Source: an uncultured Clostridia bacterium
GTDB taxonomy: Bacteria > Bacillota > Clostridia > TANB77 > CAG-465
Assembly: GCA_944386605.1 (NCBI GenBank)
Contig: CALXBS010000001.1
Coordinates: forward strand, 29,718 to 93,717
DNA length: 64,000 nt
Direction of reading: 5' to 3'
This document shows, one piece after another, positions 1 through 64,000 of this stretch. The notes below the pieces were generated by a model. The model was not told the origin of the DNA. It saw only the letters and a program-made list of their open reading frames with translations, and made no database searches. The position numbers and the translations under genes were made by a program. Positions within the stretch are counted from its first letter, which is position 1; every line of letters begins with the position of its first letter.

Positions 1-343
1 TGTTATGATATTCTGTTTCCATCATAAGTGTTAACAACTCATTATCATTTAGTATTTTTTGATTGCTTAAATAATAAGATTTTTGTAAAGCGTCTATATA
101 GTTATGATCAATTGCGATGTCTTCAATATAAAGGCTTCTCATACCATGACTTTGTGTGTTGGTAATATTAGAATAAATCATTTGAAGCATGGCATTATTT
201 TTTTCTGTTAATGCTAAAATTTCTTTTAGAATTAATTTATCTCGACTATTATTAGAACGTTCCATTAATAATTTATATAATGCAATACTATCTGTATTAT
301 TTTTTATCATTTTATTTAATAGATTTTTAATTTTGTCATCCAT
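1..343 (-). CDS. hypothetical protein, N-terminal 114 codons only (gene runs off left edge)
   Basis: Reverse frame is open from the window edge to an ATG (complement of 341-343), 7 nt after AGGAGG (complement of 351-356). Translates MDDKIKNLLNKMIKNNTDSIALYKLLMERSNNSRDKLILKEIL...; helical, family not recognised. The + ORF 189..371 is its antisense shadow. Confidence 0.5.
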   Translation of the reverse strand, partial: MDDKIKNLLNKMIKNNTDSIALYKLLMERSNNSRDKLILKEILALTEKNNAMLQMIYSNITNTQSHGMRSLYIEDIAIDHNYIDALQKSYYLSNQKILNDNELLTLMMETEYHN

Positions 344-464
344 TTTGATACCTCCTATTGATAGTTTATGATCAAAAATAGAAGGATGTTATTTTGATTT
401 TCTATAGACAAATTATCTAAAAAAATGTATAATATAGCTATTGAAAAAAGGAGGTTTAGAGAAC

Positions 465-3400
465 ATGAATAAAGCTATAAAAGATGTATTTTTTAATTGT
501 GTAGCGCAAGATAATCTTTTTTCAAATGCAATGATAGATGAAATCAAGTTCTCTAAAAAATTAAATGCAGTTATTTTAAATGCCAAAAGTAGTGATAATA
601 TACCGATGGATCAAATAGAAGAATTTGAAAAAAGAGCTTGTAAAACATATGAGTTAAATAGCTTTAAAGTAGAGTATGAATATATTGGAGAACCTAGCAA
701 GATAACACCAGAAAATGTAAAAAATATCTTGATGATTGTTAATAAAAAATACGGTTATACACAAGACATTTTTGAAAATTGTGTAATTGAAATAAAAGAT
801 TTAGAAAAAATAATTGAGATAAAATTACAAAAATGCTATGCTAATTTTTTAATGATCAAAAAAGTAGATCAATATATTGAAAAATGCATTAAAACAGAGT
901 ATGGTGTAGATTATCATATCACGTTTATAGAAGAAAGAGATGTAGCTTTTGATGAAGATGATGGTATCAAAATGATTCGTTTAGATAGCATTATGCCTAC
1001 TCCTTCTCCTAAGGAAAAGAAAGTTGTTTCTGATCAAAAAGCACCAAAGGAAGCATATAAAAAACAAACATTAACAGATACAGAAAAGAAAGAAAGAAAA
1101 ATGGCAAGAGAGCCACAACCTGAAAATGTTATTTTTGGTGTTAATATTCTAAATCCTAATATTATTAAAGTTGCAGATGTTATTGCAAGTGATGAAAGAG
1201 TATGTATTCAAGGTCAAATTTTTCAAAAAGATGTACGTGAATTAAAAAGTGGAAAACTATTAATGGTTCTTGATGTAACGGATAAAACAAGTACGATTGC
1301 ATGTAAAATGTTTTTAGACAAACAAAAATATGAAGAAGTAGATGGACGTTTAAAATCTGGAAAATATATTATTTTACAAGGGAAAGCACAAATAGATCCT
1401 TTTTCTAAGGAATTAGGAATTATTGCAAATAATATTTGTGAAGGAAAGGCTCCAGAAGAAAAGAAGGATAATGCAGAAGAAAAAAGGGTAGAACTACATT
1501 TGCATACGCAAATGAGTGCAATGGATGCAGTTTCTTCTGCTTCTGATATTATTGATCAAGCTGTAAAATGGGGACATAAAGCGGTCGCTATTACAGATCA
1601 TGGAGTGGTACAATCTTTTCCAGAAGCATTGCATTATATTACTGGAAAATTTGAAAAACTAGTAAAAAAAGAAAAAGGTTATCCAACAACTCAAGAAATT
1701 ATAGACGCAGCTCCTATTAAAGTAATATATGGAGTAGAAGGCTATCTAATACAGGATATAGAGCCAAATCCAAATGTTCCAGATACTTATTGTGTGTTTG
1801 ATATTGAAACAACTGGATTTAATCCTAGCATTGAAAGAATTACAGAAATTGCAGTATGTAAAGTAAAAGATGGTAAAATTATTGATGAATTTTCGACTTT
1901 TGTAAATCCAGAGAAAATGATTCCAGAAAGGGTACGTGAGCTAACTCATATTACTGATGAAATGGTAAAAGACGCCCCTAAAATTAAAGAAGTTTTGCCT
2001 CAATTTTTAGAGTTTACAAAAGATTGTGTTTTGGTAGCACATAATGCAAGTTTTGATGTATCTTTTATAAAGCATTTTGCTAAGGAATACGGTTATGAAT
2101 TTCATCCTTATGTTGTAGATACTTTGACAATTGCAAGAGAAATTTATCCTACCTTTGAAAATCATAAATTAGGGACGATTGCAGAAAATTTAGGAATTGA
2201 TTTAGAAGGCGCACACAGAGCAATTAACGATACAAGAGCAACTGCAAAAGTATTTTTAAGAATGCTACAAGATGCAAAAGAAAAAGGGATTAATGAGCGT
2301 GCTTATGTTTATAGTAACATTGATGAAGATTTAAAAAAATTACCTTATTATCATATCATCATTATGGCTAGAAATTATGTGGGCTTAAAAAATTTGTATA
2401 AGTTAATTTCCTATTCTCATTTAAGATATTTTAATAAAAGACCAAGAATTCCAAGATCTTTATTAAATCGTTATAAAGAAGGGTTATTAATTGGATCTGC
2501 CTGTGAAATAGGAGAACTTTATCAATCTATCTTTAATCAAAAACCAGAAGAAGAAATTGAAGCAATCGCAAATTATTACGATTATTTGGAAATACAACCT
2601 CTTGGAAATAATCAGTTTTTTATTGATCAAGGAAAAGTTTCTTCACAAGAAGATTTAAAAGAAATTAACAGAAAAATTATTGCTTTGGGAGAGAAGTTAA
2701 ATAAACCTGTAGTGGCAACTTGCGATGTTCATTTTTTACATCCTGAAGATGAAATTTATAGAAGAATCATCATGGCTGGTCAAGGCTTTTCAGACGCAGA
2801 TAAACAAGCTCCGTTGTATTTTAGAACAACTGAAGAAATGTTAAAAGAATTTGATTATTTACCACCTGAAAAAGCTTATGAAATTGTCGTAACCAATACC
2901 AATAAAGTGGCAGATATGTGTGATAGAATTAGTCCTATTTCTGATGAGAAATGCCCCCCTCATATTGAAGGATGTGAGAAGACAATTGAAGATATTGCTA
3001 TGAGTAGGGCAAAAGAGTTATATGGTGAAGAATTACCAGACATTGTAAAAGAAAGATTAACTAAGGAATTGGATTCTATTATTAAGAATGGATTTTCCGT
3101 TATGTATATTATTGCACAAAAACTAGTTTGGAAGTCAAATGAAGATGGATATCTAGTTGGTTCAAGAGGATCTGTTGGTTCTTCTTTTGTAGCGAATATG
3201 ACAGGAATTACAGAAGTAAATTCCCTTCCTCCGCATTATAGATGTCCTAATTGTAAATATTCAGACTTTTCAGATTATGGAGTAAAAAATGGTTTTGATT
3301 TACCAGATAAGTTATGTCCTAAATGTGGAGAAAAATTAGATAAAGATGGTATGGATATTCCATTTGAAACATTTTTAGGATTTAATGGAGATAAAGAACC

Positions 3401-4847
3401 TGATATTGACCTTAACTTTTCGGGAGAGTATCAAGCAAAAGCTCATAAATATACAGAAGTTATTTTTGGAAAAGGAACCACATATAAAGCTGGTACGATT
3501 GGTACTATAGCAGATAAGACTGCTTATGGATTTGTTTTAAAATATCTTGAAGAAAGAAATAAAAAAATGCTATCGCCTGAAATTAATAGAATTGCGGCAG
3601 GATGTACGGGAATTAAAAGAACAACAGGACAGCATCCAGGTGGAATTATTGTTGTTCCTAAAGGTAGAGAAATTTATGAGTTTTGCCCTGTACAACATCC
3701 AGCTGACGATCCATATTCTGATATTGTAACTACCCATTTTGATTATCACTCTATTGATAAGAACTTGTTAAAATTAGATATACTAGGTCATGATGATCCA
3801 ACGGTTATTAGAATGTTACAAGATATAACAGGAGTAGATCCTAAGAAAATTCCATTAGATGACAAGGAAACAATGTCTATTTTTAGTTCAACAGAAGCAT
3901 TAGGTATTACTAGTGAACAAATTAATTCGGAAGTTGGAACATTTGGAATTCCAGAGTTTGGAACAAAATTTGTTAGAGGAATGTTAGTGGATACTAGACC
4001 TAAAACTTTTGAAGAATTAATACGAATTTCTGGATTGTCTCATGGTACCGATGTATGGTTAAATAACGCACAGACTTTAATAGAAAATGGAACTGTAACA
4101 TTAAGTGAAGCAATTTGTACAAGAGATGATATTATGATTTATCTAATTAAACAGGGCTTACCACCAAATTCTGCTTTTAAGATTATGGAGTTAGTTCGTA
4201 AAGGAAAAGCTTTAAAAGATCCAACGAAATGGGCTGATTTTAAACAGTTAATGCAAGAAAATCAAGTTCCAGATTGGTATATTGATTCCTGCGAAAAAAT
4301 TAAGTACATGTTCCCAAAAGCGCATGCGGCAGCTTATGTTACAATGGCTTTTAGAATTGCTTGGTTTAAGGTACATATTCCTAAGGCATATTATACAGCT
4401 TTCTTTTCTATTAGAGCAGATGATTTCGATAGTGATATTATGCTTCATGGAAAAGAATTGGTAAGAGCGAAGATGAAAGAGATCGATACTTTAGGAAATA
4501 CTGCTTCTAATAAAGAGAAAAATATGTATCCAATCTTAGAGATTGTTCTTGAGATGAATGAGAGAGGAATAGAATTTTTACCTGTCGATTTATATCGTTC
4601 CGATTCTGTGAAATTTTTAATGGAAGATGAAGGAATTAGACCACCTCTTTCAGCGCTTGCAGGATTTGGAGAAGTGGATGCAGAAAAATTAGTGAAAGCT
4701 AGAGAAGAAGGTAGGTTTACTTCTATTGAACAAATGGCTATGAAAGCAAAGCTTGGAAAGGTAGCAGTTGAAACTCTTCAACTTGCAGGATGTTTAGATG
4801 GAATGCCAAGATCAGAACAAATAGATATGTTCGATTTATTAGGATAA
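465..4847 (+). CDS. polC: DNA polymerase III alpha subunit, Gram-positive PolC type
   Basis: About 1460 aa. PHP motif LHLHTQMS; inserted DnaQ-like exonuclease (CVFDIETTG, AHNASFDVSF, HRAINDT); Zn finger CPNC...CPKC; catalytic PDIDLNF. ATG at 465 follows AAAGGAGG (447-454); the track start 441 is a TTG lying on top of the RBS. Confidence 0.95.
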   Translation: MNKAIKDVFFNCVAQDNLFSNAMIDEIKFSKKLNAVILNAKSSDNIPMDQIEEFEKRACKTYELNSFKVEYEYIGEPSKITPENVKNILMIVNKKYGYTQDIFENCVIEIKDLEKIIEIKLQKCYANFLMIKKVDQYIEKCIKTEYGVDYHITFIEERDVAFDEDDGIKMIRLDSIMPTPSPKEKKVVSDQKAPKEAYKKQTLTDTEKKERKMAREPQPENVIFGVNILNPNIIKVADVIASDERVCIQGQIFQKDVRELKSGKLLMVLDVTDKTSTIACKMFLDKQKYEEVDGRLKSGKYIILQGKAQIDPFSKELGIIANNICEGKAPEEKKDNAEEKRVELHLHTQMSAMDAVSSASDIIDQAVKWGHKAVAITDHGVVQSFPEALHYITGKFEKLVKKEKGYPTTQEIIDAAPIKVIYGVEGYLIQDIEPNPNVPDTYCVFDIETTGFNPSIERITEIAVCKVKDGKIIDEFSTFVNPEKMIPERVRELTHITDEMVKDAPKIKEVLPQFLEFTKDCVLVAHNASFDVSFIKHFAKEYGYEFHPYVVDTLTIAREIYPTFENHKLGTIAENLGIDLEGAHRAINDTRATAKVFLRMLQDAKEKGINERAYVYSNIDEDLKKLPYYHIIIMARNYVGLKNLYKLISYSHLRYFNKRPRIPRSLLNRYKEGLLIGSACEIGELYQSIFNQKPEEEIEAIANYYDYLEIQPLGNNQFFIDQGKVSSQEDLKEINRKIIALGEKLNKPVVATCDVHFLHPEDEIYRRIIMAGQGFSDADKQAPLYFRTTEEMLKEFDYLPPEKAYEIVVTNTNKVADMCDRISPISDEKCPPHIEGCEKTIEDIAMSRAKELYGEELPDIVKERLTKELDSIIKNGFSVMYIIAQKLVWKSNEDGYLVGSRGSVGSSFVANMTGITEVNSLPPHYRCPNCKYSDFSDYGVKNGFDLPDKLCPKCGEKLDKDGMDIPFETFLGFNGDKEPDIDLNFSGEYQAKAHKYTEVIFGKGTTYKAGTIGTIADKTAYGFVLKYLEERNKKMLSPEINRIAAGCTGIKRTTGQHPGGIIVVPKGREIYEFCPVQHPADDPYSDIVTTHFDYHSIDKNLLKLDILGHDDPTVIRMLQDITGVDPKKIPLDDKETMSIFSSTEALGITSEQINSEVGTFGIPEFGTKFVRGMLVDTRPKTFEELIRISGLSHGTDVWLNNAQTLIENGTVTLSEAICTRDDIMIYLIKQGLPPNSAFKIMELVRKGKALKDPTKWADFKQLMQENQVPDWYIDSCEKIKYMFPKAHAAAYVTMAFRIAWFKVHIPKAYYTAFFSIRADDFDSDIMLHGKELVRAKMKEIDTLGNTASNKEKNMYPILEIVLEMNERGIEFLPVDLYRSDSVKFLMEDEGIRPPLSALAGFGEVDAEKLVKAREEGRFTSIEQMAMKAKLGKVAVETLQLAGCLDGMPRSEQIDMFDLLG

Positions 4848-4889
4848 GTGATAATTGTGTGCAAATATCATGAAAAATGCGAACTTTAC

Positions 4890-4917
4890 TTGAATTATCC
4901 ATAAAATGGTGTATAAT
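4890..4917 (+). promoter_or_regulatory. sigma-A type promoter for hpf
   Basis: TTGAAT (4890-4895), 16 nt spacer, TATAAT (4912-4917). Confidence 0.45.
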
Positions 4918-4943
4918 ATAGATATAGGTGAGGTGATTACGAT

Positions 4944-5297
4944 ATGAAATTAGATTTAACAGGTCTTCGTATTGAAGTAACAGATGGAATTAGAGGATAT
5001 GTGGAAAAAAAGGTAGAAAAGCTTGCTAAATTTTTTGACGAGGATACCATATGTCATGTAACTTTTACAGATGTCGTGAAAGGAAAACAACATGTTGATA
5101 TCAGAATTGAGTATAAATCTCGTACTTATATGGCAGAGATAGATACACCAGATTTGTATAATTCTATGGATGATTTGGTTTCAAAAATTGAAGGACAAAT
5201 TAGAAAAGATAAAGCAATAGCAGATAAAAAAAGAAAAGAAAAAATTGAACAACCAGAACCGGAGGATGTAGAAGCCTTATTAGATGAGGAAGAATAA
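4944..5297 (+). CDS. hpf: ribosome-associated inhibitor / hibernation factor, short form (S30AE/YfiA fold only)
   Basis: MKLDLTGLRIEVTDGIRGYVEKKVEKLAKFF... matches the sigma-54 modulation/S30EA family N-domain. Only 117 aa, ending in a charged tail. GGTGAGGTGA RBS. Confidence 0.8.
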   Translation: MKLDLTGLRIEVTDGIRGYVEKKVEKLAKFFDEDTICHVTFTDVVKGKQHVDIRIEYKSRTYMAEIDTPDLYNSMDDLVSKIEGQIRKDKAIADKKRKEKIEQPEPEDVEALLDEEE

Positions 5298-5341
5298 TTT
5301 AGGGGATGGATGTATCAAAATATAAAAAAAATAGAATCATT

Positions 5342-5367
5342 GTGAGGAGAAAATCCTCACTTTTTTT
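5342..5367 (+). terminator. intrinsic terminator of hpf
   Basis: GTGAGGAgaaaaTCCTCAC followed by TTTTTTT. Confidence 0.8.
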
Positions 5368-5371
5368 GTCA

Positions 5372-5405
5372 AGAAAAAACCACTCGTAAAGTTAAACGAG
5401 TGGTT
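5372..5405 (-). terminator. intrinsic terminator of the tandem-HD gene
   Basis: On the minus strand, AACCACTCG...CGAGTGGTT followed by TTTTTTCTT. Confidence 0.75.
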
Positions 5406-5415
5406 TAATAGAGCA

Positions 5416-6696
5416 TTAAGAAGTTTTTAACTCAGGTTTTAGATGTGTTAATGAAGACACAAGACGACAAATAGAATAAATGTGATAATTCATGATGTCA
5501 ATTGATTCAGAATACTCTGGATAGTTGAATAAACCATAATCACATAATGGATAAATGTATTCTTTGCTTTCAGCTACATATTCATCAATCTCTTTTTGGG
5601 TATAAGATGTTAAGATTGTACAAGTATTTGCTCTGTTTGAAAGTTTTGTAAGAAGCGCTCTAGGATCTTTTTTGAGGATATCATAGTAAGTTGCTTTGTC
5701 CATATCATCCGGTTTAGAGATAATTTTTATTAGTTTTACAACTTCAGGATCAATATGATATTCTTTTTCTAAGATATCAGAGTCTCTTTGAATGTCACAT
5801 TTTTTAAATACTTCATGTAATATGGCGGCTGCGCAAGTAACATCATCTGTAATACGTAATGAAATTAAATAAGAGCAAACACGTAATGGATGGATAATAA
5901 AAGGATCACCACTACTTCTTGTTTGACCTTCATGTAATTTTTCTGCTACGTATAAAGCACGTGAGGTATTTGGCATGTTTTTTCCTCTTGCATACCCTTT
6001 GATAAAAGCAAAAGTTTTCTTGTATTTTTGTGGGTCGATATTAGGCGTTTTAATTCCTAAAATAGATTCTGTCACCTCACAAAGAGAAACAATTAAATAC
6101 TTGGTAATGGTAATTGCATTAGAGTATTTGGGATGAAGCTCTTTTTGCTTAAATAAGGGGTATACCAGTGTTTTTGTCTCAGAAACATAAGATTTCATTT
6201 TTTCAGGAGTAAATACATCGATCGTAGAAACATTATCCGTTCTGTCAGCAATTTTGATCATAATCGCTCGTATATCGGTAGCAATTCCATGATAGTATTT
6301 TTCTTCCGTTGGATCTGTTACCTTGTAATTTGGATCTTTGGATAAAAGCCTTACAATCTTAAGTACATCTTGATCTAGTCCAAATTCGGTTACTAAATGT
6401 TCTCCGTTATCTTCAAAGTGATTATCTTCAATAACATCGTGTAAAATAGCTGCGGCTAAAGTAATGTCATCGTCTACTCGTAAGTTGATAAGAAACATTG
6501 CAATGGTTAATGGATGGATAATGTACGGTGTTCCATCTTTTCTTGTTTGACCATTATGATATTTAATTGCGATACTTAATGCAATAATTGTGTTGCTGTA
6601 GTTTTTAGCAATTGCATATCCCTTGATCACTAAGTAAAGATCTTGCCATACTTTCCGCTTTGGAACTGTAGAACTTGCTTGTTGCAACTCTTTCAT
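5416..6696 (-). CDS. tandem HD-domain protein (two RelA/SpoT-type (p)ppGpp hydrolase-like domains)
   Basis: N-half: YHNGQTRKDGTPYIIHPL...AAILHDVIED...KIADRTDN, a complete hydrolase signature. C-half: LHEGQTRSSGDPFIIHPL...AAILHEVFKK...KLSNRANT, where the HD, ED and DR motifs are substituted. Confidence 0.75.
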   Translation of the reverse strand: MKELQQASSTVPKRKVWQDLYLVIKGYAIAKNYSNTIIALSIAIKYHNGQTRKDGTPYIIHPLTIAMFLINLRVDDDITLAAAILHDVIEDNHFEDNGEHLVTEFGLDQDVLKIVRLLSKDPNYKVTDPTEEKYYHGIATDIRAIMIKIADRTDNVSTIDVFTPEKMKSYVSETKTLVYPLFKQKELHPKYSNAITITKYLIVSLCEVTESILGIKTPNIDPQKYKKTFAFIKGYARGKNMPNTSRALYVAEKLHEGQTRSSGDPFIIHPLRVCSYLISLRITDDVTCAAAILHEVFKKCDIQRDSDILEKEYHIDPEVVKLIKIISKPDDMDKATYYDILKKDPRALLTKLSNRANTCTILTSYTQKEIDEYVAESKEYIYPLCDYGLFNYPEYSESIDIMNYHIYSICRLVSSLTHLKPELKTS

Positions 6697-6817
6697 AAAA
6701 TTTCCTCCTTTAAAATAATTATACTACTCATTTGAGTAGTATTACCATTTGATTTAACCGTATTATATAGCATATTGAAAGAAATATCAAGAAATTTGTA
6801 GAATTTTTTTAAAAGTC

Positions 6818-6846
6818 TTGAATTGTTTACATAATTGTGATATAAT
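6818..6846 (+). promoter_or_regulatory. sigma-A promoter of ABC transporter operon
   Basis: TTGAAT (6818-6823), 17 nt spacer, TGaTATAAT (6838-6846). Confidence 0.55.
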
Positions 6847-6852
6847 AAAAAA

Positions 6853-7041
6853 TGTAGAGAGTGTGTATAAGGAATTGCCGAGCTACACAAGCCTAAGGTT
6901 TAGGTACACTGATGAAGATATTTTCATAAAAGGAGTCTCTTAAGAAAAGAGAATTTTTTTATGAGAATATCTTTTTTTGTTGCAATTAATATGGTAACTG
7001 TAAAATTTAATAATAAAAATAAAATGAAAAGGAGAGAAAAA
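6853..7041 (+). promoter_or_regulatory. long 5' leader with terminator-like hairpin (possible attenuator or unrecognised riboswitch)
   Basis: About 190 nt lie between the promoter and the ATG at 7042. Stems: TGTGTA...TACACA, CCTAAggtTTAGG, then TCTCTTaagaaAAGAGA (6936-6952) followed by T7 (6954-6960). Confidence 0.3.
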
Positions 7042-7992
7042 ATGTTAATTGAGGTAAAAGGATTAAGCAAGACGTTCAAAGTGAAGCAAAAGAAAGGAAT
7101 GTTTCAGTCACAAGAATCTTTATTTCAAGCAGTTGACAATGTTGATTTTCAAATTGAAAGAGGCGAAATGGTTGCTTTTATTGGACCAAATGGAGCTGGA
7201 AAATCAACTACTATCAAAATGTTAACCGGAATTATTCAGCCTACAAGTGGAAGTATGATTGTAGATGGATTAGATCCTTCTAAAGACCGGAAAAAATTAG
7301 CCTATAAAATTGGGTGTATGTTTGGTCAAAAGTCACAATTATATATGCATTTATCGGTAATAGATAGTCTTAGATTAATAGGGAGTATCTATGATATGAG
7401 TAAAAAGGAAGTGGAGGAAAGAATTGAAGAAATAGGAGAATTGTTTGAAATTAATCATTTGCTAGAGCAAACTGTTAGAAAATTATCTCTTGGCCAAAGG
7501 ATGATTTGTGAGATATCTGCCAGTATTCTTCATAATCCAGATATTATTTTCTTAGATGAGCCTACGATTGGTTTGGATATTGTAGCTAAGCTAAGAATAA
7601 GAGAAATTATTTCAAATTTAAACAAAATGAAGAATACAACCGTTTTTTTAACAAGCCATGATGTAAGTGATGTAGAAGCTTTATGTAGTAGGATGATGAT
7701 TATTCATGGTGGAAAAATTGTCACGGATACTAGTATTGAAAATTTACGTGCCTCTTATCTTAATAAGAAAAAGTTGGTATTGCTTTATGATAAAGATATG
7801 AAGGATAGTAGGTTCAATCATTTACCAGCTATGTGTGAAGGAAACAAAGTAATGGTAAGTGTAGATACTAGTAAGGAAAATATCGGTGAAGTTTTAGAAG
7901 AGCTTGTTTCTTTAGGAAATGTACTAGATATTCAAATTAATTCATTACCATTAGAAGACATTATTAAAAATATCTATGAACGGAATAATTAG
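7042..7992 (+). CDS. ABC transporter ATP-binding protein
   Basis: Walker A GPNGAGKST, signature LSLGQRM, Walker B IIFLDEPT. ATG 7042 follows AAAGGAGAG; the track start 6961 sits directly after the leader T-run and has no RBS. Confidence 0.9.
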   Translation: MLIEVKGLSKTFKVKQKKGMFQSQESLFQAVDNVDFQIERGEMVAFIGPNGAGKSTTIKMLTGIIQPTSGSMIVDGLDPSKDRKKLAYKIGCMFGQKSQLYMHLSVIDSLRLIGSIYDMSKKEVEERIEEIGELFEINHLLEQTVRKLSLGQRMICEISASILHNPDIIFLDEPTIGLDIVAKLRIREIISNLNKMKNTTVFLTSHDVSDVEALCSRMMIIHGGKIVTDTSIENLRASYLNKKKLVLLYDKDMKDSRFNHLPAMCEGNKVMVSVDTSKENIGEVLEELVSLGNVLDIQINSLPLEDIIKNIYERNN

Positions 7993-8002
7993 GAGGCTAT
8001 TT

Positions 8003-8776
8003 ATGAGAAAATATTGGGTAATATTTTGTTTTCATTTAAAAGCAAAATTAAACTTTAAAGTAGATTTTATATTTTCGCTATTTTCGTTTACCATTCATAT
8101 TTTTATTTTTAATGAATTGTGGGATTTTATTTTACAAGATAAGCAAGTTTTAGATTATTCACGGAAAGAATTAATATGGTATATTATCATGGGAGAGTGT
8201 ATTCTGTATATATTAAATAGAAAAACATGTTCTCAAATATCGGATATGATTAAAAATGGCGATGTTGCTAATTTACTTTCAAAGCCAGTTTATTTTTTGC
8301 AATATACGATAGCAGAACAAAGTACGTGTATCATTAATTTGATTGTAAATATAATTAGTAGCATTATTTTAGGGATCTTAATGGCAGGTGTTATTCCAGT
8401 AAGTGTTTTACAGATAATATTTGTTGGAATTTCTATGATTCTTTCTGTTATCCTTTTTCTATTTGTTTTGATACTAATAGGATTTTTGGCCTTTTTTACA
8501 GAAGAAAACCATGCTTATTATTTAGTCATTTCAAAGGCAATGTTACTTTTAGTATTAACACCTCTTGAATTTTTTCCAAAACTTGTACAATTTTTCTTTA
8601 AGATTTTACCCACCACTTATATTGTATATCCACCAAGCAAAATTTTAGTTCATTTTCAATTAAAAGAAGCTTGTTATTTAATCGGATTGCAATTGCTGTT
8701 TTGTTTACTGATGTTATTTATCAATATTATTTTAAATGAAAAAGGAGTGAAAAAAATTAATGTTAATGGAGGCTAA
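8003..8776 (+). CDS. ABC-2 type transporter permease
   Basis: Polytopic hydrophobic protein. ATG 8003 follows AGGAGG (7991-7996). Translationally linked to the ATPase gene. Confidence 0.75.
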   Translation: MRKYWVIFCFHLKAKLNFKVDFIFSLFSFTIHIFIFNELWDFILQDKQVLDYSRKELIWYIIMGECILYILNRKTCSQISDMIKNGDVANLLSKPVYFLQYTIAEQSTCIINLIVNIISSIILGILMAGVIPVSVLQIIFVGISMILSVILFLFVLILIGFLAFFTEENHAYYLVISKAMLLLVLTPLEFFPKLVQFFFKILPTTYIVYPPSKILVHFQLKEACYLIGLQLLFCLLMLFINIILNEKGVKKINVNGG

Positions 8777-9563
8777 ACATAATATTCTATTTTTCTTTCA
8801 AGCAGTGAAGACAAGTATTTTAAGTGCAGCTGCATATAAGGTGAATTTTGTGATACAAACTGTTTTTATGATGATTAATAATAGTTCCTTTTTGCTTTTT
8901 TGGAGTGTTGTTTTTTCTGTAAATAAAGGAAATATGAAGGGAATCGTATATCAAGATATTTTACTTTTATGGTCGATTCCAGTGATTAGTTTTGGTGTAT
9001 GCTATTTTTTCTTTGGGGGTGTAGAAAATCTAAATACATTTATTATTAGTGGACAATTAGATAGTTTTTTACTACAACCAAAGAACCCACTTATTAATGT
9101 TTTAACCTCAAAATGTATATTTTCTGCTTTTGGAGACCTATTATATGGGTTAATAATCGGGATTGTTGCGACAAATGGAAACATTTTCAAATTTTTAATA
9201 GTTGTGTTTTTTGGTACTTTTGGAAGTGTTTTCTATATAGCAACAGAAGTAATACTACGTTCTTTATCTGTATTTTTAAAAGATACAGGACAAATTGCAG
9301 ATAAGTATAAAAATTCATTGCTAACAACATTTTCATCTTATCCAGAAAATATCTTTAAGAGTGGATTAAAATTATTGCTATATTCTGTGATTCCAGTAGC
9401 ATATATTTCGTATCTTCCGATAAAACTGGTAAATTATTTTCAGTTAAAATATGCTATTAGTATTATCATTGCTGGATTCATCTATTTGATGATAGCATAT
9501 CGTGTTTTTTCTTTGTCCTTAAAGTATTATGAGTCAGGAAATTCTATTTCTATGAAGAATTAA
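8760..9563 (+). CDS. ABC-2 type transporter permease (second subunit)
   Basis: Polytopic hydrophobic protein. Its start overlaps the end of the preceding permease gene. Confidence 0.75.
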   Translation: MLMEAKHNILFFFQAVKTSILSAAAYKVNFVIQTVFMMINNSSFLLFWSVVFSVNKGNMKGIVYQDILLLWSIPVISFGVCYFFFGGVENLNTFIISGQLDSFLLQPKNPLINVLTSKCIFSAFGDLLYGLIIGIVATNGNIFKFLIVVFFGTFGSVFYIATEVILRSLSVFLKDTGQIADKYKNSLLTTFSSYPENIFKSGLKLLLYSVIPVAYISYLPIKLVNYFQLKYAISIIIAGFIYLMIAYRVFSLSLKYYESGNSISMKN

Positions 9564-9570
9564 AGAGGAA

Positions 9571-9605
9571 GGAGTATAATATCAAGTATATTATGCTCCT
9601 TTTCT
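9571..9605 (+). terminator. intrinsic terminator of ABC operon
   Basis: 12-bp stem GGAGTATAATAT/ATATTATGCTCC (one G-U pair), loop CAAGT, then TTTTCT. Confidence 0.7.
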
Positions 9606-9626
9606 GTATTTAATTTACATAAAATA

Positions 9627-9655
9627 TTGACAAAAACATGTTATCATGGTATAAT
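9627..9655 (+). promoter_or_regulatory. sigma-A promoter of adhesin 1
   Basis: TTGACA (9627-9632), 17 nt spacer, TGgTATAAT (9647-9655). About 140 nt of leader containing the hairpin GCTAAAAT...ATTTTAGC. Confidence 0.6.
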
Positions 9656-9795
9656 TAAAATAGATTTGTACGTTTATAGTGGCTAAAATTAAATTACTTA
9701 TTTGATTTTAGCTATATTTATGATATAATATTCTTGCATAAGTAAAATATAATATAATATTTTAATATATTTTAATATATTAGGGAGGTATTAAA

Positions 9796-12700
9796 ATGAA
9801 AGTATTAGAAAGATTAAAGGGAATAAAAAACATAAAAATGAAAGTAGTAACGATACTTATGCTAATCGTTTTAATGTCATTGCAATTAACACCTTTTACG
9901 TTGCTTGCAACCGCAACACAGTTGCAGTTTTATAGTCCAGGACTAATAACTCCTGCAACAGATGTAGCATATGGAAAAAACGTATTCTTTACTAATGCGA
10001 CTTTAGGTGGTGATACAGCATACTGTGTAGACTATGGTAGATCATTGCCTACAGGTACAATGACGTATTATAAGCAATTATCAGCACAAGGTGTGTCAAT
10101 TTTAGTATATGGTTATCCAAATACATCACCTGCAGAAATGGGATGTGCGTCAGCAGATGAAGCATATATGGCAACTCAGTTAGCGTTTTGGACAGTATTA
10201 CAAAAAACAGGTGAATCAGAAGGACCAAGAACATTTAATTTGGATAATATATATGCAAAACCAGGATATGAAGAATTTATGCAAAGAGCAGCTGCTGCAG
10301 CAAGAAGACTTAATGCAAGAGCACTAGCAGATCCATATATTCCAAATCCTGAGCTAAATGTAGATTCAAGTAGTGCAAAATTGGTAAATAGTAATGGTGA
10401 AATTATTACAGGACCATATGTACTAAATGTAACAGGTGGAACTGTGTCATCTATAAAAGTGTCTCTTTCAGGAGCACCAACATCAGCAAGAACAACTGAT
10501 GGAAATGGAAATAGTAAATCAACATTTTCAAATGGAGAAGCTGTATATGTAAGATTTAATCAAAATGAAACAGGATCAACCATGAGATTAAATGTAGAAG
10601 CAGATACAAACAAAGTAGTAGGAAGTATATATACATCAGGAAATAGTAGTGTACAAAACTTTGTAAAATTGGATACAGTACCTGTAGAATTATCAACATA
10701 TGTAGATATAAGATGGGGAACACAAACAGGAGCAATAGAAATATACAAAGTAGACCAAGACGATAATGAAGTAGAGGGAGTAACATTTGAATTAAGAAAT
10801 GAAGATGGAGAAACATTAGCAGAAGGAACAACAGGAAGTAACGGATATATAAAATTTTCAAATGTACAACCAGGAAGATATGAATTGGTAGAAGTAGATG
10901 CGCCATCAGAATATGAGATGAGAGAAGATCCAATAGAGGTAACAGTAGAAGCAAATCAAACAATCAGAAAAACAATCGAAAATAAAAGAAAAGAAGTAGA
11001 AGGATCATTAGAAATTAAAAAAGTAGATGAAGAAGGAAAAGCAATTCCAAATGTAACATTTGAGATATTAGATGAAGATAGAAACAAAATCGGAGAAATA
11101 ACAACAGATGAAAACGGAAGAGCCAAAATAAGTAACTTAGAAGTAGGAACATACTATTATAGGGAAATAAAAGCGCCAGTAAATGTAATAGTAGATAAAA
11201 CTGTAAAAGAATTTAAAATAACAAAAAGTAATAGAAATGTAGTAGAAGAAGTAGTAAATGAAAAAGTAAAAGGATCATTACAAATTATAAAAGTAGACGA
11301 ATCAAATGAACCAATAGCAGGAGTAAAATTTGATATACTAGACAGTAATAAGAAAGTAATAGAAACAATAACCACAAATGCAAGTGGAGTAGCAGTATCA
11401 AAAGATTTAACTCCAGGCACCTATTATTATAAAGAAGTAGAGGCTCCAAGTAATGTTACAATGGATACAAATGAGTATGAATTTAAAATAGAATCAACAG
11501 GTCAAATAATTACAAAAACAGTAGTTAATAAGGTGGCTAAAGGAAAATTAGAAATTCATAAAGTAGATAGTACAAATACTCCAATAGCAGGGGTAAAATT
11601 CAATATATTAGATAGCAATAAAAATGTAATTCAAACAATAACAACAAACGAAAATGGTATAGCTACTTCAAAAGACTTACCAATTGGAACCTATTACTAT
11701 AAAGAAGTAGAAGCACCAAGTAATGTTGTAATGGATACAAATGAATATGAATTTAGATTATCAAGTAATAATCAAGTATTAGCTAAAACAGTAGTAAACC
11801 AAGTAGCAAAAGGAAAATTAGAAATTCATAAAGTAGATAATACTAATAAACCAATAGCAGGAGTAAAATTTGATATATTAGATAGTAACAAAAATGTGAT
11901 AGAAACCATTGTCACAGATGAGAATGGTATAGCTACTTCAAAGGATTTAGCGCCAGGAACCTATTACTATAAAGAAGTAGAAGCACCAAGTAATGTTATC
12001 ATGGACACAAAAGAATATGAATTTAGAATTTCTGGTTCTAATCAAGTGGTTACAAAAACTGTAGTTAACCAAGTTGTAAATGGCAAATTAGAAATTCATA
12101 AAGTAGACAATACTAATAAACCAATAGCAGGTGTAAAATTTGATATCTTAGATAGCAATAAAAATGTAATTCAAACAATAACAACAAACGAAAATGGTAT
12201 AGCTACTTCAAAAGACTTACCACTTGGAACATACTATTACAAAGAAGTGGAAGCACCAAGTAATGTTATTATGGATACAAAAGAATATGAATTTAGAATT
12301 TCAAGTGCTAACCAAGTCATTACTAAAACAGTAGTTAACCAAATAGCAAATGGTAAATTAGAAATTCACAAAGTAGATAATACAAATGCTCCAATAGCCG
12401 GAGTAAAATTTGAAATTCTAGATAGCAATAAAAATGTAATAGAAACCATTGTTACAGATGAAAATGGTATAGCTACTTCAAAAGATTTACCACTTGGAAC
12501 ATATTATTACAGAGAAGTAGAAGCGCCAAGTAATGTCGTAATGGATACAAAAGAATATGAATTTAGAATTTCAAGTGCTAACCAAGTAATTACAAAAACA
12601 GTAGTTAACCAAATTATAAATGGTAGACTAGAAATTACTAAGGTAAATAATGAAAATGAACCAATTGAAGGTGTAAAATTTGAAATTTTAGATAGTAACA

Positions 12701-13566
12701 AAAATGTGATAGAAACCATTGTTACAGATGAAAATGGTAAAGCTACTTCAAAAGATTTACCAATTGGAACTTATTACTACAGAGAAGTAGAAGCTCCAGA
12801 TAATGTATATATGGATACAAAAGAATACAAATTTAAGATTACAGAAACAAATACTGTTATTGTAAAAACAGTGGTTAATAAATTAATAGAAGGAAGTTTA
12901 AAAATTATCAAAGTAGATGAAAATGATACTCCATTAAAAGGTGTAAAATTTGAAATCTTAGATAGTGATAAAAAAGTAGTAGATACGATTGTAACAGACA
13001 AAGATGGTATAGCTGTATCTAAAAAATTACCAATTGGAACATACTATTATAGAGAGGTAGAAGCACCTGATACAGTTGTTATGGATACTACAGAACATAA
13101 ATTTGTATTAAATGAAACAAATCAATTAATTGTAAAGAAAATTGTAAATAATCTTGCAACTGGAAAACTAGAGATTTTAAAACTTGATAAAGATAAAAAT
13201 ACTCCAATAGAGGGTGTAAAATTTGAAATTTATAATGAAAATGAGGAATTGGTAGATACTATTATAACAGATAAAGATGGTAAAGCAGTATCAAAAGATT
13301 TACCAATTGGAACTTACTTCTTTAAAGAAGTAGAAGCTCCAGATTCATATATTATGGATTCTAATACATATAAATTTAAGATTTCATCAGCAAATCAAAT
13401 CATTCATAAAACAGTGTATAACGAAAAAGAAAAACTTCCTGTAACAGGTGGTATGATTAGTACAGATGTTATGATTGTTATTGCAGTAGCTGTTTTAAGT
13501 ATACTTGGATATGTTGTGATGAATGCACTTTCAATAAAAAAGGAAAAAAATAATCAAAATATGTAA
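9796..13566 (+). CDS. LPXTG-anchored thioester-domain (TQXA) surface adhesin, 10 stalk domains
   Basis: Signal peptide ending LLATA. Cys77 in AYCVDYG (10024-10026) and Gln128 in ATQLAFW (10177-10179) form the thioester-domain signature. Then 10 units of about 90 aa (G.L.I.KVD...PI.GVKF.ILD...GTYYYKEVEAP...KTVVN) of SpaA-like/Cna-B isopeptide type. LPVTG (13435-13449), hydrophobic helix, KKEK tail. Confidence 0.9.
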   Translation: MKVLERLKGIKNIKMKVVTILMLIVLMSLQLTPFTLLATATQLQFYSPGLITPATDVAYGKNVFFTNATLGGDTAYCVDYGRSLPTGTMTYYKQLSAQGVSILVYGYPNTSPAEMGCASADEAYMATQLAFWTVLQKTGESEGPRTFNLDNIYAKPGYEEFMQRAAAAARRLNARALADPYIPNPELNVDSSSAKLVNSNGEIITGPYVLNVTGGTVSSIKVSLSGAPTSARTTDGNGNSKSTFSNGEAVYVRFNQNETGSTMRLNVEADTNKVVGSIYTSGNSSVQNFVKLDTVPVELSTYVDIRWGTQTGAIEIYKVDQDDNEVEGVTFELRNEDGETLAEGTTGSNGYIKFSNVQPGRYELVEVDAPSEYEMREDPIEVTVEANQTIRKTIENKRKEVEGSLEIKKVDEEGKAIPNVTFEILDEDRNKIGEITTDENGRAKISNLEVGTYYYREIKAPVNVIVDKTVKEFKITKSNRNVVEEVVNEKVKGSLQIIKVDESNEPIAGVKFDILDSNKKVIETITTNASGVAVSKDLTPGTYYYKEVEAPSNVTMDTNEYEFKIESTGQIITKTVVNKVAKGKLEIHKVDSTNTPIAGVKFNILDSNKNVIQTITTNENGIATSKDLPIGTYYYKEVEAPSNVVMDTNEYEFRLSSNNQVLAKTVVNQVAKGKLEIHKVDNTNKPIAGVKFDILDSNKNVIETIVTDENGIATSKDLAPGTYYYKEVEAPSNVIMDTKEYEFRISGSNQVVTKTVVNQVVNGKLEIHKVDNTNKPIAGVKFDILDSNKNVIQTITTNENGIATSKDLPLGTYYYKEVEAPSNVIMDTKEYEFRISSANQVITKTVVNQIANGKLEIHKVDNTNAPIAGVKFEILDSNKNVIETIVTDENGIATSKDLPLGTYYYREVEAPSNVVMDTKEYEFRISSANQVITKTVVNQIINGRLEITKVNNENEPIEGVKFEILDSNKNVIETIVTDENGKATSKDLPIGTYYYREVEAPDNVYMDTKEYKFKITETNTVIVKTVVNKLIEGSLKIIKVDENDTPLKGVKFEILDSDKKVVDTIVTDKDGIAVSKKLPIGTYYYREVEAPDTVVMDTTEHKFVLNETNQLIVKKIVNNLATGKLEILKLDKDKNTPIEGVKFEIYNENEELVDTIITDKDGKAVSKDLPIGTYFFKEVEAPDSYIMDSNTYKFKISSANQIIHKTVYNEKEKLPVTGGMISTDVMIVIAVAVLSILGYVVMNALSIKKEKNNQNM
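9870..11321 (+). repeat. 1,452-bp direct repeat, copy A (identical to 15202-16653)
   Basis: Offset is exactly 5,332 bp. Last upstream mismatch is at 9869, first downstream mismatch at 11322 (A versus G at 16654). Spot-checked line by line; the encoded proteins and the antisense shadow ORFs are identical. Near-identity continues to about 11600. Confidence 0.85.
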
Positions 13567-13580
13567 GAATTTACAATCTA

Positions 13581-13607
13581 GGGCATCCAGATAGGGTGTC
13601 CTTTTTT
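13581..13607 (+). terminator. weak intrinsic terminator after adhesin 1
   Basis: GGGCATCCagataGGGTGTCC (8-bp stem including two G-U pairs) followed by TTTTTT. It ends 14 nt before the sigma gene start. Confidence 0.6.
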
Positions 13608-13621
13608 ATGGGAGTTTGCAT

Positions 13622-14146
13622 ATGTTAGAAATGATAGAAAAAGCTAGAAAAGGGGATAAAGAGGCTTTTATTAATTTAATAAAGCTTGTAGAAAAAAAGC
13701 TATATGTGATTGCAAGATCACGCTTAAATAATGAAGAGGATATAAAAGACGCTGTTCAGGAAACTATATTTTTGTTATATAAAAATATTCCAAAATTAAA
13801 GGATATTCAAAAATTTAATGGGTATATGGCAAAAATTATGATAAATAGTTGTAATAAAATAGTGATAAAAAAAGGTAAACATATTTCTTATGATGTAGTT
13901 CAAAATGAAGAGTTTTTGATAGAAAAAGATAAATATGAAGATATTGATAAGAAACTAGATTTTTTTACAATTATTTCTTTTTTAGAAGTAGAAGAAAGAA
14001 CACTGATATCTATGTATTATTCCGATGATTATACGACAAAAGAAATTAGTAAAATATTAAAGATGAATGAAAGTACAATTAGGAGTAAAATAAAAAGAAT
14101 AAAAGAAAAGCTAAAACAAAGATATGGAGAGGAGGGAATAGAATGA
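13622..14146 (+). CDS. ECF-type sigma-70 family RNA polymerase sigma factor
   Basis: About 175 aa with regions 2 and 4 only: DAVQETIFLLYKNIPKL (region 2) and EERTLISMYYSDDYTTKEISKILKMNESTIRSKIKRIKEKL (region 4 HTH). ATG 13622 follows GGGAG; a TTG at 13616 is the alternative start. Confidence 0.85.
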   Translation: MLEMIEKARKGDKEAFINLIKLVEKKLYVIARSRLNNEEDIKDAVQETIFLLYKNIPKLKDIQKFNGYMAKIMINSCNKIVIKKGKHISYDVVQNEEFLIEKDKYEDIDKKLDFFTIISFLEVEERTLISMYYSDDYTTKEISKILKMNESTIRSKIKRIKEKLKQRYGEEGIE

Positions 14147-14955
14147 AACCTGAAGATAAACTAGATCAATGGATGAAAGAAAAGTACCAAGAAATGAAGA
14201 TTCCTTTAGATTTAGAAAAAGACTTTTTTGAAAAGTTAGAAAAGAAGGATGATAAGTCAAAGGTGCAATACTTAAAGTATGTAGCGATTATTCTGTTTAT
14301 TTGTGCAATCATAGCAACTACTGTAATTATTGTAAATATAGTAAAGAATCATGATAATCCAGAGGAATTAATAGCAGAAGAAAATGAAGAATATCAAGTT
14401 GCTTTAAAAATTGATCAAGCATGTTACGAAAAGATGGATGGATATAGCTATTTTGTATCTTCTTCAAGTATTGCGCAAGCAGTAGAATCAGCTGATATTA
14501 TTGCGATTGTAAAAATAGTGACGATAGAAGATATTCAAATGTATAGCGAAAATCTTGGAGAAACAAGAGGAAAGTTGTTAATGAATACGGTTCTAAAAGG
14601 GGACGCTATTCCCGGCGATATGATGGTATATAGAAATATAGGAAGCTATATTATTTTAAAAGAAGAATATAGAGATCGAATCATAACGGATATATCACAA
14701 GATATATATTCTCGTATGGAAAATCAAAGTCAGAATGATGTTGAACCAGGTAAAACATATCTAGCACATATACGCTTTGAGCATGGAGTTGGTACAACAG
14801 GATATGGAAAAGGAAGTCTTATGGAAATTTTAAATATCTCTCAACAAAATAAGATGAGTGTAGAAGAGTATGATTTAAATGAATTGATTTTCTATAATAA
14901 CGAATTACAACAAACACAGACAGTTCAAGAATATATAGAAGAATATTTAAAGTAA
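14143..14955 (+). CDS. putative anti-sigma factor, single-pass membrane protein
   Basis: ATGA start/stop overlap with the sigma gene. About 55-aa cytoplasmic N-terminus with no Cys or His (so not a ZAS type), one TM helix (YVAIILFICAIIATTVIIVNIV), and a roughly 200-aa extracytoplasmic domain of unrecognised family. Confidence 0.5.
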   Translation: MKPEDKLDQWMKEKYQEMKIPLDLEKDFFEKLEKKDDKSKVQYLKYVAIILFICAIIATTVIIVNIVKNHDNPEELIAEENEEYQVALKIDQACYEKMDGYSYFVSSSSIAQAVESADIIAIVKIVTIEDIQMYSENLGETRGKLLMNTVLKGDAIPGDMMVYRNIGSYIILKEEYRDRIITDISQDIYSRMENQSQNDVEPGKTYLAHIRFEHGVGTTGYGKGSLMEILNISQQNKMSVEEYDLNELIFYNNELQQTQTVQEYIEEYLK

Positions 14956-14979
14956 ACGTGCTTGCACGTTTCTTTTTTT
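14954..14979 (+). terminator. intrinsic terminator of sigma/anti-sigma unit
   Basis: AAACGTGCttGCACGTTT followed by CTTTTTTT. Confidence 0.8.
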
Positions 14980-15145
14980 ACTAAATAAAAAACCATTTTA
15001 ACTGAGAAAATACGTATATTCAGTTAAATGTAATAAAAATGAAATATATACATCACAAAATTGTAACAATTCATTGATTTTCTTAGAGAAATATGATAAA
15101 ATATATTATGTAATGTAGTAATAACGTGGTAACGGAGGTATTAAA

Positions 15146-18100
15146 ATGAAAGGAATAAAAAATATAAAAGTAAAGATAGCGAGTATATTTATGTTAATTG
15201 CTTTAATGTCATTGCAATTAACACCTTTTACGTTGCTTGCAACCGCAACACAGTTGCAGTTTTATAGTCCAGGACTAATAACTCCTGCAACAGATGTAGC
15301 ATATGGAAAAAACGTATTCTTTACTAATGCGACTTTAGGTGGTGATACAGCATACTGTGTAGACTATGGTAGATCATTGCCTACAGGTACAATGACGTAT
15401 TATAAGCAATTATCAGCACAAGGTGTGTCAATTTTAGTATATGGTTATCCAAATACATCACCTGCAGAAATGGGATGTGCGTCAGCAGATGAAGCATATA
15501 TGGCAACTCAGTTAGCGTTTTGGACAGTATTACAAAAAACAGGTGAATCAGAAGGACCAAGAACATTTAATTTGGATAATATATATGCAAAACCAGGATA
15601 TGAAGAATTTATGCAAAGAGCAGCTGCTGCAGCAAGAAGACTTAATGCAAGAGCACTAGCAGATCCATATATTCCAAATCCTGAGCTAAATGTAGATTCA
15701 AGTAGTGCAAAATTGGTAAATAGTAATGGTGAAATTATTACAGGACCATATGTACTAAATGTAACAGGTGGAACTGTGTCATCTATAAAAGTGTCTCTTT
15801 CAGGAGCACCAACATCAGCAAGAACAACTGATGGAAATGGAAATAGTAAATCAACATTTTCAAATGGAGAAGCTGTATATGTAAGATTTAATCAAAATGA
15901 AACAGGATCAACCATGAGATTAAATGTAGAAGCAGATACAAACAAAGTAGTAGGAAGTATATATACATCAGGAAATAGTAGTGTACAAAACTTTGTAAAA
16001 TTGGATACAGTACCTGTAGAATTATCAACATATGTAGATATAAGATGGGGAACACAAACAGGAGCAATAGAAATATACAAAGTAGACCAAGACGATAATG
16101 AAGTAGAGGGAGTAACATTTGAATTAAGAAATGAAGATGGAGAAACATTAGCAGAAGGAACAACAGGAAGTAACGGATATATAAAATTTTCAAATGTACA
16201 ACCAGGAAGATATGAATTGGTAGAAGTAGATGCGCCATCAGAATATGAGATGAGAGAAGATCCAATAGAGGTAACAGTAGAAGCAAATCAAACAATCAGA
16301 AAAACAATCGAAAATAAAAGAAAAGAAGTAGAAGGATCATTAGAAATTAAAAAAGTAGATGAAGAAGGAAAAGCAATTCCAAATGTAACATTTGAGATAT
16401 TAGATGAAGATAGAAACAAAATCGGAGAAATAACAACAGATGAAAACGGAAGAGCCAAAATAAGTAACTTAGAAGTAGGAACATACTATTATAGGGAAAT
16501 AAAAGCGCCAGTAAATGTAATAGTAGATAAAACTGTAAAAGAATTTAAAATAACAAAAAGTAATAGAAATGTAGTAGAAGAAGTAGTAAATGAAAAAGTA
16601 AAAGGATCATTACAAATTATAAAAGTAGACGAATCAAATGAACCAATAGCAGGGGTAAAATTCGATATACTAGACAGTAATAAGAAAGTAATAGAAACAA
16701 TAACCACAAATGCAAGTGGAGTGGCGGTATCAAAAGATTTACCAATTGGAACCTATTATTACAAAGAAGTAGAGGCTCCAAGTAATGTTGTAATGGATAC
16801 AAATGAGTATGAATTTAAAATAGAATCAACAGGTCAAATAATTACAAAAACAGTAGTAAACAAAGTGGCCAAAGGAAAATTAGAAATTCATAAAGTAGAT
16901 AATACAAATACTCCAATAGCAGGTGTAAAATTTAATATACTAGATAGTAATAAAAATGTAGTAGATACGATTGTTACAAATGCAAGTGGAGTAGCGGTAT
17001 CAAAAGATTTACCAATTGGAACCTATTACTATAAGGAAGTAGAAGCTCCAAGTAATGTTGTAATGGATACTAACGAATATGAATTTAAATTAACAAGTAA
17101 TGAACAAGTATTGGTAAAAACAGTAATCAATGATTTACAAAAAGGTTCTATTCAAATTTTTAAAATAGATAGTGAAAGAACTCCAATTCCTGGTGTTACT
17201 TTTCAAATATTAGATAGTAATAAAAATGTAATAGATACAATTATTACTGATGAAAATGGTAAGGCTTCTTCTAAAGAGTTAGAGCCAGGAACTTATTATT
17301 ACAAAGAGTTTAAAGCACCAGCAAATGTTGTTTTAGATGATCAAGAATATGAATTTAGAATTAGTGGAACAACAATTGTTGAAAAAACAGTGGTTAATCA
17401 AATTGCTAAGGGAAAAATAAAAATTGTAAAAGTAGATAATACTAGTACCCCAATAGCAGGAGTAAAATTTGATATCTTAGATAGCAATAAAAACGTAGTA
17501 GATACGATTGTTACAGATGAAAATGGTATTGCAATATCTGATAATTTAAAATTAGGAACTTATTATTACAAAGAAGTAGAAGCTCCAAGTGATGTGATTA
17601 TGGATACTAATGAATATACATTTAAGCTTTCTTATAACACGCAAGTAATCGAGAAAAGAGTAATCAACCAAAAAGTAAAAGGAGCTATTGAAATATATAA
17701 ATATGATGAAAATGCTACTCCAATAGCTGGAGTAAAATTTGATATCTTAGATAGTAACAAAAAGGTAGTAGATACGATTGTTACTGATGAAAATGGTAAA
17801 GCAGTTTCTAGTATGTTAGAAGTTGGAACTTATTATTATAAAGAAGTAGAAGCTCCAAGTAATGTTATTATGGATTCTACAGAACATGCTTTTATCATAA
17901 CAGAAACAAATGTTGTGGTGAAAAAGACAGTTGTTAACCAACTTGCAAAAGGAAATTTAAAAATAATTAAGGTAGATGAAAATGCAACTCCAATAGCCGG
18001 AGTAACATTTGAAATATTAGATAGTAATAAAACAGTAGTAGATACTATTATTACAGATGAAAATGGTATAGCTACTTCAAAAGATTTACCACTTGGAACC

Positions 18101-20236
18101 TATTATTACAAAGAGGTGAAAGCACCAAGTAATGTAATCATAGACTCTACAGAATATTCATTTATATTATCAGAAGATAACCAAGTAATTCAAAAAACAG
18201 TTGTTAACCGCTTGGTAGCTGGAAACTTAAAAGTGGTAAAAGTAGATGAAAAAAATGTACCAATAGCAGGTGTAACATTTAATATATTAGATGTGGATAA
18301 AAAAGTAATTGATACCATTGTTACAGACGAAAATGGTACTGCTATGTCAAAAGATTTAGCAATTGGAACTTATTATTACAAAGAAGTAAAAGTACCAGAT
18401 GGATATATCTTAGATACAACAGAATATAAATTTAAAATCACAGAGGTAAGCTCTTTGATTCAAAAGAAAGTAGTTAATAAAACAACAAAAGTAAGTATTA
18501 CTAAAACGGACATTACAGGAGATAAAGAATTACCAGGTGCAACATTACAAATACTAGATAAAAATGGAAATATAATAGAAGAATGGGTATCAGGAACAGA
18601 AGCACATGTGATAGAAGGAAAATTAATTGCAGGAGAAGAGTATACTTTAAGAGAAACAATTGCTCCAGATGGATATGCTTATGCAGAAGATATTGTATTT
18701 ACAGTAGACAAAACTGGAAATGTGACTCAGGTTGTAATGAAAGATGATGTTACTAAAGTAAGTATTACCAAAACAGATATTACAGGAGATGAAGAACTAC
18801 CAGGCGCAACATTGCAAATACTAGATAAGAATGGAAACGTAATAGAAGAATGGGTATCAGGAACAGAAGCACATGTGATAGAAGGAAAATTAATTGCAGG
18901 AGAAGAATATACATTAAGAGAAACAATTGCTCCAGATGGATATGCTTATGCAGAAGATATTGTATTTACAGTAGACAGAACTGGAAAAGTTACACAAGTT
19001 GTAATGAAAGACGATATTTTAAGAGGAGAAGTAGAAATTCCTGTTGTTAAAGTTTGGGAAGATTATGATAATCAGTATCAAACACGTCCTGAAAAAATAA
19101 CAGTACAAGTAAAAGTAGGCGATGAAGTAGTAGCAGAACATGATATCACAGAACAAGATGATTGGAAATATACTTTTACTAATTTACCAAAATATGATGA
19201 AAATGGTAAAGAAATTGTATATACAATTGATGAAAAAGATTTAGGTAATATTCAATATGAAAAATCAATACAAGGTAATACAATTACTAACAAGTTGCTA
19301 ATAGGTGCTTTAAAAATCATAAAAGTAGATGAGAATAATATTCCTCTTGCAGGAGTAGAATTTGAAATATTAGATAGTAACAAAAAGGTAGTAGATACGA
19401 TTGTTACAGATGAAGAAGGAATTGCAATTTCAAGAGAATTAGCAATTGGAAAAACATACTATTTTAAAGAGACTAAAGTACCAGAAGGAATTATCTTAGA
19501 TTCTACAGAACATAAATTTGTTTTAAACGAAGTAACAGATATAGTTGTTAAGAAAATTGTTAACTATTATCAAAAAGGAAATATTCAAATTGTTAAGGTG
19601 GATACAGAGGATCAACCAATTGAAGGTGTAGTGTTCCATATCTTAGATGAAAATGGTAAAGTGGTAGATAGCATTACTAGTGATGAAAATGGTATTGCTA
19701 CTTCTAAGAAATTACCATTAGGAACTTATTATTATCAAGAAATAAGTGCCCCTGAAAATTATGTAGTTGATACAACGATTCATAAATTTAAATTAACAGA
19801 AAATGAGCAAACTATTGTAAAAAAAGTAGTTAATATAGAAAAATATGGATCTTTACAAATATTAAAATTAGATAAAAAATCAAATGCGCCAATTGCAAAT
19901 GTACAATTTAACATTATGGATGTAAATGGTAATATTTTAGATACGGTTACAACCGATGAAAATGGTATTGCAGTTTCTAAAAATTTACCAATGGGAACAT
20001 ATTATTATCAGGAAATAAGTGCTCCAAATGGTTACATTATGGATAAAAATGTGTATGACTTTACATTAGAAACACATGAACAAATTGTAAATGTGACAGT
20101 ATATAATGAAAAAGAAGAACTTCCTGTAACTGGTGGTGTAATTAGTTTAGATTTTATGATTATTATTTGTGTATCTATCATTAGTATTTTAGGATATATG
20201 ATGAATGGTATTTTATCTGAAAGAAAGAAAAATTAA
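15146..20236 (+). CDS. LPXTG-anchored thioester-domain (TQXA) surface adhesin, 15 stalk domains (mosaic)
   Basis: The N-terminal ~500 aa from MSLQLTPF onward are identical to adhesin 1, with the same Cys/Gln thioester signature. There are 12 SpaA-like units, plus 2 x 89-aa units (KVSITKTDITGD.ELPGATLQILDKNG...EEYTLRETIAPDGYAYA) and one classical Cna-B unit (VVKVWEDYDNQYQTRPEKITVQV...WKYTFTNLPKYDENGKEIVYTIDE). LPVTG at 20120-20134, then TM helix and RKKN. Confidence 0.9.
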   Translation: MKGIKNIKVKIASIFMLIALMSLQLTPFTLLATATQLQFYSPGLITPATDVAYGKNVFFTNATLGGDTAYCVDYGRSLPTGTMTYYKQLSAQGVSILVYGYPNTSPAEMGCASADEAYMATQLAFWTVLQKTGESEGPRTFNLDNIYAKPGYEEFMQRAAAAARRLNARALADPYIPNPELNVDSSSAKLVNSNGEIITGPYVLNVTGGTVSSIKVSLSGAPTSARTTDGNGNSKSTFSNGEAVYVRFNQNETGSTMRLNVEADTNKVVGSIYTSGNSSVQNFVKLDTVPVELSTYVDIRWGTQTGAIEIYKVDQDDNEVEGVTFELRNEDGETLAEGTTGSNGYIKFSNVQPGRYELVEVDAPSEYEMREDPIEVTVEANQTIRKTIENKRKEVEGSLEIKKVDEEGKAIPNVTFEILDEDRNKIGEITTDENGRAKISNLEVGTYYYREIKAPVNVIVDKTVKEFKITKSNRNVVEEVVNEKVKGSLQIIKVDESNEPIAGVKFDILDSNKKVIETITTNASGVAVSKDLPIGTYYYKEVEAPSNVVMDTNEYEFKIESTGQIITKTVVNKVAKGKLEIHKVDNTNTPIAGVKFNILDSNKNVVDTIVTNASGVAVSKDLPIGTYYYKEVEAPSNVVMDTNEYEFKLTSNEQVLVKTVINDLQKGSIQIFKIDSERTPIPGVTFQILDSNKNVIDTIITDENGKASSKELEPGTYYYKEFKAPANVVLDDQEYEFRISGTTIVEKTVVNQIAKGKIKIVKVDNTSTPIAGVKFDILDSNKNVVDTIVTDENGIAISDNLKLGTYYYKEVEAPSDVIMDTNEYTFKLSYNTQVIEKRVINQKVKGAIEIYKYDENATPIAGVKFDILDSNKKVVDTIVTDENGKAVSSMLEVGTYYYKEVEAPSNVIMDSTEHAFIITETNVVVKKTVVNQLAKGNLKIIKVDENATPIAGVTFEILDSNKTVVDTIITDENGIATSKDLPLGTYYYKEVKAPSNVIIDSTEYSFILSEDNQVIQKTVVNRLVAGNLKVVKVDEKNVPIAGVTFNILDVDKKVIDTIVTDENGTAMSKDLAIGTYYYKEVKVPDGYILDTTEYKFKITEVSSLIQKKVVNKTTKVSITKTDITGDKELPGATLQILDKNGNIIEEWVSGTEAHVIEGKLIAGEEYTLRETIAPDGYAYAEDIVFTVDKTGNVTQVVMKDDVTKVSITKTDITGDEELPGATLQILDKNGNVIEEWVSGTEAHVIEGKLIAGEEYTLRETIAPDGYAYAEDIVFTVDRTGKVTQVVMKDDILRGEVEIPVVKVWEDYDNQYQTRPEKITVQVKVGDEVVAEHDITEQDDWKYTFTNLPKYDENGKEIVYTIDEKDLGNIQYEKSIQGNTITNKLLIGALKIIKVDENNIPLAGVEFEILDSNKKVVDTIVTDEEGIAISRELAIGKTYYFKETKVPEGIILDSTEHKFVLNEVTDIVVKKIVNYYQKGNIQIVKVDTEDQPIEGVVFHILDENGKVVDSITSDENGIATSKKLPLGTYYYQEISAPENYVVDTTIHKFKLTENEQTIVKKVVNIEKYGSLQILKLDKKSNAPIANVQFNIMDVNGNILDTVTTDENGIAVSKNLPMGTYYYQEISAPNGYIMDKNVYDFTLETHEQIVNVTVYNEKEELPVTGGVISLDFMIIICVSIISILGYMMNGILSERKKN
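15202..16653 (+). repeat. 1,452-bp direct repeat, copy B (identical to 9870-11321)
   Basis: See copy A. Confidence 0.85.
18488..19021 (+). repeat. in-frame tandem repeat, 2 x 267 bp, inside adhesin 2
   Basis: GTAAGTATTAC begins at 18491 and again at 18758 (period 267 bp = 89 aa). The two units differ at only a few positions. Confidence 0.85.
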
Positions 20237-20257
20237 AGTATGAATACTTAATAGAAA

Positions 20258-20295
20258 GGAAAGAATAGTAAAAAAAGCTATTCTTTCTTTTTTTG
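20258..20295 (+). terminator. intrinsic terminator after adhesin 2
   Basis: GGAAAGAATAGtaaaaaaagCTATTCTTTCT followed by TTTTTT. Confidence 0.8.
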
Positions 20296-20431
20296 TGGAA
20301 TTTAGTCGTATTTTGTTTTCTTTTTCCTATTTTTATGTAAAAAGATTTTATCAAAATAACATAATAATGTAATAAAATGAAAATATACAATTCTAAAAGT
20401 ATATCAATTTACATAATAATAAAAAATGTGG

Positions 20432-20460
20432 TTGTATTAGGAAAAATATGATGTTAGAAT
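20432..20460 (+). promoter_or_regulatory. candidate sigma-A promoter of adhesin 3
   Basis: TTGTAT (20432-20437), 17 nt spacer, TAGAAT (20455-20460). Confidence 0.4.
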
Positions 20461-20490
20461 TCAAGTATAATATTTGTATAGGAGGAACAA

Positions 20491-23400
20491 ATGAATAGGG
20501 AGCATAAAGGATTTTTTTCTAAGCTTTATAACCAAATTATTGGAATAAAGCATTTAAAACTAAAAATTGTCTCAATATTTCTAATTTTTATGTTGCTCAC
20601 ATTGCAATTATCCCCTTTTATGCTACAAGCTACTGCAACACAGTTGCAATATTACTCACCTGGTCTTGTGACACCTGCTACCGATGTATATTACCAAAAA
20701 AATGTATTTTTTAGTAATTCCACATTGGGAGGTGAAACTGCATATTGTGTAGACTATGGTAGATCTTTACCAAGTGGCACAATGACCTATTACAAGCAGT
20801 TATCCGCACAAGGTGTATCTATTCTTGTGTATGGTTATCCAAATACATCGCCTGCTGAAATGGGATGTGCTTCAGCAGATGAAGCATATATGGCAACACA
20901 ACTTGCCTTTTGGACAGTTTTACAAAAAACTGGTGAATCAGAAGGTCCAAGAGTATTTGATTTGGATAATATATATGCAAAACCAGGCTATGAGGAGTTT
21001 ATGCAAAGAGCAGCTGCAGCAGCAAGGAGGCTAAATGCAAGAGCAATTGCAGATCCATATATTCCAAGCCCTGAGTTAAATGTAGATACTACGCAAGCCA
21101 AGTTTGTTAATCAAAATGGTAATATTGTAACAGGTCCATACATTTTAAATGTAACTGGTGGTACAGTATCTTCCATTAAGGCTTCACTTTCTGGCGCTCC
21201 AAGTTCTGCTAAAATTATAGATGGAAATGGAAATGAAAAATCAACATTTTCAAATGGAGAAGCAGTATATGTTTCTATTAATGAAAATGAGCAAGGTTCA
21301 ACCATGACATTAAATGTTTTTGCAGATACAAATAAAGTGACAGGTAGCATTTATACATCAGGAAATGATAGTGTTCAAAACTTTGTAAAATTAGATACCA
21401 TTCCAGTGGAATTATCTACTTATGTGGATATTAAGTGGGGAACACAAACAGGAGCGGTCGAAGTTTACAAAGTGGATCAAAATGAAGATCCAGTTGCAGG
21501 CGCAACTTTTGAATTAAGAAATGGAAATGGAGAAACATTAGCAGAAGGAACAACAGGTAGTAACGGATATATTAAGTTTTCAAATGTAACAGTAGGACAA
21601 TATGAATTGGTTGAAACAGAAGTACCTTCTGGATATATTGGTTCAGATGAGTCTATTATTTTTAATGTAACTGCAGGTAACACTTATTCTGTTACAGTAG
21701 AAAATGAGAAAATATCTGGGTCTTTACAAATAAAAAAGAAGGATACAGATAATAATCCAATACCAAATGTTACTTTTGAAATATTAGATGAGGATAGAGA
21801 CAAAATTACAGAAGTAACCACCAATGAAGAAGGAATAGCAAGAGTCAATAACTTAGCAAATGGTACCTATTATTTTAGAGAAATAAAAGTACCTGTTAAT
21901 GTTATTATGGATTCTTCTTTACATGAGTTTAATATTACTAGAGCAGATCAAGTGGTTACAAGAGAAATTACAAATGAGCTAATTACAGGTGGAATAAAGA
22001 TTGTAAAAACAGATGAAAATAAGCTTCCTATAGAAGGTGTAAAATTTCAATTACTAAATTCTGCTAAACAAGTTGTTACGACTGCGACAACAAATTCAAG
22101 TGGTATTGCAGTGTTTAATAATCTTTCTGTTGGAACCTATTATTATCAAGAAATAGAAGTACCAGAAGGATATGTTATAGATAATACAGAACATGTATTT
22201 TCTATTACCAATACACAACAATTACTAACAGAAAATGTTGTTAATCAAGTCATGAAAGCAAAATTAAGAATTGTTAAGAAAACAAATGATGATACTCCTA
22301 TTGCAAATGTAAAATTTGAAATCTTAAATGAAGATAAACAGGTATTAGAAACGATTACTACAAATGAATCAGGAATTGCAGAAACTTCTAGCTTACCAGT
22401 TGGAACGTATTACTACAAAGAAGTGGAAGCTCCAAATTATGTTATTATGGATACGAACGAATATAAATTTAAGCTTTCAAATAATGATCAAATAATAGAA
22501 AAAATAATTGTTAATGAATTAGCTAAGGCAAAATTAAAAATCATCAAAAAATCCAATGAAAACACGCCAATTGGTGGAGTAAAATTTGAGATTTTAGATC
22601 AGAATAAACAGGTACTGGAAACCATTACTACAAATGAAGAAGGAATAGCAGAAACTTCTAATTTATCAGTCGGCACTTATTATTATAAAGAGGTGGAAGC
22701 ACCTGGATATGTAGTAATGGATAGTGAAGAACATGAAGTGAGACTTTCTAGTAATAATCAGATAGTAGAAAGAACTGTTATTAATGAGTTAATAAAAGCA
22801 AAATTAAAAATTACGAAGAAAAATAATTTAGGTGAAGTAATTTCAGGAGTTAAGTTTGAAATTTTAGATGAAAATAAAAATGTGGTTGAAACGATTACCA
22901 CAAATGAATCAGGAATAGCAGAAACTTCTAGTTTACCAGTTGGTAAGTATTATTACAAAGAAGTAGCAGCTCCTGACAATGTTATCATGGATACAAATGA
23001 GTATGTATTTCAACTTTCAACTAATAACCAGGTATTAGAAAAAACGGTTATTAATAATTTGGTAAAAGAACGATTAAAAATTATCAAAGTAGATGAAAAT
23101 AATAAACCAATTGCTAATGCCAAATTTCAAATTTTAAATTCCGATAAATCGGTTATAGAAGAAATCGTTACAAATCAAGAAGGAATTGCTTTATCTAGTG
23201 AATTAAGTGCAGGTGTTACTTATTATTATAAAGAGATAGAAGTGCCATATGGTTATACATTAGATAGCACTGAAAAAGCTTTTAGAGTAACAGAAAATTC
23301 TGGAGTGATTGTTAAAAGAGCGGTTAATAATATTCAAACAGGGGAATTAGAAATTATAAAGAAGGATAATAATCAAAATCCAATAGAAGGTGTAGAATTC

Positions 23401-26400
23401 CAGATTTTAGATGCTAATAAAAATGTAATAGAAACCATTACGACAAATAGCGAAGGAATAGCTACTTCACAAGAGTTAATGCTTGGAACATATTATTATC
23501 AAGAAATAAGCGCCCCTAATGATTTGAAAATAGATGAAACACTTTATGCTTTCAGCATTTCAGAAGATAATCAAGTTGTTACAAGAACGGTAATTAATGA
23601 GTTAATTACAGGAAAATTAGAAATTGTAAAAGTAGATGAAAATAAATTACCAATTGCAAATGTCACTTTTGCAATTAAAGATGAGAATAAAACAACAATT
23701 CAGACTATAACAACAGATGAAAACGGAATTGCTTTATCGGATCCTCTATCAAAAGGAAAATATTATTATCAAGAAATAGAAACGGCAGATGGTTATGTTT
23801 TAGATGATAAAGAGTATGTATTTGTTATTGACGGTGAAAATGAAATCATTCAAAAAAAGGTGATTAATCAATTTGTACGTGGAAATCTTAGAATTGAAAA
23901 ATTAGATACTGCAGGTAAGCCACTATCTGGTGTTCAATTTGAAATTTTAAATGAAAACAAAGAAGTGGTAGAAACACTAACAACTAATAGTGAGGGAATT
24001 GCAATTAGTAATCCTTTATTAAAAGGAAAATACTATTACAGAGAATCAAAAGTACCAGATGGACTACAAATAGATACAACAGAGCATATATTTGTAATTT
24101 CTGAAAATGACCAAATCATTCAAAAAAGAGTGATTAATGAATATTTAGAAAAAGGAACATTAGAAATCTATAAAGTAGATGAAAATAGTATTCCAATTGA
24201 AAATGTTACTTTCCAAATTTTAGATGGTCAAAAAAATATAGTAGAAGAAATTACAACGAACGCAGAAGGAAAAGCAACATCTAGTGATCTTAAGATAGGC
24301 ACTTATTATTATAAGGAAATATCGGCACCAGATGAGTATGTAATGGATACAACAGAACATAAATTTGTATTATCGGAAGATAATCAAGTAGTTTATAAAA
24401 CAGTTATTAATACCCATGAAAAAGGAAGCTTAAAGATCATTAAAGTAGATGAAAATGATGTGCCTTTACAAGGAATTGTATTCCATATCTTAAATAGTAA
24501 TCAAGAGGTAATTCAAACGATTACAACAAATGAAGCTGGTATAGCCGTATCTAATGAATTACAAAAAGGAAATTATTATTATCAAGAAGTAGAAGTTCCA
24601 GAAAATATTTTAATTGATCGAACTATTTATCCTTTTGAAGTATCTGAAAATAACCAAATTGTGATTAAAAATATGGTAAATGAGTATCTTAAGGGGAATT
24701 TAAAAATCATCAAAACTGATGAGAATAACAAGCCTCTTGCAGGAGTAAAATTCCATATTTTAGATAGTAACAAAACAGTAATTGATACGATTATTACAAA
24801 TGAGGAAGGTATTGCAACTAAAGATAGTCTTTTAATTGGAACCTATTATTATCAGGAAATAGAAGCTCCAGAGCACGTGATCATAGATTCGAATCAGTAT
24901 GAATTTAGTATTACAGCTCAAAATCTAGTGGTAGAAAAAAGTATAGTAAATAAATATGAAAAATCAAGTTTAAAAATTATTAAGGTAGACGAGGAAAATC
25001 ATCCAATTGCAAATGTAACCTTTGCAATATTAGATGAAAATAAACAAAAGATAAATGAAATTGTTACAAATGAAGAAGGAATTGCCATTTTAGAAAATAT
25101 GTCACTTGGAACCTATTATTATCAAGAGTTAAGTGTTCCAAATGAATATGTAAAAGATGAGACAATTTATGAATTTAGAATATCAGAGTATGGTCAAACA
25201 ATTACTAAAACAGTGGTAAATAAACTTGCAACAGGAAGATTAAGAATTCAAAAAGTAGATGAAAACAATATCCCACTTGCAGGTGTTAAGTTTGATATAT
25301 TGGATCATAAACAAAATTATGTAGAGACCATAGTAACTGATGAAAACGGAATTGCTTTGTCAGACTTTTTAGAATTAGGAAAATATTATTATCAAGAAAC
25401 AGAAGCTCCCGAACATGTAATTATTGATGATAAAATTTATGAATTTTCAATTACTCAAAATAATGAAATTGTCATTAAAAATATGACAAACTTTTACAAA
25501 AAGTCAAGTTTAAAAATAATAAAAGTGGACGAAAACAATCATCCAATTGCAAATGTAACCTTTGCAATATTAGATGAAAATAAACAAAAGATAAATGAAA
25601 TTATAACAAATGAAGAAGGAATTGCTATATTAGAAAATATGTCACTTGGAACTTACTATTATCAGGAATTAAGTGTTCCAAATGGATATGTAAAAGATGA
25701 TACAATTTATGAATTTAGAATATCAGAATATGAGCAAATGATTACTAAAACAGTGGTAAATCAATTCGCAAGAGGAAGTTTAAAAGTTATCAAGGTAGAT
25801 GAGAATAGTGTACCACTTGCTGGAATCAAATTTAACATATTAGATAGCAATCAAAAATATATTCAAACAATTGTAACGGACGAAAATGGAATTGCACAGA
25901 CTTCTAATTTAACACTAGGAACTTATTATTATCAAGAAGTAGAAGCACCTGAATACGTCATTATGGATAATACAATTTATGAATTTACCATTAGTGAAAA
26001 TAATGAGGTAGTCATTAAAAATATTGTAAATCATTATGAGAAATCTACCTTTACCATTATCAAAGTAGATGAAAATGAAATACCTTTACAAGGAATTACA
26101 TTTGATATATTAGATAATAATAAGAATGTAATTGATACAATAGTAACTGATGAAAATGGCGTTGCTAAATCAAAAGAACTTTCATTAGGCACATATTATT
26201 ATCAAGAAACTAAAGTGCCAGATGGTCTTGTATTAGATAATCATCTTTATGAATTTGAAGTAACAGGCTATGGTCAGAATGTTATTAAAAATATGGTCAA
26301 TTACTATGTTAGAGGAAAGTTTCAAATTATTAAAAGAGGATTGGACGGAAAAGTTTTAGCGGGTGCAAGATTTAATATTTTAGATGAAAATCAAAATATC

Positions 26401-27585
26401 ATTGATACAATTCAAACAGGTGAAAATGGAATCGCCATTTCAGATGATTTGATTTATGGAAAATATTATTATCAAGAAATAGAAGCACCAGTTGATTACG
26501 AGTTAGATGATACGTTATATTCATTTGAAATTACACGAAATGATGAGATCATTATAAGAGAAATAGAAAATGAATATATTTATGGGAAATTAAAAATTAC
26601 TAAATTGGATAAAGAATCTTCAAAACCAATAGAAGGAGTAAAATTTAATATATTGGATCAAGATAAAAATATCATCACAACGATTACAACTGATCAAGAG
26701 GGAATAGCAGTAATGGAAAGATTGGTAAAAGGAACATACTTTTATCAGGAAATAGAAGCCCCAGAAGGTTATGTAATCGATGAAAAAGTATACCAATTTA
26801 GAATTAGTGAAAACAATCAGTTAATTAATAAAGTGATTACAAATGAAAAAATATTGGGTGGACTAAAGATAACAAAATTAGATAAAAAATCAGAAGCACC
26901 AATTCAAGGTGTAAAATACCAGATTTTAGATCAAAATAAAAATGTGATAACAACTATCACAACAGATGAAAATGGTATAGCAACAATTGATGGCTTAGAA
27001 AAAGGAAAGTATTATTATCAAGAAATAGAGGCACCTGAAGGATATATCATAGACGATAAGATTTATCAGTTTAATATTTCAAAAAATGAGCAAATTATTA
27101 ATAAGATAATGATCAATGAGCAGGTTTATGGTGCATTAAAAATTATTAAAACAGATAAGGATACAAGAGAAACAATAGAAGGTGTTGAATTTAAAATATT
27201 AAATAGTAATAGAGAAGAAGTGGGAACTTATGTAACAGACCAAGAGGGAATTATAGAAGTTGAAAACTTACCATATGGAACCTATTATTATAAAGAAATG
27301 AAAACGCCAGAAAATTATTATGTAGATAATGAGGAATATAGTTTTGATATAGAAAAAGATGAGCAAGTTATTGTTAAAAAGATAACAAATGAAAGAGAAA
27401 AACTACCGGTAACAGGTGGTATCATTAGTACTAATATTTTAATTATTGTAGCGGTAAGTATTGTTTCAATAATTGGATATGTTCTATTTAATGTACTAAG
27501 AGACAAAAAAACGGCAGATCCTTTTAAATTTAAAAGTGACGATTTTGTAGATGATGAATCTAATGATAAAAATAAGGATAGGTAA
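20491..27585 (+). CDS. LPXTG-anchored thioester-domain (TQXA) surface adhesin, 22 stalk domains
   Basis: 2364 aa. N-terminal domain is highly similar, but not identical, to adhesins 1 and 2 (AYCVDYGRSLPSG, ATQLAFWTV). 22 SpaA-like units counted by the G.YYY[KQR]E motif. LPVTG at 27403-27417, TM helix, then an unusually long charged tail (RDKKTADPFKFKSDDFVDDESNDKNKDR). Confidence 0.9.
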   Translation: MNREHKGFFSKLYNQIIGIKHLKLKIVSIFLIFMLLTLQLSPFMLQATATQLQYYSPGLVTPATDVYYQKNVFFSNSTLGGETAYCVDYGRSLPSGTMTYYKQLSAQGVSILVYGYPNTSPAEMGCASADEAYMATQLAFWTVLQKTGESEGPRVFDLDNIYAKPGYEEFMQRAAAAARRLNARAIADPYIPSPELNVDTTQAKFVNQNGNIVTGPYILNVTGGTVSSIKASLSGAPSSAKIIDGNGNEKSTFSNGEAVYVSINENEQGSTMTLNVFADTNKVTGSIYTSGNDSVQNFVKLDTIPVELSTYVDIKWGTQTGAVEVYKVDQNEDPVAGATFELRNGNGETLAEGTTGSNGYIKFSNVTVGQYELVETEVPSGYIGSDESIIFNVTAGNTYSVTVENEKISGSLQIKKKDTDNNPIPNVTFEILDEDRDKITEVTTNEEGIARVNNLANGTYYFREIKVPVNVIMDSSLHEFNITRADQVVTREITNELITGGIKIVKTDENKLPIEGVKFQLLNSAKQVVTTATTNSSGIAVFNNLSVGTYYYQEIEVPEGYVIDNTEHVFSITNTQQLLTENVVNQVMKAKLRIVKKTNDDTPIANVKFEILNEDKQVLETITTNESGIAETSSLPVGTYYYKEVEAPNYVIMDTNEYKFKLSNNDQIIEKIIVNELAKAKLKIIKKSNENTPIGGVKFEILDQNKQVLETITTNEEGIAETSNLSVGTYYYKEVEAPGYVVMDSEEHEVRLSSNNQIVERTVINELIKAKLKITKKNNLGEVISGVKFEILDENKNVVETITTNESGIAETSSLPVGKYYYKEVAAPDNVIMDTNEYVFQLSTNNQVLEKTVINNLVKERLKIIKVDENNKPIANAKFQILNSDKSVIEEIVTNQEGIALSSELSAGVTYYYKEIEVPYGYTLDSTEKAFRVTENSGVIVKRAVNNIQTGELEIIKKDNNQNPIEGVEFQILDANKNVIETITTNSEGIATSQELMLGTYYYQEISAPNDLKIDETLYAFSISEDNQVVTRTVINELITGKLEIVKVDENKLPIANVTFAIKDENKTTIQTITTDENGIALSDPLSKGKYYYQEIETADGYVLDDKEYVFVIDGENEIIQKKVINQFVRGNLRIEKLDTAGKPLSGVQFEILNENKEVVETLTTNSEGIAISNPLLKGKYYYRESKVPDGLQIDTTEHIFVISENDQIIQKRVINEYLEKGTLEIYKVDENSIPIENVTFQILDGQKNIVEEITTNAEGKATSSDLKIGTYYYKEISAPDEYVMDTTEHKFVLSEDNQVVYKTVINTHEKGSLKIIKVDENDVPLQGIVFHILNSNQEVIQTITTNEAGIAVSNELQKGNYYYQEVEVPENILIDRTIYPFEVSENNQIVIKNMVNEYLKGNLKIIKTDENNKPLAGVKFHILDSNKTVIDTIITNEEGIATKDSLLIGTYYYQEIEAPEHVIIDSNQYEFSITAQNLVVEKSIVNKYEKSSLKIIKVDEENHPIANVTFAILDENKQKINEIVTNEEGIAILENMSLGTYYYQELSVPNEYVKDETIYEFRISEYGQTITKTVVNKLATGRLRIQKVDENNIPLAGVKFDILDHKQNYVETIVTDENGIALSDFLELGKYYYQETEAPEHVIIDDKIYEFSITQNNEIVIKNMTNFYKKSSLKIIKVDENNHPIANVTFAILDENKQKINEIITNEEGIAILENMSLGTYYYQELSVPNGYVKDDTIYEFRISEYEQMITKTVVNQFARGSLKVIKVDENSVPLAGIKFNILDSNQKYIQTIVTDENGIAQTSNLTLGTYYYQEVEAPEYVIMDNTIYEFTISENNEVVIKNIVNHYEKSTFTIIKVDENEIPLQGITFDILDNNKNVIDTIVTDENGVAKSKELSLGTYYYQETKVPDGLVLDNHLYEFEVTGYGQNVIKNMVNYYVRGKFQIIKRGLDGKVLAGARFNILDENQNIIDTIQTGENGIAISDDLIYGKYYYQEIEAPVDYELDDTLYSFEITRNDEIIIREIENEYIYGKLKITKLDKESSKPIEGVKFNILDQDKNIITTITTDQEGIAVMERLVKGTYFYQEIEAPEGYVIDEKVYQFRISENNQLINKVITNEKILGGLKITKLDKKSEAPIQGVKYQILDQNKNVITTITTDENGIATIDGLEKGKYYYQEIEAPEGYIIDDKIYQFNISKNEQIINKIMINEQVYGALKIIKTDKDTRETIEGVEFKILNSNREEVGTYVTDQEGIIEVENLPYGTYYYKEMKTPENYYVDNEEYSFDIEKDEQVIVKKITNEREKLPVTGGIISTNILIIVAVSIVSIIGYVLFNVLRDKKTADPFKFKSDDFVDDESNDKNKDR
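24961..25770 (+). repeat. two-domain (540-bp period) internal duplication in adhesin 3
   Basis: 24961-25230 and 25501-25770 are near-identical (KSSLKIIKVDE.NHPIANVTFAILDENKQKINEI.TNEEGIAILENMSLGTYYYQELSVPN.YVKD.TIYEFRISEY). The intervening and following domains are also each other's closest relatives. Confidence 0.8.
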
Positions 27586-27603
27586 AATTTTACCTATCTT
27601 TTT
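27577..27603 (+). terminator. intrinsic terminator after adhesin 3
   Basis: GATAGGTAAAattTTTACCTATC followed by TTTTT; overlaps the stop codon. Confidence 0.8.
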
Positions 27604-27638
27604 CTTGACATAAATGTTATAATAAAGTAGGGAGTATT

Positions 27639-28622
27639 ATGACAGAAATTATTGATTTAAAAAACATAGAAAAATGTATAGAAGCAATGAAAAAGGGTGA
27701 TCCTATTATCATACCAACAGAAACGGTTTATGGAATAGGAGCACTTGCTTTTGACGTTCAGTCTGTTGAAAAAGTTTATGAGTTAAAAAAACGTGATAAA
27801 AAGAAATCATTAATTGTTTTAGTAGATTCGGTGGAAATGTTAAATAGAATTGTAAAGAAAGTTACATATGTGGAAGAAAAGCTAATAAAGGCATTCTGGC
27901 CTGGTCCATTAACGATCATCTTTGAAAGCAATGGATCACTACCCTCTAATGTAACAGGCGGAAAAGATACTATAGCAGTAAGAATTCCAGATAACGCAAT
28001 TGATTTAGAATTGATTCATAGATTAAATCAACCAATTACGGCACCAAGTGCAAATATATCAGGCAAGTTAAGTATTACAGAAGCAATGACTGCTTATCAA
28101 GAATTTAATGGAAAGGTTCCGTATATTCTTGATGGTGGAAAATCAAGTATTGGTTTAGAGTCAACAATTGTAAAAGTAAAAAAGGATATTGTTTCTGTGC
28201 TACGTATAGGAAAAATTCTTCCTGAGGATATAGAAAAATTAGGTTTAAAGGTAGAAATTATAAAAGACAAGATGGAAAAAAAGACACATTATCAAATGGA
28301 TAAAAAAGTTATTTTAATTAGTGGAACTCTAGAAGAACAATATCATAAAATGAAAGAATATATAGAAAATGATAAAAATGAAACAATTGATATAATTGGT
28401 TTTAAAGAAAATCATATACTATTAAGGGAATCTGTTCATCAATATATGGATGTTGGATATGTGGAAGAAGTGGAAAATTTTTCTAAAAATTTATTTCAAA
28501 TGTTATATACATGTGATAAAAGTAAAGCGGATACAATATTGATAGAATTGCCTGAAGAAAAAGGATTTGGTGGAATTGTTATCGATAAATTAAAAGAAGT
28601 AACAAACCATGATATATTATAA
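27639..28622 (+). CDS. tsaC: L-threonylcarbamoyladenylate synthase (Sua5/YwlC type)
   Basis: YrdC-domain motifs PTETVYGIGA, KKRDKKKSLIVLV and PSANISG, plus a C-terminal Sua5 domain; 327 aa. Confidence 0.85.
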   Translation: MTEIIDLKNIEKCIEAMKKGDPIIIPTETVYGIGALAFDVQSVEKVYELKKRDKKKSLIVLVDSVEMLNRIVKKVTYVEEKLIKAFWPGPLTIIFESNGSLPSNVTGGKDTIAVRIPDNAIDLELIHRLNQPITAPSANISGKLSITEAMTAYQEFNGKVPYILDGGKSSIGLESTIVKVKKDIVSVLRIGKILPEDIEKLGLKVEIIKDKMEKKTHYQMDKKVILISGTLEEQYHKMKEYIENDKNETIDIIGFKENHILLRESVHQYMDVGYVEEVENFSKNLFQMLYTCDKSKADTILIELPEEKGFGGIVIDKLKEVTNHDIL

Positions 28623-28700
28623 AAAATTGATGAAAAAACTTTACATTTTTTTAATTTTGTGACATAATATATATGTTGTTTAAAAGTTTGGAGGAAAAAG

Positions 28701-29321
28701 ATGGTTTATATTATTACAGGTGGTCCTGCTAGTGGTAAGGGCACAAGATCTGATATTTTAGCTAATGCTTTACAAATCCCACATATTTCTACGGGAGATT
28801 TACTAAGAGGAATTGCACAAACTGATAAAAATATACAAGAAAAACTAACTCGTGGTGAATTAATATCAGATGAAATCATTACAAAGATATTAGAAGAGCG
28901 TTTAAATAAAGAAGATTGTGAAAAAGGGTTTGTATTGGATGGTTATCCAAGAACTTTAAAGCAAATTGATTATTTAAACCAAATATTAGAAAAATTAAAT
29001 AAGAAAATTGATAGAGTAATTGAACTAGTTGTTCCTGATGAATTAGTATATAAAAGAATTTTAGAAAGAAAAAAATGTATAAGATGTGGAAGAATGTATG
29101 GAATTGATTTTCCATCTAAAATTAAAAATGTTTGTGATAAATGTGGTGGAAAATTAGAAGTAAGAACAGATGATACTAAAGAAACTGTAAAGAAAAGAAT
29201 TGATACATATAGAGAAAATTCAAAAGAAATTTTAGAATATTATAGAAAAAAAGGACTATTAAAAACAGTAGATGCTTCAGGACATTCTGAAAGAATCATT
29301 CAAGAAGCAACAGAAGCATAA
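28701..29321 (+). CDS. adk: adenylate kinase (divergent)
   Basis: P-loop GGPASGKGT, HISTGDLLR, LDGYPRT, Zn lid CIRCG...CDKCGG. Shorter and more divergent than typical Firmicute Adk. Confidence 0.8.
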   Translation: MVYIITGGPASGKGTRSDILANALQIPHISTGDLLRGIAQTDKNIQEKLTRGELISDEIITKILEERLNKEDCEKGFVLDGYPRTLKQIDYLNQILEKLNKKIDRVIELVVPDELVYKRILERKKCIRCGRMYGIDFPSKIKNVCDKCGGKLEVRTDDTKETVKKRIDTYRENSKEILEYYRKKGLLKTVDASGHSERIIQEATEA

Positions 29322-29339
29322 ATGAAGAAGGTGAAATAG

Positions 29340-30107
29340 ATGATAACAATTAAAAGTGAGCATGAAATTAAATTGATGGAAGAGGCTGCAGAAGCTTTAA
29401 AAGCTGCATTAAGAGCAATTGAAGCAGAAGTAAAACCAGGTGTTTCAACGATGTATTTAAATCATGTGGCAGAAGAAGCAATGAAAAAGCACGGTGCTAT
29501 TCCTGCTTTTAAAGGTGTAGAATGTCCATATAGGGGAGGAAAACCATATAAGTGGGCAATTTGTACTTCTGTTAATGATGAAATTATACATGGTATTCCT
29601 TCTGATAAGGTGATTTTGAAGGAAGGAGATATTGTGTCAGTAGATTTAGGAACTATCAAAAACGGATGGTGTTCTGACGCAGGAAGAACTTATGGTGTTG
29701 GGAAAATATCTCCTGTTTGTGAAAAATTAATTAAAGTAGCAAAGGACGCTTTTTTTGCTGGAGTAGACCAGGCAATTGTTGGAAACCGTGTAGGTGATAT
29801 TTCCAATGCAATTCAGACTTTTGTAGAAAAAAATGGTTTTTCTTTGTTAAGAGAATATCAAGGACATGGGATTGGTGAAGAAATGCATGAAGATCCTGGA
29901 GTGCCAAATATAGGTCAAAGAGGAAAAGGTCCAAGGTTACAAAAAGGAATGGCTCTTGCAATAGAACCAATGATTTGTGAGGGAAAACCAGATGTTTATG
30001 TAAAACCAGATTATTGGACGGTTGCAACCATAGATGGAAAAATGACAGCATATTATGAGAATACGATTGTTATAACAGATAAAGAGGCTAAAATATTAAC
30101 GATATAG
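29340..30107 (+). CDS. map: type I methionine aminopeptidase
   Basis: Pita-bread fold motifs: NDEIIHGIP, VDLG, GHGIGEEMHE, AIEPM, ENTIVIT. Confidence 0.9.
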   Translation: MITIKSEHEIKLMEEAAEALKAALRAIEAEVKPGVSTMYLNHVAEEAMKKHGAIPAFKGVECPYRGGKPYKWAICTSVNDEIIHGIPSDKVILKEGDIVSVDLGTIKNGWCSDAGRTYGVGKISPVCEKLIKVAKDAFFAGVDQAIVGNRVGDISNAIQTFVEKNGFSLLREYQGHGIGEEMHEDPGVPNIGQRGKGPRLQKGMALAIEPMICEGKPDVYVKPDYWTVATIDGKMTAYYENTIVITDKEAKILTI

Positions 30108-30203
30108 TAGAAATATTATATCGTTTTCTTGCTTTTTAGATATAAAGAAGGTATAATTTAGAAAAAATAATTGCTGAAATAATTTAAAAACAGGAGGGAT
30201 TTT

Positions 30204-30902
30204 ATGCTAAAATTTATTGGATGTGGTTCATGTTTTAATGTTTGGGTAGGAAATAATTCTGCATTCTACCTTGATACAGAAACAAAACATTTAATTTTAA
30301 TTGATGTTGGAGGAACTACATATGAGCAACTTGTAAAAAAAGAAATTTTAAAAGATGTAGAAAAAATAACGATTCTTATTACTCATAAACATCCTGATCA
30401 TATTGGTGGTCTGGGAAGTTTGATTTTTCACTGTCATTATCTTTTAGAAGGGATGAAACCAACAGTTATTTATCCTAATGAAGAAGAAATGAGGTCCTAT
30501 TTACGAAGTATTGCGGTACGAGATGATGAATATAGGGTATATGCACCAAAGAATTTTTTAGATTTTAGTATTGAGTCTTATAAGCAAAGGCATGTGGAAT
30601 TGATAGATGCTTTTGGATATTTATTGGTATTAAATGGTAAAAAGATATACTATAGTGGAGATACGAATGATATACCAGAATCTATTATAGAAAAATTAAA
30701 GTCTGGTGAAATAGATTATATGTATCAAGAAGTAACAAGATTTTGTAATACAGAGCACACTTATATTGAAAAATTAATACAAAAAATTCCTATGGAATAT
30801 CGTGGAAAAGTTACTTGTATGCACTTTGATGATGAGAGGCTAATGCAAGAAGTAAAAGAAAAAGGATTTAATTTACCAGAAGTTTATGAAAAAGCTGACT
30901 AG
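30204..30902 (+). CDS. MBL-fold metallo-hydrolase
   Basis: HxHxDH motif (THKHPDHIGG) and a downstream YSGDT motif. Inserted between map and infA. Confidence 0.7.
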   Translation: MLKFIGCGSCFNVWVGNNSAFYLDTETKHLILIDVGGTTYEQLVKKEILKDVEKITILITHKHPDHIGGLGSLIFHCHYLLEGMKPTVIYPNEEEMRSYLRSIAVRDDEYRVYAPKNFLDFSIESYKQRHVELIDAFGYLLVLNGKKIYYSGDTNDIPESIIEKLKSGEIDYMYQEVTRFCNTEHTYIEKLIQKIPMEYRGKVTCMHFDDERLMQEVKEKGFNLPEVYEKAD

Positions 30903-30949
30903 AAATAGTCAGTTTTTTTATAAACTTTTATCTTTTTTTAGTTATTTCG

Positions 30950-30978
30950 TTGACAATTTAACATAAATTTGTTATAAT
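30950..30978 (+). promoter_or_regulatory. sigma-A promoter of infA-rpmJ-rpsM...
   Basis: TTGACA (30950-30955), 17 nt spacer, TGtTATAAT (30970-30978). It follows the hairpin/T-run terminator CTGACTAgaaaTAGTCAG+T7 (30893-30921). Confidence 0.6.
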
Positions 30979-31041
30979 ATGTGTGTTATTAATGCTCTAA
31001 TTAGATAGAGTATTTTTTACACATAATAGGAGGGACTTTGA

Positions 31042-31260
31042 ATGGCAAAAGACGATGTGATAGAAGTTGATGGTATTGTAGTGGACGCATTACCAAATGC
31101 TAATTTTAAAGTAAGATTAGAAAATGGGCATGAGGTTCTTGCTCATATATCTGGTAAGTTAAGAATGCATTATATTAAAATTTTACCAGGTGATAAAGTA
31201 AAATTAGAATTGTCAACTTATGACTTAAGTAAAGGCAGAATTACTTGGAGAGCAAAATAA
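31042..31260 (+). CDS. infA: translation initiation factor IF-1
   Basis: [53 protein letters not shown]...; 72 aa. Confidence 0.97.
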
Positions 31261-31397
31261 AACCTATTATATTTAATTTAGCTAATAAGCATGTTCTGAA
31301 GCGGCTGTGGGAGAAATCCTATTTTAGAATATGTTTATTGATATATAATTACTTACTTTTGTTAAATTATTAACAAAAATTTTAAGGAGGATTTAAA

Positions 31398-31511
31398 ATG
31401 AAAGTAAGATCATCTGTAAAGAAAATTTGTGAGAAGTGTAAGATTATCAGAAGAAACGGTGTTGTTCGCGTTATCTGTGAAAATCCAAAGCACAAACAAA
31501 AACAAGGTTAA
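31398..31511 (+). CDS. rpmJ: 50S ribosomal protein L36
   Basis: Not in the ORF track (37 aa). Read from sequence: [47 protein letters not shown] at 31384-31390. Confidence 0.95.
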
Positions 31512-31530
31512 TGTGGGGGTGTAAAAATAA

Positions 31531-31902
31531 ATGGCACGTATAGCTGGAGTAGATTTACCAAAAAACAAAGTTGCAGAAATTGGATTGACTTCTATTTATG
31601 GAATTGGTCGTTCTGCTGCAAGAAAAATATTGGCAGAGGCTAATATTGAAACTACTAAAAGAGTAAAAGATTTTACAGAAGAAGATGAAGCAAAAATAAG
31701 AGCAATTATTGAAAGAGATTATGTTGTTGAAGGAGATCTTCGTAAAGAAGTTGCTTTAAACATTAAAAGATTAATGGAAATTAATTGCTACAGAGGACAA
31801 AGACATAAAAGAAGATTACCTGTTCGTGGACAAAGAACAAAAACAAATGCGAGAACTAGAAAAGGCAAAGCAGTAGCAATTGCTGGTAAGAAGGGAGTAT
31901 AG
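31531..31902 (+). CDS. rpsM: 30S ribosomal protein S13
   Basis: [13 protein letters not shown]...[11 protein letters not shown]...[14 protein letters not shown]. Confidence 0.97.
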
Positions 31903-31907
31903 TTAAA

Positions 31908-32300
31908 ATGGCAGGAAAGAAAAAAGTAGTAACAAAGAAAAAAGTTAAAAAGAATATATCAACTGGAGCTGCACATATCCAATCTTCATTTAACAATACA
32001 ATTGTTACAATGACTGATTCTCAAGGAAATGTTATTTCTTGGGCTAGTGCTGGTGGATTAGGATTTAAAGGTTCTAGAAAAAATACTCCTTTTGCTGCAG
32101 GTCAGGCTGCAGAAGTTGCAGCAAATGCAGCTAAGGAACAAGGATTAAAAACAGTTGAAGTTTATGTAAAAGGACCAGGTTCTGGAAGAGAAGCTGCTAT
32201 AAGATCACTTCAAGCTGCAGGATTGGAAATTAGCATGATTAAAGATGTTACTCCAATTCCACACAATGGTTGTAGACCACCAAAAAGAAGAAGGGTATAG
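31908..32300 (+). CDS. rpsK: 30S ribosomal protein S11
   Basis: [20 protein letters not shown]...[13 protein letters not shown]...[13 protein letters not shown]. Confidence 0.97.
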
Positions 32301-32318
32301 TGGGGGTGTAAATAGAAA

Positions 32319-32948
32319 ATGTCAAGATATACAGACGCAGTATGTAAAAAATGTAGAAGAGAAGGTGCAAAACTTTTCTTAAAAGGTGCAAGATGTAATT
32401 CAAATAAATGCGCTATTGATAGAAGATCATATGCTCCAGGACAACATGGAAAGAATAGATCAAAATTATCTGAATATGGTCTTCAATTAAGAGCAAAACA
32501 AAAAGCAAAAACATATTATAGAGTTTCTGAATCTCAATTTAGAAAATATTATGAAGAAGCTTTTAGAAGAGAAGGAGTTACTTCAGATGTATTATTTGAG
32601 CAATTAGAATTAAGATTAGATAATGTTGCTTATAGAATGGGAATTGGTAACTCAAGAGCAGAAGCTAGACAACTAGTTGGTTATGAAATGTTAGAAGTAA
32701 ATGGTAAAAAAGTAAACATTCCTTCATATATTGTAAAAGTTGGAGATGTTATTAGAGTTAGAGATTCTAAAAAAGATAATAAGACAATTGTTAGTGTCTT
32801 AGAAGCTAATAAATTAAAAGCTGTACCAGAATGGTTAGAGCTTGATAGAGAAAAAATGGAAGCAAAAGTTCTAAGAAAACCAGTTAGAGAAGATGTTGAC
32901 TTAGACGTACCAGAAAACTTAATCGTTGAGTTATATTCTAAGAACTAG
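32319..32948 (+). CDS. rpsD: 30S ribosomal protein S4
   Basis: MSRYTDAVCKKCRREGAKLFLKGARC...QLRAKQKAK.YY; S4 domain RLDNVAYRMG. Confidence 0.97.
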   Translation: MSRYTDAVCKKCRREGAKLFLKGARCNSNKCAIDRRSYAPGQHGKNRSKLSEYGLQLRAKQKAKTYYRVSESQFRKYYEEAFRREGVTSDVLFEQLELRLDNVAYRMGIGNSRAEARQLVGYEMLEVNGKKVNIPSYIVKVGDVIRVRDSKKDNKTIVSVLEANKLKAVPEWLELDREKMEAKVLRKPVREDVDLDVPENLIVELYSKN

Positions 32949-33007
32949 TCATATCATTTAATGGAAATAGTATGTGTAATCAGAGCATACTAGAAGGAGG
33001 ATTTAAA

Positions 33008-33955
33008 ATGATTGAAATGCAAAGACCAGAGATAAAATGTGTACAAGTTGATGTGGATACATTTTATGCAAAATTTGAAGTAGAACCTTTAGAAAGAGGT
33101 TTTGGAATTACTTTAGGTAATTCATTAAGAAGAATATTACTTTCTTCACTACCAGGTTATGCGATAGATACTGTTAAAATAGAAGGAATAACTCATGAAT
33201 TTTCAACAATACCAGGAGTTACAGAAGATGTCACAGATTTAATATTAAATTTAAAACAAGTTTGTTTAAAGTCTGACGACTATGATGATAAAAAAATATA
33301 TATTAAGGCCAAGGGACCTTGTGAGGTTACTGGTGAAGATATTATTACAGATTCAACTATGAAAGTAGTAAATAAAGATCTACATATTGCTTATTTAGAT
33401 GAAGGAGCAAATTTAGATATTGAAATGACAGTTGTAAAAGGTAGAGGATATGTAGCAGGTGATCGTTCTAATTATACAGATTTACCTTCTAATGTATTAC
33501 CAATTGATTCTATCTTTACTCCAGTAAAAAAAGTAACTTTTGCAGTTGATAAAACAAGAGTTGGACAAAAAGCAGACTATGATAAATTAACTATGGAAAT
33601 TTGGACAAATGGTGTAATAGAACCATATCAAGCCTTAAGTATGGCTGCTAAAATATTAGGTGAACATTTGGAAATGTTTATTGATTTATCTGAAATTGCA
33701 AAAACAATGTCAATTATGTCTAAAAAAGAATTATCAATGAAAGATAAATTATTAGAAACACCAATTGAAGAATTAGAATTTTCAGTAAGATCTTACAACT
33801 GTTTAAAAAGAGCTGGTATTCATACGGTTGCAGATATTGTTAACAAAACAGAACAAGATATGATGAAAGTTAGAAATTTAGGTAAAAAATCTTTAGACGA
33901 AGTAAATAAGAAAATGTCTGATTTAGGACTTGAATTTAAGAAAAAAGAAGATTGA
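33008..33955 (+). CDS. rpoA: DNA-directed RNA polymerase alpha subunit
   Basis: FEVEPLERGFGITLGNSLRRILLSSLPG; C-terminal domain ELEFSVRSYNCLKRAGI. ATG 33008 follows GGAGGA; the track start 32972 is an upstream extension. Confidence 0.95.
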   Translation: MIEMQRPEIKCVQVDVDTFYAKFEVEPLERGFGITLGNSLRRILLSSLPGYAIDTVKIEGITHEFSTIPGVTEDVTDLILNLKQVCLKSDDYDDKKIYIKAKGPCEVTGEDIITDSTMKVVNKDLHIAYLDEGANLDIEMTVVKGRGYVAGDRSNYTDLPSNVLPIDSIFTPVKKVTFAVDKTRVGQKADYDKLTMEIWTNGVIEPYQALSMAAKILGEHLEMFIDLSEIAKTMSIMSKKELSMKDKLLETPIEELEFSVRSYNCLKRAGIHTVADIVNKTEQDMMKVRNLGKKSLDEVNKKMSDLGLEFKKKED

Positions 33956-33974
33956 TTGAAGGAGGAATTAAGCG

Positions 33975-34496
33975 ATGCCAGGAACAAGAAAACTTTCAAG
34001 AACTACTTCTCATAGAAATGCAATGCTTAAAAACTTAGTTACATCTTTAATTTTAAATGGAAGAATTGAAACTACTCTTGCAAAAGCAAAAGAAGTAAAA
34101 CCTTTAGCAGATAGTTTAATCGATTTAGCTATAAAAGAAAAAGATAATTTTGAAATGAAAGAAAAAACAATTTCAAGAGTGAAAGTAGATAAAAAAGGTA
34201 ACAAAGTAAGAGAAGAAAAAACATCAAAAAATGGAAATAAATATGAAGTGTTAGTAAGAGAAGTTGTAAAGGAAGAAGTAAAAGTAGACAAACCATCTAA
34301 ACTTGCTGCAAGAAAGAAAATGTTTAAAATGTTAAATAAAATTAGTGATTTTGATGGAAACACAGTTGATTTAACAGAGAAATTATTCAATGAAATCGCT
34401 CCAAAATATGAAGCAAAAGGCGGATATACAAGAATTGTAAAGCTTGTTGCTAGAAAAGGTGACGGAGCAGATATGGCAATTATTGAATTAATATAA
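33975..34496 (+). CDS. rplQ: 50S ribosomal protein L17 (long form with internal Lys/Glu-rich insertion)
   Basis: N-terminus RKLSRTTSHRNAMLKNLVTSLILNGRIETTLAKAKE and C-terminus GGYTRIVKLVARKGDGADMAIIELI are canonical. 173 aa because of the charged insert. Confidence 0.93.
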   Translation: MPGTRKLSRTTSHRNAMLKNLVTSLILNGRIETTLAKAKEVKPLADSLIDLAIKEKDNFEMKEKTISRVKVDKKGNKVREEKTSKNGNKYEVLVREVVKEEVKVDKPSKLAARKKMFKMLNKISDFDGNTVDLTEKLFNEIAPKYEAKGGYTRIVKLVARKGDGADMAIIELI

Positions 34497-34504
34497 AAGG
34501 GATT

Positions 34505-34551
34505 AAATAACAGAATTATATGATAAAATTTATATAATTCTGTTATTTTTC
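34505..34551 (+). terminator. intrinsic terminator of the alpha operon
   Basis: 17-bp perfect stem AAATAACAGAATTATAT/ATATAATTCTGTTATTT followed by TTT. Confidence 0.85.
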
Positions 34552-34580
34552 TGTTGTAAATAAAAAAAAGATATGATATT

Positions 34581-34597
34581 ATATAAGTGTGTGTGAT
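34581..34597 (+). repeat. 17-mer ATATAAGTGTGTGTGAT, copy 1 (copy 2 at 34776-34792)
   Basis: Exact 17-nt repeat 195 bp apart within the ORF-free region 34552-34994. Confidence 0.7.
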
Positions 34598-34952
34598 ATG
34601 TTTGGGGGTGGAAGAAAAGTAAGGTTAAGTTAAAATATATAAGGGGTTAGATAAGATGAAAAAATTTTAAGTAAATAAAATTTACTTAAAATAATTAGGT
34701 TTTTATATTTTGTAATATAAAGTTATTGCGAATGAAACTTAACTAGTAATAACAAGAATTTTATTATATTATGTAATATAAGTGTGTGTGATTATATGAT
34801 ATATAATATAGTATAATTTGAGTTAGTTACTCGACCTAAGTATGAATTAACAACAATCTTATCTAAGAAAAAAACTGTTGTCTTTTCGGCTAGTTAAGTA
34901 TTAATTCCAAACAAATAGAATTCTAACGATTAAATTTTGATAAGTTTTATAA

Positions 34953-34992
34953 GGGAATGTGTTTCTAATAGAAAAACAATTCCTTTTTTTAT
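34953..34992 (+). terminator. plus-strand terminator-like hairpin ending the ORF-free region
   Basis: GGAATGTGTTTCTaatAGAAAAACAATTCC (imperfect) followed by TTTTTTT. The T-run is on the + strand, so it does not serve the convergent tmcAL gene. Confidence 0.45.
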
Positions 34993-34994
34993 TT

Positions 34995-36194
34995 TTATAA
35001 TTTATTTGTATAGTCTTTATTTAATGTATCATTTGCCAAAATGCTATAAAGATTGGAAGCTAATAAATCATAAGAAAACATTTTTTGTTGAATAGAGGAA
35101 AGTGAAGGGATCGTATCTTTACTTACTTTGGTGATAAGTGGAATATCTGCTTCTTGTGACAAACGTGAAAGTAAAAGTTTTCCTTTTTCAGATTTTGCTA
35201 AAACATGCGCATACATTTCGTTAGAACAAATGATATCTTGAAAATCTTTTTTAGTAACATTTAATAAAATATTCATACATAATCTTTTTAATTTACTTAA
35301 TTGGTAACGTTTACTCTTTAATTCATTTAATAATTCTGTATTATTTTTAGAGTATGAAATTGCTTTTAATAACTTGTTTTCAAGTCCTTCTGTCATTTCC
35401 ATGATTTCTTGTAAAGTATTTTTATCTTTTGTAATTGTGCTGTATTTTAATGGAAGAAATAGAATATCATTTGATAGCAATGTCTGATGTGTTAGTGCGT
35501 GATAACAATTATCTGGAACATAGGGGCGTATGTTTAAAATATTGTTTTCAAATATGCTTTTTCGAATACTAGTGGCACTTGTAAAATAAGAATCTTTTGG
35601 TAAATTAAGATCATGAAAAGAAGAATCTTTTCTTTGAATGGTAATAGGGGCAATTTTGCTATTTTGCTTTTTTAGTTGTATTAGATATTCTATTGCTAAA
35701 ATATTATTAGGTTTTGTAATTTCTAGTAGTTCTTCTTTATTTAGAAATTTACTAAGACTCATTTCCCTTGCCTTTGCAAAAGAAATTCCTAATTTTAAAT
35801 TTTCTTTTATATCTTGTGTAATTTTTGTTTCATTATGGATGATTTTTTGAGTGATACTTTCTAGTATGCTAATATCAGAAGCTTCACTACCGAAACAAAT
35901 AGAATCAATTATGTTTAGTTGATTTAAAAGTAAAATGGCACCTTGTGCAAAAAAAGAGCTACTAGAGTTCGCATAAATAAAAGGAAGCTCAATTACTAGA
36001 TCTGCTCCGTTTTGAGTAGCAAGAGAGGCTCTTTTAAATTTATCCATAATTGCAATATTGCCTTGTTGTGTAAAATTTCCGGACATGACAATGATAACAA
36101 AATCACTTTGTGTTTGTTCTTTTGCTTTTTGTATTTGATAAAGATGACCATTATGAAAAGGATTATATTCAGCAATGATACCTAAAATTTTCAA
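34995..36194 (-). CDS. tmcAL: tRNA(Met) cytidine acetate ligase (YlbM/UPF0348 nucleotidyltransferase)
   Basis: ILGIIAEYNPFHNGHLYQI...VMSGNFTQQG signature. I place the start at the TTG (complement of 36192-36194) after GAGGAAAAG, giving MKILGIIAEYNPFHNGH as in family members. The track ATG at 36284 would add 30 aa and leave no promoter space before rnhA. Confidence 0.8.
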   Translation of the reverse strand: MKILGIIAEYNPFHNGHLYQIQKAKEQTQSDFVIIVMSGNFTQQGNIAIMDKFKRASLATQNGADLVIELPFIYANSSSSFFAQGAILLLNQLNIIDSICFGSEASDISILESITQKIIHNETKITQDIKENLKLGISFAKAREMSLSKFLNKEELLEITKPNNILAIEYLIQLKKQNSKIAPITIQRKDSSFHDLNLPKDSYFTSATSIRKSIFENNILNIRPYVPDNCYHALTHQTLLSNDILFLPLKYSTITKDKNTLQEIMEMTEGLENKLLKAISYSKNNTELLNELKSKRYQLSKLKRLCMNILLNVTKKDFQDIICSNEMYAHVLAKSEKGKLLLSRLSQEADIPLITKVSKDTIPSLSSIQQKMFSYDLLASNLYSILANDTLNKDYTNKL

Positions 36195-36293
36195 TTTCTT
36201 TTCCTCGCTTTCTTGTTTTTTAAGATCATGTATATTATAATATATGTGTGTTAAAAGTTTAACATAATTTTGTGAAATTTTCAAGGAGAAATT

Positions 36294-36734
36294 ATGAAAA
36301 ATGTAGTTATGTATACAGATGGAGCATGTAGTGGAAATCCTGGACCAGGAGGATATGCAGCCATCTTAATTTATAATGGAATCGAAAAAGAGATTTCTGG
36401 AAATGAGCTTTCTACTACCAATAATAAAATGGAGTTACTTGCGGTCATATCTGGTTTAAAAGCTTTAAAAGAAAAGTGTAATGTTACAATTTATAGTGAT
36501 AGTGCTTACGTAGTTAATGCAGTAGAAAAAAGCTGGTTAATATCTTGGAAGAAAAATAATTGGATAAAATCAGATAAAAAGCAAGTTAAAAATATTGATT
36601 TATGGGAAGAATTATTAGATCTGATGAATTTTCATCATGTGCAATTTAAAAAAGTAAAAGGACATGCAAATGATGTTTATAACAATAGATGTGATAAATT
36701 AGCAGTTATGGAAAGAGAAAAAATTAGTCTTTAA
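36294..36734 (+). CDS. rnhA: ribonuclease HI
   Basis: YTDGACSGNPGPGGYA, TNNKMELLA, YSDSAYV, KVKGHANDVYNNRCDKLA (DEDD catalytic pattern). Confidence 0.9.
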   Translation: MKNVVMYTDGACSGNPGPGGYAAILIYNGIEKEISGNELSTTNNKMELLAVISGLKALKEKCNVTIYSDSAYVVNAVEKSWLISWKKNNWIKSDKKQVKNIDLWEELLDLMNFHHVQFKKVKGHANDVYNNRCDKLAVMEREKISL

Positions 36735-36780
36735 TTAATATTCAAATCACCTATCACATAGTATGTTGTATGGTGATATT

Positions 36781-37389
36781 ATGAAGGAAAAAATATTTGA
36801 ATATATAAATGAATATCAAAAGATCATTAAAGTAATTCTTATTTGTATCATACTTGGAATATTAACTGGAAATATTATTTTTGGATTATTAAATGATGGA
36901 CTAAAAAATGAATTTGTTTCTGGCTTTAAAAATACACTAGAGCTAGTAAAAAACAGTGGATTTCAAGATGTCAATATGATAAAAAACGGGATCATTTCAA
37001 ATGCAATATTAATATTTATTATTTATTTTTGTTCCATTACTTTACTTGCTCCTGTTTTAATAGGAAGTATCGCTTTTTTTAAGAGCTGTGCGATTGGATT
37101 ATACTTTCCAATTATTTTTTCTATATTTGGTTTTTCGAAAGGAATATTAGTAACTCTTTTATTACTCATATTACCTAATCTAATTTACTTACCTAGTTTT
37201 ATATTTTTAAATGTGAATGCCATTCATTTTCATTATGAATTATTTGAAAATGATGATAGAGCAAGAATTATGATTGTCCTTAAAGAAATTGTCAAAATAG
37301 GGATTGCTTTTTCTTTTGTTATTTTATCTGTTGTACTAGAACAAATTTTAACGAATATTGTATTAAATATATATCTTAATTTGGGTTAG
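36781..37389 (+). CDS. spoIIM: stage II sporulation protein M-like membrane protein
   Basis: About 200-aa polytopic membrane protein. Size, hydrophobicity pattern and position next to xerD match SpoIIM. The start is ambiguous (36763 or 36781). Confidence 0.6.
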   Translation: MKEKIFEYINEYQKIIKVILICIILGILTGNIIFGLLNDGLKNEFVSGFKNTLELVKNSGFQDVNMIKNGIISNAILIFIIYFCSITLLAPVLIGSIAFFKSCAIGLYFPIIFSIFGFSKGILVTLLLLILPNLIYLPSFIFLNVNAIHFHYELFENDDRARIMIVLKEIVKIGIAFSFVILSVVLEQILTNIVLNIYLNLG

Positions 37390-37513
37390 TAAAAGTAATT
37401 TTTTTAATATTCTAGTTTAGAAAAATAAAAGACATTACATAACTTTTAGATAAACTATTGCAAATTTGTCGGAAATAGTGTAAAATAAATATGACGAAAC
37501 GGGAGGACAAATC

Positions 37514-38374
37514 ATGAAAATTATTATAGACGAGTTTATTGAAAGTTTAAAAGCTAGACAGGCTTCGCCAAACACATTAGCTTCTTATGAAAGAGATGTT
37601 ATTCAATTTAGCAATTATTTTGAATCACAAAACAAAAAAATATTTGATCTAACAAAAGAGGACATGCAAGAATATATTAACCACTTAATTGCAGAAGGAA
37701 AGTCTAATTCTACAATTTCAAGAAGCACTGCCTCTATTAAAGCTTTATATAGATATTTGATTAGTAAAAAATTGGCTGAGGAAAATATTGCAGAGGATAT
37801 CGAAGCACCAAAAGTAGATAGAAAAGATCCAATTATTCTTAATTCTTCTGAAATAGAGAAATTATTAGAGCAACCAGATTTATCAGAATTAAAAGGTCAA
37901 AGAGATAAAGCTATGCTAGAAGTATTATATGCAACTGGTATTAGAGTAACAGAATTAATTTCTCTTAGAGTAGAAGATGTAAGTTTGACTAATGGATATA
38001 TTAAGGTGAAGAAGAAAAATTCTGAAAGACATATTCCATTAGGAAATTTGGCTTTAAAATGTTTAAGAGAATATATGAACAAGGTAAGACCTTTATTAAT
38101 TAGAACAGAAGATGAAAGAACTTTATTTATTAATACAAATGGCCAAAAAATGACAAGACAAGGATATTGGAAAATCTTAAAACAGTACAAAGAACAAGCA
38201 AAAATCGATAAAGATATTACACCACATACAATTAGACATTCTTTTGCTGTTCATATGTTAGAAAGTGGTGCTGAAATTAAAACCGTTCAAGAATTATTAG
38301 GACACACAGACGTAGCTTCTACTATGATGTATACACAGTTTACAAATAATAATATAGATGATAAAAACGTTTAA
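37514..38374 (+). CDS. xerD: site-specific tyrosine recombinase XerD
   Basis: SPNTLASYERD, ATGIRVTELISL, HTIRHSFAVHML, LLGHTDVASTMMYTQ (R..HxxR..Y catalytic set). Confidence 0.8.
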   Translation: MKIIIDEFIESLKARQASPNTLASYERDVIQFSNYFESQNKKIFDLTKEDMQEYINHLIAEGKSNSTISRSTASIKALYRYLISKKLAEENIAEDIEAPKVDRKDPIILNSSEIEKLLEQPDLSELKGQRDKAMLEVLYATGIRVTELISLRVEDVSLTNGYIKVKKKNSERHIPLGNLALKCLREYMNKVRPLLIRTEDERTLFINTNGQKMTRQGYWKILKQYKEQAKIDKDITPHTIRHSFAVHMLESGAEIKTVQELLGHTDVASTMMYTQFTNNNIDDKNV

Positions 38375-38390
38375 ATAATGATAAGAATAG

Positions 38391-38427
38391 AAAGAAATCA
38401 GGATAAAAGAAATATCCTGATTTTTTT
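38391..38427. terminator. bidirectional terminator (xerD / gatD)
   Basis: AATCAGGATAaaagaaaTATCCTGATT flanked by an A-run on the 5' side and a T-run on the 3' side. Confidence 0.8.
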
Positions 38428-38441
38428 GCAATGTGTCTATT

Positions 38442-39197
38442 TTAGTTATCATGATTCATATTTAAGAATTTATGTAATAGTTGTTTTCTACATAAATTTT
38501 CAAATGTATCATTTAATGGTTTTAAAATCGTATCTTCTTGGTATTTTTTATCTAAACAATGTTTAATAATGTAATCGGCAAGTTTAGGATTTTTAGAAAG
38601 AAGAGGGCCATGTAAGTAAGTAGCTATCACATTTTCTTTGAAAAATCCTTCTTCTGTATCACTAAATTGATGAGCCTTTCTAAATAAAATTTTCCCAAAA
38701 GGAGAAGGAATATCATATGTTTGTCCACTATGATTTTCAAATCCAATGATTTTTGTTTCCTGACCATTTAAATTCACACTAAGTATAATATCTCCAATAT
38801 ATCTTTTTTTCTCTTTTTCGCTACTTTCTGTATAATATGGAAATATTTCTAAACCAGGTATGATATGACCATGAATATTTTTATAGTATTTTCCAAATAA
38901 TTGATAGGCACCACAAATAAGGAGGAAAAATACACCTTCTTTTTCCGCTTCTTGTATTTCTTCTTTATATTGAATTAAATCTTTAGATAAGATACCTTGT
39001 TCGTTATCGGCTCCTCCTCCAGCAAAGATCATATCATAGGATTTAAAATTAGGCCTTTTATCTCCAATAGAATAGGTATCTATCGTGCAGTGAATACCAC
39101 GCTGTTCTAATCGATATCTTAGTACTTGTATATTTCCTTGGTCACCATATAATTCTAACATATCAGGATATAGGTATAATATTTTTAATTCTTTCAC
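38442..39197 (-). CDS. gatD: lipid II isoglutaminyl synthase, glutaminase subunit GatD
   Basis: CobQ-like type-1 amidotransferase: ILYLYPDMLELYGDQGN, LLICGAYQLFG (nucleophile Cys), ATYLHGPLLSKNP. Lies directly downstream of murT. Confidence 0.85.
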   Translation of the reverse strand: MKELKILYLYPDMLELYGDQGNIQVLRYRLEQRGIHCTIDTYSIGDKRPNFKSYDMIFAGGGADNEQGILSKDLIQYKEEIQEAEKEGVFFLLICGAYQLFGKYYKNIHGHIIPGLEIFPYYTESSEKEKKRYIGDIILSVNLNGQETKIIGFENHSGQTYDIPSPFGKILFRKAHQFSDTEEGFFKENVIATYLHGPLLSKNPKLADYIIKHCLDKKYQEDTILKPLNDTFENLCRKQLLHKFLNMNHDN

Positions 39198-39204
39198 AAT
39201 GATT

Positions 39205-40531
39205 TCAACTCCTATATTTTAACTTTAAAAGTTCAGCTCTAGTGGGTTGTAAAGAGGTATAATTTGCAATAATATATTTTTTTGTTGTATTGGTATACAA
39301 AGCTTTTACTGCTTGTTCCAAATCAGGATAGCTTTCTATTTTAGTTTCATCAAATCCAGCAATTTTTATTCGAATGGCAATATCATAGCTTCTTGTCCCA
39401 GCTGTTACAATTCTTTTAACATTATTTAAATTTTCAAAGTTAATATCCCAAATCCAGGATACATCCGTTCCATCTACTTGGTTATCATTTAAAACAAAAA
39501 AGAGTTCCTTTTCTTCTTTGTCTTCATTTAATAATTGTAAGCTCATATTAGCGCCAGTTGGATTTTTTGCTAAATTGATAATAGTAGGGGTATTTTTGAT
39601 GACTAATTTTTCAAATCTACCATTATTTAACTCAAATGTAGATAATGCTTTTTTAATAAAGTTAGTATCTACATGATATAAAGAACAACAAGTAATGGCA
39701 GCAGTAAAATTGTAAATAATATATATACTATTTGACTTTATTTTATACAAAGTATCATCTATTTCAAAGGTTTTTTCATGAAGATTGATATTTCTAGCCT
39801 CTTTATAAATCGCATGATTCCCATAATCACAATTTGGGCATACAAATTTTCCTATATGAGAATATTGATAATATTCATATTCTAAACGTGTTTGACAAAA
39901 AGGACAGAATTTTCCTTCTCCTACTTCTTTCATATAATCTGTTGAAAAAGGATATTTGTCAACATGAAAGTAATATACATTTTGATTATTTGGGTTTGCT
40001 TTTCCTAGTCTTGCAACATTAGGATCATCATTATTTAAAATCAAGTTACCATGATAATTTTTTAAAAACTCATTTATTTTTAAGATTAATAATTCCACTT
40101 CACCAATTCTATCTAACTGATCTCTAAAAAAATCTAATACAATTAATGTATCAAGTGGTAAATCTTTAAATACAATAGGTAAATAACCCTCATCTACCTC
40201 AAAAACTAAATAATCTGCTTTTATTTTTCCGAGTGAATGTGCAAGCTTTTAATAAGGTAGAAAGGATGCCTGTTGCCATATTATTTCCCTCTTGATTACT
40301 AATGACCGTTTTTCCAGCCGTTTGAAAAATATATCGAATAGCATTATTTGTCATTGTCTTTCCATTGGTGCCTGTAATGGCTATAACGGGACAAGTTATT
40401 TTAAAATATTTAAAAATTTGAGGATTCCAGTTAAAAGCAATTTTTCCTAAGAAATTTCCACCGTGTTTTCCGCATAGTTTTAAAGCAATATGAAATAGTT
40501 TCATCGCAAGTACAATAAAAAAGTTTTTCAT
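39205..40531 (-). pseudogene. murT: murT (lipid II isoglutaminyl synthase, Mur-ligase subunit) interrupted by a +1/-1 frameshift
   Basis: N-fragment 40531-40199 (ITGTNGKTMT, QEGNNMATGILSTLLKA) stops at a TGA. The downstream frame, open from 40248, reads KLAHSLGKIKADYLVFEVDEGYLP...FFRDQLDRIGEVE, continuing into ORF 39205-40098 (Zn ribbon CPFC...CPNC, C-terminal DUF1727-like part). The shift must lie within 40202-40248. Confidence 0.8.
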
Positions 40532-40802
40532 TTGTTTGACTCCTTTGTAAAATTACTATTTGCATTATAGCATAATGAATAAAAAAGATAAAGCGTTATG
40601 AAGTATAAAAATGATATTATATTTTTGAGTTAACAGATGAAGAAATGCATAAGATCGAAATGCTAAATACTGGTATAAGGTATAAAGTTGGTAAAAAGTT
40701 ATAGTATAGTAAGTTAAATATCATAAAGTAGGCAGATAATAAGTTGAAAGTATCTGTCTTTTATTATATAATTATGATTGTTGAAAGAGTAAAGAAAGGA
40801 AA

Positions 40803-41348
40803 ATGATAATTAAAATGCAATATACAAGTAAGTATCAATCGTTAATAGGAGAAATATTATTATCAGCAGATGAAATAGGAATAACAGGTTTATGGTTTAC
40901 AGATCAAAAATATTATGCATTGTATCTTGATCAAGAAAATGAAGAAAAAGAAACTTTGTTATTAAAAAAAGCAAAAGAATGGTTAAATATTTATTTTGAG
41001 GGAAAAGAACCTAATTTTAAATTACCACTTCATTTTATAGGAAGCGATTTTCAAAAAGAAGTATGGCAGATTCTTACCACAATTCCTTATGGAAGAGTAA
41101 TAACTTATGGAGAGATAGCAAATATTTTAGCAAAAAGAAAAGGTATATCTCATATGTCAGCACAAGCAGTTGGAGGAGCCGTTGGACATAATCAAATTTC
41201 TATTATTGTGCCTTGCCATAGAGTGGTTGGAAGTAATGGAAGTTTGACTGGATATGCAGGGGGCATAAAAAGAAAAAAATATCTATTAGAACTTGAAAGA
41301 GTGAATATGGATCATTTATTTGTGCCAACGAAAGGAACAGCGATTTAA
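40803..41348 (+). CDS. ogt: methylated-DNA--protein-cysteine methyltransferase
   Basis: N-terminal domain plus the C-terminal IPYGRVITYGEIA...VPCHRVVGSNGSLTGYAGG. Confidence 0.9.
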   Translation: MIIKMQYTSKYQSLIGEILLSADEIGITGLWFTDQKYYALYLDQENEEKETLLLKKAKEWLNIYFEGKEPNFKLPLHFIGSDFQKEVWQILTTIPYGRVITYGEIANILAKRKGISHMSAQAVGGAVGHNQISIIVPCHRVVGSNGSLTGYAGGIKRKKYLLELERVNMDHLFVPTKGTAI

Positions 41349-41656
41349 TGAGCAACATTTTGAATGAAGAGTTAATTTATTTAGTACTTTCAATTGTAGA
41401 GGAGATACCAAAAGGAAAAGTCGCAACTTATGGACAAGTTGCGTGTTTAGCTGGTAGACTGAAAAATTCTCGCTTGGTCGGGAAAATTCTAAGCATGTCA
41501 GAGTTTTATGGTGAATATCCTTGTCATAGAGTCGTTAATTGTAATGGAAGAATAGCTCCCTTTTTTACTGAACAAAGACAATTATTAGAGGATGAAGGAG
41601 TCATATTTAAAAATGAAACATGTGTTGATTTAAAACAATACCAATGGGAAATATAG
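41348..41656 (+). CDS. MGMT-family single-domain protein (DNA-binding/active-site domain only, Cys retained)
   Basis: 102 aa; IPKGKVATYGQVA...YPCHRVVNCNGRI. TAATG start/stop overlap with the upstream ogt. Confidence 0.8.
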   Translation: MSNILNEELIYLVLSIVEEIPKGKVATYGQVACLAGRLKNSRLVGKILSMSEFYGEYPCHRVVNCNGRIAPFFTEQRQLLEDEGVIFKNETCVDLKQYQWEI

Positions 41657-41664
41657 GAGGAAAC

Positions 41665-42198
41665 ATGGTTTATTGTAAGAAATATTTTTCTCCATTGGGA
41701 GAAATAACATTAAATTCAGATGGAGAGTTTTTAACAGCCTTATGTTTTGAAGATGGAAAAGATTATGGTAGATATATAAAAAGCAGCGAAGAGAGAGAGT
41801 TACCTATATTTGAAGAAACGGTAAGATGGTTAGATATATATTTTAGTGGAAAGAATCCGGATTTTATACCTAAATATAAAAGAAATGATATAACACCTTT
41901 TAGACAAGAAGTAATCGATGAAATGATTAAAATTCCGTATGGAACAACAGTAACCTATAACGATATATCTAAGGCAATTGCTCAAAAGAGAGGACTAACT
42001 AAAATGTCGGCACAAGCAGTAGGAGGTGCCGTGGGTTGGAATCCAATTTGTATTATAATACCTTGTCATAGGGTAGTAGGAACAAATGGTAGTTTAACAG
42101 GATATGGCGGTGGAATTATTAATAAGATGAAACTTTTAGAATTAGAAGGGGTAGACATAACAAAATATTATGTTCCAAAGAAAGGAACTGCTTTGTAA
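41665..42198 (+). CDS. ogt: methylated-DNA--protein-cysteine methyltransferase (second full-length copy)
   Basis: IPYGTTVTYNDIS...IPCHRVVGTNGSLTGYGGG. ATG 41665 follows AGGAGG. Confidence 0.9.
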   Translation: MVYCKKYFSPLGEITLNSDGEFLTALCFEDGKDYGRYIKSSEERELPIFEETVRWLDIYFSGKNPDFIPKYKRNDITPFRQEVIDEMIKIPYGTTVTYNDISKAIAQKRGLTKMSAQAVGGAVGWNPICIIIPCHRVVGTNGSLTGYGGGIINKMKLLELEGVDITKYYVPKKGTAL

Positions 42199-42764
42199 TG
42201 GAAATTAGAAGATGTAAATGGGTAAATTTAAAAAATCCAAGATATATAAAATATCATGATAAGGAATGGGGAATTCCACATTATGATGATCACTATATGT
42301 TTGAATTTTTGGTATTAGAATCTTTTCAAGCAGGACTATCTTGGGAATGCGTTTTAAATAAAAGGGAGGCTTTTCAAAAAGCATTTGATTCTTTTGATTA
42401 TCAGAAAATAAGTAGATATGATCAAAAGAAAATAGAAGAGCTTTGTAGCAATCGTGAGATTATAAGGAATAGGTTAAAAATAGAAGCTACCATCAATAAT
42501 GCAAAAATATTTATTAAAATCCAAAAAGAGTTTGGGAGTTTTTCAAATTATATATGGAAGTTTACAGATAATAAAGTTGTAAAAAATATGGATGATCATT
42601 TTAAGACAACCTCTGAATTATCAGATAAAATTTCTAAAGATTTAAAAGAAAGAGGAATGAAATTTGTTGGTTCAACCATTATATACTCTTATCTCCAAGC
42701 GATTGGAATTATTAATGATCATGAGTTAGAATGTGATTTTTATCACCAAAAGAAAAATAAATAA
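42198..42764 (+). CDS. tag: DNA-3-methyladenine glycosylase I
   Basis: RCKWVNLKNPRYIKYHDKEWG.P..DD...FE.L.LE.FQAGLSW. TAATG overlap with the upstream gene. Confidence 0.9.
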   Translation: MEIRRCKWVNLKNPRYIKYHDKEWGIPHYDDHYMFEFLVLESFQAGLSWECVLNKREAFQKAFDSFDYQKISRYDQKKIEELCSNREIIRNRLKIEATINNAKIFIKIQKEFGSFSNYIWKFTDNKVVKNMDDHFKTTSELSDKISKDLKERGMKFVGSTIIYSYLQAIGIINDHELECDFYHQKKNK

Positions 42765-42778
42765 ACAATAGAAATTTT

Positions 42779-42803
42779 AAAGCAGGTAAAACTGCTTTTT
42801 ATT
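42779..42803 (+). terminator. intrinsic terminator of ogt-tag operon
   Basis: AAGCAGgtaaaaCTGCTT followed by TTTATTTT. Confidence 0.7.
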
Positions 42804-42815
42804 TTATAAAGACTA

Positions 42816-42865
42816 TTGACACTGTGTCAGAAATGGTATATACTAATGTTACTGACATAGTGTCA
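42816..42865 (+). promoter_or_regulatory. promoter with two TetR-type palindromic operators
   Basis: TTGACA (42816-42821), 17 nt spacer, TATACT (42839-42844). Operator 1, TGACACtGTGTCA (42817-42829), is a perfect palindrome overlapping the -35. Operator 2, TGACATaGTGTCA (42853-42865), lies just downstream of the -10. Confidence 0.6.
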
Positions 42866-42894
42866 ATTGAATTTGGATTATGAGGAGGGGAAAA

Positions 42895-43506
42895 ATGACA
42901 AAAGAATTAGAAGATAAAAGAAAAGAAGAGATTACAAATGCTTGTTTAAAATTATATGAAACAAGAAATTTTAAAGATATTACGATAAAAGATATTGGGG
43001 AGATTATATCTGTTTCAAGACCTAGTATTTATAATTATTTTCATACAAAGGAAGAAATATTTTTAGAGTTGCTAAAAAAAGAATATATTTTATGGATAGA
43101 AGAATTAGAAGAAATTATACTAAAAAACGAAAAACTGAGTACAGAAGATTTTTCAAAATTAATTGCTAAATCGATTGAAAATCGAGAGAAAATGTTAAAG
43201 CTTTTATCCATGAACATGTATGATATAGAAGAAAAGAGTAGGCTTGAAAAATTGATAGAGTTTAAAGAAATTTTTGCTCAGTCTATGGAGACAATGAAGA
43301 AGTGCTTAGATAAGTTTTTTAAGCAAATGTCAGAAGAAGAAAAAACAGATTTTCTTTATAGTTTCTTTCCTTTTATGTATGGTATCTATCCTTATACGAA
43401 AGCCACGGAAAAACAAAGAGAAGCTATGAGGATAGTAGGTTTTCATTATCATTATATGAGTATTTATGAAATTACTTATAAAGCGTTAAAAAAATTATTA
43501 AAGTAA
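42895..43506 (+). CDS. TetR/AcrR family transcriptional regulator
   Basis: N-terminal HTH FKDITIKDIGEIISVSRPSIYNYFHTKEEIF. ATG 42895 follows GAGGAGGGG. Confidence 0.85.
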   Translation: MTKELEDKRKEEITNACLKLYETRNFKDITIKDIGEIISVSRPSIYNYFHTKEEIFLELLKKEYILWIEELEEIILKNEKLSTEDFSKLIAKSIENREKMLKLLSMNMYDIEEKSRLEKLIEFKEIFAQSMETMKKCLDKFFKQMSEEEKTDFLYSFFPFMYGIYPYTKATEKQREAMRIVGFHYHYMSIYEITYKALKKLLK

Positions 43507-43525
43507 ATCTAGATTGGAGTAAGAG

Positions 43526-44209
43526 ATGAAAAAGAAAATAAGTGTGATGATTAATATTTTGATGACAATCTTTTTTGTTGTCCTTATGGGCTATCATATA
43601 ACGGGTAATCAAATACATGAATATTTAGGTGTGATTACCCTATTACTAGTAACTATACATAATTATCTTAATATAAAATGGTATAAAAATATAGTAAAAG
43701 GGAAATACCATTTTCAAAGAATTCTTTTAACAGCAATTGATCTGTTATTATTAGTAGCAACTATCGGTATCGCAATTAGTAGTGTTATTATTTCGACAGA
43801 TGTATTTCAGTTTTTAAATATTCAAACAACTATGTTTGGAAGAAAACTGCATATGTTTACAACGTCTTGGGCTTTTATACTAATATCAGCACATATAGGA
43901 TTACATTTAAGTAGTTTTATTGGAATGATAAAAGATAAACTAAAAAAAAGTATGTTTGAATATGTATATTATGTTATTTTATTAGCAATTGTTTTGTATG
44001 GAGGATATAGTTTTGTAGCTACTAGATTTTTTGAAAATATGTTTTTATTAAAAGATTTTACTTTTTTTGATTTTAATAAAAATCCAATCATAGTCTATAT
44101 AGAGTATATAGCAATATTATTATTTGTAGCTTTTATACTATATGGAATAACCCATATAGTTAGAAAAATAAAAGGGAGTAGAAAAAAGGAGGAGAAAAAA
44201 TATGAATAA
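43526..44209 (+). CDS. 6-TM membrane protein with intramembrane histidines (DUF4405-like; family call from memory)
   Basis: Six hydrophobic helices. His residues in helices 1, 2 and 4 (GYHITGNQIH, TIHNY, LHMFTT...SAHIGLH). Its stop overlaps the next gene's ATG. Confidence 0.55.
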   Translation: MKKKISVMINILMTIFFVVLMGYHITGNQIHEYLGVITLLLVTIHNYLNIKWYKNIVKGKYHFQRILLTAIDLLLLVATIGIAISSVIISTDVFQFLNIQTTMFGRKLHMFTTSWAFILISAHIGLHLSSFIGMIKDKLKKSMFEYVYYVILLAIVLYGGYSFVATRFFENMFLLKDFTFFDFNKNPIIVYIEYIAILLFVAFILYGITHIVRKIKGSRKKEEKKYE

Positions 44210-44870
44210 AAAGATAATTGTTTTAATTGTTGTTTTATTAGTAATCATAGCAGGAGTAGTAATTGCTTTATTTTTACAAAAAAATAATGAAAATCAAGAA
44301 AATAATGAAAATAATGAAAACAAGATAGTAACAGAAGCAAATAATGAAGTAATTAATAACTCAGAAACAGAAGGAGGGGAGACAGGAATGCAAGATAAAA
44401 AGATATTAATATTATATTTTTCGCAAAGTGGCAATACGCAAACCGTTGCAAATTTTATCCATGAAATTGTAGGAGGAGATTTGGTAAGATTAGAAACAGT
44501 AAAGACATATTCAGATAATTATAATGATTTATTAGATGAAGCACAAGAAGAAAAGAATAGTAATGCAAGACCAGAATTAAAAACCAACTTAGATAACATA
44601 GAGGAATATGATATTATTTTCTTAGGTTACCCAAATTGGTGGGCAGATATGCCAATGCCAGTATATACATTTTTAGAAGAATATGATTTATCTCAAAAAA
44701 CAATAGTACCATTTGTAACAAGTGGTGGAAGTGGATTTTCAAATACAATCAGTAGCATAAGAGAAAAACAGCCAAATGCAATTATTGAAGAAGGTTTATC
44801 AATTTATGGTTCATCTGCTGAAAACTCTAAAAATCAAGTAGAACAATGGATCAATCAATTAGGTTTTTAA
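44202..44870 (+). CDS. membrane-anchored flavodoxin-like protein
   Basis: N-terminal MNKK + hydrophobic helix, N/E-rich linker (NNENQENNENNENK), then a flavodoxin fold: ILILYFSQSGNTQ...IIFLGYPNWWADMP...VPFVTSGGSG. Confidence 0.8.
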   Translation: MNKKIIVLIVVLLVIIAGVVIALFLQKNNENQENNENNENKIVTEANNEVINNSETEGGETGMQDKKILILYFSQSGNTQTVANFIHEIVGGDLVRLETVKTYSDNYNDLLDEAQEEKNSNARPELKTNLDNIEEYDIIFLGYPNWWADMPMPVYTFLEEYDLSQKTIVPFVTSGGSGFSNTISSIREKQPNAIIEEGLSIYGSSAENSKNQVEQWINQLGF

Positions 44871-44885
44871 ATTAAGGAGATGAAT

Positions 44886-46694
44886 ATGAATAAGAAAGTG
44901 TTAGCTTTAATTATTTTTATATTAATTGTTATTATTGTTGGAATTGTTATATATTTTGTGAATCATAAAAAAGCAGAAACTCCAGATATAATAACTGCTA
45001 ATGATGGTTTGATCTTTATACAGGGCGGTACTTTTAAGATGGGAAGTCCAGAAACAGAATTGCAGAGAGGAAATGATGAAATTCAACATAGTGTGACAGT
45101 AGATGACTTTTATATCAGTCAATATGAAGTAACACAAAAAGAATATGAAGAAATTATGGGAGAAAATCCTAGTAATTTTAAAGGAGAAAATCTACCAGTA
45201 GAAAATGTTACATGGTATGATGCAATTTACTTTTGCAATAAGTTAAGTGAAAAAGAAGGTTTAGAACCAGTTTATACAATTGTAGGAGAAGATGTTAATT
45301 GGGATCGTAGTAAAAATGGATATCGATTACCAACAGAAGCAGAATGGGAATATGCTGCAAGAGCTGGGACAACAACACCATTTAATACAGAAAATTCAAT
45401 AGGAGCAGAAGATTCAAACTTTTATGGTCATTATCCTTATGGAATTGAAGAAAATTATTTCTCACAAGAAAATTTAGAAACAAAACCAGGAGAATATAGA
45501 CAAAGAACTGTGGAAGTAGGTAGTTTTCTTCCTAATAAATGGGGACTATATGATATCCATGGAAATGTAAGAGAATGGTGCTTTGATTATTACGGTGAAT
45601 ATGATTTAGAAAATACGAATAATCCTTCGGGGCCAAGTACAGGAACATTACGAGTAAACAGAGGCGGAGGATGGAACGATTATGCCAAACATATGAGAAG
45701 TAGTTATCGTGGTTCACAAATGCTTAGTCAAGGAATGAGTAATACAGGTTTTAGAATTGTAAGAAATGCGGGGGAAAATATGAATCATCAAATTATTAGT
45801 AATAGTAATCAAAATTATGCAAGTACTCATGATGGAAAAATGTTAATTGTATATTTTTCTTGGAGTGGAAATACAAAAAATGCTGCTCAAATTATTCAAG
45901 AAAAAACAGGAGCTGATTTAGTAGAACTTGAATTAGTTACACTATATTCTTCTAATTATAATCAGGTATTAGATGAAGCTCAAAGAGATTTAAATCAAAA
46001 TGCAAGACCGGAATTAAAAACAAAATTCGATAACATAGATGAATATGATACAATTTTCTTAGGATATCCCAATTGGTGGGCAAACATACCAATGCCAATT
46101 GCTACATTCTTAGAATCTTATGATTTTAGTGGAAAAACAATTATACCATTTTGTAGTCATGGTGGAGGGGAATTTGGTCAAAGTATAACAGATATCTCAA
46201 AGTTAGCTCCTCATTCGAATATTGGCGAAGGATTGAGCATTCATTATTCTGGTGGTTCAAGTCTATCAAATGATATTGACTCATGGCTTGAAAAAAATAG
46301 TATCAGCCAAAATCAAACCTCAGAAGTAGAAATATCAAGAATAAAAATAACGATTAATGATAATGAAGAAATTTATGTAAAACTTGATAATAATTCAACA
46401 GCACAGGATTTTGCCTCAATGTTACCTTTAACGTTAGAGGCAGAAGATTATAATAATACAGAAAAAATAGCAACATTACCAAGAGAATTAACAACAGAGA
46501 ATAGTCCAGCAGGATATACACCAAAAACTGGAGATTTTGCTTATTATGCTCCATGGGGAAATTTATCTATCTTTTATCGTGATTTTAGATATTCTGTTTC
46601 TTTAATAAAATTAGGAGAAATTAAAAATGATGGAATTGATAAAATGAAAAATTTAAATGAGAATTTTACCATTAGGATAGAAAGAGCAGAATAA
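44886..46694 (+). CDS. membrane-anchored fusion: FGE-sulfatase-like domain + flavodoxin-like domain + cyclophilin-like domain
   Basis: TM helix. FGE-sulfatase family motifs: GGTFKMGS, YISQYEVTQKEY, YRLPTEAEWEYAARAG, GNVREWCFDYY, RVNRGGGW, TGFRIVRN. Second flavodoxin module: LIVYFSWSGNTK...IFLGYPNWWANIP...CSHGGG. C-terminus KITINDNEE...TGDFAYYAPWGNLSIFYRDF is typical of cyclophilin-like domains. ATG 44886 has better RBS spacing than 44880. Confidence 0.8.
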   Translation: MNKKVLALIIFILIVIIVGIVIYFVNHKKAETPDIITANDGLIFIQGGTFKMGSPETELQRGNDEIQHSVTVDDFYISQYEVTQKEYEEIMGENPSNFKGENLPVENVTWYDAIYFCNKLSEKEGLEPVYTIVGEDVNWDRSKNGYRLPTEAEWEYAARAGTTTPFNTENSIGAEDSNFYGHYPYGIEENYFSQENLETKPGEYRQRTVEVGSFLPNKWGLYDIHGNVREWCFDYYGEYDLENTNNPSGPSTGTLRVNRGGGWNDYAKHMRSSYRGSQMLSQGMSNTGFRIVRNAGENMNHQIISNSNQNYASTHDGKMLIVYFSWSGNTKNAAQIIQEKTGADLVELELVTLYSSNYNQVLDEAQRDLNQNARPELKTKFDNIDEYDTIFLGYPNWWANIPMPIATFLESYDFSGKTIIPFCSHGGGEFGQSITDISKLAPHSNIGEGLSIHYSGGSSLSNDIDSWLEKNSISQNQTSEVEISRIKITINDNEEIYVKLDNNSTAQDFASMLPLTLEAEDYNNTEKIATLPRELTTENSPAGYTPKTGDFAYYAPWGNLSIFYRDFRYSVSLIKLGEIKNDGIDKMKNLNENFTIRIERAE

Positions 46695-46715
46695 ATTGGA
46701 AGGAGAAAACTTATT

Positions 46716-47009
46716 ATGAGTTTAACAATCAATATTTACTATACTGGAAAAGATGGAGCTGCTAAAAAATTTGTAAAAGAAATGTATGAAAGAGGAATTG
46801 TAGATAGAGTAAGAAATGAAAAAGGTAATGAAAAATATGAATACTTTTTTCCATTGGAAGATAGTGAAACGGTATTACTCATCGATCGTTGGGAAAATGA
46901 AGAAGCATTAGATAATCATCATAAAACAGAAATGATGAAAGAAATAGCAGAGCTTAGAAAAAAATATCCTTTAAGTATGAGAGTAGAAAAGTTTATTGAG
47001 GAAAAATAA
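46716..47009 (+). CDS. ABM-domain (antibiotic-biosynthesis-monooxygenase-like) protein
   Basis: 97 aa, ferredoxin-like pattern: LLIDRWENEEALDNHHKTEMMKEI. Confidence 0.6.
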   Translation: MSLTINIYYTGKDGAAKKFVKEMYERGIVDRVRNEKGNEKYEYFFPLEDSETVLLIDRWENEEALDNHHKTEMMKEIAELRKKYPLSMRVEKFIEEK

Positions 47010-47027
47010 AAAAGGAGTGTGTTTAAA

Positions 47028-47372
47028 GTGAAAAAACAAACAGCGGGAAGAAAAGATTTAGGAGATTTTGCACCTAAGTTTGCAGAATTAAATGATGATG
47101 TATTGTTTGGAGAAGTATGGTCAAGAGAGGATAAATTGTCACTTAAAAATAGGTCAATTGTTACAATAACTGCATTAATTAGTAAAGGAATTGTAGATAC
47201 TTCATTAAAATATCATTTAGAAACTGCAAAAAATAACGGTGTAACCAAAACAGAAATGGCAGAGATATTAACTCACTTGGCTTTTTATGCAGGATGGCCA
47301 AATGCATGGGCTGCGTTTAGAATGGCTAAAGAAGTTTATGCTGAAAATACTGAAAAAGAAGAACAGTTTTAG
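47028..47372 (+). CDS. carboxymuconolactone decarboxylase (CMD/AhpD-like) family protein
   Basis: FGEVWSREDKLSLKNRSIVTITAL...GVTKTEMAEILTHLAFYAGWPNAWAAF. GTG 47028 has proper spacing from AAGGAG (47012-47017); the track start 47019 is too close to the RBS. Confidence 0.8.
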   Translation: MKKQTAGRKDLGDFAPKFAELNDDVLFGEVWSREDKLSLKNRSIVTITALISKGIVDTSLKYHLETAKNNGVTKTEMAEILTHLAFYAGWPNAWAAFRMAKEVYAENTEKEEQF

Positions 47373-47466
47373 AAGTATGTTATTTTAGATTATAATGAAA
47401 CTCAAATCCAATACCAGAGCCTTTAACGGTAGTTTTAGAAGTATGTTATTTTAAATTATAATAAAA
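47365..47466 (+). repeat. 36-bp direct repeat with 66-bp period at the 3' end of the CMD gene
   Basis: AGTTTTAGAAGTATGTTATTTTA[G/A]ATTATAAT[G/A]AAA occurs at 47365-47400 (including the stop codon) and at 47431-47466. Confidence 0.8.
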
Positions 47467-47669
47467 TTCCAATAGATTGTTTACATGATGTTAAGCAAAT
47501 ATTATAGACAAGCATATAAGTTAGAAAAAGATATGTAGGAAAAAATCATTAGATAAATTAGTATGTAGCAAAATTCCTTTAAAAGCTAGCTTAGACAATT
47601 ATGAGGTTTACTTATTTACTGGACTTTTTAAAATATATATGATATAATAAATATATCGGGGGTTTTGTT

Positions 47670-48434
47670 ATGGCCAGAGATAATAAAAAAATAATTATAG
47701 TAATTGTATTAATTGTCGTTATTGCAATTATAGGTTTAGTAGCTTTTATCATCAACAATATTATTAATGAACAACAACATGAGTTAGATGAACCAGGACA
47801 AGAGTTAGGATATGATATTCCAGTTGGAAATTTGGATGCAGAAGTAAAAGATTCAATTGCCTTAGGAAGAGATTTACAAAGTGAAATTAGTGCTGTAAAT
47901 GCTACTTATCAAGACGCAAAAGCATGGTTAAAAGTACCAGGCACTACGATTGATACACCTATATTTCAATCAACAGATAATGATCGATATTATAGAAATG
48001 ATAGAGATAATGAAAAGACAAAATGGGGAGAACCATATTTAGATTATAGATGTAGCCTTGCAAGTATTGGAAGACCATCTAATATCATTATATATGGTCA
48101 TAATACAGAAACGGATACACATTTTACGCCATTATTAAATTACAAGAAACAAGAATTTTATAACGAACATCAAATTATTGAGTTAGCTACTCCAGAAGGT
48201 TGTTATAAATTTAAAGTATTTTCTGCTTATGTAACCGATACATCTTTTTTCTATTTAGATACTAATTTTGCAAATACAAATGAATATACAACATTTTTAA
48301 ATAGTATCAAACAAAAGAGTAGATATGATATGGGAGTAAGTGTTGATTCTTCTGATACCATTTTAACTTTATCTACATGTGATTATTCTATTAAAGACGG
48401 AAGATTTGTAGTACATGCAAAACTTGTACAATAA
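47670..48434 (+). CDS. srtB: class B sortase
   Basis: N-terminal TM anchor; WLKVPGTTIDTPIFQSTDNDRYYRND, IIYGHN (His), LSTC (Cys), GRFVVHAKL (Arg). Confidence 0.85.
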   Translation: MARDNKKIIIVIVLIVVIAIIGLVAFIINNIINEQQHELDEPGQELGYDIPVGNLDAEVKDSIALGRDLQSEISAVNATYQDAKAWLKVPGTTIDTPIFQSTDNDRYYRNDRDNEKTKWGEPYLDYRCSLASIGRPSNIIIYGHNTETDTHFTPLLNYKKQEFYNEHQIIELATPEGCYKFKVFSAYVTDTSFFYLDTNFANTNEYTTFLNSIKQKSRYDMGVSVDSSDTILTLSTCDYSIKDGRFVVHAKLVQ

Positions 48435-48437
48435 GAG

Positions 48438-48466
48438 AGTCCAAAGTTTCACTTTGGACTTTTTTC
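48438..48466 (+). terminator. intrinsic terminator of srtB
   Basis: AGTCCAAAGTttcACTTTGGACT followed by TTTTTT. Confidence 0.85.
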
Positions 48467-48515
48467 TACATATTTTGCAATTGCGAAATGATATACTTAA
48501 ATCGAGGTGATACAA

Positions 48516-48821
48516 ATGAAGTATAACTACCAAGATGGTATATTAAGTATTAGTTTGGAAGAAGAGTTAGATGTAAATTCTTGTAAGACTTTAAGAACTG
48601 TAATTGATGGATATATTATGAAATATCAACCAGATGAGTTTTTTCTTAATTTAGAACATGTAAAATTTATGGATAGTAGTGGCATAGGACTCATTTTAGG
48701 AAGATATAATTTATTAAAGCTAATGAATTGTAATATGACCATTTTAAATCCAACGAACAGTATTAAAAGAGTGATTGAGCTTTCTAATATTTCTAACAAA
48801 ATAGCAATGAGGAGTGAATGA
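48516..48821 (+). CDS. spoIIAA: anti-sigma-F antagonist (STAS domain)
   Basis: FMDSSGIGLILGRY phosphorylation motif closely matches SpoIIAA. ATG 48516 follows GAGGTGA. Confidence 0.85.
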   Translation: MKYNYQDGILSISLEEELDVNSCKTLRTVIDGYIMKYQPDEFFLNLEHVKFMDSSGIGLILGRYNLLKLMNCNMTILNPTNSIKRVIELSNISNKIAMRSE

Positions 48822-48822
48822 G

Positions 48823-49281
48823 ATGAAAGAAAATAAAATGAGTATTACAATTAATGCTGTAAGTGAAAATATACCTGTAGTGCGTGTGGCAGTAACTTCT
48901 TTTATTTCTAATTTAGAAATAACATTAGATGAATTAATGGAAATAAAAACCGCAGTTTCTGAAGCTCTTACCAATGCAATAGAACATGGCTATACAAAAT
49001 ATTCTGGAGATAATCCTGTTGTCATATTAAACGCTAAGTTTACTTCTGATGAAGAAGACCATGTTGAAATTGAGGTCATTGATTATGGAGTTGGGATTGA
49101 AGATATTGAGCTTGCAACGACACCTGCATATACATCTAAACCAGAATTAGAACATGCAGGAATGGGATTTACTATTATGGAAAGCTTTATGGATGAGATT
49201 ATTATTGATTCTGAAAAGGATTCTGGAACAAAAATAACTTTGAAGAAAAAATTAAGAAATAAAAAATCAAAAATGAGCTAA
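48823..49281 (+). CDS. spoIIAB: anti-sigma-F factor / serine protein kinase
   Basis: N-box EALTNAIEHGY; G-boxes DYGVGIEDIE...TSKPELEHAGMGFTIMESFMDE. ATG 48823 lies 8 nt after GAGGAG. Confidence 0.85.
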   Translation: MKENKMSITINAVSENIPVVRVAVTSFISNLEITLDELMEIKTAVSEALTNAIEHGYTKYSGDNPVVILNAKFTSDEEDHVEIEVIDYGVGIEDIELATTPAYTSKPELEHAGMGFTIMESFMDEIIIDSEKDSGTKITLKKKLRNKKSKMS

Positions 49282-49300
49282 TGAAACATTAGCTTTTTTT
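49276..49300 (+). terminator. intrinsic terminator immediately after spoIIAB
   Basis: AGCTAATGaaaCATTAGCT followed by TTTTTT; overlaps the stop codon. Confidence 0.8.
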
Positions 49301-49352
49301 CTTGATATTTTACATAAAATTTGTTAAAATATTAGAGGAAAAGGTGAAAAAA

Positions 49353-50237
49353 ATGTTAGAAAAAATAGATATATTAAGAAAATATTTAGCTCATCAGGGA
49401 AGTGTAAGAGTAATTGTTTTTGACGCTACACAAATGGTTCAAAAAGCAAGAGATATTCATCAGCTCTCTAATGTAGCTACTGCAGCTTTAGGAAGAACGT
49501 TAATCATTTCTACAATGATGGCAAGTATGTTAAAAGAAAAAGAAGCTAAACTTACCATTCAAATAAAAGGAGAAGGACCTTTAGGAAGTATTGTAGTTTG
49601 TGGTGATAAAAGCTTAAAAATGAAAGGATATGTTGGAAATTATGATGTAGGGCTTCCTCTAAAAACAAATGGCAAGTTAGATGTTGGAAGAGCAGTTGGA
49701 AAAGGAATGCTAACCGTGATTAAAGATATAGGTTTAAAAGAACCATATATTGGTAATTGTGAATTGATTTCTTCGGAGATTGCAGAAGATTTTGCGTATT
49801 ATTTTAATGTTTCTGAGCAAACACCTTCAGTAGTTTCTTTAGGAGTCAATATTGGAAAAGATAATCAAGTTCAAAAAGCTTGTGGATATCTTATTCAACC
49901 ACTTCCAGATTGTGAGGAAAAAGTATTAGATATATTAGAAGGGATTAATACACAAATCTCTAGTGTTACCAATTTGATGTTAGATTTAGATAATATAGAA
50001 GATGTTGCAAAAACAATATCAGGAGATAATCAAATACAGTTATTAAGTGAAGAATATCCTATTTGGGCATGTGATTGTAATGAGGAAAGAATTGAAAAAA
50101 CTTTGCTTGCGTTAGGAAAAAAAGAATGTGAGAAAATCTTAAAAGAAAATCACAATCAAATACAGGTAAGTTGCAACTTTTGTAATAAAGTCTATTCTTA
50201 TGACTTATCTAAAATCGAACAAATTTTTAGGAGTTAA
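49353..50237 (+). CDS. hslO: Hsp33 redox-regulated chaperone
   Basis: Hsp33 fold, with a C-terminal Zn centre CDCN...CNFCN. ATG 49353 follows GAGGAAAAGGTG. Confidence 0.85.
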   Translation: MLEKIDILRKYLAHQGSVRVIVFDATQMVQKARDIHQLSNVATAALGRTLIISTMMASMLKEKEAKLTIQIKGEGPLGSIVVCGDKSLKMKGYVGNYDVGLPLKTNGKLDVGRAVGKGMLTVIKDIGLKEPYIGNCELISSEIAEDFAYYFNVSEQTPSVVSLGVNIGKDNQVQKACGYLIQPLPDCEEKVLDILEGINTQISSVTNLMLDLDNIEDVAKTISGDNQIQLLSEEYPIWACDCNEERIEKTLLALGKKECEKILKENHNQIQVSCNFCNKVYSYDLSKIEQIFRS

Positions 50238-50239
50238 AT

Positions 50240-51163
50240 ATGGAATTTACAATAGATGAAGCAAATGTTAAGAAAAGATTAGATGTTTTTTTAGCAGAGA
50301 ATTTAGAAAATGTGACAAGAAGTTATATTAAAACATTGCTTGAAAATGAAAATATAAAAGTAAATGGAAGTTTAAAGAAAGCTGGATATTTATTAAGATT
50401 AGGAGATAAAATTTTTGTTACATTTCCAGAAGATAAATTAAGTCAAATTGAGGCAGAAAATATTCCACTAGAGATTGTTTATGAGGATGAAGATATCATG
50501 ATTATTAATAAGCCGAAAGGAATGGTAGTTCATCCTGCAAATGGAAATTATACGGGTACCGTAGTTAATTCTCTGTTATATTCTCATAAAGAAAATTTAT
50601 CTTCTATTAATGGGGTTATTAGGCCTGGAATTGTACATAGAATCGATAAAGATACATCAGGTATATTGGTAATAGCTAAAAATGATCAAGCACATAAAAA
50701 GCTTTCAGAACAGTTTAAGGTACATAGTATTTCTAGGAAGTATATCGCACTAGTAAAGGGAATTATTAAAGAAGATCAATTTACAATTGATTTACCTATT
50801 GGAAGAAGTCCAAAAGATAGGAAAAAAATGGCAGTCGTTTCCAAAAATAGTAAGAATGCAATTACGGATGTACGTGTGTTAAAAAGATATTATCTTTCTA
50901 ATATGACATTAATAGAAGCTACTTTAAAAACTGGAAGAACCCATCAAATTCGTGTGCATTTATCTTATTTACATCATCCTCTTGTTGGAGATGAAGTGTA
51001 TGGCAAAAAAGATCCAAATATGAAGGTTAGTGGACAGATGTTACATGCAAAATTATTGGGATTTATACATCCTACAAAAAATGAATATGTAGAATTTGAT
51101 AGCGAGCTGCCGGATGATTTCAAGAAGGTACTTGAAAAATTGGAAAATAAGGAAAGAAGTTAA
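50240..51163 (+). CDS. rluD: RluA-family 23S rRNA pseudouridine synthase (RluD-like)
   Basis: S4 domain plus HRIDKDTSGILVIAKN and GRTHQIRVH. Confidence 0.85.
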   Translation: MEFTIDEANVKKRLDVFLAENLENVTRSYIKTLLENENIKVNGSLKKAGYLLRLGDKIFVTFPEDKLSQIEAENIPLEIVYEDEDIMIINKPKGMVVHPANGNYTGTVVNSLLYSHKENLSSINGVIRPGIVHRIDKDTSGILVIAKNDQAHKKLSEQFKVHSISRKYIALVKGIIKEDQFTIDLPIGRSPKDRKKMAVVSKNSKNAITDVRVLKRYYLSNMTLIEATLKTGRTHQIRVHLSYLHHPLVGDEVYGKKDPNMKVSGQMLHAKLLGFIHPTKNEYVEFDSELPDDFKKVLEKLENKERS

Positions 51164-51164
51164 A

Positions 51165-51866
51165 ATGATGAGATTAAATAAATATATTGCTACCTGTGGA
51201 TTTTGTTCTAGAAGAAAAGCAGATGAATATATTAAAAGTGGAAAGGTAAAATTAAATGGAAAGATGGTAACACATCTTGGAGTTTTAGTAAATGAAGAAA
51301 AAGATGAAGTTTGGATAGAGGATAAAAAGATTCGTTTAGAGGATAAAAAGGTATACATTATGTTAAATAAACCGAAAGGATATATCACAACTAGTCATGA
51401 ACAGTTTTCAAGGAAAAGTGTCATGGATTTGTTGAAAGAAGAGGTACGTGTCTTTCCGGTTGGAAGATTAGATATGTATACAGATGGTCTATTGCTTTTA
51501 ACAAATGATGGAGAGTTTGCAAATTGTTTAACCCATCCTAAACATCATATTTCAAAGGTGTATAGGATTGTATCTAAAGAAGTTATTACAGATGAACAAG
51601 TAGAAAGTTTAAAGCAAGGAGTCGATATTGGTGACTATATTACGAAAGAGGCAATGGTAGTAAGAGTTTCAGAAAAGATCATTAAAATCACGATTTGGGA
51701 AGGAAAAAATAGGCAAATTAGGCGAATGTGTGAAGCGGTTGGTATTCCTTTAATTCATTTAACAAGAATTCAAATTGGAACGGTTAAATTAAAAGATTTG
51801 CCAACTGGTAAATATCGTTATTTGACAGAAAAAGAGAAAAATTCTTTATATAAAAAAGAGTGTTAA
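51165..51866 (+). CDS. RsuA/RluB-family pseudouridine synthase
   Basis: S4 domain MRLNKYIATCGFCSRRKADEYI; GRLDMYTDGLLLLTNDG; GKNRQIRRM. The track start 51096 is an out-of-context upstream extension overlapping rluD. Confidence 0.85.
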   Translation: MMRLNKYIATCGFCSRRKADEYIKSGKVKLNGKMVTHLGVLVNEEKDEVWIEDKKIRLEDKKVYIMLNKPKGYITTSHEQFSRKSVMDLLKEEVRVFPVGRLDMYTDGLLLLTNDGEFANCLTHPKHHISKVYRIVSKEVITDEQVESLKQGVDIGDYITKEAMVVRVSEKIIKITIWEGKNRQIRRMCEAVGIPLIHLTRIQIGTVKLKDLPTGKYRYLTEKEKNSLYKKEC

Positions 51867-51887
51867 ACAAAACGTTTTAACACTCTT
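51850..51887 (-). terminator. terminator of rpsU (hairpin overlaps the 3' end of the convergent synthase gene)
   Basis: AAGAGTGTTAAA...TTTAACACTCTT. The T-run is present only on the minus strand (complement of 51852-51856). Confidence 0.6.
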
Positions 51888-51928
51888 AACCATTATCATA
51901 TGGTTTCTATATTAATGGAATCATTTTA

Positions 51929-52102
51929 TTAATGTTTTCTTTTCCTTGCTGCTTCTGATTTCTTTTTCCTTTTTACACTAGGCTTTTCATAATGTTCTCT
52001 TTTACGTATTTCAGCAAGAACACCATATTTAGCACATTGTTTTTTAAATCTAGCTAAAGCATTATCTAAACTTTCATTATCTTTTATTTTAATACCTGGC
52101 AT
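51929..52102 (-). CDS. rpsU: 30S ribosomal protein S21
   Basis: Not in the ORF track (57 aa). Reverse translation: [72 protein letters not shown]. Confidence 0.93.
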
Positions 52103-52255
52103 TTCTTTTCCCTCCCTCCAGTTGGGAAATACTGTCTCATAAGTATTTCTGAGTTTACCATTTAATTATACAATAAATTCCTAAATAAGTCAAGTAAATG
52201 GGCTTAAAATCTAGAAAAAGCTAGATTTTTTGAAAAGATTAAAATAGAGAAAGTA

Positions 52256-52284
52256 TTGACTAAAAATGTAAACTCATATATAAT
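52256..52284 (+). promoter_or_regulatory. sigma-A promoter of ctp gene
   Basis: TTGACT (52256-52261), 17 nt spacer, TATAAT (52279-52284). The implied transcription start lies at or after the track ATG 52288. Confidence 0.55.
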
Positions 52285-52314
52285 ATTATGTGTATAAAAA
52301 AGGAGATAATAAAT

Positions 52315-53547
52315 TTGGAAGAAAAAAATAAGAAAATTAAATTAGATATGGGAAAAATAATAACCGTTTCTATTACAACATCGCTTACAATTTTCTTAAC
52401 GGTTGTGCTAATTGGAGCTTTGGTAATTGTTGTTATGCCAATTTTAAAAGAGGATACACAAGGATCTTTAAGTGCAAGTGAACCATATTTAAATAGAATA
52501 CAATATGTTTTAAACGAAGTTTCTGACAAGTATGTAGAGGATGTAGATATGGATACACTTGTTGAAGGGGCAATTAAAGGAATTACGGCTGCTACAGGTG
52601 ATCCTTATACAAGATATATTTCTGAGGAAGAATATAATGAAATGCAGACTTCTAGTGTAGAACCATATAGTGGAATTGGTGTACATTTAACTTTTGATTC
52701 AGAAGCGGGTGGAATAGAAGTATTAGGAATTATGCCAAATTCACCTGCCACCAAAGCAGATATTAAAATTGGCGATATCATTATTCAAGTAGAAGATATT
52801 GTTGTAACATCTGAGACTTATCAAGAGTGTGTGGACGCAATTAAAGGGGAAGAAGGTACCAGTGTAAAGCTAGTTATAAAACGTGATGAAGATATGATTA
52901 TTGAAACGCAAGTAACTAGAGAAAGTATTGTTGCCAATAATGTAGAATCTGAAATATTAGATGGGAATATTGGATATATTAGAATTTGGCAATTTGATAA
53001 TGGCGTATATGATCAGTTTAAGACAGAATATGATAAATTAAGATCTCAAAATATTACAGGTTTAATTTTAGATGTAAGAAATAATCCAGGTGGACTTGTA
53101 ACAGATACTTTAGACATTGCAAGATTAATGCTTCCTAAATGCGAATTATTAAAGTTAGTATATAAAGACGGTAGAGAAAAAGTATATGAATGTGATGGGA
53201 AAAATGAGATAGATATTCCACTTGCTATTTTGGTAAATTCTAATAGTGCTAGTGCCTCAGAAATATTATCAGGAGCTATTAAAGACTCTGGAAAAGGAGT
53301 AGTTATTGGAACACAGACTTATGGAAAAGGAATTGTTCAAACAATAGAACCACTAGGAAATGAAGGTGCACTTTCTATTACTACTTCAAAATATTATACT
53401 TCTAGTGGTGTGGAAATTCATGGAAAAGGTATAGAACCTAACTATATCGTTGAATTACCAGAAGAAGTAAGAAATGATCTTACAATTGCAAGAGACAAAG
53501 ATACACAATTAAATAGGGCAATTGAGTATATTAATGAAAATCTTTAA
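52315..53547 (+). CDS. S41 carboxy-terminal processing protease with PDZ domain
   Basis: TM anchor; PDZ (GIGVHL...GIMPNSPA); RNNPGG; SASASEILSGAIKD; GTQTYGKG. Start placed at TTG 52315, 9 nt after AGGAG; ATG 52348 is the alternative. Confidence 0.85.
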   Translation: MEEKNKKIKLDMGKIITVSITTSLTIFLTVVLIGALVIVVMPILKEDTQGSLSASEPYLNRIQYVLNEVSDKYVEDVDMDTLVEGAIKGITAATGDPYTRYISEEEYNEMQTSSVEPYSGIGVHLTFDSEAGGIEVLGIMPNSPATKADIKIGDIIIQVEDIVVTSETYQECVDAIKGEEGTSVKLVIKRDEDMIIETQVTRESIVANNVESEILDGNIGYIRIWQFDNGVYDQFKTEYDKLRSQNITGLILDVRNNPGGLVTDTLDIARLMLPKCELLKLVYKDGREKVYECDGKNEIDIPLAILVNSNSASASEILSGAIKDSGKGVVIGTQTYGKGIVQTIEPLGNEGALSITTSKYYTSSGVEIHGKGIEPNYIVELPEEVRNDLTIARDKDTQLNRAIEYINENL

Positions 53548-53580
53548 GTGTAACAAAAATATAATATTATAATAGTCATA

Positions 53581-53635
53581 AAATATGTAAATTGCATAAC
53601 TAAAATAAAACGAGTTATACAGTTTACATATTTTT
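53581..53635 (+). terminator. long-stem terminator after ctp
   Basis: AAATATGTAAATTGCATAACT...AGTTATACAGTTTACATATTT (imperfect, about 20 bp) followed by TTT. Confidence 0.6.
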
Positions 53636-53667
53636 GTAATATAACGAAAGTTCCCCCTTTTTTTATT

Positions 53668-53696
53668 TTGACTTCATTTGTAAAAAGTGATATAAT
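53668..53696 (+). promoter_or_regulatory. strong sigma-A promoter of veg
   Basis: TTGACT (53668-53673), 17 nt spacer, TGaTATAAT (53688-53696). Confidence 0.7.
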
Positions 53697-53729
53697 CTGA
53701 CAAGTAAGAGAGGCTTATAGGTGATTATT

Positions 53730-54014
53730 ATGGTTTCAAAAGATTCACTTCAAAAAATTAAGCAAGATGTAGAAAGCTATATTGGACAAGAAATTTTTGT
53801 GAAGGCAAATGTAGGTAGAAATAAGTGCATTTACAGAAAGGGTGTAATTGATAGTACTTATAGTAATCTATTTGTGTTTAAAGAAAGCGACACAGATAAT
53901 AAACTTTCTTATGGATATACAGACTTAGTAACCAATACTTTGGAACTTAGCTTGCCATCAGGTGAGCCAATTGCAAGATATGATTTTTCTACGCCTAAAT
54001 ATGTTAGACTATAG
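53730..54014 (+). CDS. veg: Veg family protein
   Basis: IKQDVESYIGQEIFVKANVGRNKCIYRKGVIDSTYSNLFVFKE...LSYGYTDLVT..LEL parallels B. subtilis Veg. ATG 53730 follows AGGTGA. Confidence 0.8.
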   Translation: MVSKDSLQKIKQDVESYIGQEIFVKANVGRNKCIYRKGVIDSTYSNLFVFKESDTDNKLSYGYTDLVTNTLELSLPSGEPIARYDFSTPKYVRL

Positions 54015-54052
54015 GAGATCATAAGAGGGATATATGATATAGTGCATACGGT

Positions 54053-54080
54053 GATGTATGCATTTTTTTTGTAAAAAATA
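54053..54080 (+). terminator. intrinsic terminator of veg
   Basis: TGCATACggtgatGTATGCA followed by T8. A second hairpin, AAGGTGTATACattttGTATACACCTT, follows at 54090-54116. Confidence 0.8.
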
Positions 54081-54295
54081 AGGTGTATACATTTTGTATA
54101 CACCTTTTATCAAGGAGATTATATATAGCTTATATATTGCAATATATTTATTTTTTCATTTATTATAGTTTAAAGATAATTTCTCTAATGTTAAATATTT
54201 AACTAATATATCTTATGAAGAAAAATATAAAATGTTACAGTAATAAATTAAAAAACATTACATATATTGTACTATGAGATAAGGAGGATTTTTAA

Positions 54296-55834
54296 ATGTT
54301 ATCTAAAGTAGAGAAAAAATCTTTAAAATTAAATAAAGGAGTTATGAATGTAGTTGTTAACAATTATATTGAACAAGATATTATTGTTCCAGACACCAAA
54401 CCAGACGCATTAAAAATTGTTACGGTATTTGCAACACCATATGTACAGGGTGTTGAGAATATGAAAAATAATAAGCTAAAAGTGACTTTAAAAGTAAATT
54501 ATTTCATCATATATAACGTTAGTGATGAGAAGTTTACTTCGAGAGGTTTGTATGTAACGCATGATTATACAGAGGTACTAGAAGTAAAGGGAATTCCAGA
54601 ATCTGCAAATATTACTGTCATTCCAATTTGTAAAAATATTGTATATGCCTTACCAAATGAAAGAAAAATCTCAGTAAAGCTAGAAATTGCTTATCATATA
54701 TTTGCAAAAGAAACTACGGAAGCAGAGTTGATTCAGCAATTTGATCCTGAGGACGAAATTGAATGTAAAATGTGTCAAGGGACTTTTAATAATATAAAGC
54801 AAATGAAGAGAAATATTATTGCTTCTAAAGAAGATACCATGCTACCAAAAGACTCTCCACCTGTGTTTGAAATTTTAAAAGCTGATGCTAGAATTAAAAA
54901 TGATGAATTTAAAGAAAGTTATAATAAAATTATGGTAAAAGGAGATATCGTTTTAGAACTTCTATATCTAAGTGATAGTGTAGAAGAACCGATTAATAAA
55001 GTGAATATGGCAATTCCTTTTTCTTCTATGATTGAGCTAGAAAATATTAACGATCGTTCCCGTTTTAACATTGATTATCAAATACAAAATTTTGATGTAA
55101 AGGTAAACCCAGATTTAGATGCTAGAACTTTGTCTGTTGGATATGAAGTAGAAGCAAATGTGACGATGTATGAAGAGGAAGACATTGAATATGTAGAGGA
55201 TTTTTATAGTCAGAAAAAAGAGTTAAAATATGATGAAAATCGTTTGGAAGTAGTAAAAAAAGATATTAATACAGTTAAGAGTTTAAATGTAAAAGAAAAC
55301 ATATCACAAGCCTTACCTGAAAATACCAAACTAATTGATTATAATGTGGATATTAGTTATTTAAATCCTACGATTAATCAAAATAATGTAAATGTATCAG
55401 GAAATATGAAATTAAATTTATTATACCAAGATCAAAATACGCAAGAATTGGAGAGTAAAAGCTTAGATATTATGATCGATGAAAATTTTAATTTAGAATC
55501 TGTCGATTTTAATACACAAAAAGTATATGTAGATATAATAGGGAAAGATACAAATATTACACAAAGTGGAAGTGATATAGAGGTAAAGATTACATTATAT
55601 GTGCAAATTACAGTAGAAGATATGGCAAATATTAGCATTGTAGGAGATATAGAGGGAAGTAGCTTAGATCATTCAGGGTTAAATAGTATTAATATTTATG
55701 TTGTAAAATCTGGTGATACACTTTGGAATATTGCTAAAAAATATAAAACAAGTGTAGATAAAATAACAAAAACGAATCAAATTGAAAACCCAGACATTAT
55801 TCATGTAGGAGAAAAATTATTAATTATTAGATAA
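54296..55834 (+). CDS. DUF3794-repeat / LysM domain protein (spore-coat/cortex-associated type)
   Basis: C-terminal LysM: YVVKSGDTLWNIAKKYKTSVDKITKTNQIENPDIIHVGEKLLI. The N-terminal repeated beta-rich region resembles DUF3794 proteins of Clostridia (from memory). Confidence 0.65.
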   Translation: MLSKVEKKSLKLNKGVMNVVVNNYIEQDIIVPDTKPDALKIVTVFATPYVQGVENMKNNKLKVTLKVNYFIIYNVSDEKFTSRGLYVTHDYTEVLEVKGIPESANITVIPICKNIVYALPNERKISVKLEIAYHIFAKETTEAELIQQFDPEDEIECKMCQGTFNNIKQMKRNIIASKEDTMLPKDSPPVFEILKADARIKNDEFKESYNKIMVKGDIVLELLYLSDSVEEPINKVNMAIPFSSMIELENINDRSRFNIDYQIQNFDVKVNPDLDARTLSVGYEVEANVTMYEEEDIEYVEDFYSQKKELKYDENRLEVVKKDINTVKSLNVKENISQALPENTKLIDYNVDISYLNPTINQNNVNVSGNMKLNLLYQDQNTQELESKSLDIMIDENFNLESVDFNTQKVYVDIIGKDTNITQSGSDIEVKITLYVQITVEDMANISIVGDIEGSSLDHSGLNSINIYVVKSGDTLWNIAKKYKTSVDKITKTNQIENPDIIHVGEKLLIIR

Positions 55835-55869
55835 TGCGATTAAAATATTATATGGTAAGTTTAAGACAA

Positions 55870-56517
55870 ATGAAAATGAAAAAGTCATTTGTCTTTCTTT
55901 TTATTTTGTTTGTAATGATCATATTATTTTCTCTTTATTATAAAACGATAGAAGCTTCTTTTATTCGTATTTGTACCTCTAATGCACACTCTATTGCTTT
56001 AAATTGCACAGAAAAAGCAATTCAAGAAAAACTTAGTCAAGTAACTTATCAAAGTATTATTAATGTAGAGAAAACAGAAGAGGGGAAAATCGTTGCACTA
56101 ACTTCTAATGTAAATGAATTAAATCGTTTATCTAATGAACTTGTGATTGCAATAGAAGAAAATTTACAGAAAAATGAGAAAAATGAAATTAATGTACCTT
56201 TAGGATTATTACTAGGAAGTACAAAATTAGGAGGATATGGCTTTAAAGTGGGTGTAAAAACCATTCCAATAGGGGATGTGGATATTGAATATATTTCGTA
56301 TTTTGACAGTGTTGGGATTAATCAAACTCGTCATAGAATTATAGCACGTATTACAGTAAAAGCAGAGATTGTAGCACCTTTTGTAACTTCTACTACGGAA
56401 TATCATAGAGATATTGTACTTGCAGAAACTATTTTAGTAGGTGATATTCCAGAATCTTATTATTATATTGATGGAATTAAAGATTTACAAACAAAGGATA
56501 TATTAAATATGGATTAG
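55870..56517 (+). CDS. yunB: sporulation protein YunB
   Basis: TM anchor plus ...NVPLGLLLGS...GP..KV...PIG.V......F.S.GINQT.H.I...V typical of YunB. The start could also be ATG 55834 (TAATG coupling to the upstream gene). Confidence 0.7.
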   Translation: MKMKKSFVFLFILFVMIILFSLYYKTIEASFIRICTSNAHSIALNCTEKAIQEKLSQVTYQSIINVEKTEEGKIVALTSNVNELNRLSNELVIAIEENLQKNEKNEINVPLGLLLGSTKLGGYGFKVGVKTIPIGDVDIEYISYFDSVGINQTRHRIIARITVKAEIVAPFVTSTTEYHRDIVLAETILVGDIPESYYYIDGIKDLQTKDILNMD

Positions 56518-56524
56518 AACCAAA

Positions 56525-56553
56525 TTGACATAAAAATGAGCTTGTGATATAAT
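56525..56553 (+). promoter_or_regulatory. sigma-A promoter of orphan gene 56594
   Basis: TTGACA (56525-56530), 17 nt spacer, TGaTATAAT (56545-56553). Confidence 0.55.
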
Positions 56554-56593
56554 AGTACAAAATGTTTAAATTCTAAAAATTAGGAGGAAAGGT

Positions 56594-57160
56594 ATGAAAT
56601 TATGGATTCATGATTTACAGAAACAAGACGACGTGTTATATATTCCTTTTGGAGAGGATGAACGGATCTTTATTGCTGGAACAAATGAAAAAGGAAACTT
56701 TGAAATTGCGCATGGTGTAGAAAAAGATTCATATCCTGTTATTTATGAGACACCGAAACATTATCCCAATCAAACATTAGGATATATTGTAATGATGGAG
56801 GTTTCATCAGATGGAGTAATAGACGCCTATTATGATAAGCAAGATTTAGCAAAGCTTGAGTTGCTTGCAAGTGGAACTGCTATTTTAGAGAATTCAGGTG
56901 GTGAAGTACATCTTAAACATATCTATTTGTTAGCAATTCATTTAGGTAAAGAAGATTGTTTAAATAATCAGGAAGTTTGCATGTTCACAAAGGAAGAATA
57001 TCAGTGGTTTAAGATTTCCTTTGCAGCATCTGGAGATGTGAAGAAAGAGCGTATTGAAGAGTTAGAACAAAATTTGATACCTAGACTTTGGAGACTAAGA
57101 TATATAAGCTTTGAATTAATGAATGCGGAATTTGAAAAAGTATGTGGTATAGAAGATTAA
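56594..57160 (+). CDS. hypothetical protein (188 aa, no family recognised)
   Basis: AGGAGGAAAGGT RBS; ORF of normal composition; soluble. Confidence 0.6.
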   Translation: MKLWIHDLQKQDDVLYIPFGEDERIFIAGTNEKGNFEIAHGVEKDSYPVIYETPKHYPNQTLGYIVMMEVSSDGVIDAYYDKQDLAKLELLASGTAILENSGGEVHLKHIYLLAIHLGKEDCLNNQEVCMFTKEEYQWFKISFAASGDVKKERIEELEQNLIPRLWRLRYISFELMNAEFEKVCGIED

Positions 57161-57162
57161 GT

Positions 57163-57321
57163 TTAGGATATTGTTAATTCTAAAATTCCATGATGTAAAT
57201 TTAGCTCTAATATGGTAGCTTCTTTTATTTCTTCTGGTGCTTGATCACTATTACCAGAATAGATTAATTCATCATTACGCAACACTTTAATTTCAATACG
57301 TTTAAGCTCATTAATTATCAT
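57163..57321 (-). CDS. hypothetical small protein (52 aa from internal ATG; 67 aa in track)
   Basis: Convergent with 56594..57160 and only 2 nt from its stop. Weak RBS (GTGGTGA). Could be non-coding. Confidence 0.25.
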   Translation of the reverse strand: MIINELKRIEIKVLRNDELIYSGNSDQAPEEIKEATILELNLHHGILELTIS

Positions 57322-57384
57322 AATTATCACCACTATATTTTTATCATAATGTGTGACAATTATCAAGAAAAATAGGAGGAAAAT

Positions 57385-57753
57385 ATGGAGAAATTTAAGA
57401 AAGATTGGGTAAAGGTAAGAGAACTTGGAAAGGCGTGTGTAACAGATGAGGAGCTTGTTCGGATCATTGGCTTACTCGAGAAAAAACAAAATTTAACAGA
57501 ACAAGAGGAGGCATATATTGAGGCAGCAGATTCCAAGTACAAAGATCCATATGGGATGTATTTAATTGATCAGTTCATCAAAAAAGTGGATGAATACTTA
57601 GAGGATTCAAAGTTTGGATCGGTTATACAGGAGAAGATGATGTTTAACTTGCAGTATCCAAAAGCATTCTTAGAAAAGATTTTGGGTGGTGATACCACTT
57701 GTGAAGAATATCAGAAACGATATGCGTTTTTAGAAGCTCTTAATGAATTGTAA
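57385..57753 (+). CDS. hypothetical helical protein (122 aa)
   Basis: TAGGAGGAAAAT RBS; no family recognised. Confidence 0.6.
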   Translation: MEKFKKDWVKVRELGKACVTDEELVRIIGLLEKKQNLTEQEEAYIEAADSKYKDPYGMYLIDQFIKKVDEYLEDSKFGSVIQEKMMFNLQYPKAFLEKILGGDTTCEEYQKRYAFLEALNEL

Positions 57754-57794
57754 AAGGAATAGTGAAAATAAAATAATAAAAAAAAATAATAATA

Positions 57795-57835
57795 ATAAAA
57801 AGACCTGCTATTTTTAATAAATAGCGGGTCTTATA
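57795..57835. terminator. terminator of rplM-rpsI (and of 57385 gene)
   Basis: AAGACCTGCTATTT...AAATAGCGGGTCTT. There is a long T-rich run on the minus strand. Confidence 0.75.
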
Positions 57836-57866
57836 CTTTCTAAATATTTGAAAAGTCTTAATAAGA

Positions 57867-58262
57867 TTATCTTTTGCTGAATTGTGGTGCTTTTCTTGCT
57901 TTCTTTAAACCATATTTTCTTCTTTCTTTTACTCTTGAATCTCTAGTTAATAATCCATGTCTTTTTAGAACACCACGTACTTCAGGATCAGTTGAAGCAA
58001 GTGCTTTAGCAATACCGTGTGCAATAGCTCCTGCTTGACCACTGATACCACCACCAGTTACAGTTGCTTCTACATCATATTTTTCCATCATATTAGCTAC
58101 TGCAAAAGGTCTTAAAATAACAGCTTTTAATGTATCTAAATTAATAACTTCATTCATATCTTTTTTATTAATTGTAATTTTTCCAGTTCCAGGAATGATG
58201 TTTACTCTAGCGATTGAAGATTTTCTTTTTCCTGTTGCATAAATGTATTCTTTATTTGCCAT
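57867..58262 (-). CDS. rpsI: 30S ribosomal protein S9
   Basis: YATGKRKSSIARV...GGG.SGQAGAI.HGI.KAL...RD.R.KERRKYGLKKARKAPQFSKR. Confidence 0.97.
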   Translation of the reverse strand: MANKEYIYATGKRKSSIARVNIIPGTGKITINKKDMNEVINLDTLKAVILRPFAVANMMEKYDVEATVTGGGISGQAGAIAHGIAKALASTDPEVRGVLKRHGLLTRDSRVKERRKYGLKKARKAPQFSKR

Positions 58263-58274
58263 TTCTTATTCCTC

Positions 58275-58709
58275 CTAAAATTCCCATTTTTCTGGTTTTT
58301 GAGCTTCATGATTATGCTCTTCACCTTTAAATACTCTTAATTTTGTAAGCATTGCTCTACCTAATGTGTTTTTAGGTAACATTCCTTTTACTGCTAATAA
58401 AAATGCTTTATCAGATTGATTAGCCATCATATCTTTATAAGATACTTCTTTTAGGCCACCAATATAACCTGTATGATGTCTATAAACTTTGTTATTAAGT
58501 TTATTACCTGTTAAAACAGCCTTATCTGAATTAATAATAATTACATAATCTCCACAATCTAAATGTGTTGAGTAAGTTGGTTTATGTTTACCTTTTAATA
58601 GTTTTGCAGCTTCACTTGCTACTCTACCAAGAGGTTTGTTTGCTGCATCAATAATGTACCATTTTTTTTCAATTTCTTTTGCTTTTACACTATGAGTAGT
58701 ATTGTTCAT
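58275..58709 (-). CDS. rplM: 50S ribosomal protein L13
   Basis: KKWYIIDAANKPLGRVASEAAKLLKGKHKPTYS.H.D.GDYVIIIN...YRHHTGYIGGLK. Confidence 0.97.
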   Translation of the reverse strand: MNNTTHSVKAKEIEKKWYIIDAANKPLGRVASEAAKLLKGKHKPTYSTHLDCGDYVIIINSDKAVLTGNKLNNKVYRHHTGYIGGLKEVSYKDMMANQSDKAFLLAVKGMLPKNTLGRAMLTKLRVFKGEEHNHEAQKPEKWEF

Positions 58710-58793
58710 AATTAATAAATCCTCCTAATCTTAAACTATATAGTTAGTAAACATTTCCGGGGTTTTAGTTGACTAACTAATGAATACTCATAT
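58710..58793 (-). promoter_or_regulatory. rplM 5' leader (possible L13 autoregulatory leader)
   Basis: About 85-nt leader with the hairpin TAGTTAGTcaactaaaaccccggaaatgtttACTAACTA upstream of the AGGAGG RBS. L13 leaders are known in Firmicutes, but I cannot verify a consensus match by eye. Confidence 0.35.
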
Positions 58794-58822
58794 ATTATAC
58801 ATTTTTTTTATGAAAATGTCAA
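58794..58822 (-). promoter_or_regulatory. sigma-A promoter of rplM-rpsI
   Basis: On the minus strand: TTGACA (complement of 58817-58822), 17 nt spacer, TGTATAAT (complement of 58794-58801). Confidence 0.6.
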
Positions 58823-58918
58823 CTAATATATCAAAAAAAGTAAAAAATATAAGCGATTAAATTATTGCAATTTGAATTGATTTATAGTATGATATATATG
58901 AAAAAGAGAGGGATGTTT

Positions 58919-60532
58919 ATGACAAGCTATGAGGGGTATGAAGGAATATTTGATATGGATGTACTTAACATTTCTGCAAGTCTTATGGACGCAAAGGAAA
59001 TTGCTAGGACGAAAACCATTATATCCAGTTTAAAGATATATGATGAAAATCCACATATGTTAACAGAGACTTATACGAATATATTATGTGATGATAATGT
59101 TGCTTTTTTGTTAACAAAAATTAGTCAAAATCCTATATTTAAAAAACATTTTCCAGAGTTTTATGAAATGAATCGTTATGGTGAAAACGTAATTAATTGT
59201 CAGCAGAATTCTTCTTATCATAAATTTGGTGTATTTAAACATATTCTTACAACCATTGAAGCAGTAGGAAACCCACAAATACCAATTAGTGATTGGCAAA
59301 AAAAGGTTTTAAAATGGACCATGCTTTTACATGATATAGGAAAACCTTATGTAAAAGTGATTTCAGAAGAAGGACGAGAAAGTTTTGTGGGGCATGATGA
59401 TAAGTCGGTTGAATTAGCTAAAAATATTTTAGAAAGATTTGAATTTACAGCACAAGAAAAAAGTATTATTTTAAGACTTATTAAATATCATGATAAATTT
59501 TTAAATGAAGGAGAAATTACCTTTGACAATTTAAAATTTTTAGCTACAGAATTAGATAATAGTAAAGAATTATTTTATTTATTAATCAATGTAAAAGATT
59601 CGGATGCTCAAGCAAAAAGTGTAGAAGTCTATAATAAATATAAATTAACTAAAAATAAATATATAGAATTTGCTAATCAATATTTTACCTCTAATGAAAT
59701 TGCTATGAAAAATCATGAAGAAAAAAGCGAGTCAAATCAAGAATCTGAGTTTGATGATATGGAACCTCTTGAATTAGACCATTTAATTAATGACATTATT
59801 GCAAGGAAAAAGATTAAATCTATTTTTCAACCTATTGTTGATCTAGAAAAAATGTGTGTATATGGTTATGAAGCCTTTTCAAGGATTCAAAGTAGTAAAA
59901 AAATAGGAATCATGGAGCTATTAAATTATGCAACAGAAGTAGGAAAAAATGAGAGAATTCAGCAAGTTTTATTTATTAACGGAGTAGAAGAATTTGAAAA
60001 GATAGAAAATAAAGAGTCTAATATTTTATTTGTTAATACAGATTTAATCAGTTATGAAAAATATATCAATAAACCAAGACTTTATGATATGATGGCTAGA
60101 AATAAAATTGTAATAGAATTTCATAATTACGAAAAACAAGATTTAACAAGATTACAACTTGTTATTCAAAATATTCATGATCATTCAGGATATGTAGCTC
60201 TAGATCAGTTTGGTACTGGTAGTTTAACAATAGATGATATTACTTTTTTAAAGGTAGATTATCTTATTCCAGATATGTCTATTGTAAGAGGAATTCAAAA
60301 TGACTTTAAAAAACAAAAATATATCAATGAATTAGTGACTTATGGAATTGTTGAGAATGCTGAGATTGTAGTAGTGGGGGTAGAAACCAAAGAAGAATTA
60401 GATACTTTAAAAAAATTTGGTGTGAAATATGTACAAGGATATTATTTCTTTAAACCTTCTGCTACTATAGATATGGTTAATCATAAGATCAAAGGACTAT
60501 TAAATCAGCCAGTGGATGATACGGTTATTTAA
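58919..60532 (+). CDS. HD-domain + degenerate EAL-domain protein
   Basis: HD: LLHDIGKP...GHDDKS...IKYHDKF. EAL domain: FQPIVD...YGYEAFSRI, FVNTD, IEFHN, ALDQFGTG, KVDYL, VVGVET, YVQGYYFFKP. The start is uncertain (58865, 58913 or 58919). Confidence 0.75.
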   Translation: MTSYEGYEGIFDMDVLNISASLMDAKEIARTKTIISSLKIYDENPHMLTETYTNILCDDNVAFLLTKISQNPIFKKHFPEFYEMNRYGENVINCQQNSSYHKFGVFKHILTTIEAVGNPQIPISDWQKKVLKWTMLLHDIGKPYVKVISEEGRESFVGHDDKSVELAKNILERFEFTAQEKSIILRLIKYHDKFLNEGEITFDNLKFLATELDNSKELFYLLINVKDSDAQAKSVEVYNKYKLTKNKYIEFANQYFTSNEIAMKNHEEKSESNQESEFDDMEPLELDHLINDIIARKKIKSIFQPIVDLEKMCVYGYEAFSRIQSSKKIGIMELLNYATEVGKNERIQQVLFINGVEEFEKIENKESNILFVNTDLISYEKYINKPRLYDMMARNKIVIEFHNYEKQDLTRLQLVIQNIHDHSGYVALDQFGTGSLTIDDITFLKVDYLIPDMSIVRGIQNDFKKQKYINELVTYGIVENAEIVVVGVETKEELDTLKKFGVKYVQGYYFFKPSATIDMVNHKIKGLLNQPVDDTVI

Positions 60533-60546
60533 TTTAAAAAAAGTAG

Positions 60547-60575
60547 TTGACAAACCAAAAGAAAAAGGATATAAT
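60547..60575 (+). promoter_or_regulatory. sigma-A promoter of recA
   Basis: TTGACA (60547-60552), 17 nt spacer, TATAAT (60570-60575). Confidence 0.65.
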
Positions 60576-60583
60576 AAGTTTAT

Positions 60584-60597
60584 CGAACAAACGTTTG
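60584..60597 (+). promoter_or_regulatory. LexA (Cheo/DinR) box
   Basis: CGAACAAACGTTTG versus the Firmicute consensus CGAAC-N4-GTTCG (one mismatch). It lies just downstream of the -10. Confidence 0.6.
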
Positions 60598-60619
60598 AAT
60601 ATAAGGAGGAAAGATTATT

Positions 60620-61684
60620 ATGATATCTGAAGAAAGAAAAAAAGCACTAGATATAGCAATGGCACAAATTGAAAAAAACTTTGGAAAAGGTGCAGTAATG
60701 AAATTAGGAGAGGTTGGAAATGTAGCAGTTGATTCTATTCCATCAGGAGCTTTAAGTCTTGATATTGCATTAGGAATTGGTGGTTTTCCAAGAGGAAGAA
60801 TTATTGAAGTTTTTGGTCCAGAATCTTCTGGTAAAACAACAGTAGCTTTGCATGCAATTGCAGAGGCTCAAAAATTAGGGGGAGTAGCCGCATTTATTGA
60901 CGCTGAACATGCTTTAGATCCAGTATATGCAAGAAATTTAGGAGTAGATGTAGATAACTTAATTGTCGCACAACCTGATACAGGAGAACAAGCTTTAGAA
61001 ATTACAGAACAACTTGTAAGAAGTGGAGCAGTAGATATTATTACAGTTGACTCTGTAGCTGCATTAGTGCCAAAAGCTGAAATTGATGGAGAAATGGGAG
61101 ATGCCCATGTTGGATTACAAGCAAGGTTAATGTCACAAGCTTTAAGAAAATTAACAGGTGTTCTTAATAAATCCAACACAGTTGCGATTTTTATTAATCA
61201 GTTACGTGAAAAAGTAGGTGTTATGTTTGGAAATCCAGAAACAACACCTGGTGGAAGAGCATTAAAATTTTATTCATCTATTCGTTTAGATGTTAGAAAA
61301 CAAGAAGCAATTAAAATAAATGGAGAAGTGGTAGGAACAAGAACCAAAGTAAAGGTAGTAAAAAATAAAGTAGCTCCTCCTTTTAGAGAAGCAGTATTTG
61401 ATATTGTTTATGGAAAAGGAATTTCTAATGAAGGATGTGTACTTGATTTAGCAACTGATATGAATATTGTTGAAAAAAGTGGAGCTTGGTTTGCATACAA
61501 TGGCAAAAAAATTGGTCAAGGAAGAGAAAATGCAAAGGTATATTTAAAAGAAAATCCTGAAATTATGAGTGAAATTGAGAAGAAAGTAAGAGATAACTTT
61601 AATACTGCTTTTGAAAAGAGTATGGGAGGTATCCCGGAAGCAGATGAAGTAGTCGAGGAAACTTCTGAAGAAATTGAGGAATAA
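60620..61684 (+). CDS. recA: recombinase RecA
   Basis: [49 protein letters not shown]. Confidence 0.98.
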
Positions 61685-61686
61685 AA

Positions 61687-62100
61687 ATGGATTTTGAAGT
61701 GGCAAAAGAAAAGGCTGTTCGTTATTTGGTAGTTGCAAAAAAAACAGAATTTGAAGTAAGAAATAAGCTAAAAAAAGCAGGTGCTGAAGAGGATATTATT
61801 GAAGAGGTAATTTTATATTTAAAAAGTATTCATTATATTGATGATGAAGAATATGTAGACGCATATATAAGACAATGTATGCGTCTTATCAAATATTCTA
61901 TTTTTGAAATCAAACAAAAGTTATTGCAAAAAGGAATTAAAAAAGATATAATAGAAAAAAAATTAGTTTTTTTGTCTAATACAGATTATGAGAAAAAATT
62001 AATTCAAAAATTATTGGATGGAAAATTAAAAAACATGGAAGAAATTAAGAAAAAACAATATTTATATAGAAGAGGTTTTTCTCAAAATATTGATGATTAG
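61687..62100 (+). CDS. recX: RecX regulatory protein (short)
   Basis: Lies directly after recA. Helical repeats: AVRYL....KTEFEVRNKLKK.G..EDIIEEVILYLKSIHYIDDEEYVDAYIRQ. Confidence 0.65.
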   Translation: MDFEVAKEKAVRYLVVAKKTEFEVRNKLKKAGAEEDIIEEVILYLKSIHYIDDEEYVDAYIRQCMRLIKYSIFEIKQKLLQKGIKKDIIEKKLVFLSNTDYEKKLIQKLLDGKLKNMEEIKKKQYLYRRGFSQNIDD

Positions 62101-62109
62101 GAGGTAAAT

Positions 62110-62847
62110 ATGATTCATGTACCAACAACCCATAATGAGGCTAAAAAAGGTGATATTGCAAAAACCGTTTTAATGCCTGGTGATCCTTTAAGAGCAAAAT
62201 ACATAGCAGAAAAGTATTTAAAAGATTTTGTTTGTTATAATCAGGTTCGAGGAATGCTTGGCTATACAGGATATTACAAAGGAAAAAGAATTTCTGTACA
62301 AGGAAGTGGTATGGGAATTCCTTCTATGGCGATTTATTCTAAGGAGTTATTTGAGGGATATGACGTAGATAACATCATTAGAATTGGAAGCGCTGGAACA
62401 TTAGCAAATCCAAAAGCTAGTAAAGAGGCAAATCAAAGTAGCTTAGGGGATATCGTGGTTGCCAAAGATGTTTATACGGATTCGAATTATGGTGTAGAAA
62501 ATCATTTAGAAGAAATATATCCTGTTGTTTCTAGTACATTACTAGAGAAATTATTAAAAATAACAGACAAAGTAAAAATAGGTACCATTTTTACCAGTGA
62601 TACTTTTTATAAATCAACACAAGATTTAGTAGAAACTTCTAAATTAGATATTTTAGGGGTGGAAATGGAAACATATGCTTTATATCTAAATGCACTTGTT
62701 GCAAATAAAAAAGCATTGGCTTTATTTACAATTACAGATAATCCAATTACTAATTTAGCCGTATCTTCAGAACAAAGAGAAACAGGCTTAGATGATATGA
62801 TAAAAATTGCTTTAGAACTAGCTATTCAGTGTGAGGAAGAGAAGTAA
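62110..62847 (+). CDS. deoD: purine nucleoside phosphorylase, DeoD type
   Basis: LMPGDPLRAKYIAEKYL, YTGYYKGKRISVQGSGMGIPS, IIRIGSAG, GVEMET. Confidence 0.85.
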   Translation: MIHVPTTHNEAKKGDIAKTVLMPGDPLRAKYIAEKYLKDFVCYNQVRGMLGYTGYYKGKRISVQGSGMGIPSMAIYSKELFEGYDVDNIIRIGSAGTLANPKASKEANQSSLGDIVVAKDVYTDSNYGVENHLEEIYPVVSSTLLEKLLKITDKVKIGTIFTSDTFYKSTQDLVETSKLDILGVEMETYALYLNALVANKKALALFTITDNPITNLAVSSEQRETGLDDMIKIALELAIQCEEEK

Positions 62848-62848
62848 T

Positions 62849-63643
62849 ATGCAAGACATTATATTAAATAAAAAACCAAAGTATCATTTTGTACTAAATA
62901 ATTTTGAAGGACCATTAGATTTATTGTTGTTTTTAATTTCTAAAAATAAGATGAATATATTTGATATTTCCATTAGCGATCTTACGGATGAATATATAGC
63001 CTATATTACAGAATTAAACGAAAGTAATGTAGAAGTAGCTTCTGAATTTATTTTAATGGCAAGCACGTTATTAGATATTAAGGCAAGAAAATTATTACCA
63101 GAATTAGAACCAAAAGAAGAGGAAGAAGTCGTAACTGAAGAAGAAATTATTCAAAAAATTATGATGTATAAAAAGTATAAAGAAATTGCAAGTACTATTT
63201 ATGAGTTATATACAGATCATTTTGGTTCGTTTTCAAAAGATATGGAAAAAATTCAGTTTCGTAAGAAATTAGAATATCAAGGAGAACATTTTTCTCCTCA
63301 AGATATTTTTGAAAATTATTCTAATGTATTATTTAGAAATAGAAATAAAATCAATAAAAAAGCAGAAGAAATTAATAAGCTTGCTGTTTATGAGAAATAT
63401 ACTGTACAAGATAAAGTAAAGCAAATCGTAGATTATTTAAATGAGAATCAAAACATGGTATTTAATTCCATGTTTAATAGTGATATTTGCGATAATGTAG
63501 AAGTGGTAACCGCTTTTTTAGGAGTATTAGAGCTTAGTAAATTAAAACAAGTTGATATAGAACAAGAATATCTTTTTTCAGATATTCATGTTAGTAAATA
63601 TTCAGATACCATTAAAGTGGATTTAAAAAATATCATGGAATAA
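62849..63643 (+). CDS. scpA: segregation and condensation protein A
   Basis: FEGPLDLLLFLISKNKMNIFDISISDLTDEY...ASEFILMASTLLDIKARKLLP. ATG 62849 follows GAGGAAGAGAAG. Confidence 0.85.
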   Translation: MQDIILNKKPKYHFVLNNFEGPLDLLLFLISKNKMNIFDISISDLTDEYIAYITELNESNVEVASEFILMASTLLDIKARKLLPELEPKEEEEVVTEEEIIQKIMMYKKYKEIASTIYELYTDHFGSFSKDMEKIQFRKKLEYQGEHFSPQDIFENYSNVLFRNRNKINKKAEEINKLAVYEKYTVQDKVKQIVDYLNENQNMVFNSMFNSDICDNVEVVTAFLGVLELSKLKQVDIEQEYLFSDIHVSKYSDTIKVDLKNIME

Positions 63644-63675
63644 GCCCCGACTTTGTAGGTCGGGGCCTTTTCTCT
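63644..63675. terminator. GC-rich bidirectional terminator
   Basis: GCCCCGACtttgtagGTCGGGGC followed by CTTTTCTCTTT. The stem is far more GC-rich than any other terminator in the window. Confidence 0.8.
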
Positions 63676-63981
63676 TTAAGCGTAATATGGTTTCTGAGAT
63701 AATGCCATTAAATCTGCAATACTTGCTGCAGAAGTAATCGTCTCAAAATCAACTTCGACACCATTGAAATAAAATCGCGGGATATTTACCGCAAAGAAAA
63801 TGTTTCCCTGTTTTCCGGTTACCTGGTAAAGAATGTCTCTATTGTTTGTGACTCCTTTGATCAGGAACCGGGTAAAATGCATCTGGCCGTTTTGTACGGG
63901 TACCATCTCCTGTAAGCGTCTGTTAAAGCTCATAATGTCTCTTCTTTGCTCTCTGATAGTAGCAAATGTGTTCAGTTCCAT
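63676..63981 (-). CDS. hypothetical protein (101 aa) in a compositionally distinct segment
   Basis: AGGAGG RBS (complement of 63990-63995). MELNTFATIREQRRDIMSFNRRLQEMVPVQNGQMHF...; family not recognised. Codon composition is visibly richer in G+C than in neighbouring genes. Confidence 0.6.
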   Translation of the reverse strand: MELNTFATIREQRRDIMSFNRRLQEMVPVQNGQMHFTRFLIKGVTNNRDILYQVTGKQGNIFFAVNIPRFYFNGVEVDFETITSAASIADLMALSQKPYYA

Positions 63982-64000
63982 AGTTAAGAACCTCCTTTAA

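Follow-up and report, generated by a model that had tools for sequence, protein, structure and literature searches.

Fibrillar adhesins combine an adhesive tip, a stalk of tandem domains and a wall anchor, and the thioester domain (TED) is among the adhesive domains listed for them (Monzon et al. 2022, PMC9210967). Tandem isopeptide domains make up the typical stalk of these proteins (PMC9210967; isopeptide survey PMC12617251). The Gln that forms the bond in TEDs belongs to a separate C-terminal motif (hydrophobic-Q-polar). The TQxx(hydrophobic)W motif is common but not essential; its Gln and Trp only flank the thioester and are dispensable for the bond (PMC6194298; PMC4450167). Through its thioester, SfbI binds fibrinogen Aα covalently (PMC4450167).

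Class II TEDs are distinguished by a β-sandwich of about 75 residues between helix α3 and strand P and by a long P/Q hairpin that reaches the upper lobe (PMC6194298). The Bacillus anthracis protein BaTIE (BasC/BA5258, pdb 6FWV) consists of a class II TED and three CnaB isopeptide domains with an LPATG motif (Miller et al. 2018, PMC6194298). It was measured at 20 nm, and its Lys475–Asn555 isopeptide bond, with Glu524, has been observed in the crystal (PMC6194298). TIEpLS20 (p34), from the Bacillus subtilis plasmid pLS20, is needed for conjugation in liquid culture (PMC8092201); in the literature found, a role has been shown by experiment for no other class II TED adhesin.

Organization of the adhesin locus

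The DNA analysed here, referred to as the window, is a stretch of 64,000 nucleotides from an uncultured Clostridia bacterium (GTDB lineage Bacteria; Bacillota; Clostridia; TANB77; CAG-465), corresponding to positions 29,718–93,717 on the forward strand of contig CALXBS010000001.1 (assembly GCA_944386605.1). The host is an uncultured low-GC gut Clostridia bacterium. Three plus-strand open reading frames (genes A, B and C; Table 1) have exactly the lengths of 1256, 1696 and 2364 aa given in an earlier annotation made from the DNA alone (the sequence-only reading). That annotation called the genes consecutive; they are indeed neighbours on the same strand, but A is separated from B by genes for an ECF-type sigma factor and a membrane protein. 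The surroundings are chromosomal housekeeping genes (polC, an ABC transporter, Sua5, adk, map and ribosomal protein genes), and no conjugation genes were found near the locus.

Table 1. Features of the adhesin locus (nucleotide positions in the window; motif and domain positions in residues).
Feature	Position	Strand	Evidence	Details
Terminator of ABC-transporter operon upstream of A	9567-9603			Precedes the gene A promoter
Gene A promoter, sigma-70-type	9627-9655	+	Pattern match only, 12/12 consensus	TTGACA, 17 nt, TATAAT, with TG
Gene A	9796-13566	+	ORF, profile matches, unit HMM	1256 aa; signal peptide about 1-40; predicted class II TED about 41-310; ten SpaA/CnaB units 311-1212; LPVTG at 1214, then TM helix and basic tail
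Predicted thioester Cys77 codon, A	10024-10026	+	Alignment to BaTIE Cys71	
Predicted thioester Gln287 codon, A	10654-10656	+	Alignment to BaTIE Gln266	VQNF
Terminator-like hairpin and T-run after A	13580-13602	+		Directly upstream of the sigma gene
ECF-type sigma-70 family factor	13616 (TTG) or 13622 (ATG) to 14146	+	Pfam, TIGR02937	
Single-pass membrane protein, putative anti-sigma	14143-14955	+	Position only	270 aa
Gene B	15146-20236	+		1696 aa; TED the same as that of A; fifteen stalk units; LPVTG at 1659
Predicted thioester Cys71 codon, B	15356-15358	+	Alignment to BaTIE Cys71	
Predicted thioester Gln281 codon, B	15986-15988	+	Alignment to BaTIE Gln266	
Gene C	20491-27585	+		2364 aa; TED 86% identical to that of A; 22 SpaA units 320-2303; LPVTG at 2305, then TM helix and longer charged tail
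Predicted thioester Cys86 codon, C	20746-20748	+	Alignment to BaTIE Cys71	
Predicted thioester Gln296 codon, C	21376-21378	+	Alignment to BaTIE Gln266	
Class B sortase gene	47670-48434	+	TIGR03064	About 20 kb downstream of the adhesins

The three genes had also been credited with a regulator of their own, meaning these two intervening genes, and the observations do not support this. By pattern matching, A, B and C each possess a sigma-A-like (housekeeping-type) extended −10 promoter and a terminator, and no shared non-canonical (ECF-type) promoter motif was seen ahead of them. The sigma factor itself is clearly recognized (Pfam Sigma70_r2, r4 and r4_2; TIGR02937 about 70.1 bits, cutoff 42.9), and its ATG start, which gives the 174 aa called in other assemblies, is likelier than the TTG. 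It is missing from syntenic loci in other species, and none of its nearest homologues, which share at most 34% identity, adjoins adhesins. The adjacent membrane-protein gene overlaps the sigma stop codon by 4 nt; its product gave no significant match in a family search, and the gene arrangement makes it a putative anti-sigma factor.

The thioester heads

The presence of an N-terminal thioester domain in all three proteins, already proposed from the sequence, is borne out by the Pfam TED profile (PF08341), which scores 36.1, 35.3 and 35.0 bits for A, B and C (cutoff 22). The NCBIfam model TQXA_dom (TIGR03934), at 25.7–26.5 bits, stays under its cutoff of 30.4. The closest PDB relative of the head is BaTIE (6FWV, E 1.8e-14). 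An AlphaFold (AF2) model of the head has a pLDDT of 91.5, and its top Foldseek matches are the three solved class II TEDs, 6FWV, 6FWY and 6FX6 (TMq 0.78–0.81, E as low as 2e-17); the class I domain of Cpa gives only E 0.011 and TMq 0.35. Residues 148–269 of the model are all β, and two strands of about 20 residues (223–242 and 251–269) flank the Gln. On the modelled fold the heads of A, B and C are class II thioester domains, the slipknot class.

Each head contains the motifs AYCVDYG and ATQLAFW. The Cys motif (A-Y-C-V-D) fits the TED pattern [YFL]C-hydrophobic-hydrophilic. In A, TQLAFW supplies Gln128 and Trp132, and Gln128 had been taken as the thioester partner of Cys77. This was the wrong Gln: BaTIE Cys71 and Gln266 align with Cys77 and Gln287, the latter in a V-Q-N-F-V sequence, present in A, B and C, that fits the TED Gln motif of strand Q (hydrophobic-Q-polar-hydrophobic-hydrophobic). 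The candidate Gln128 is rejected, and the predicted thioester pairs are Cys77–Gln287 in A, Cys71–Gln281 in B and Cys86–Gln296 in C. Because the Gln of the TQLA motif hydrogen bonds to the Cys backbone, apposition of Cys77 and Gln128 in a model would probably appear without Gln128 being the partner. The practical yield of the re-analysis is that the pair for mutagenesis becomes Cys77–Gln287 in place of Cys77–Gln128. An alignment of 14 relatives shows no variation at the Cys, the TQ, the Trp or the partner Gln. About a quarter of related representatives carry Ser where the thioester Cys sits, which implies that the fold sometimes exists without a thioester; A, B and C all have Cys.

The stalks

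The stalks of A, B and C contain 10, 15 and 22 units as assembled, 47 in total, the same counts as in the sequence-only reading. Pfam (SpaA ×10 in A, SpaA ×14 and Cna_B ×1 in B, SpaA ×22 in C) and an HMM made from the gene A units agree on this segmentation. The SpaA matches (PF17802) have E-values from 3e-207 to 0, and the Cna_B stretch in B (PF05738) scores 77.5 bits. The B stalk runs from nine SpaA units through two divergent SpaA units with Asp for Asn (1113–1291) and the Cna_B unit (1292–1385) to three further SpaA units.

When a stalk unit is aligned to the isopeptide domains of BaTIE (E 1.8e-25), its Lys, Glu and Asn fall on Lys475, Glu524 and Asn555. These three residues had been described as invariant, which holds for the Lys (47/47 units). 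The Asn is present in 45 and replaced by Asp in two (B10 and B11), and the Glu is found in 46/47, the exception being B12, the classic Cna_B unit, where the acid could not be placed in the alignment used. By these sequence matches the stalks are CnaB/SpaA isopeptide-type domains.

The predicted wall anchor

As stated earlier from the sequence, A, B and C each have a signal peptide and a single LPVTG motif followed by a TM helix (about 23 hydrophobic residues) and a K/R-rich tail. The only sortase within the 64-kb window is of class B (TIGR03064, 170 bits, cutoff 153.75), and no class A sortase was found there. Class B sortases of characterized clostridia prefer SPxTG or NVQTG over LPxTG. The class B enzyme is a possible candidate for the anchoring reaction.

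Proposed function

A, B and C very probably belong to the TIE (thioester, isopeptide, ester) family, as monomeric fibrillar adhesins anchored to the cell wall. This family is already known, and the three proteins are a large example of it that brings no new mechanism. By homology, each would be exported by the Sec system and its signal peptide cut after ...LLATA. The class II TED would then form its internal thioester (Cys77–Gln287 in A), with the TQLAFW helix packed on the bond. Every stalk domain would close its own Lys–Asn isopeptide bond (Lys–Asp in two units) with the Glu of YYYKE as catalyst, and the cross-linked stalk would be a protease-resistant, unstretchable rod. A sortase would cut LPVT|G and attach this rod to peptidoglycan. 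The thioester at the tip would react with a nucleophile of the target, probably the amine of a Lys, to give an intermolecular isopeptide bond; candidate sources of the ligand are the host, mucus, diet or another microbe. Since the reactive upper lobe hardly differs among the three TEDs, A, B and C probably share one ligand. Scaled from the 20 nm of BaTIE (TED and three domains), the stalks would extend roughly 50, 70 and 95 nm in A, B and C, and a length-graded display of one head at three distances is plausible.

History of the paralogues

A tract of 1452 nt (9870–11321, plus strand) in A is 100% identical to 15202–16653 in B, a figure that, like the unit counts, is assembly-derived, so that repeats could be collapsed or mis-counted. 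The tract takes in the TED entirely, along with most of the signal peptide, units 1 and 2 and the start of unit 3; beyond it the identity of A and B decays gradually (99%, 93%, 88%, 86%, 68%). Between A and C the proteins are 86% identical in the TED (93% in its upper lobe) as against 48–59% in the first stalk units, in keeping with the earlier statement that the N-domains are near-identical while the stalks diverge. In the A/C comparison dS is 0.7–1.0, and dN amounts to 0.04 in the upper lobe of the TED with the hairpin and to 0.33–0.48 in the stalk. C is an old paralogue, and its TED core is under strong purifying selection. A second species (MGBC120553) seems similar, with two paralogues that share an identical TED tract and one diverged third.

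The three-gene family probably goes back to tandem duplication. Unequal recombination among the 270-nt repeats would shift stalk length, and gene conversion or a recent duplication would keep the head modules of A and B identical.

The locus recurs in at least eight metagenome samples as independent assemblies, and the three-gene arrangement is not a one-off assembly product. An identical C protein is present on at least five contigs from other samples. In many related gut Clostridia, TED adhesins lie at the same site, flanked by the ABC transporter and Sua5-adk, and related species have two or three TED genes there. The locus had been called unusual; given these relatives, and the abundance of fibrillar adhesins combining TED and isopeptide domains (PMC9210967), that description is not upheld.

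The reason for three lengths

An alternative to graded reach is that having three lengths serves no function in itself. A, B and C would then be redundant, fast-evolving copies that provide dosage or antigenic variety, their stalk number and sequence drifting by unequal recombination, perhaps under pressure from host antibody (IgA). We hold this to be a serious contender that falls somewhat short of an even chance. It would account for the alleles of B, which have 15 or 14 units: a 1606-aa allele from another sample lacks residues 521–610, exactly one 90-aa unit, with breakpoints in a 38-aa stretch common to units 3 and 4. It also fits the recent amplification within arrays (A4–A7 82–91% identical, C14 and C16 90%), the variable stalk proteins at the same site in relatives (990, 1817 and 2193 aa) and a TED tract that is polymorphic among strains, mainly at synonymous sites. 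However, the lengths of A (1256 aa) and C (2364 aa) are constant in all independent samples seen, and the units of C are old and divergent (mean 44% identity), which argues that the long array has been maintained and not recently inflated. As to what the proteins are, redundant copies agree with the fibrillar adhesins preferred here; the two readings differ only on why there are three.

Assembly artefacts could in principle underlie the count of 15 versus 14 units, the exact identity of A and B and the SNPs that differ between strains in parallel in the two copies. A de Bruijn graph assembler would put the shared tract on a single edge, pass through it twice and merge small differences between A and B. 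The comparison contigs are SPAdes-style metagenome assemblies at about 6× coverage, and the ends of the A/B tract coincide with breaks in many assemblies. A equals B within each of two strains although 23 inter-strain SNPs occur in both copies, exactly as a collapsed edge predicts. The breaks themselves, however, indicate a true repeat with at least k-mer-level identity in several samples. Gene order and the lengths of 1256, 1696 and 2364 aa are reproduced independently (L033 shows three differences from the window across 20 kb), the gradual decay of identity beyond the tract resembles the boundary of a conversion tract, and the second species behaves alike, L017 and L018 turning identical shortly before their contigs end. 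An artefact is considered unlikely.

A broader proposal is that, across the clade, ongoing gene conversion keeps the head (TED and first stalk domains) identical between tandem paralogues while whole head alleles swap between strains and stalk lengths diversify. One covalent warhead would then be presented at several set distances (about 50, 70 and 95 nm), which could, for instance, carry it past the cell's own surface layers or mucus. Taken as a whole, this proposal is doubtful.

Other roles for the proteins

The adhesins might serve contact between bacteria (aggregation, biofilm or mating pairs) and not host binding, as the conjugation role shown for the class II TED adhesin of pLS20 (PMC8092201) would suggest; moreover, the literature found gives no defined receptor for any class II TED (PMC9210967). 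Against this stand the chromosomal position of the locus amid housekeeping genes, its synteny across species and the lack of conjugation genes nearby. In addition, the TIE protein of pLS20 is described as lacking sortase anchoring (PMC8092201), whereas A, B and C carry LPVTG, and a role in bacterial contact in place of host binding appears quite improbable. That A, B and C are pilin subunits polymerized into covalent pili by a pilus-specific sortase is hardly credible: the NCBIfam model NF033902 (SpaH/EbpB major pilin) does score 113–188 bits (cutoff 95), but its match is confined to profile positions 378–540, the last CnaB domain and the anchor, no YPKN-type pilin motif ([WYF]P[KR]) occurs in A, B or C, no class C sortase lies in or near the locus, the window's sole sortase is of class B and 20 kb away, and a length of 1256–2364 aa and an adhesive domain at the end agree with fibrillar adhesins that act as monomers.

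Significance

So far, work on covalent thioester adhesion has dealt almost exclusively with pathogens such as Streptococcus, Bacillus anthracis, Staphylococcus and Enterococcus. Read as fibrillar adhesins, A, B and C extend the predicted chemistry, on very long stalks, to uncultured gut commensal Clostridia, which spend about 16 kb of a conserved chromosomal site on it. Their heads are well-defined constructs for a class II TED ligand search, and the same head on 10, 15 and 22 domains is a natural series for asking whether stalk length matters.

Comparison with known systems

BaTIE is the best match for the head, the stalk unit and the fold (TMq 0.78). The order of parts is the same, with a signal peptide, a class II TED, CnaB-type isopeptide domains and an LPxTG motif. 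The head shares only about 20% identity with it by structural alignment, and the proteins differ in their 10–22 stalk domains against three, in being encoded by three tandem paralogues against one gene, and in belonging to a gut Clostridia commensal as opposed to a Bacillus.

EfmTIE86 from Enterococcus faecium (6FWY) and SaTIE from Staphylococcus aureus (6FX6) likewise possess the β-sandwich insert and the long P/Q hairpin bearing the Gln. The Foldseek matches (TMq 0.77–0.81 for 6FWY, E 9.6e-6 for 6FX6) are accompanied by a sequence identity of 12–18% to both. With five isopeptide domains in EfmTIE86, and four plus two ester domains in SaTIE, their stalks are shorter than those of A, B and C.

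SfbI, Cpa and FbaB of Streptococcus pyogenes share the chemistry predicted for A, B and C, an internal Cys–Gln thioester that reacts with a target Lys (Walden et al. 2015, PMC4450167). They are, however, class I TEDs that lack the β-sandwich insert and have an extra α0 helix, their stalks or repeats differ and their ligand is known. TIEpLS20 resembles the present proteins in that its class II TED precedes Cna-type domains (PMC8092201), but it is plasmid-borne in a conjugation operon, whereas A, B and C are chromosomal. Set against fibrillar adhesins in general, A, B and C show no categorical difference; the locus stands out by its long stalks and by one head carried in three linked genes.

Organization of the adhesin locus

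The locus contains three tandem large adhesin genes, A, B and C (see table). A sequence-only reading had described them as consecutive. The tandem arrangement holds, with the qualification that an ECF-type sigma gene and an overlapping gene for a single-pass membrane protein (a putative anti-sigma factor, assigned by position only) separate A from B. All three proteins begin with a signal peptide, a basic and then hydrophobic stretch that ends in ...LLATA/TQ, contain the motifs AYCVDYG and ATQLAFW, and terminate with LPVTG, a hydrophobic helix and a basic tail. In Pfam searches a thioester domain (TED, PF08341) scored above the curated cutoff in A, B and C, and SpaA prealbumin-like domains (PF17802) were counted 10, 14 and 22 times, respectively, together with one Cna_B domain in B. 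Segmentation with an HMM trained on the units of gene A gave 10, 15 and 22 contiguous stalk units of ~90 aa, in agreement with Pfam, so the earlier count of 47 units in total is exact.

Features of the adhesin locus and of other genes in the window
Feature	Position	Strand	Remark
Promoter of A	9627-9655		perfect consensus
Gene A	9796-13566	+	1256 aa, ORF call
Tract shared by A and B, copy in A	9870-11321		1452 nt
Terminator-like hairpin of A	13580-13602		strong
ECF-type sigma gene	13616/13622-14146		between A and B
Membrane-protein gene	14143-14955		270 aa, overlaps sigma gene, between A and B
Gene B	15146-20236	+	1696 aa, ORF call
Tract shared by A and B, copy in B	15202-16653		1452 nt
Units 10 and 11 of B (B10, B11)	18488-19015		B residues 1113-1291, divergent CnaB units, end ...VVMKDD
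Unit 12 of B (B12)	19019-19300		B residues 1292-1385, classic Cna_B domain
Gene C	20491-27585	+	2364 aa, ORF call
Metallo-β-lactamase-fold protein	30204-30902		
Tyrosine recombinase	37514-38374		phage-integrase family, 286 aa
O6-methylguanine-DNA methyltransferase, first	40803-41348		
O6-methylguanine-DNA methyltransferase, second	41644-42198		
3-methyladenine glycosylase	42198-42764		
Three-domain fusion	44880-46694		
Class B sortase	47670-48434		only sortase in window

No pilin motif was found in A, B or C and no class C sortase within the locus, and a pilin identity was rejected on these two grounds. Combined with the NCBIfam ‘major pilin’ match, which is confined to the last domain and the anchor, these features indicate that the proteins are monomeric fibrillar adhesins and not pilins.

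The thioester head

By sequence, the closest solved structure to the head is that of the full-length TIE protein of Bacillus anthracis, BaTIE (pdb 6FWV; E 1.8e-14), one of the three structures that defined class II TEDs (PMC6194298). An AlphaFold2 model of A residues 39–315, calculated from 23 input sequences, has a mean pLDDT of 91.5. The only Foldseek matches to this model at E ≤ 0.001 were chains of 6FWV, 6FWY and 6FX6, all of which are class II TEDs (TMq 0.78–0.81 for 6FWV and 6FWY), while the class I TED Cpa gave an E of only 0.011. The model contains an N-terminal β/three-helix lobe, followed by an all-β region with two strands of ~20 residues that, as modelled, match the class II β-sandwich insert and long P/Q hairpin. 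Together with the Pfam scores, the best structural match and the class II fold of the model bear out the assignment of the heads as thioester domains.

In TEDs, the Gln that forms the bond belongs to a distinct, weak hydrophobic-Q-polar motif towards the C-terminal end of the domain; the TQxx(hydrophobic)W motif contributes a Gln and a Trp that adjoin the thioester bond and are dispensable for it (PMC6194298, PMC4450167). In BaTIE the thioester is formed between Cys71 and Gln266 (PMC6194298), which pair in the HMMER alignment with Cys77 and Gln287 (SVQNF) of A; the equivalent residues are Cys71 and Gln281 in B, and Cys86 and Gln296 in C. All 14 aligned relatives from other genomes retain the Cys, the TQ, the Trp and this second Gln. 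The alignment and the two papers point to Cys77–Gln287 as the predicted thioester pair of A, and Gln128 of TQLA, the partner named in the sequence-only reading, would be the wrong Gln.

A Ser replaces the thioester Cys in ~45 of ~170 relatives of this TED (AYSID or AYSLD versus AYCVD), including P0010, P0011, P0013–P0017, P0019–P0025, others, and the gene at L004:13096-14475 in a related locus. At least 23 of these ~45 retain TQxxxW and the partner Gln, and a further group of relatives has Ser at the Cys position and Lys at the Gln position. Most Ser-variants are short (410–470 aa), with a TED-like domain and one SpaA domain, and in syntenic loci one such gene is found downstream of a Cys-type adhesin. 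The L004 protein has an N-terminal TM segment and lacks LPXTG. The variants could form a Ser–Gln oxoester or no bond at all; literature searches for Ser-variant TEDs or for an oxoester in a thioester domain returned nothing relevant.

The stalk units

One stalk unit aligned with the three BaTIE isopeptide domains (E 1.8e-25). Counting along the alignment, Lys475, Glu524 and Asn555 of BaTIE correspond to the Lys of I.KVD, the first Glu of YYYKEVEAP and the Asn of TVVN; the BaTIE crystal structure contains an isopeptide bond at Lys475/Asn555, with Glu524 as the catalytic residue (PMC6194298). The Lys is kept in all 47 units and the Glu in 46, the exception being B12, in which the acid cannot be placed by alignment. 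The last-strand residue is Asn in 45 units and Asp in the other two (B10 and B11), so that the triad proposed earlier, with Asn or Asp in 47/47, aligns with the bond residues of BaTIE throughout the stalks apart from the Glu of B12.

Gene B alone contains an inserted three-domain module, B10–B12, made up of two divergent CnaB units and one classic Cna_B domain. Both B10 and B11 are predicted to make Lys–Asp bonds, as in FbaB CnaB2/SpyCatcher.

Relationships among A, B and C

Genes A and B share an exactly matching tract that covers the TED and the first two-and-a-bit stalk units. Past this tract the A/B identity drops off gradually, first from 99% to 68% and thereafter to background, and the upstream regions of the two genes are unrelated except for the RBS. 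Gene C is an old paralogue. Across the TED, A and C have a synonymous divergence of 0.7–1.0; the non-synonymous values are 0.04 for the upper lobe with the Gln hairpin, 0.18 for the β-sandwich and 0.33–0.48 for the first stalk units. The value of 0.04 against 0.33–0.48 shows strong purifying selection on the reactive part of the head while the stalks diverge, and supports the earlier description of the same warhead on diverging stalks. Units 1 and 2 are orthologous among A, B and C (58% identity) and differ from the remaining units; the middle units have undergone gene-specific amplification (A4–A7 82–91% identical, C14/C16 90%, B10/B11 91%). A length-graded display by the three proteins is speculative, and a literature search on TED paralogues or stalk length found nothing relevant.

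Strain variation

The order A, sigma, anti-sigma, B, C was found in at least eight metagenome samples. One of the contigs, L033, which includes the 1696-aa B, differs from the window at 3 of 20,112 positions. In contig L019 the flanks, the sigma genes and C are identical to those of the window, and B is 1606 aa, exactly one unit shorter (residues 521–610 missing). Its 23 SNPs all lie within nt 151–1296 of gene A and recur identically in B; 12 of them fall within 150 nt, and there are six amino-acid changes. Polymorphism between strains is confined to the head tract that A and B have in common, the rest of the ~25 kb being 99.9–100% identical, and a third allele of the tract is present in contig L037. 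This restriction of polymorphism to the shared tract, with three alleles, suggests recombinational exchange of head alleles between strains.

The parallel SNPs in A and B reflect concerted evolution of the head module or, alternatively, repeat collapse in graph assembly. The A/B repeat is real, since several assemblies are interrupted precisely at the boundaries of the shared tract; the 100% identity of its copies is as assembled. In MGBC120553, from a second species, there are three TED gene starts, and two contigs become identical just before ending, which suggests the same head-module phenomenon.

Promoters and the question of a dedicated regulator

A, B and C each have a separate sigma-A-like, extended -10 promoter and a separate terminator-like hairpin; the promoter of A is where the sequence-only reading began its coordinates. 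An Rfam search of 9300–27800 (E ≤ 1), which takes in the long 5' leaders, gave no riboswitch or other known RNA. Apart from short AT-rich words, the k-mers common to the upstream regions all come from the RBS/start region of A and B.

The sigma/anti-sigma pair is conserved among strains of the source species. It is absent from the syntenic loci of other species (18 related loci), where the slot between tandem adhesin genes holds different genes, for example an alpha/beta hydrolase in L001, and no TED or stalk genes are found near the closest sigma homologues (≤34% identity). A conserved linkage of the pair to the adhesins was rejected for these reasons, and the earlier statement that the adhesins have their own regulator is possible but unsupported. 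A common ECF-type promoter was rejected because all three promoters are sigma-A-like, and an invertible promoter switch because the three upstream regions show only weak AT-rich inverted repeats. The sigma gene starts ~15 nt past the hairpin that ends gene A, with no promoter evident in the gap; its transcription may rely on read-through from A or begin at a promoter within the 3' end of that gene.

Genomic context

The window is chromosomal, with a GC content of about 29%, and the neighbours of the locus are polC, an HD-domain gene, an ABC-2 transporter, Sua5, adk, map and ribosomal protein genes. Many MAGs of uncultured Clostridia, of gut origin (mouse, rabbit, sheep and human), carry TED adhesin genes between the ABC transporter and Sua5–adk, usually two per site. 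The closest species (TED identity 70–77%) have giant TED genes of 1817 and 2193 aa, with another SpaA-repeat adhesin upstream.

The tyrosine recombinase lies ~10 kb downstream of the adhesin locus; as it is conserved at this site in other samples, it is probably Xer-like and not part of a mobile element. The metallo-β-lactamase-fold protein, which has housekeeping neighbours and is conserved in related contigs, gave a sub-threshold match to Anti-Pycsar Apyc1 (32.8 bits versus a cutoff of 50). Further downstream are a small alkylation-repair cluster, in which the two methyltransferase genes are in tandem ahead of the glycosylase gene, and an unusual fusion of FGE-sulfatase (formylglycine-generating-enzyme-like), flavodoxin_4 and cyclophilin-like domains.

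Relation to known adhesins

A word-indexed homologue search with a single TED sequence gave 2 matches and a profile of 14 sequences gave 25. An exhaustive representative search yielded just 184 cluster representatives for the head at E ≤ 1e-3, and this head type is thus a modest subfamily in a large known family. Metagenome protein sets contain tens of thousands of TED-headed fibrillar adhesins (PMC9210967), and the stalk of such adhesins is normally built from tandem isopeptide domains (PMC12617251). One class II TED adhesin has a role in conjugation (PMC8092201); by analogy a bacterial target is possible for the heads of A, B and C, although their chromosomal housekeeping context argues against a role in conjugation itself. 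The definition of TIE proteins, which combine a TED with isopeptide or ester domains and LPxTG, dates from 2015 and that of the class II fold from 2018. The original observation is confirmed and its interpretation was right in kind: A, B and C are further members of an already known adhesin family.

What the first reader, a model, noticed from the sequence alone, without database searches (positions are those of the whole stretch)
9870..16653. 1,452-bp identical direct repeat links adhesins 1 and 2 and brackets the sigma/anti-sigma cassette
Seen: 9870-11321 and 15202-16653 match base for base wherever I compared them, at an offset of exactly 5,332 bp. Identity starts inside the signal-peptide hydrophobic region and ends inside stalk domain 3. 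Promoters, leaders and the first ~25 codons differ. Near-identity continues for about 300 bp more. Adhesin 3 shares the same domain, but with many substitutions. Inference: this reflects either a very recent duplication or ongoing gene conversion that homogenises the thioester warhead. RecA-mediated recombination between the copies would delete 5.3 kb (the adhesin-1 stalk, sigma, anti-sigma and the adhesin-2 promoter) and place the adhesin-2 body under the adhesin-1 promoter. That would be a one-step switch removing the regulator and one stalk length. It is also a classic site for assembly error.
Basis: seen in the sequence. Interest (0 to 1): 0.65.

Follow-up and report, generated by a model that had tools for sequence, protein, structure and literature searches.

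The report
Gene-conversion tract shared by two adhesin genes
Two neighbouring genes for covalent-binding surface adhesins in an uncultured chicken-gut Clostridium-like bacterium carry an identical 1,452-base head segment, most likely because the copies keep overwriting each other by gene conversion, a known process of which this is a clean but ordinary example.

Summary
Window 9870-11321 and 15202-16653 are identical over 1,452 bp at an offset of 5,332, and this is the maximal exact run. The tract encodes the C-terminal half of the signal peptide, a complete class-II thioester domain and 2.2 stalk domains. It is shared by two tandem sortase-anchored adhesin genes, A1 (10 stalk domains) and A2 (15).

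The best explanation is gene conversion (concerted evolution) between old paralogues, not a recent duplication. Synonymous divergence is 0 in the tract, about 0.24 to 0.78 just 3' of it, and saturated in the leader. An independent 87-kb metagenome contig matches the window at all 22,051 non-tract bases compared. It differs at 23 sites inside the tract, and the same 23 changes occur in both copies. Haplotypes group by sample, not by gene. Tract contigs have about twice the flank depth in six public runs. The third paralogue, A3, shares no exact match longer than 31 bp and has escaped conversion.

Most short-read assemblies do break at this repeat. No long reads were available, so collapse of rare differences between the copies cannot be fully excluded. 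This is a new member of a known kind, of modest interest.

The parts
9870..11321 (+). Identity tract, copy 1, inside adhesin gene A1 (codons 25-509). It encodes the rest of the signal peptide, the whole thioester domain (Cys77, TQLAFW 127-132, Gln287), stalk domains 1-2 and 18 codons of domain 3.
   Evidence: Exact match to copy 2; motif positions
15202..16653 (+). Identity tract, copy 2, inside adhesin gene A2 (codons 19-503)
9796..13566 (+). A1: 1,256-aa sortase-anchored adhesin with signal peptide, class-II thioester domain, ten 90-aa SpaA/CnaB-type stalk domains, LPVTGG at residue 1214, a membrane span and a basic tail
   Evidence: Pfam TED 36.1 bits (cut-off 22) and SpaA x10; PDB 6fwv E=2.5e-11
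11322..12000 (+). Graded-similarity zone 3' of the tract (partner 16654-17332). Identity to A2 falls from 96% to about 70%. Read as remnants of older or longer conversion events, blurred by exchange among the 270-bp stalk repeats.
   Evidence: dS 0.24 (codons 509-600) then 0.78 (codons 600-690)
9627..9655 (+). Consensus sigma-70-type promoter candidate for A1 (TTGACA-17-TATAAT with TG). It follows the terminator-like hairpin 9567-9603 that ends the upstream ABC transporter operon.
   Evidence: pattern match only
13580..13602 (+). Terminator-like hairpin after A1, directly followed by the ribosome-binding site and start of the sigma gene
13616..14146 (+). ECF-type sigma-70 family factor (regions 2 and 4). 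It lies between the two tract copies.
   Evidence: Pfam Sigma70_r2/r4/ECF; NCBIfam TIGR02937 70.1 bits, cut-off 42.9
14143..14955 (+). 270-aa protein with one membrane span, overlapping the sigma gene's stop by 4 nt. Candidate anti-sigma factor with no recognised domain. The terminator-like hairpin 14954-14971 overlaps its stop codon.
   Evidence: no family match above threshold
15146..20236 (+). A2: 1,696-aa paralogue with the same head, 14 SpaA-type stalk domains plus Cna_B repeats, and LPVTGG
20491..27585 (+). A3: 2,364-aa third paralogue with 22 stalk domains. The head is 86.7% identical in protein, with dS about 0.96 to A1/A2. The longest exact DNA match to A1/A2 is 31 bp, so there is no recent conversion.
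60620..61684 (+). recA, the recombinase that homologous gene conversion would need, is present in the same genome
   Evidence: Pfam RecA 470 bits

Best explanation
A1 and A2 are old tandem paralogues. Each encodes a cell-wall-anchored fibrillar adhesin with an N-terminal class-II thioester domain on a stalk of isopeptide-type Ig-like domains.

The 1,452-bp identity is a gene-conversion tract. Non-reciprocal homologous recombination between the two copies, 5.3 kb apart in direct orientation, repeatedly overwrites one head-encoding segment with the other. The two genes therefore evolve in concert over the signal-peptide end, the thioester head and the first 2.2 stalk domains. Their promoters, leaders and stalk lengths (10 versus 15 domains) stay different.

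The 5' limit is a homology cliff in the signal-peptide region. The 3' side is graded because events end at different places and the 270-bp stalk repeats also exchange among themselves. A3 has diverged too far (about 74% DNA identity) to take part.

Shown here:
- the exact identity;
- zero synonymous divergence in the tract against diverged flanks;
- different tract haplotypes in different samples, each shared by both copies.

Inferred:
- dependence on RecA;
- that homogenisation is ongoing rather than one recent event per lineage;
- any selective benefit of showing one head on two stalk lengths under two promoters.
For: (1): exact 1,452-bp match with a sharp 5' edge and graded 3' decay.

(2): in the tract there are no differences at about 325 synonymous sites. 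The only two counted lie in the boundary codons. By contrast, dS is 0.24 in codons 509-600, 0.78 in codons 600-690 and saturated in the leader. A1/A3 dS is 0.96 with dN 0.195, so purifying selection alone leaves synonymous sites free to diverge.

(3): the independent contig L002/L011 has no differences from the window over 22,051 non-tract bases. The 95% upper bound on background divergence is 1.4e-4, which predicts at most 0.2 changes per tract. The contig nevertheless has 23 substitutions in 9946-11091, and the identical 23 in 15278-16423.

(4): the eight A1/A2 alleles from six assemblies fall into haplotypes. W comprises win_A1, win_A2 and L003_A2. L comprises L002_A1, L002_A2, L018_A1 and L005_A2. 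L004_A2 is a mosaic. These haplotypes group by sample, and no site in the tract is fixed between A1 and A2.

(5): the W/L differences are 15 synonymous and 6 conservative codon changes. These are real alleles under purifying selection, not sequencing errors.

(6): in Logan contigs of six runs, single-copy contigs stop at 9899 and 15231, which is k-1 bases into the tract. Tract contigs carrying sample-specific variants have 1.4-2.5 times the flank depth (median about 2). This includes a third haplotype in run X18.

(7) Both long assemblies kept the single-base differences at 11322 and 11331 right next to the tract. Bubbles of that kind were therefore not being collapsed.

(8): a 270-bp stalk-repeat gain or loss with 12-bp microhomology separates the same two genomes, so recombination is active at the locus. 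A3 has no exact match longer than 31 bp.

(9): recA is present.
Against: - Every sequence available is a short-read metagenome assembly or a Logan contig. A de Bruijn assembler writes a collapsed repeat edge twice, so exact identity within one assembly is partly by construction. Sparse differences between the copies could have been popped.
- Samples may hold several strains. Runs X2, X18 and X20 show bubbles inside the tract (9916-10128 and 10311-10437). These could be differences between strains or between copies.
- The W-to-L change could also come from a single import of at least 6.5 kb spanning both copies from a donor with an otherwise identical cassette. That moves the conversion step into the donor's past rather than removing it.
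- No conversion event was observed directly, and no long read spans either copy.
Confidence: 0.8

Rival explanations
1. Assembly artefact. The two copies are similar but not identical in the real genome. Short-read assemblers collapsed them into one graph edge and wrote it twice, so both the exact identity and the "same 23 changes in both copies" are by-products.
For: - Most assemblies break exactly at the repeat. Contigs end at 9899/15231, and L012-L020 end 34-50 codons into A1.
- L004 walks around the loop. Its first 250 bases recur at position 5063.
- Logan contigs pop bubbles, as seen where the 11322/11331 bubble was resolved to one branch in run X1.
- Bubbles exist inside the tract in X2, X18 and X20.
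- No long-read run could be found.
Against: - If A1 were W and A2 were L in each genome, random bubble popping at about 9 separate bubbles would give mosaics. Instead the window, L003 and L002 are pure W or pure L.
- Haplotype-specific contigs have about 2x depth rather than 1x. In X2, 29.3 against 14.4 where 22 would be expected.
- The same assemblies kept the single-base A1/A2 differences at 11322/11331 beside the tract.
- L018 (A1 flanks on both sides) and L005 (A2 flanks on both sides) each cross the whole tract.
- The gene order is the only path that uses every unique edge once.
Confidence: 0.1
2. A very recent segmental duplication created the second copy, and there has been no time for differences to arise.
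For: Exact identity over 1,452 bp in direct orientation at a short distance.
Against: - Duplication of the 5,332-bp unit would make the whole unit identical. Identity stops after 1.45 kb and decays to background by about 2.2 kb.
- The leader and promoter are diverged, with an indel.
- dS in adjacent homologous segments is 0.24-0.78 or more.
- Three or more different haplotypes are each shared by both copies. That would need a fresh duplication with identical end points in every lineage.
Confidence: 0.03
3. The repeat pair is a functional one-step switch. RecA-mediated crossover between the copies deletes the A1 stalk, the sigma factor, the candidate anti-sigma and the A2 promoter. This puts the A2 body under the strong A1 promoter, and the cell population exploits the change.
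For: - 1,452 bp of perfect direct homology 5.3 kb apart is an efficient substrate for RecA-dependent deletion or duplication (established knowledge), and recA is present.
- Both tract starts are in the same codon phase, so the hybrid gene (about 1,702 aa) is in frame.
- A1 has a consensus promoter candidate and A2 a weaker one.
- Cassette-to-flank depth ratios of about 0.85-1.0 would allow a minority of up to about 10%.
Against: - No deletion junction can be seen with short reads.
- The cassette depth is not clearly below the flank depth in X1, X2, X3 or X7.
- All three contigs that start at the A1 promoter and cross the tract (window, L002, L018) continue into the A1 stalk.
- The anti-sigma protein is found unchanged in 9 contigs.
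- The deletion is irreversible, unlike true phase variation.
- Such deletions are an unavoidable side-effect of any long direct repeat and need not be adaptive.
- For: such junctions at reproducible, condition-dependent frequencies, together with a fitness or adhesion phenotype.
Confidence: 0.07

Closest known systems
Gene conversion between Helicobacter pylori adhesin paralogues (babA/babB/babC, sabA/sabB); own knowledge; papers listed, e.g. PMC4552749, PMC3960876
   Same: Paralogous adhesin genes in one genome exchange segments by RecA-dependent non-reciprocal recombination. The result is chimeric or homogenised genes whose identical segments are bounded by diverged flanks.
   Different: - Those are Gram-negative outer-membrane proteins at dispersed loci, and conversion changes which adhesin is expressed.
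- Here the genes are tandem Gram-positive sortase substrates.
- Here the tract is the binding head itself, and the outcome seen is homogenisation, not switching.
Class-II thioester-domain (TIE) surface proteins BaTIE, EfmTIE86 and SaTIE (PDB 6FWV, 6FWY, 6FX6; PMC6194298)
   Same: - An N-terminal thioester domain with the [YFL]C-hydrophobic-hydrophilic motif (YCVD), TQXX-hydrophobic-W (TQLAFW) and a hydrophobic-Q-hydrophilic motif (VQNFV).
- A stalk of CnaB/SpaA-type isopeptide domains and an LPXTG-type anchor.
- Sequence match to 6FWV with E=2.5e-11 over residues 69-308.
   Different: - The stalks here are far longer (10, 15 and 22 domains against 3-5).
- Three tandem copies share one head type.
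- The head is rare in databases, the best relatives being two fragments at 67% and 51% identity.
- No thioester bond or ligand is known.
Periscope proteins and repeat-number variation in Gram-positive surface proteins (alpha C/Rib, M protein; PMC9704523)
   Same: Stalks built of tandem repeats whose number changes by homologous recombination. Here one 270-bp unit differs between two otherwise identical genomes, with 12-bp microhomology at the junction.
   Different: Periscope repeats are typically near-identical in DNA. These stalk repeats are only 60-88% identical. The feature under study is identity between genes, not within a gene.
Concerted evolution of duplicated bacterial genes such as tufA/tufB and rRNA operons (own knowledge)
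   Same: Duplicate copies kept identical or nearly so by recurrent RecA-dependent conversion. Alleles group by genome rather than by locus.
   Different: Those are housekeeping genes converted over their whole length. Here only the 5' 38% of A1 (29% of A2) is homogenised, and the remainder is free to differ.

Membership tests
Gene conversion / concerted evolution between paralogues | A tract of (near-)identity bounded on both sides by homologous but diverged sequence | tested here: met
   1,452 bp exact. The 5' flank has 13 mismatches in 39 bp plus an indel. The 3' flank decays from 96% to 67%.
Gene conversion / concerted evolution between paralogues | Synonymous divergence in the tract far below that of adjacent segments of the same genes | tested here: met
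   No differences at about 325 synonymous sites inside the tract, against dS 0.24, 0.78 and saturated in the flanks. A1/A3 dS is 0.96.
Gene conversion / concerted evolution between paralogues | Alleles group by genome, not by paralogue, with no paralogue-specific fixed sites | tested here: met
   39 variable sites in 8 alleles and none fixed between A1 and A2. The window and L002 each have A1 = A2 but differ from each other at 23 sites. Caveat: all are short-read assemblies.
Gene conversion / concerted evolution between paralogues | Direct observation of a conversion event, or of both copies on single molecules | not testable with these tools
   No long-read runs were found.
Class-II thioester-domain (TIE) adhesin | Thioester-domain sequence signature: Pfam TED above threshold and the three motifs | tested here: met
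   PF08341 at 36.1 bits against a cut-off of 22. YCVD at residues 76-79, TQLAFW at 127-132 and VQNFV at 286-290, with motif definitions from PMC6194298. NCBIfam TQXA_dom scored 26.5, below its cut-off of 30.4.
Class-II thioester-domain (TIE) adhesin | Class-II architecture: a beta-sandwich insert that supplies the bond-forming Gln | tested here: inconclusive
   The sequence alignment to the class-II structure 6FWV runs through residues 69-308, including the VQN segment. No structure was predicted or compared.
Class-II thioester-domain (TIE) adhesin | An actual Cys-Gln thioester bond and covalent ligand capture | not testable with these tools
   Needs mass spectrometry or a crystal structure.
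Class-II thioester-domain (TIE) adhesin | Sortase sorting signal and isopeptide-type stalk | tested here: met
   LPVTGG followed by a hydrophobic span and a basic tail. Ten SpaA-type domains, all but the first (which has YKVD and IEN) with conserved Lys (K-V/L-D/N), Glu (Y/F-x-E) and Asn (V/Y-N) positions. A class B sortase is at 47670-48434. The bonds themselves were not tested.
ECF sigma / anti-sigma pair | A sigma factor with regions 2 and 4 only that passes the ECF superfamily model | tested here: met
   Pfam r2, r4 and ECF. TIGR02937 at 70.1 bits against a cut-off of 42.9.
ECF sigma / anti-sigma pair | A co-transcribed membrane anti-sigma factor with a recognisable anti-sigma domain | tested here: inconclusive
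   The adjacent gene overlaps by 4 nt and encodes one membrane span. It matches no Pfam or NCBIfam family above threshold.
Recombination-based phase or antigenic variation switch | Alternative junctions present in the population; a reversible or recurrent change in expression | tested here: inconclusive
   Short reads cannot show a junction inside 1,452 identical bases. The cassette depth is about equal to the flank depth. Only the parental arrangement appears in contigs that cross the tract. The deletion would be irreversible. The differences between haplotypes are mostly synonymous, so they are not antigenic diversification.

The most novel reading that the evidence does not exclude
The head-encoding tract may be an exchangeable cassette. 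On this reading, allelic heads move between otherwise identical genomes and are then copied quickly to both expression sites, a strong promoter with a short stalk and a weaker promoter with a long stalk. The locus would then act as a two-site system for replacing the binding specificity of a covalent adhesin. Crossover between the copies could additionally serve as a one-way switch that discards the ECF sigma cassette.

The evidence does not exclude this. The only differences between two genomes over about 25 kb are the tract, changed alike in both copies, and one stalk repeat.
Probability: 0.1. Interest if true: 0.6.

Novelty: new member of a known kind. Interest (0 to 1): 0.3.

Why it matters
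The finding shows recombination outpacing mutation at an adhesin locus in an uncultured gut bacterium. Two genomes with no differences in 22 kb still differ at 23 sites in the head-encoding segment, and both gene copies carry the same change.

For annotation, A1 and A2 should be read as one binding specificity displayed on two stalk lengths. The locus is also a predictable break point or mis-join point in short-read metagenome assemblies. The sigma cassette, flanked by the repeats, usually ends up on 2-5 kb contigs. Such short contigs could be lost from binned genomes, which is a possibility I did not test.

For adhesin biology, the locus offers three natural length variants of one class-II thioester head. 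It does not open a new mechanism.

Tried and rejected
- **Related genomes.** Species-level comparison was therefore not possible.
- **Head-domain homologues.** The search returned only two short fragments, at 67% and 51% identity. No family alignment was built.
- **Long reads.** No Nanopore or PacBio run holding the locus was listed.
- **Organism.** Cluster look-ups carry no names. I considered chicken segmented filamentous bacteria. Their reported GC is about 25% (PMC12942676) against 28.9% here. That is not decisive, and the idea stays untested.
- **L004 as a duplication junction.** I first read L004 (A2 promoter, tract, A1-type stalk) as a different tract boundary or a duplication junction. 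I rejected this because its first 250 bases recur at position 5063, making it a loop-like walk through the repeat graph.
- **Run X7.** Its contig running through 15231 looked like a different 5' boundary. It is better explained by loss of coverage over the very AT-rich A1 promoter, and its mean depth of 9.98 fits a mix of 1x and 2x segments.
- **ECF promoter.** A search for an ECF-type promoter (AAC-N15-19-CGT) upstream of A1, A2, A3 and the sigma gene gave one poorly spaced match, which I did not pursue.
- **A3 as donor.** Of the 23 W/L differences, L matches A3 at 10 sites, W at 8 and neither at 5. A3 is not the donor.
- **Exact A1 protein.** A look-up of the exact window A1 protein found no record. 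I did not explain this.
- **RNA families.** Rfam found nothing in the window.


Full report
**Observation.** Window 9870-11321 equals 15202-16653 at every one of 1,452 positions. The match cannot be extended by a single base on either side. At the same 5,332-bp offset, identity then falls stepwise (96, 91, 94, 78, 85, 67, 75% per 100 bp) and reaches background near 12,000. On the 5' side there are 13 mismatches in the last 39 bases, and A1 has an 18-nt insertion.

**What the sequences are.** The window has 28.9% G+C. It comes from a spore-forming Firmicute, with SpoIIID (just upstream of the window on related contigs), PolC, SipL, YunB and CtpB. The locus is found almost only in chicken-gut metagenomes.

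Three tandem genes encode sortase-anchored fibrillar adhesins:
- A1, 9796-13566, 1,256 aa;
- A2, 15146-20236, 1,696 aa;
- A3, 20491-27585, 2,364 aa.

Each has a signal peptide and a thioester domain (Pfam TED above threshold). The stalks have 10, 14 (plus Cna_B repeats) and 22 SpaA-type 90-aa domains. Each ends with LPVTGG, a membrane span and a basic tail. The head matches the class-II thioester structure 6FWV (BaTIE) with E=2.5e-11 over residues 69-308. It carries the family's three motifs as defined in PMC6194298: YCVD (Cys77), TQLAFW (127-132) and VQNFV (Gln287). All three lie inside the tract.

Between A1 and A2 lie an ECF-type sigma factor (13616-14146; TIGR02937 above cut-off) and an overlapping gene for a 270-aa single-span membrane protein with no recognised domain. 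Pattern scans give a consensus sigma-70 promoter before A1. They give terminator-like hairpins after the upstream ABC transporter, after A1 and after the membrane-protein gene.

The tract runs from A1 codon 25, in the signal-peptide core, to codon 509, 18 codons into stalk domain 3.

**Conversion, not duplication.**
- Inside the tract there are no differences at about 325 synonymous sites. The next 90 codons have dS 0.24, the following 90 have 0.78, and the 18-24 leader codons are saturated.
- A recent duplication of the 5,332-bp unit would leave the whole unit identical, and it does not.
- Purifying selection cannot explain silent-site identity. A3 encodes a head that is 86.7% identical in protein but has dS 0.96 to A1 and A2.
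- A3 shares no exact match longer than 31 bp with A1 or A2. It is below the homology needed for efficient recombination and has escaped.

**Population evidence.** Exact-protein look-ups recovered the locus from several metagenome assemblies. The 87-kb contig behind L002/L011 is the most informative. Over window 1-9869, 11322-15201 and 16654-25225, a total of 22,051 bases, it has no differences from the window apart from the loss of one 270-bp stalk repeat. Inside the tract it has 23 substitutions (9946-11091), and copy 2 has the same 23. With zero differences observed, the background rate predicts at most about 0.2 changes per tract.

The 23 changes fall in 21 codons, 15 synonymous and 6 conservative. 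They are genuine alleles shaped by purifying selection, not errors and not antigenic diversification.

Across eight alleles there are 39 variable sites, and none separates A1 from A2. The W haplotype occurs in win_A1, win_A2 and L003_A2. The L haplotype occurs in L002_A1, L002_A2, L018_A1 and L005_A2. L004_A2 is a mosaic with a 17-site, mostly synonymous patch at 9946-10098. The genomes are not wholly clonal, since adenylate kinase differs by one residue further downstream.

**Independent check in raw-assembly graphs.** In Logan contigs of six public runs, single-copy contigs coming from the A1 and A2 promoters stop at 9899 and 15231. That is 30 bases into the tract, as expected at a k=31 branch. 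Tract contigs, including those that carry sample-specific variants, have 1.4-2.5 times the depth of the flanks, median about 2. Run X18 shows a third haplotype at twice the flank depth.

**Assembly caveat.** All data are short-read assemblies. A collapsed repeat edge is written twice, so identity within one assembly is partly by construction, and Logan contigs pop bubbles. Some runs show bubbles inside the tract (9916-10128 in X2; 10311-10437 in X18 and X20). These may be differences between strains or between copies.

Four points argue against a pure artefact:
- The haplotypes in the window, L003 and L002 are clean rather than mosaic.
- Haplotype-specific sequence has 2x depth.
- The same assemblies kept the single-base A1/A2 differences at 11322 and 11331.
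- L018 and L005 cross the tract with matching unique flanks on both sides.

No long-read run was available. I put the artefact at about 0.1.

**The proposed deletion switch.** Both tract starts are in the same codon phase. A crossover would give an in-frame hybrid gene of about 1,702 aa under the A1 promoter. It would remove the A1 stalk, the sigma factor, the membrane protein and the A2 promoter. recA is present. Such events must occur at some low rate.

Nothing shows that they are frequent or used:
- The cassette depth is about equal to the flank depth.
- Only the parental arrangement is seen in contigs that cross the tract.
- The event is irreversible.
- L004, which seems to join the A2 promoter to an A1-type stalk, is a loop-like walk through the repeat graph and is not evidence.

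Metatranscriptome contigs cover parts of A1, the membrane-protein gene and A2 at low depth. This is weak evidence of expression.

**Comparison with known systems and verdict.** The process is ordinary concerted evolution by gene conversion. It is known from H. pylori bab/sab adhesin paralogues and from tuf and rRNA genes (own knowledge; papers). The proteins are members, by sequence, of the class-II thioester-domain adhesins. The stalk-repeat polymorphism fits the repeat-number variation described for Periscope proteins (PMC9704523).

This is a new member of a known kind. Its merit is the unusually clean population signal. Interest 0.3.

Noticed in passing
window 15027-15052 and 20366-20389: A 24-26-nt element, AATGTAATAAAA(A)TGAAA(T)ATATACA, lies about 95-100 nt upstream of the start codons of A2 and A3. 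It occurs nowhere else in the window and is absent upstream of A1. It could be a shared regulatory site, perhaps for the ECF sigma factor. The pattern was derived from these two sites, so the chance estimate is not a fair test.
   Followed up: partly
window 16808-17089 (A2 stalk domains 3-4): The L002 contig lacks exactly one 270-bp stalk repeat. The crossover lies in a 12-bp microhomology, TATGAATTTAAA, at 16808-16819 and 17078-17089, giving A2 of 1,606 instead of 1,696 aa. L004 also seems to have one repeat fewer in A1.
   Followed up: yes
window 13567-13625: The terminator-like hairpin after A1 (13580-13602) is followed within about 10 nt by the ribosome-binding site and start of the sigma gene, leaving no room for a promoter. 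The sigma cassette may be transcribed by read-through from A1 or from a promoter inside the end of A1.
   Followed up: no
window 9946-10100 (and 15278-15432): The segment around the thioester Cys is the most polymorphic part of the tract across samples. At least four haplotypes are seen: W, L, the L004/X7 patch and the X18 type. Nearly all changes are synonymous, and 7 of the 17 patch sites match the A3 state. The source of these alleles is unknown.
   Followed up: partly
window 18485-19018: Two adjacent 267-bp units in A2 are 93% identical. They lie at or just before the Cna_B-type domain that Pfam places at residues 1299-1383. This is the most recent internal duplication in the three genes.
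   Followed up: no
window 47670-48434: The only sortase in the window is a class B sortase (TIGR03064, 170 bits, cut-off 153.75), whereas the three adhesins carry LPVTGG. Whether this enzyme anchors them is unknown.
   Followed up: no
window 9604-9870: The very AT-rich A1 promoter region is missing or at low depth in several Logan assemblies. Contigs end at 9603, 9651 or 9567, and X20 has a 10-bp deletion at 9757. This is probably a coverage bias, and it can mimic structural differences.
   Followed up: partly
window 30204-30902: A metallo-beta-lactamase-fold protein with a weak, sub-threshold similarity to the anti-Pycsar nuclease Apyc1 (32.8 bits, cut-off 50). It sits between map and infA in the ribosomal-protein region.
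   Followed up: no
window 44880-46694: A 604-aa fusion of an FGE-sulfatase-like domain, a flavodoxin domain and a cyclophilin-like domain. This is an unusual architecture that I did not examine further.
   Followed up: no
window 27639-30107: The adhesin cluster and Sua5 sit immediately upstream of adk-map-infA-rpmJ-rpsM. In many bacteria adk follows secY at the end of the spc ribosomal-protein operon (own knowledge). The adhesin block may therefore have been inserted into, or lie at a break in, that conserved region.
   Followed up: no

Follow-up and report, generated by a model that had tools for sequence, protein, structure and literature searches.

We propose that a six-gene operon in the 64 kb window (the whole stretch of DNA analysed, 64,000 nucleotides) encodes an inducible electron route in which a haem protein links the cytoplasm to surface-tethered flavin proteins, a reading to which we assign a probability of roughly 0.7. 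The features that carry it are a DUF4405 membrane protein with conserved histidines, two anchored flavodoxin modules whose relatives are lipoproteins or fusions with DUF4405 itself, and a gene neighbourhood that is kept in many genomes.

Operon structure and control

The six genes occupy the plus strand from 42895 to 47372, with intergenic gaps of +19, -8, +15, +21 and +9 nt and a GGAG-type ribosome-binding site ahead of each start (Table 1), so that the co-directional, tightly packed cluster described in the earlier note is borne out by the ORF coordinates. The domain names offered there were likewise all assigned by Pfam, with every protein exceeding the gathering score; in gene order, these are TetR_N + TetR_C_34, DUF4405, Flavodoxin_4, FGE-sulfatase + Flavodoxin_4 + Cyclophil_like2, ABM and CMD. 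Upstream lies a strong promoter, matching at 11 of 12 positions and scoring highest of all sites within 42600-47800, and the two palindromic operators that had been placed over it are present as 13-bp elements, with no further copy of the motif anywhere in the 64 kb window. The same pair, at a spacing of 33-44 nt, also heads the operon in related TetR-type loci and is therefore not a chance match. The terminator of the upstream tag gene shields the operon from transcription arriving upstream; an intrinsic terminator was also looked for after the last operon gene, and none was found.

Gene callers agree on the start of the TetR gene at 42895, and a search for a close characterised relative of the repressor found none. 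Since its gene is the first of the operon, the repressor is probably autoregulated: when inducer is absent, a TetR dimer on the two promoter palindromes would repress all six genes, its own included.

Table 1. Features of the operon and its upstream region (window coordinates)
Feature	Position	Strand	Details
Intrinsic terminator of upstream tag gene	42779..42808	+	7-bp stem AAAGCAG...CTGCTTT, then T-run
Sigma-70-type promoter	42816..42844	+	-35 TTGACA 42816-42821, 17-nt spacer, -10 TATACT 42839-42844
Operator 1	42817..42829	.	TGACACTGTGTCA, perfect palindrome TGACAC-T-GTGTCA, overlaps -35 element
Operator 2	42853..42865	.	TGACATAGTGTCA, palindrome TGACAT-A-GTGTCA, a short way downstream of -10 element
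TetR-family repressor, 203 aa	42895..43506	+	TetR_N helix-turn-helix + TetR_C_34 ligand domain, Pfam E 2.8e-8 and 6.9e-13
DUF4405 membrane protein, 227 aa	43526..44209	+	Six TM helices; PF14358, 44.3 bits vs cut-off 26.7
Membrane-tethered Flavodoxin_4 protein, 222 aa	44202..44870	+	MNKK, anchor helix, N/E-rich linker, flavodoxin domain residues 67-219
Membrane-tethered three-domain protein, 602 aa	44886..46694	+	MNKK, anchor helix, FGE-sulfatase-like + Flavodoxin_4 + Cyclophil_like2
FGE-sulfatase-like domain of three-domain protein	45000-45764	+	Residues 39-293; PF03781 fold, E 1.9e-49
Flavodoxin_4 domain of three-domain protein	45837-46295	+	Residues 318-470; Pfam
Cyclophil_like2 domain of three-domain protein	46359-46682	+	Residues 492-599; Pfam
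ABM-fold protein, 97 aa	46716..47009	+	Pfam ABM; no export signal
CMD-family protein, 117 aa	47019..47372	+	114 aa from GTG 47028; Pfam 78.2 bits

A candidate cytochrome and anchored flavodoxin modules

The DUF4405 protein is a candidate di-haem b cytochrome. Five histidines are invariant across 19 homologues, with His31 and His45 on TM2 and His109, His123 and His127 on or beside TM4; the spacing is 14 residues within His31/His45 and within His109/His123 (His-x13-His on two helices). The pair His31/His109 would hold a haem towards the outer side and His45/His123 one towards the inner side. Histidines had earlier been placed in helices 1, 2 and 4, which is correct for helices 2 and 4 and mistaken for helix 1: His24 falls in the turn between TM1 and TM2, and homologues do not conserve it. 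Hydropathy and charge distribution predict that both termini are cytoplasmic, and the AF2 model (pLDDT 84) consists of six long helices, for which a Foldseek search found no solved structure of similar fold. Weak Ni_hydr_CYTB matches occur in 8 of the 19 homologues and a weak Ferric_reduct match in only one. DUF4405 was predicted in 2015 to fall within the cytochrome b family (PMC5898192); haem b was demonstrated in one purified member, a cytochrome, in work that also tied the family to extracytosolic Flavodoxin_4 (PMC11334425, 2024), so a precedent exists, and the same study likens DUF4405 to MsrQ-like and PepSY-like cytochromes and to the ferrosome protein FezC. The family assignment, the His-x13-His pattern and the haem b of a family member thus strengthen the earlier idea of a haem-b-type conduit.

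Both flavodoxin-bearing proteins begin with MNKK and a single hydrophobic anchor helix at residues 5-23 or 5-25, and hydropathy reveals no further TM segment in either, as the earlier note had observed; their flavodoxin domains are 55% identical to each other. Several lines of sequence evidence support the outward-facing topology that had been suggested for these modules. An FGE+Flavodoxin_4 orthologue with 65% identity over 432 aa bears a lipoprotein signal peptide, and so does an orthologue of the single-domain Flavodoxin_4 protein at 46% identity, anchors and lipoboxes being called by our own hydropathy and regex rules rather than a trained predictor. Natural single-polypeptide fusions of the forms DUF4405-TM7-Flavodoxin_4 and DUF4405-TM7-FMN_bind also exist, in which a seventh TM helix after DUF4405 precedes either Flavodoxin_4 or FMN_bind, the latter an extracytosolic domain. 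For both anchors, the net charge on either side favours an N-in, C-out orientation, and stand-alone Cyc2 homologues are equipped with an anchor and linker of this type.

In the product of 44202..44870, the phosphate loop YFSQSGNT comes straight after strand 1, so this flavodoxin has no flavinylation insertion; neither flavodoxin-bearing protein contains the insertion or the [ST][GSA]A[ST] motif. Our own HMMs detected no ApbE, and no EetA/B-like NusG_II or Hpre_diP_synt_I, in the window, the operon contains no flavin importer gene, and among 84 non-redundant DUF4405 loci only 4 were found to carry apbE. With no ApbE flavinylation site, any flavin must therefore be bound non-covalently. A Sec-exported flavodoxin has to acquire its FMN outside the cell. 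This need, together with the 2024 argument that flavinylation of extracytosolic flavodoxins serves precisely to prevent flavin loss (PMC11334425), counts against reading these modules as unflavinylated surface flavodoxins.

Because it lacks the catalytic cysteine pair of FGE, the FGE-like domain of the three-domain protein is not an FGE. Among solved structures it is most similar to TvpA (2Y3C), a surface protein of Treponema, and next to FGE, PorK and PvdO; among these relatives, PorK/GldK are lipoproteins and PvdO is periplasmic. Structural matches to the model of the Cyc2 domain (pLDDT 92) are TM1367, AF2241 and the Pictet-Spenglerases KslB/McbB; the fold is nearest to barrels with small aromatic ligands. 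The ABM and CMD proteins have no export signal and are thus assigned to the cytoplasm. For the latter, gene callers choose GTG 47028, whose ribosome-binding-site spacing is better than that of 47019. The protein scores 76.8 bits against the PcaC equivalog (cut-off 155.7) and its best structure match is 4G9Q; the CMD half of its earlier CMD/AhpD-like label holds, while an AhpD-like identity is ruled out, as the protein contains no cysteine.

Proposed route and competing readings

The co-occurrence of these genes in other genomes had been set beforehand as a test, and the neighbourhood proved to be kept across dozens of species. A Flavodoxin_4 gene neighbours DUF4405 in 75 of the 84 non-redundant loci, with counts of 50 for CMD, 46 for Cyclophil_like2 and 22 for FGE-like, and ABM occurs in 18, as the last gene of the operon. 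In 43 loci Flavodoxin_4 and DUF4405 are direct neighbours on one strand, and in a further 13 the adjoining gene is FGE+Flavodoxin_4. FMN_red or Flavin_Reduct lies no more than 7 kb away in 43/84. Relatives repeatedly carry AKR, FMN_red, Flavin_Reduct, CMD, Cupin_2, ABM and Amidohydro_2 as accessory genes, and small-molecule regulators of the TetR or LysR type occur with related loci.

Upon induction, the DUF4405 protein would act as a membrane-embedded di-haem b cytochrome and pass electrons from the cytoplasmic to the outer side. In many relatives, a cytoplasmic NAD(P)H-flavin reductase encoded alongside, either FMN_red or Flavin_Reduct, would be the likely donor; the 64 kb window contains no obvious donor gene of this type. 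Outside, electrons would reach the two Flavodoxin_4 modules, each tethered through a flexible linker to an N-terminal anchor helix that stays uncleaved, and the FGE-like (C-type-lectin-fold) domain and cyclophilin-like barrel fused to the second flavodoxin would probably bind or transform the substrate, while ABM and CMD would probably act on the same compound class in the cytoplasm. Judged from neighbouring gene families only, namely the recurring accessory genes, substrate and inducer may be redox-active aromatic compounds such as quinones or phenolics.

The same topology and conduit could serve another job, namely MsrPQ-like envelope protein repair, or the reduction of Fe3+/Cu2+ or an extracellular flavin shuttle for uptake or respiration, with no role for aromatic xenobiotics. 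True FGE binds peptides and copper, the cyclophilin fold is classically peptide-binding, the operon has no identifiable substrate-specific enzyme, and the proteins that DUF4405 resembles, MsrQ-like and PepSY-like cytochromes and FezC, fit such a function. We nevertheless consider it unlikely: the copper-binding cysteine pair is missing from the FGE-like domain, neither an MsrP-type molybdoenzyme nor a metal transporter occurs in the operon or the locus census, and AKR, CMD, Cupin_2, ABM and Amidohydro_2, together with the TetR/LysR regulators, better match organic substrates, as does the likeness of the Cyc2 fold to small-aromatic-binding barrels.

The inward-facing alternative raised in the earlier note was an ordinary cytoplasmic electrophile/quinone response operon. 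Taken to mean that the anchors would hold the flavodoxins on the inner face and that DUF4405 would be only a membrane docking partner or quinone-linked enzyme, it is highly improbable as a whole, despite being right for ABM and CMD as a cytoplasmic arm. It is favoured by the lack of export signals in these two proteins and in the AKR, FMN_red, Flavin_Reduct and Cupin_2 of relatives, by two lysines just after the anchor helix of the three-domain protein, and by the absence here of the flavinylation site tied to extracytosolic members in the 2024 paper (PMC11334425). The lipoprotein orthologues, the anchor charges and the surface, lipoprotein or periplasmic nature of the solved FGE-like relatives all oppose it, as do the fusions, in which Flavodoxin_4 lies beyond TM7 after the cytoplasmic DUF4405 C-terminus, a place also taken by extracytosolic FMN_bind. 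We give still less credence to the idea that the surface flavodoxins are flavin-binding or scavenging proteins and not redox carriers, with DUF4405 only loosely associated. An external, non-covalent site could indeed capture flavin, but DUF4405 and Flavodoxin_4 adjoin in most loci and are fused in several proteins, the operon has no flavin importer, and about half of the loci also have a cytoplasmic NAD(P)H-flavin reductase.

Relation to known systems

The earlier statement that no characterised system has this composition must be revised, since the pairing of DUF4405 with extracytosolic, flavinylated Flavodoxin_4 was described in 2024 (Huang et al., mSystems, PMC11334425). Both systems pair a six-TM DUF4405 protein, with four conserved histidines at its centre, with a neighbouring Flavodoxin_4 that is exported there and predicted to be so here. 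In contrast to that system, the operon here lacks apbE and a flavin-transporter gene, its flavodoxins lack the strand-1/helix-1 insertion bearing the flavinylated serine, and it adds FGE-like and cyclophilin-like modules, ABM, CMD and a TetR repressor; a text search of PMC11334425 for 'cyclophilin', 'PF18050' and 'formylglycine' gave no hit. Locus L006 is of the published type, with ApbE, NusG_II, Hpre_diP_synt_I, Flavodoxin_4, DUF4405 and Flavodoxin_4, followed by Cyclophil_like2 proteins.

In MsrPQ (E. coli YedYZ), the membrane di-haem b protein MsrQ feeds a periplasmic reductase with electrons from a cytoplasmic or quinol donor. The proposed route would similarly lead from a small haem b membrane protein, MsrQ-like in structure according to PMC11334425, to an extracytoplasmic redox enzyme, but it involves a different Pfam family and has flavodoxin modules as acceptors instead of a molybdoenzyme partner. 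As in Listeria-type flavin-based extracellular electron transfer (Ndh2, EetA/B, PplA, FmnB/ApbE), surface-tethered flavoproteins of a Gram-positive bacterium would be the last protein carriers; unlike that system, there is no Ndh2, ApbE or FMN_bind protein, and electrons would cross the membrane by way of a haem protein, not along a quinone-linked route. The three-domain protein shares the PF03781 fold with FGE and with the non-catalytic TvpA, PorK/GldK and PvdO, and the searches made found no flavodoxin fusion in FGE-fold proteins other than the FGE+Flavodoxin_4 orthologues. ABM is the fold of YgiN, and the recurrence of ABM, FMN_red/Flavodoxin_2-type reductases, CMD, Cupin_2 and AKR around the core may be likened to the MdaB/YgiN-type quinone redox cycle and to the 'flavodoxin + CMD + cupin' stress clusters of Bacteroides/Firmicutes. 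In contrast to both, the cytoplasmic enzymes here are joined to a candidate transmembrane cytochrome and putatively exported flavoproteins.

While the core pairing of DUF4405 with Flavodoxin_4 is already known, the operon described here differs in having no covalent flavin attachment and in adding FGE-like and cyclophilin-like modules, and this unflavinylated version is widespread among gut bacteria.

Organization and predicted control of the operon

The layout proposed in the earlier note holds: six tightly spaced open reading frames, all on the + strand between 42895 and 47372, follow one another at intervals of +19, -8, +15, +21 and +9 nt, each with a GGAG-type ribosome-binding site 5' of its start. 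All the domain names given in the earlier note were confirmed by Pfam above gathering scores, and the two palindromic operators said to cover the promoter were found (see table). In 12 metagenome contigs this six-gene locus recurs between identical flanking genes, and gene callers there place the start of the CMD gene at a GTG at 47028. The base-composition profile gives no island signal around the operon.

Features of the operon and its flanks, in window positions
Feature	Positions	Strand	Remark
MurT-like gene	39205-40531	-	Mur ligase P-loop, then MurT_C
Alkylation-repair block	40803-42764		directly upstream of the operon
Terminator of upstream tag gene	42779-42808
Promoter TTGACA-17-TATACT	42816-42844		best promoter match in the region
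Operator palindrome TGACACTGTGTCA	42817-42829		13 bp; overlaps the -35 element
Operator palindrome TGACATAGTGTCA	42853-42865		13 bp; just 3' of the -10 element
TetR_N + TetR_C_34	42895-43506	+	Pfam, above gathering scores
DUF4405	43526-44209	+	Pfam, above gathering score
Flavodoxin_4	44202-44870	+	Pfam, above gathering score
FGE-sulfatase + Flavodoxin_4 + Cyclophil_like2	44886-46694	+	Pfam, above gathering scores
ABM	46716-47009	+	Pfam, above gathering score
CMD	47019-47372	+	Pfam, above gathering score
43-nt direct repeat, first copy	47365-47407		starts 8 nt 5' of the CMD stop codon
43-nt direct repeat, second copy	47431-47473
Class B sortase gene, then spoIIAA and spoIIAB homologues	47670-49281		directly downstream

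The TetR protein combines a TetR_N helix-turn-helix with a ligand domain and has palindromic operators at its own promoter, to which it is predicted to bind; no further copy of the operator motif occurs in the 64 kb window. In the related TetR-type loci examined, a TGACAC-N-GTGTCA palindrome heads the operon, is paired except in one locus (L015), lies 5' of the aldo-keto reductase family (AKR) gene wherever that gene comes first, and is restricted to the operon head within each locus. Therefore, regulation appears to be conserved together with gene content. The protein has no close characterised relative, and since its PDB and NCBIfam matches span the helix-turn-helix only, they give no hint of the ligand.

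Several features of the flanking DNA deserve mention. The alkylation-repair block consists of three tandem O6-alkylguanine-DNA alkyltransferase-like genes (PCHRV motif), the middle product being without the N-terminal domain, followed by a DNA-3-methyladenine glycosylase I gene. The MurT-like gene is split into open reading frames of 110 and 297 aa, and across about 40100-40250 its coding sequence carries on in a different frame, suggestive of a frameshift, a pseudogene or an assembly error; gene calling in another sample (locus L092) gives this split too. No terminator was found 3' of the operon. The two copies of the direct repeat at its end are 91% identical, lie 66 nt apart and each contain a promoter-like TTTAGA-17-TATAAT. 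The sortase gene has its own promoter, no sortase substrate was noticed near it, and the spoIIAA and spoIIAB homologues behind it mark the host as a spore-forming Firmicute.

A putative haem b cytochrome and its probably exported flavodoxins

The DUF4405 protein scores 44.3 bits against PF14358 (cut-off 26.7), a profile matched by all 19 of its homologues. Hydropathy and flanking charges predict six transmembrane helices with both termini in the cytoplasm, and an AlphaFold (AF2) model built from the 19 homologues has six long helices at a pLDDT of 84. His31, His45, His109, His123 and His127 are invariant in the 19 sequences, at identities down to 26%. Helix 2 carries His31 and His45 and helix 4 carries His109 and His123, in both cases at a spacing of 14 residues, and within each pair one residue is near the outer face and the other near the inner face. 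Such a paired arrangement is the one classically seen in di-haem four-helix bundles of the cytochrome b type, and these four central, highly conserved histidines are the predicted haem ligands. The histidine that had been assigned to helix 1 is His24, which is not conserved among the homologues. Weak matches to prokaryotic cytochrome b561 were obtained from 8 of the 19 homologues; a Foldseek search of the model against the PDB returned no significant match (best E 0.3, and only to helical proteins that are unrelated), so the cytochrome fold is without structural confirmation. An earlier prediction had placed DUF4405 in the cytochrome b family (PMC5898192). The family is large, with 5140 clusters (50% identity) matching at E <= 0.001, and haem b binding has been demonstrated only for its Oscillospiraceae member MBD5117352.1, which was purified and yielded haem b spectra (Huang et al. 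2024, PMC11334425). In one DUF4405-matching protein, P0409 (424 aa), a MerR helix-turn-helix and DUF4405 are joined to the first part of an FGE-sulfatase domain; read-through or faulty gene calling is the probable cause, but the protein hints that some versions of the cluster may be under MerR control.

Both flavodoxin-bearing proteins begin with MNKK and a single strongly hydrophobic helix, carry net negative charge after that helix and, in the single-domain protein, continue into an N/E-rich low-complexity linker. Stand-alone Cyclophil_like2 homologues have an anchor and linker of the same kind. Neither MNKK N-terminus has a twin-arginine motif, which rules against Tat export, and neither protein has a lipobox; together with the helix and its charges, this favours N-in, C-out signal anchors. 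A conserved structural disulfide in the FGE-like domain was considered as a sign of export and dismissed, as Cys232 is not conserved in the orthologue from the related locus L087.

Two independent lines of comparative evidence support the N-in, C-out orientation. One is that orthologues in Lachnospiraceae and other genomes carry classical lipoprotein signal peptides, among them the L087 FGE+Flavodoxin_4 protein, which starts MKRISAFLMAAVMVFSLAACG and shares 65% identity with the window protein across 432 residues, and a lipoprotein single-domain flavodoxin (L077) with 46% identity to the window's. The other is a set of natural fusions (P0307, P0320, P0332, P0350 and P0372) in which DUF4405 is followed by a seventh hydrophobic helix and then Flavodoxin_4, in all five with a flavinylation-type insertion. 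In P0297 the same post-helix position is held by an FMN_bind domain with a canonical DAVSGATYS flavinylation motif, and FMN_bind flavinylation is an extracytosolic modification (PMC8238504; PMC11334425). From these fusions it follows that the DUF4405 core ends inside the cell and that the domain behind the extra helix lies outside. The counterpart of this extra helix is the anchor helix encoded by the separate flavodoxin gene, which in the window overlaps the DUF4405 gene by 8 nt. Collectively, the anchor and charge bias, the lipoprotein orthologues and the seven-helix fusions provide indirect but strong evidence that Flavodoxin_4 lies outside the cytoplasm.

A related system without ApbE or flavinylation sites

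The two window Flavodoxin_4 domains score 110.1 and 96.7 bits against PF12682 and keep the S-x-S-G-N-T phosphate loop and the GYPNWW motif, so that both are predicted to bind FMN. In each, YFSxSGNT comes directly after strand 1; the strand-1/helix-1 insertion with its flavinylation Ser/Thr is absent from both, and no [ST][GSA]A[ST] motif occurs in either flavodoxin-bearing protein. Likewise, HMMs built for the analysis gave no match to ApbE, NusG_II or Hpre_diP_synt_I in the 64 kb window.

The earlier note knew of no characterised system with this composition, a statement now outdated because there is published precedent for the core idea. Huang et al. (PMC11334425) found DUF4405 by mining apbE clusters, described Flavodoxin_4 proteins with a strand 1/helix 1 insertion carrying a flavinylated serine, and argued that extracytosolic flavodoxins are flavinylated and unflavinylated ones cytosolic, covalent attachment being what lets flavoproteins work outside the cell. 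The published type, which links DUF4405 cytochromes to ApbE-flavinylated flavodoxins, has apbE, often a flavin-transporter gene, and the insertion; the HMMs detect neither apbE nor a flavin-transporter gene in the window, and its flavodoxins lack the insertion. Some related loci are exactly of the published type, L006 among them (ApbE, NusG_II, Hpre_diP_synt_I, Flavodoxin_4, DUF4405 and Flavodoxin_4, then Cyclophil_like2 proteins), and the flavodoxins of such loci have DAVTSASV-like insertions. Flavin-based extracellular electron transfer of the Listeria type was also weighed; it is rejected because the operon contains no Ndh2, EetA/EetB, flavinylated FMN_bind lipoprotein or ApbE, and the HMMs detect no ApbE, NusG_II or Hpre_diP_synt_I in the window.

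Loci with the DUF4405 profile, 80 from species-representative genomes plus others from metagenomes, were annotated with HMMs built from Pfam-annotated members, and families within 7 kb of DUF4405 were counted in 84 non-redundant loci; the GTDB representatives scanned do not include the window's own species, and the best match has 77% identity. The neighbourhood is conserved: Flavodoxin_4 lies within this distance of DUF4405 in 75 of the 84. CMD occurs in 50, Cyclophil_like2 in 46, AKR in 39, Cupin_2 in 37, FMN_red in 35, Flavin_Reduct in 26, TetR in 24, LysR in 23, FGE-like in 22, ABM in 18 and ApbE in only 4. Directly next to DUF4405 on the same strand lies Flavodoxin_4 in 43 cases, FGE+Flavodoxin_4 in 13, a double CMD protein or FMN_red in 11 each and Flavin_Reduct in 8. 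The closest relatives (L010) have the order AKR-TetR-DUF4405-Flavodoxin_4-[FGE+Flavodoxin_4+Cyclophil_like2]-[CMD+Cupin_2]-FMN_red-Amidohydro_2, and a second group (L008) AKR-TetR-FMN_red-[FGE+Flavodoxin_4]-DUF4405-Flavin_Reduct-Flavodoxin_4-Cyclophil_like2-ABM. Hosts include uncultured gut Clostridia, Bacilli/'Tenericutes', Anaeroplasma, Lachnospiraceae and Ruminococcus, as well as Brachyspira, Treponema primitia, a Paenibacillus and Clostridioides difficile. The C. difficile locus (L089, 7741-10651, OX244046.1) encodes a lipoprotein Flavodoxin_4 with the flavinylation-type insertion AVSSASVN, FMN_red, a lipoprotein Cyclophil_like2 and DUF4405, and could serve as a genetically tractable model for the system.

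Insertion-bearing (DAVTSASV-type) flavodoxins do occur in relatives. Among the 75 loci with Flavodoxin_4, 35 export flavodoxins of the unflavinylated class only (none with apbE within 7 kb), 13 export both classes (one with apbE) and 11 have the flavinylated class only (two with apbE), counts that are approximate because classes were assigned by custom regular expressions that left a number of domains unassigned. The first of these is the commonest arrangement, in a sample biased towards the window protein's relatives, and every FGE+Flavodoxin_4 protein falls in the unflavinylated class. The ApbE-less, unflavinylated form is common in gut bacteria. With its FGE-like and cyclophilin-like modules it appears to be new to the literature searched: beyond PMC11334425 and PMC5898192, searches on Cyclophil_like2/PF18050, FGE with flavodoxin and extracellular flavodoxin found nothing on this architecture, and the 2021 flavinylation survey (PMC8238504) makes no mention of it.

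Accessory domains and possible function

The FGE-like domain matches the PF03781 fold; in an alignment to human FGE, however, a shorter, cysteine-free 'W---NDYAKHMR' faces 'MCHRSYCYRYR' and the catalytic copper-binding pair (human Cys336/Cys341) is absent, which excludes a true formylglycine-generating enzyme (FGE/SUMF1). Among solved structures, the Treponema surface protein TvpA is its best relative, and PorK/GldK lipoproteins and periplasmic PvdO also match. The domain therefore belongs to the fold without being an FGE, and its most plausible role is in binding or in a new kind of catalysis. The 117-aa CMD protein had been called AhpD-like, a label that fails, and with it an AhpD-type peroxidase, because the protein has no CxxC active-site motif and no cysteine at all. 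PcaC, the 4-carboxymuconolactone decarboxylase, is likewise rejected (TIGR02425, 76.8 bits against an equivalog cut-off of 155.7), and the protein belongs to the general CMD family PF02627 only.

A PDB sequence search with the whole fusion protein found no match for the Cyclophil_like2 part, which was placed by fold search only: its model (pLDDT 92) matches TM1367, AF2241 and the tryptophan-binding barrels of the Pictet-Spenglerases KslB and McbB at TM-scores of about 0.7-0.8. Homology search shows the two-domain FGE+Flavodoxin_4 protein to be both abundant and strongly conserved, with 7787 matches at E <= 1e-10, the best 120 about 68-86% identical; metagenomes contain thousands of homologues, many about 70% identical. 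The three-domain form with Cyclophil_like2 is rare (six clusters).

We propose that TetR would repress the operon through its two operators until a small-molecule inducer frees the promoter. The DUF4405 protein, as a di-haem b cytochrome, would then move electrons outward to the two tethered Flavodoxin_4 modules, which would take them up outside the membrane, while the FGE-like and cyclophilin-like domains would present or transform the substrate. The donor in many relatives is likely to be the adjacent cytoplasmic NAD(P)H-flavin reductase, a gene of which none lies within the 64 kb window. The ABM and CMD proteins have no export signal and would work in the cytoplasm. The idea of a haem b conduit feeding surface flavoproteins, already put forward in the earlier note, gains support from the invariant histidines, the lipoprotein orthologues, the fusions and the precedent in PMC11334425, and we give this architecture a probability of about 0.7. 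Under this mechanism a Sec-exported flavodoxin would have to acquire and retain FMN without a covalent bond.

The accessory families recurring in relatives (AKR, FMN_red, Flavin_Reduct, CMD, Cupin_2, ABM and Amidohydro_2) act on quinones, carbonyls and aromatic acids. They are the sole basis on which redox-active aromatics are named, tentatively, as the substrate. It is conceivable, though we consider it rather unlikely, that the locus represents an ApbE-independent extracytoplasmic redox class in which a DUF4405 haem b cytochrome powers surface flavodoxins with non-covalent flavin, and in which the FGE fold and the cyclophilin-like barrel form an extracellular reductase of a type not recognised before, which would act on redox-active aromatics from the diet or the host in detoxification or respiration. 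Such a class may occur very commonly among gut Clostridia, Lachnospiraceae, Brachyspira and uncultured Bacilli/'Tenericutes'.

In gut and Gram-positive microbiology, electron transfer by flavins outside the cytoplasm is being actively studied. Even if the mechanism is false, the locus provides a clean example of a stress operon that is conserved and regulated by TetR. If it is true, there would be a second way for surface flavoproteins to be equipped with flavin, FGE-fold and Cyclophil_like2 domains would gain a redox context, and common gut anaerobes would offer an inducible, testable system for which dietary quinones or polyphenols may be substrates.
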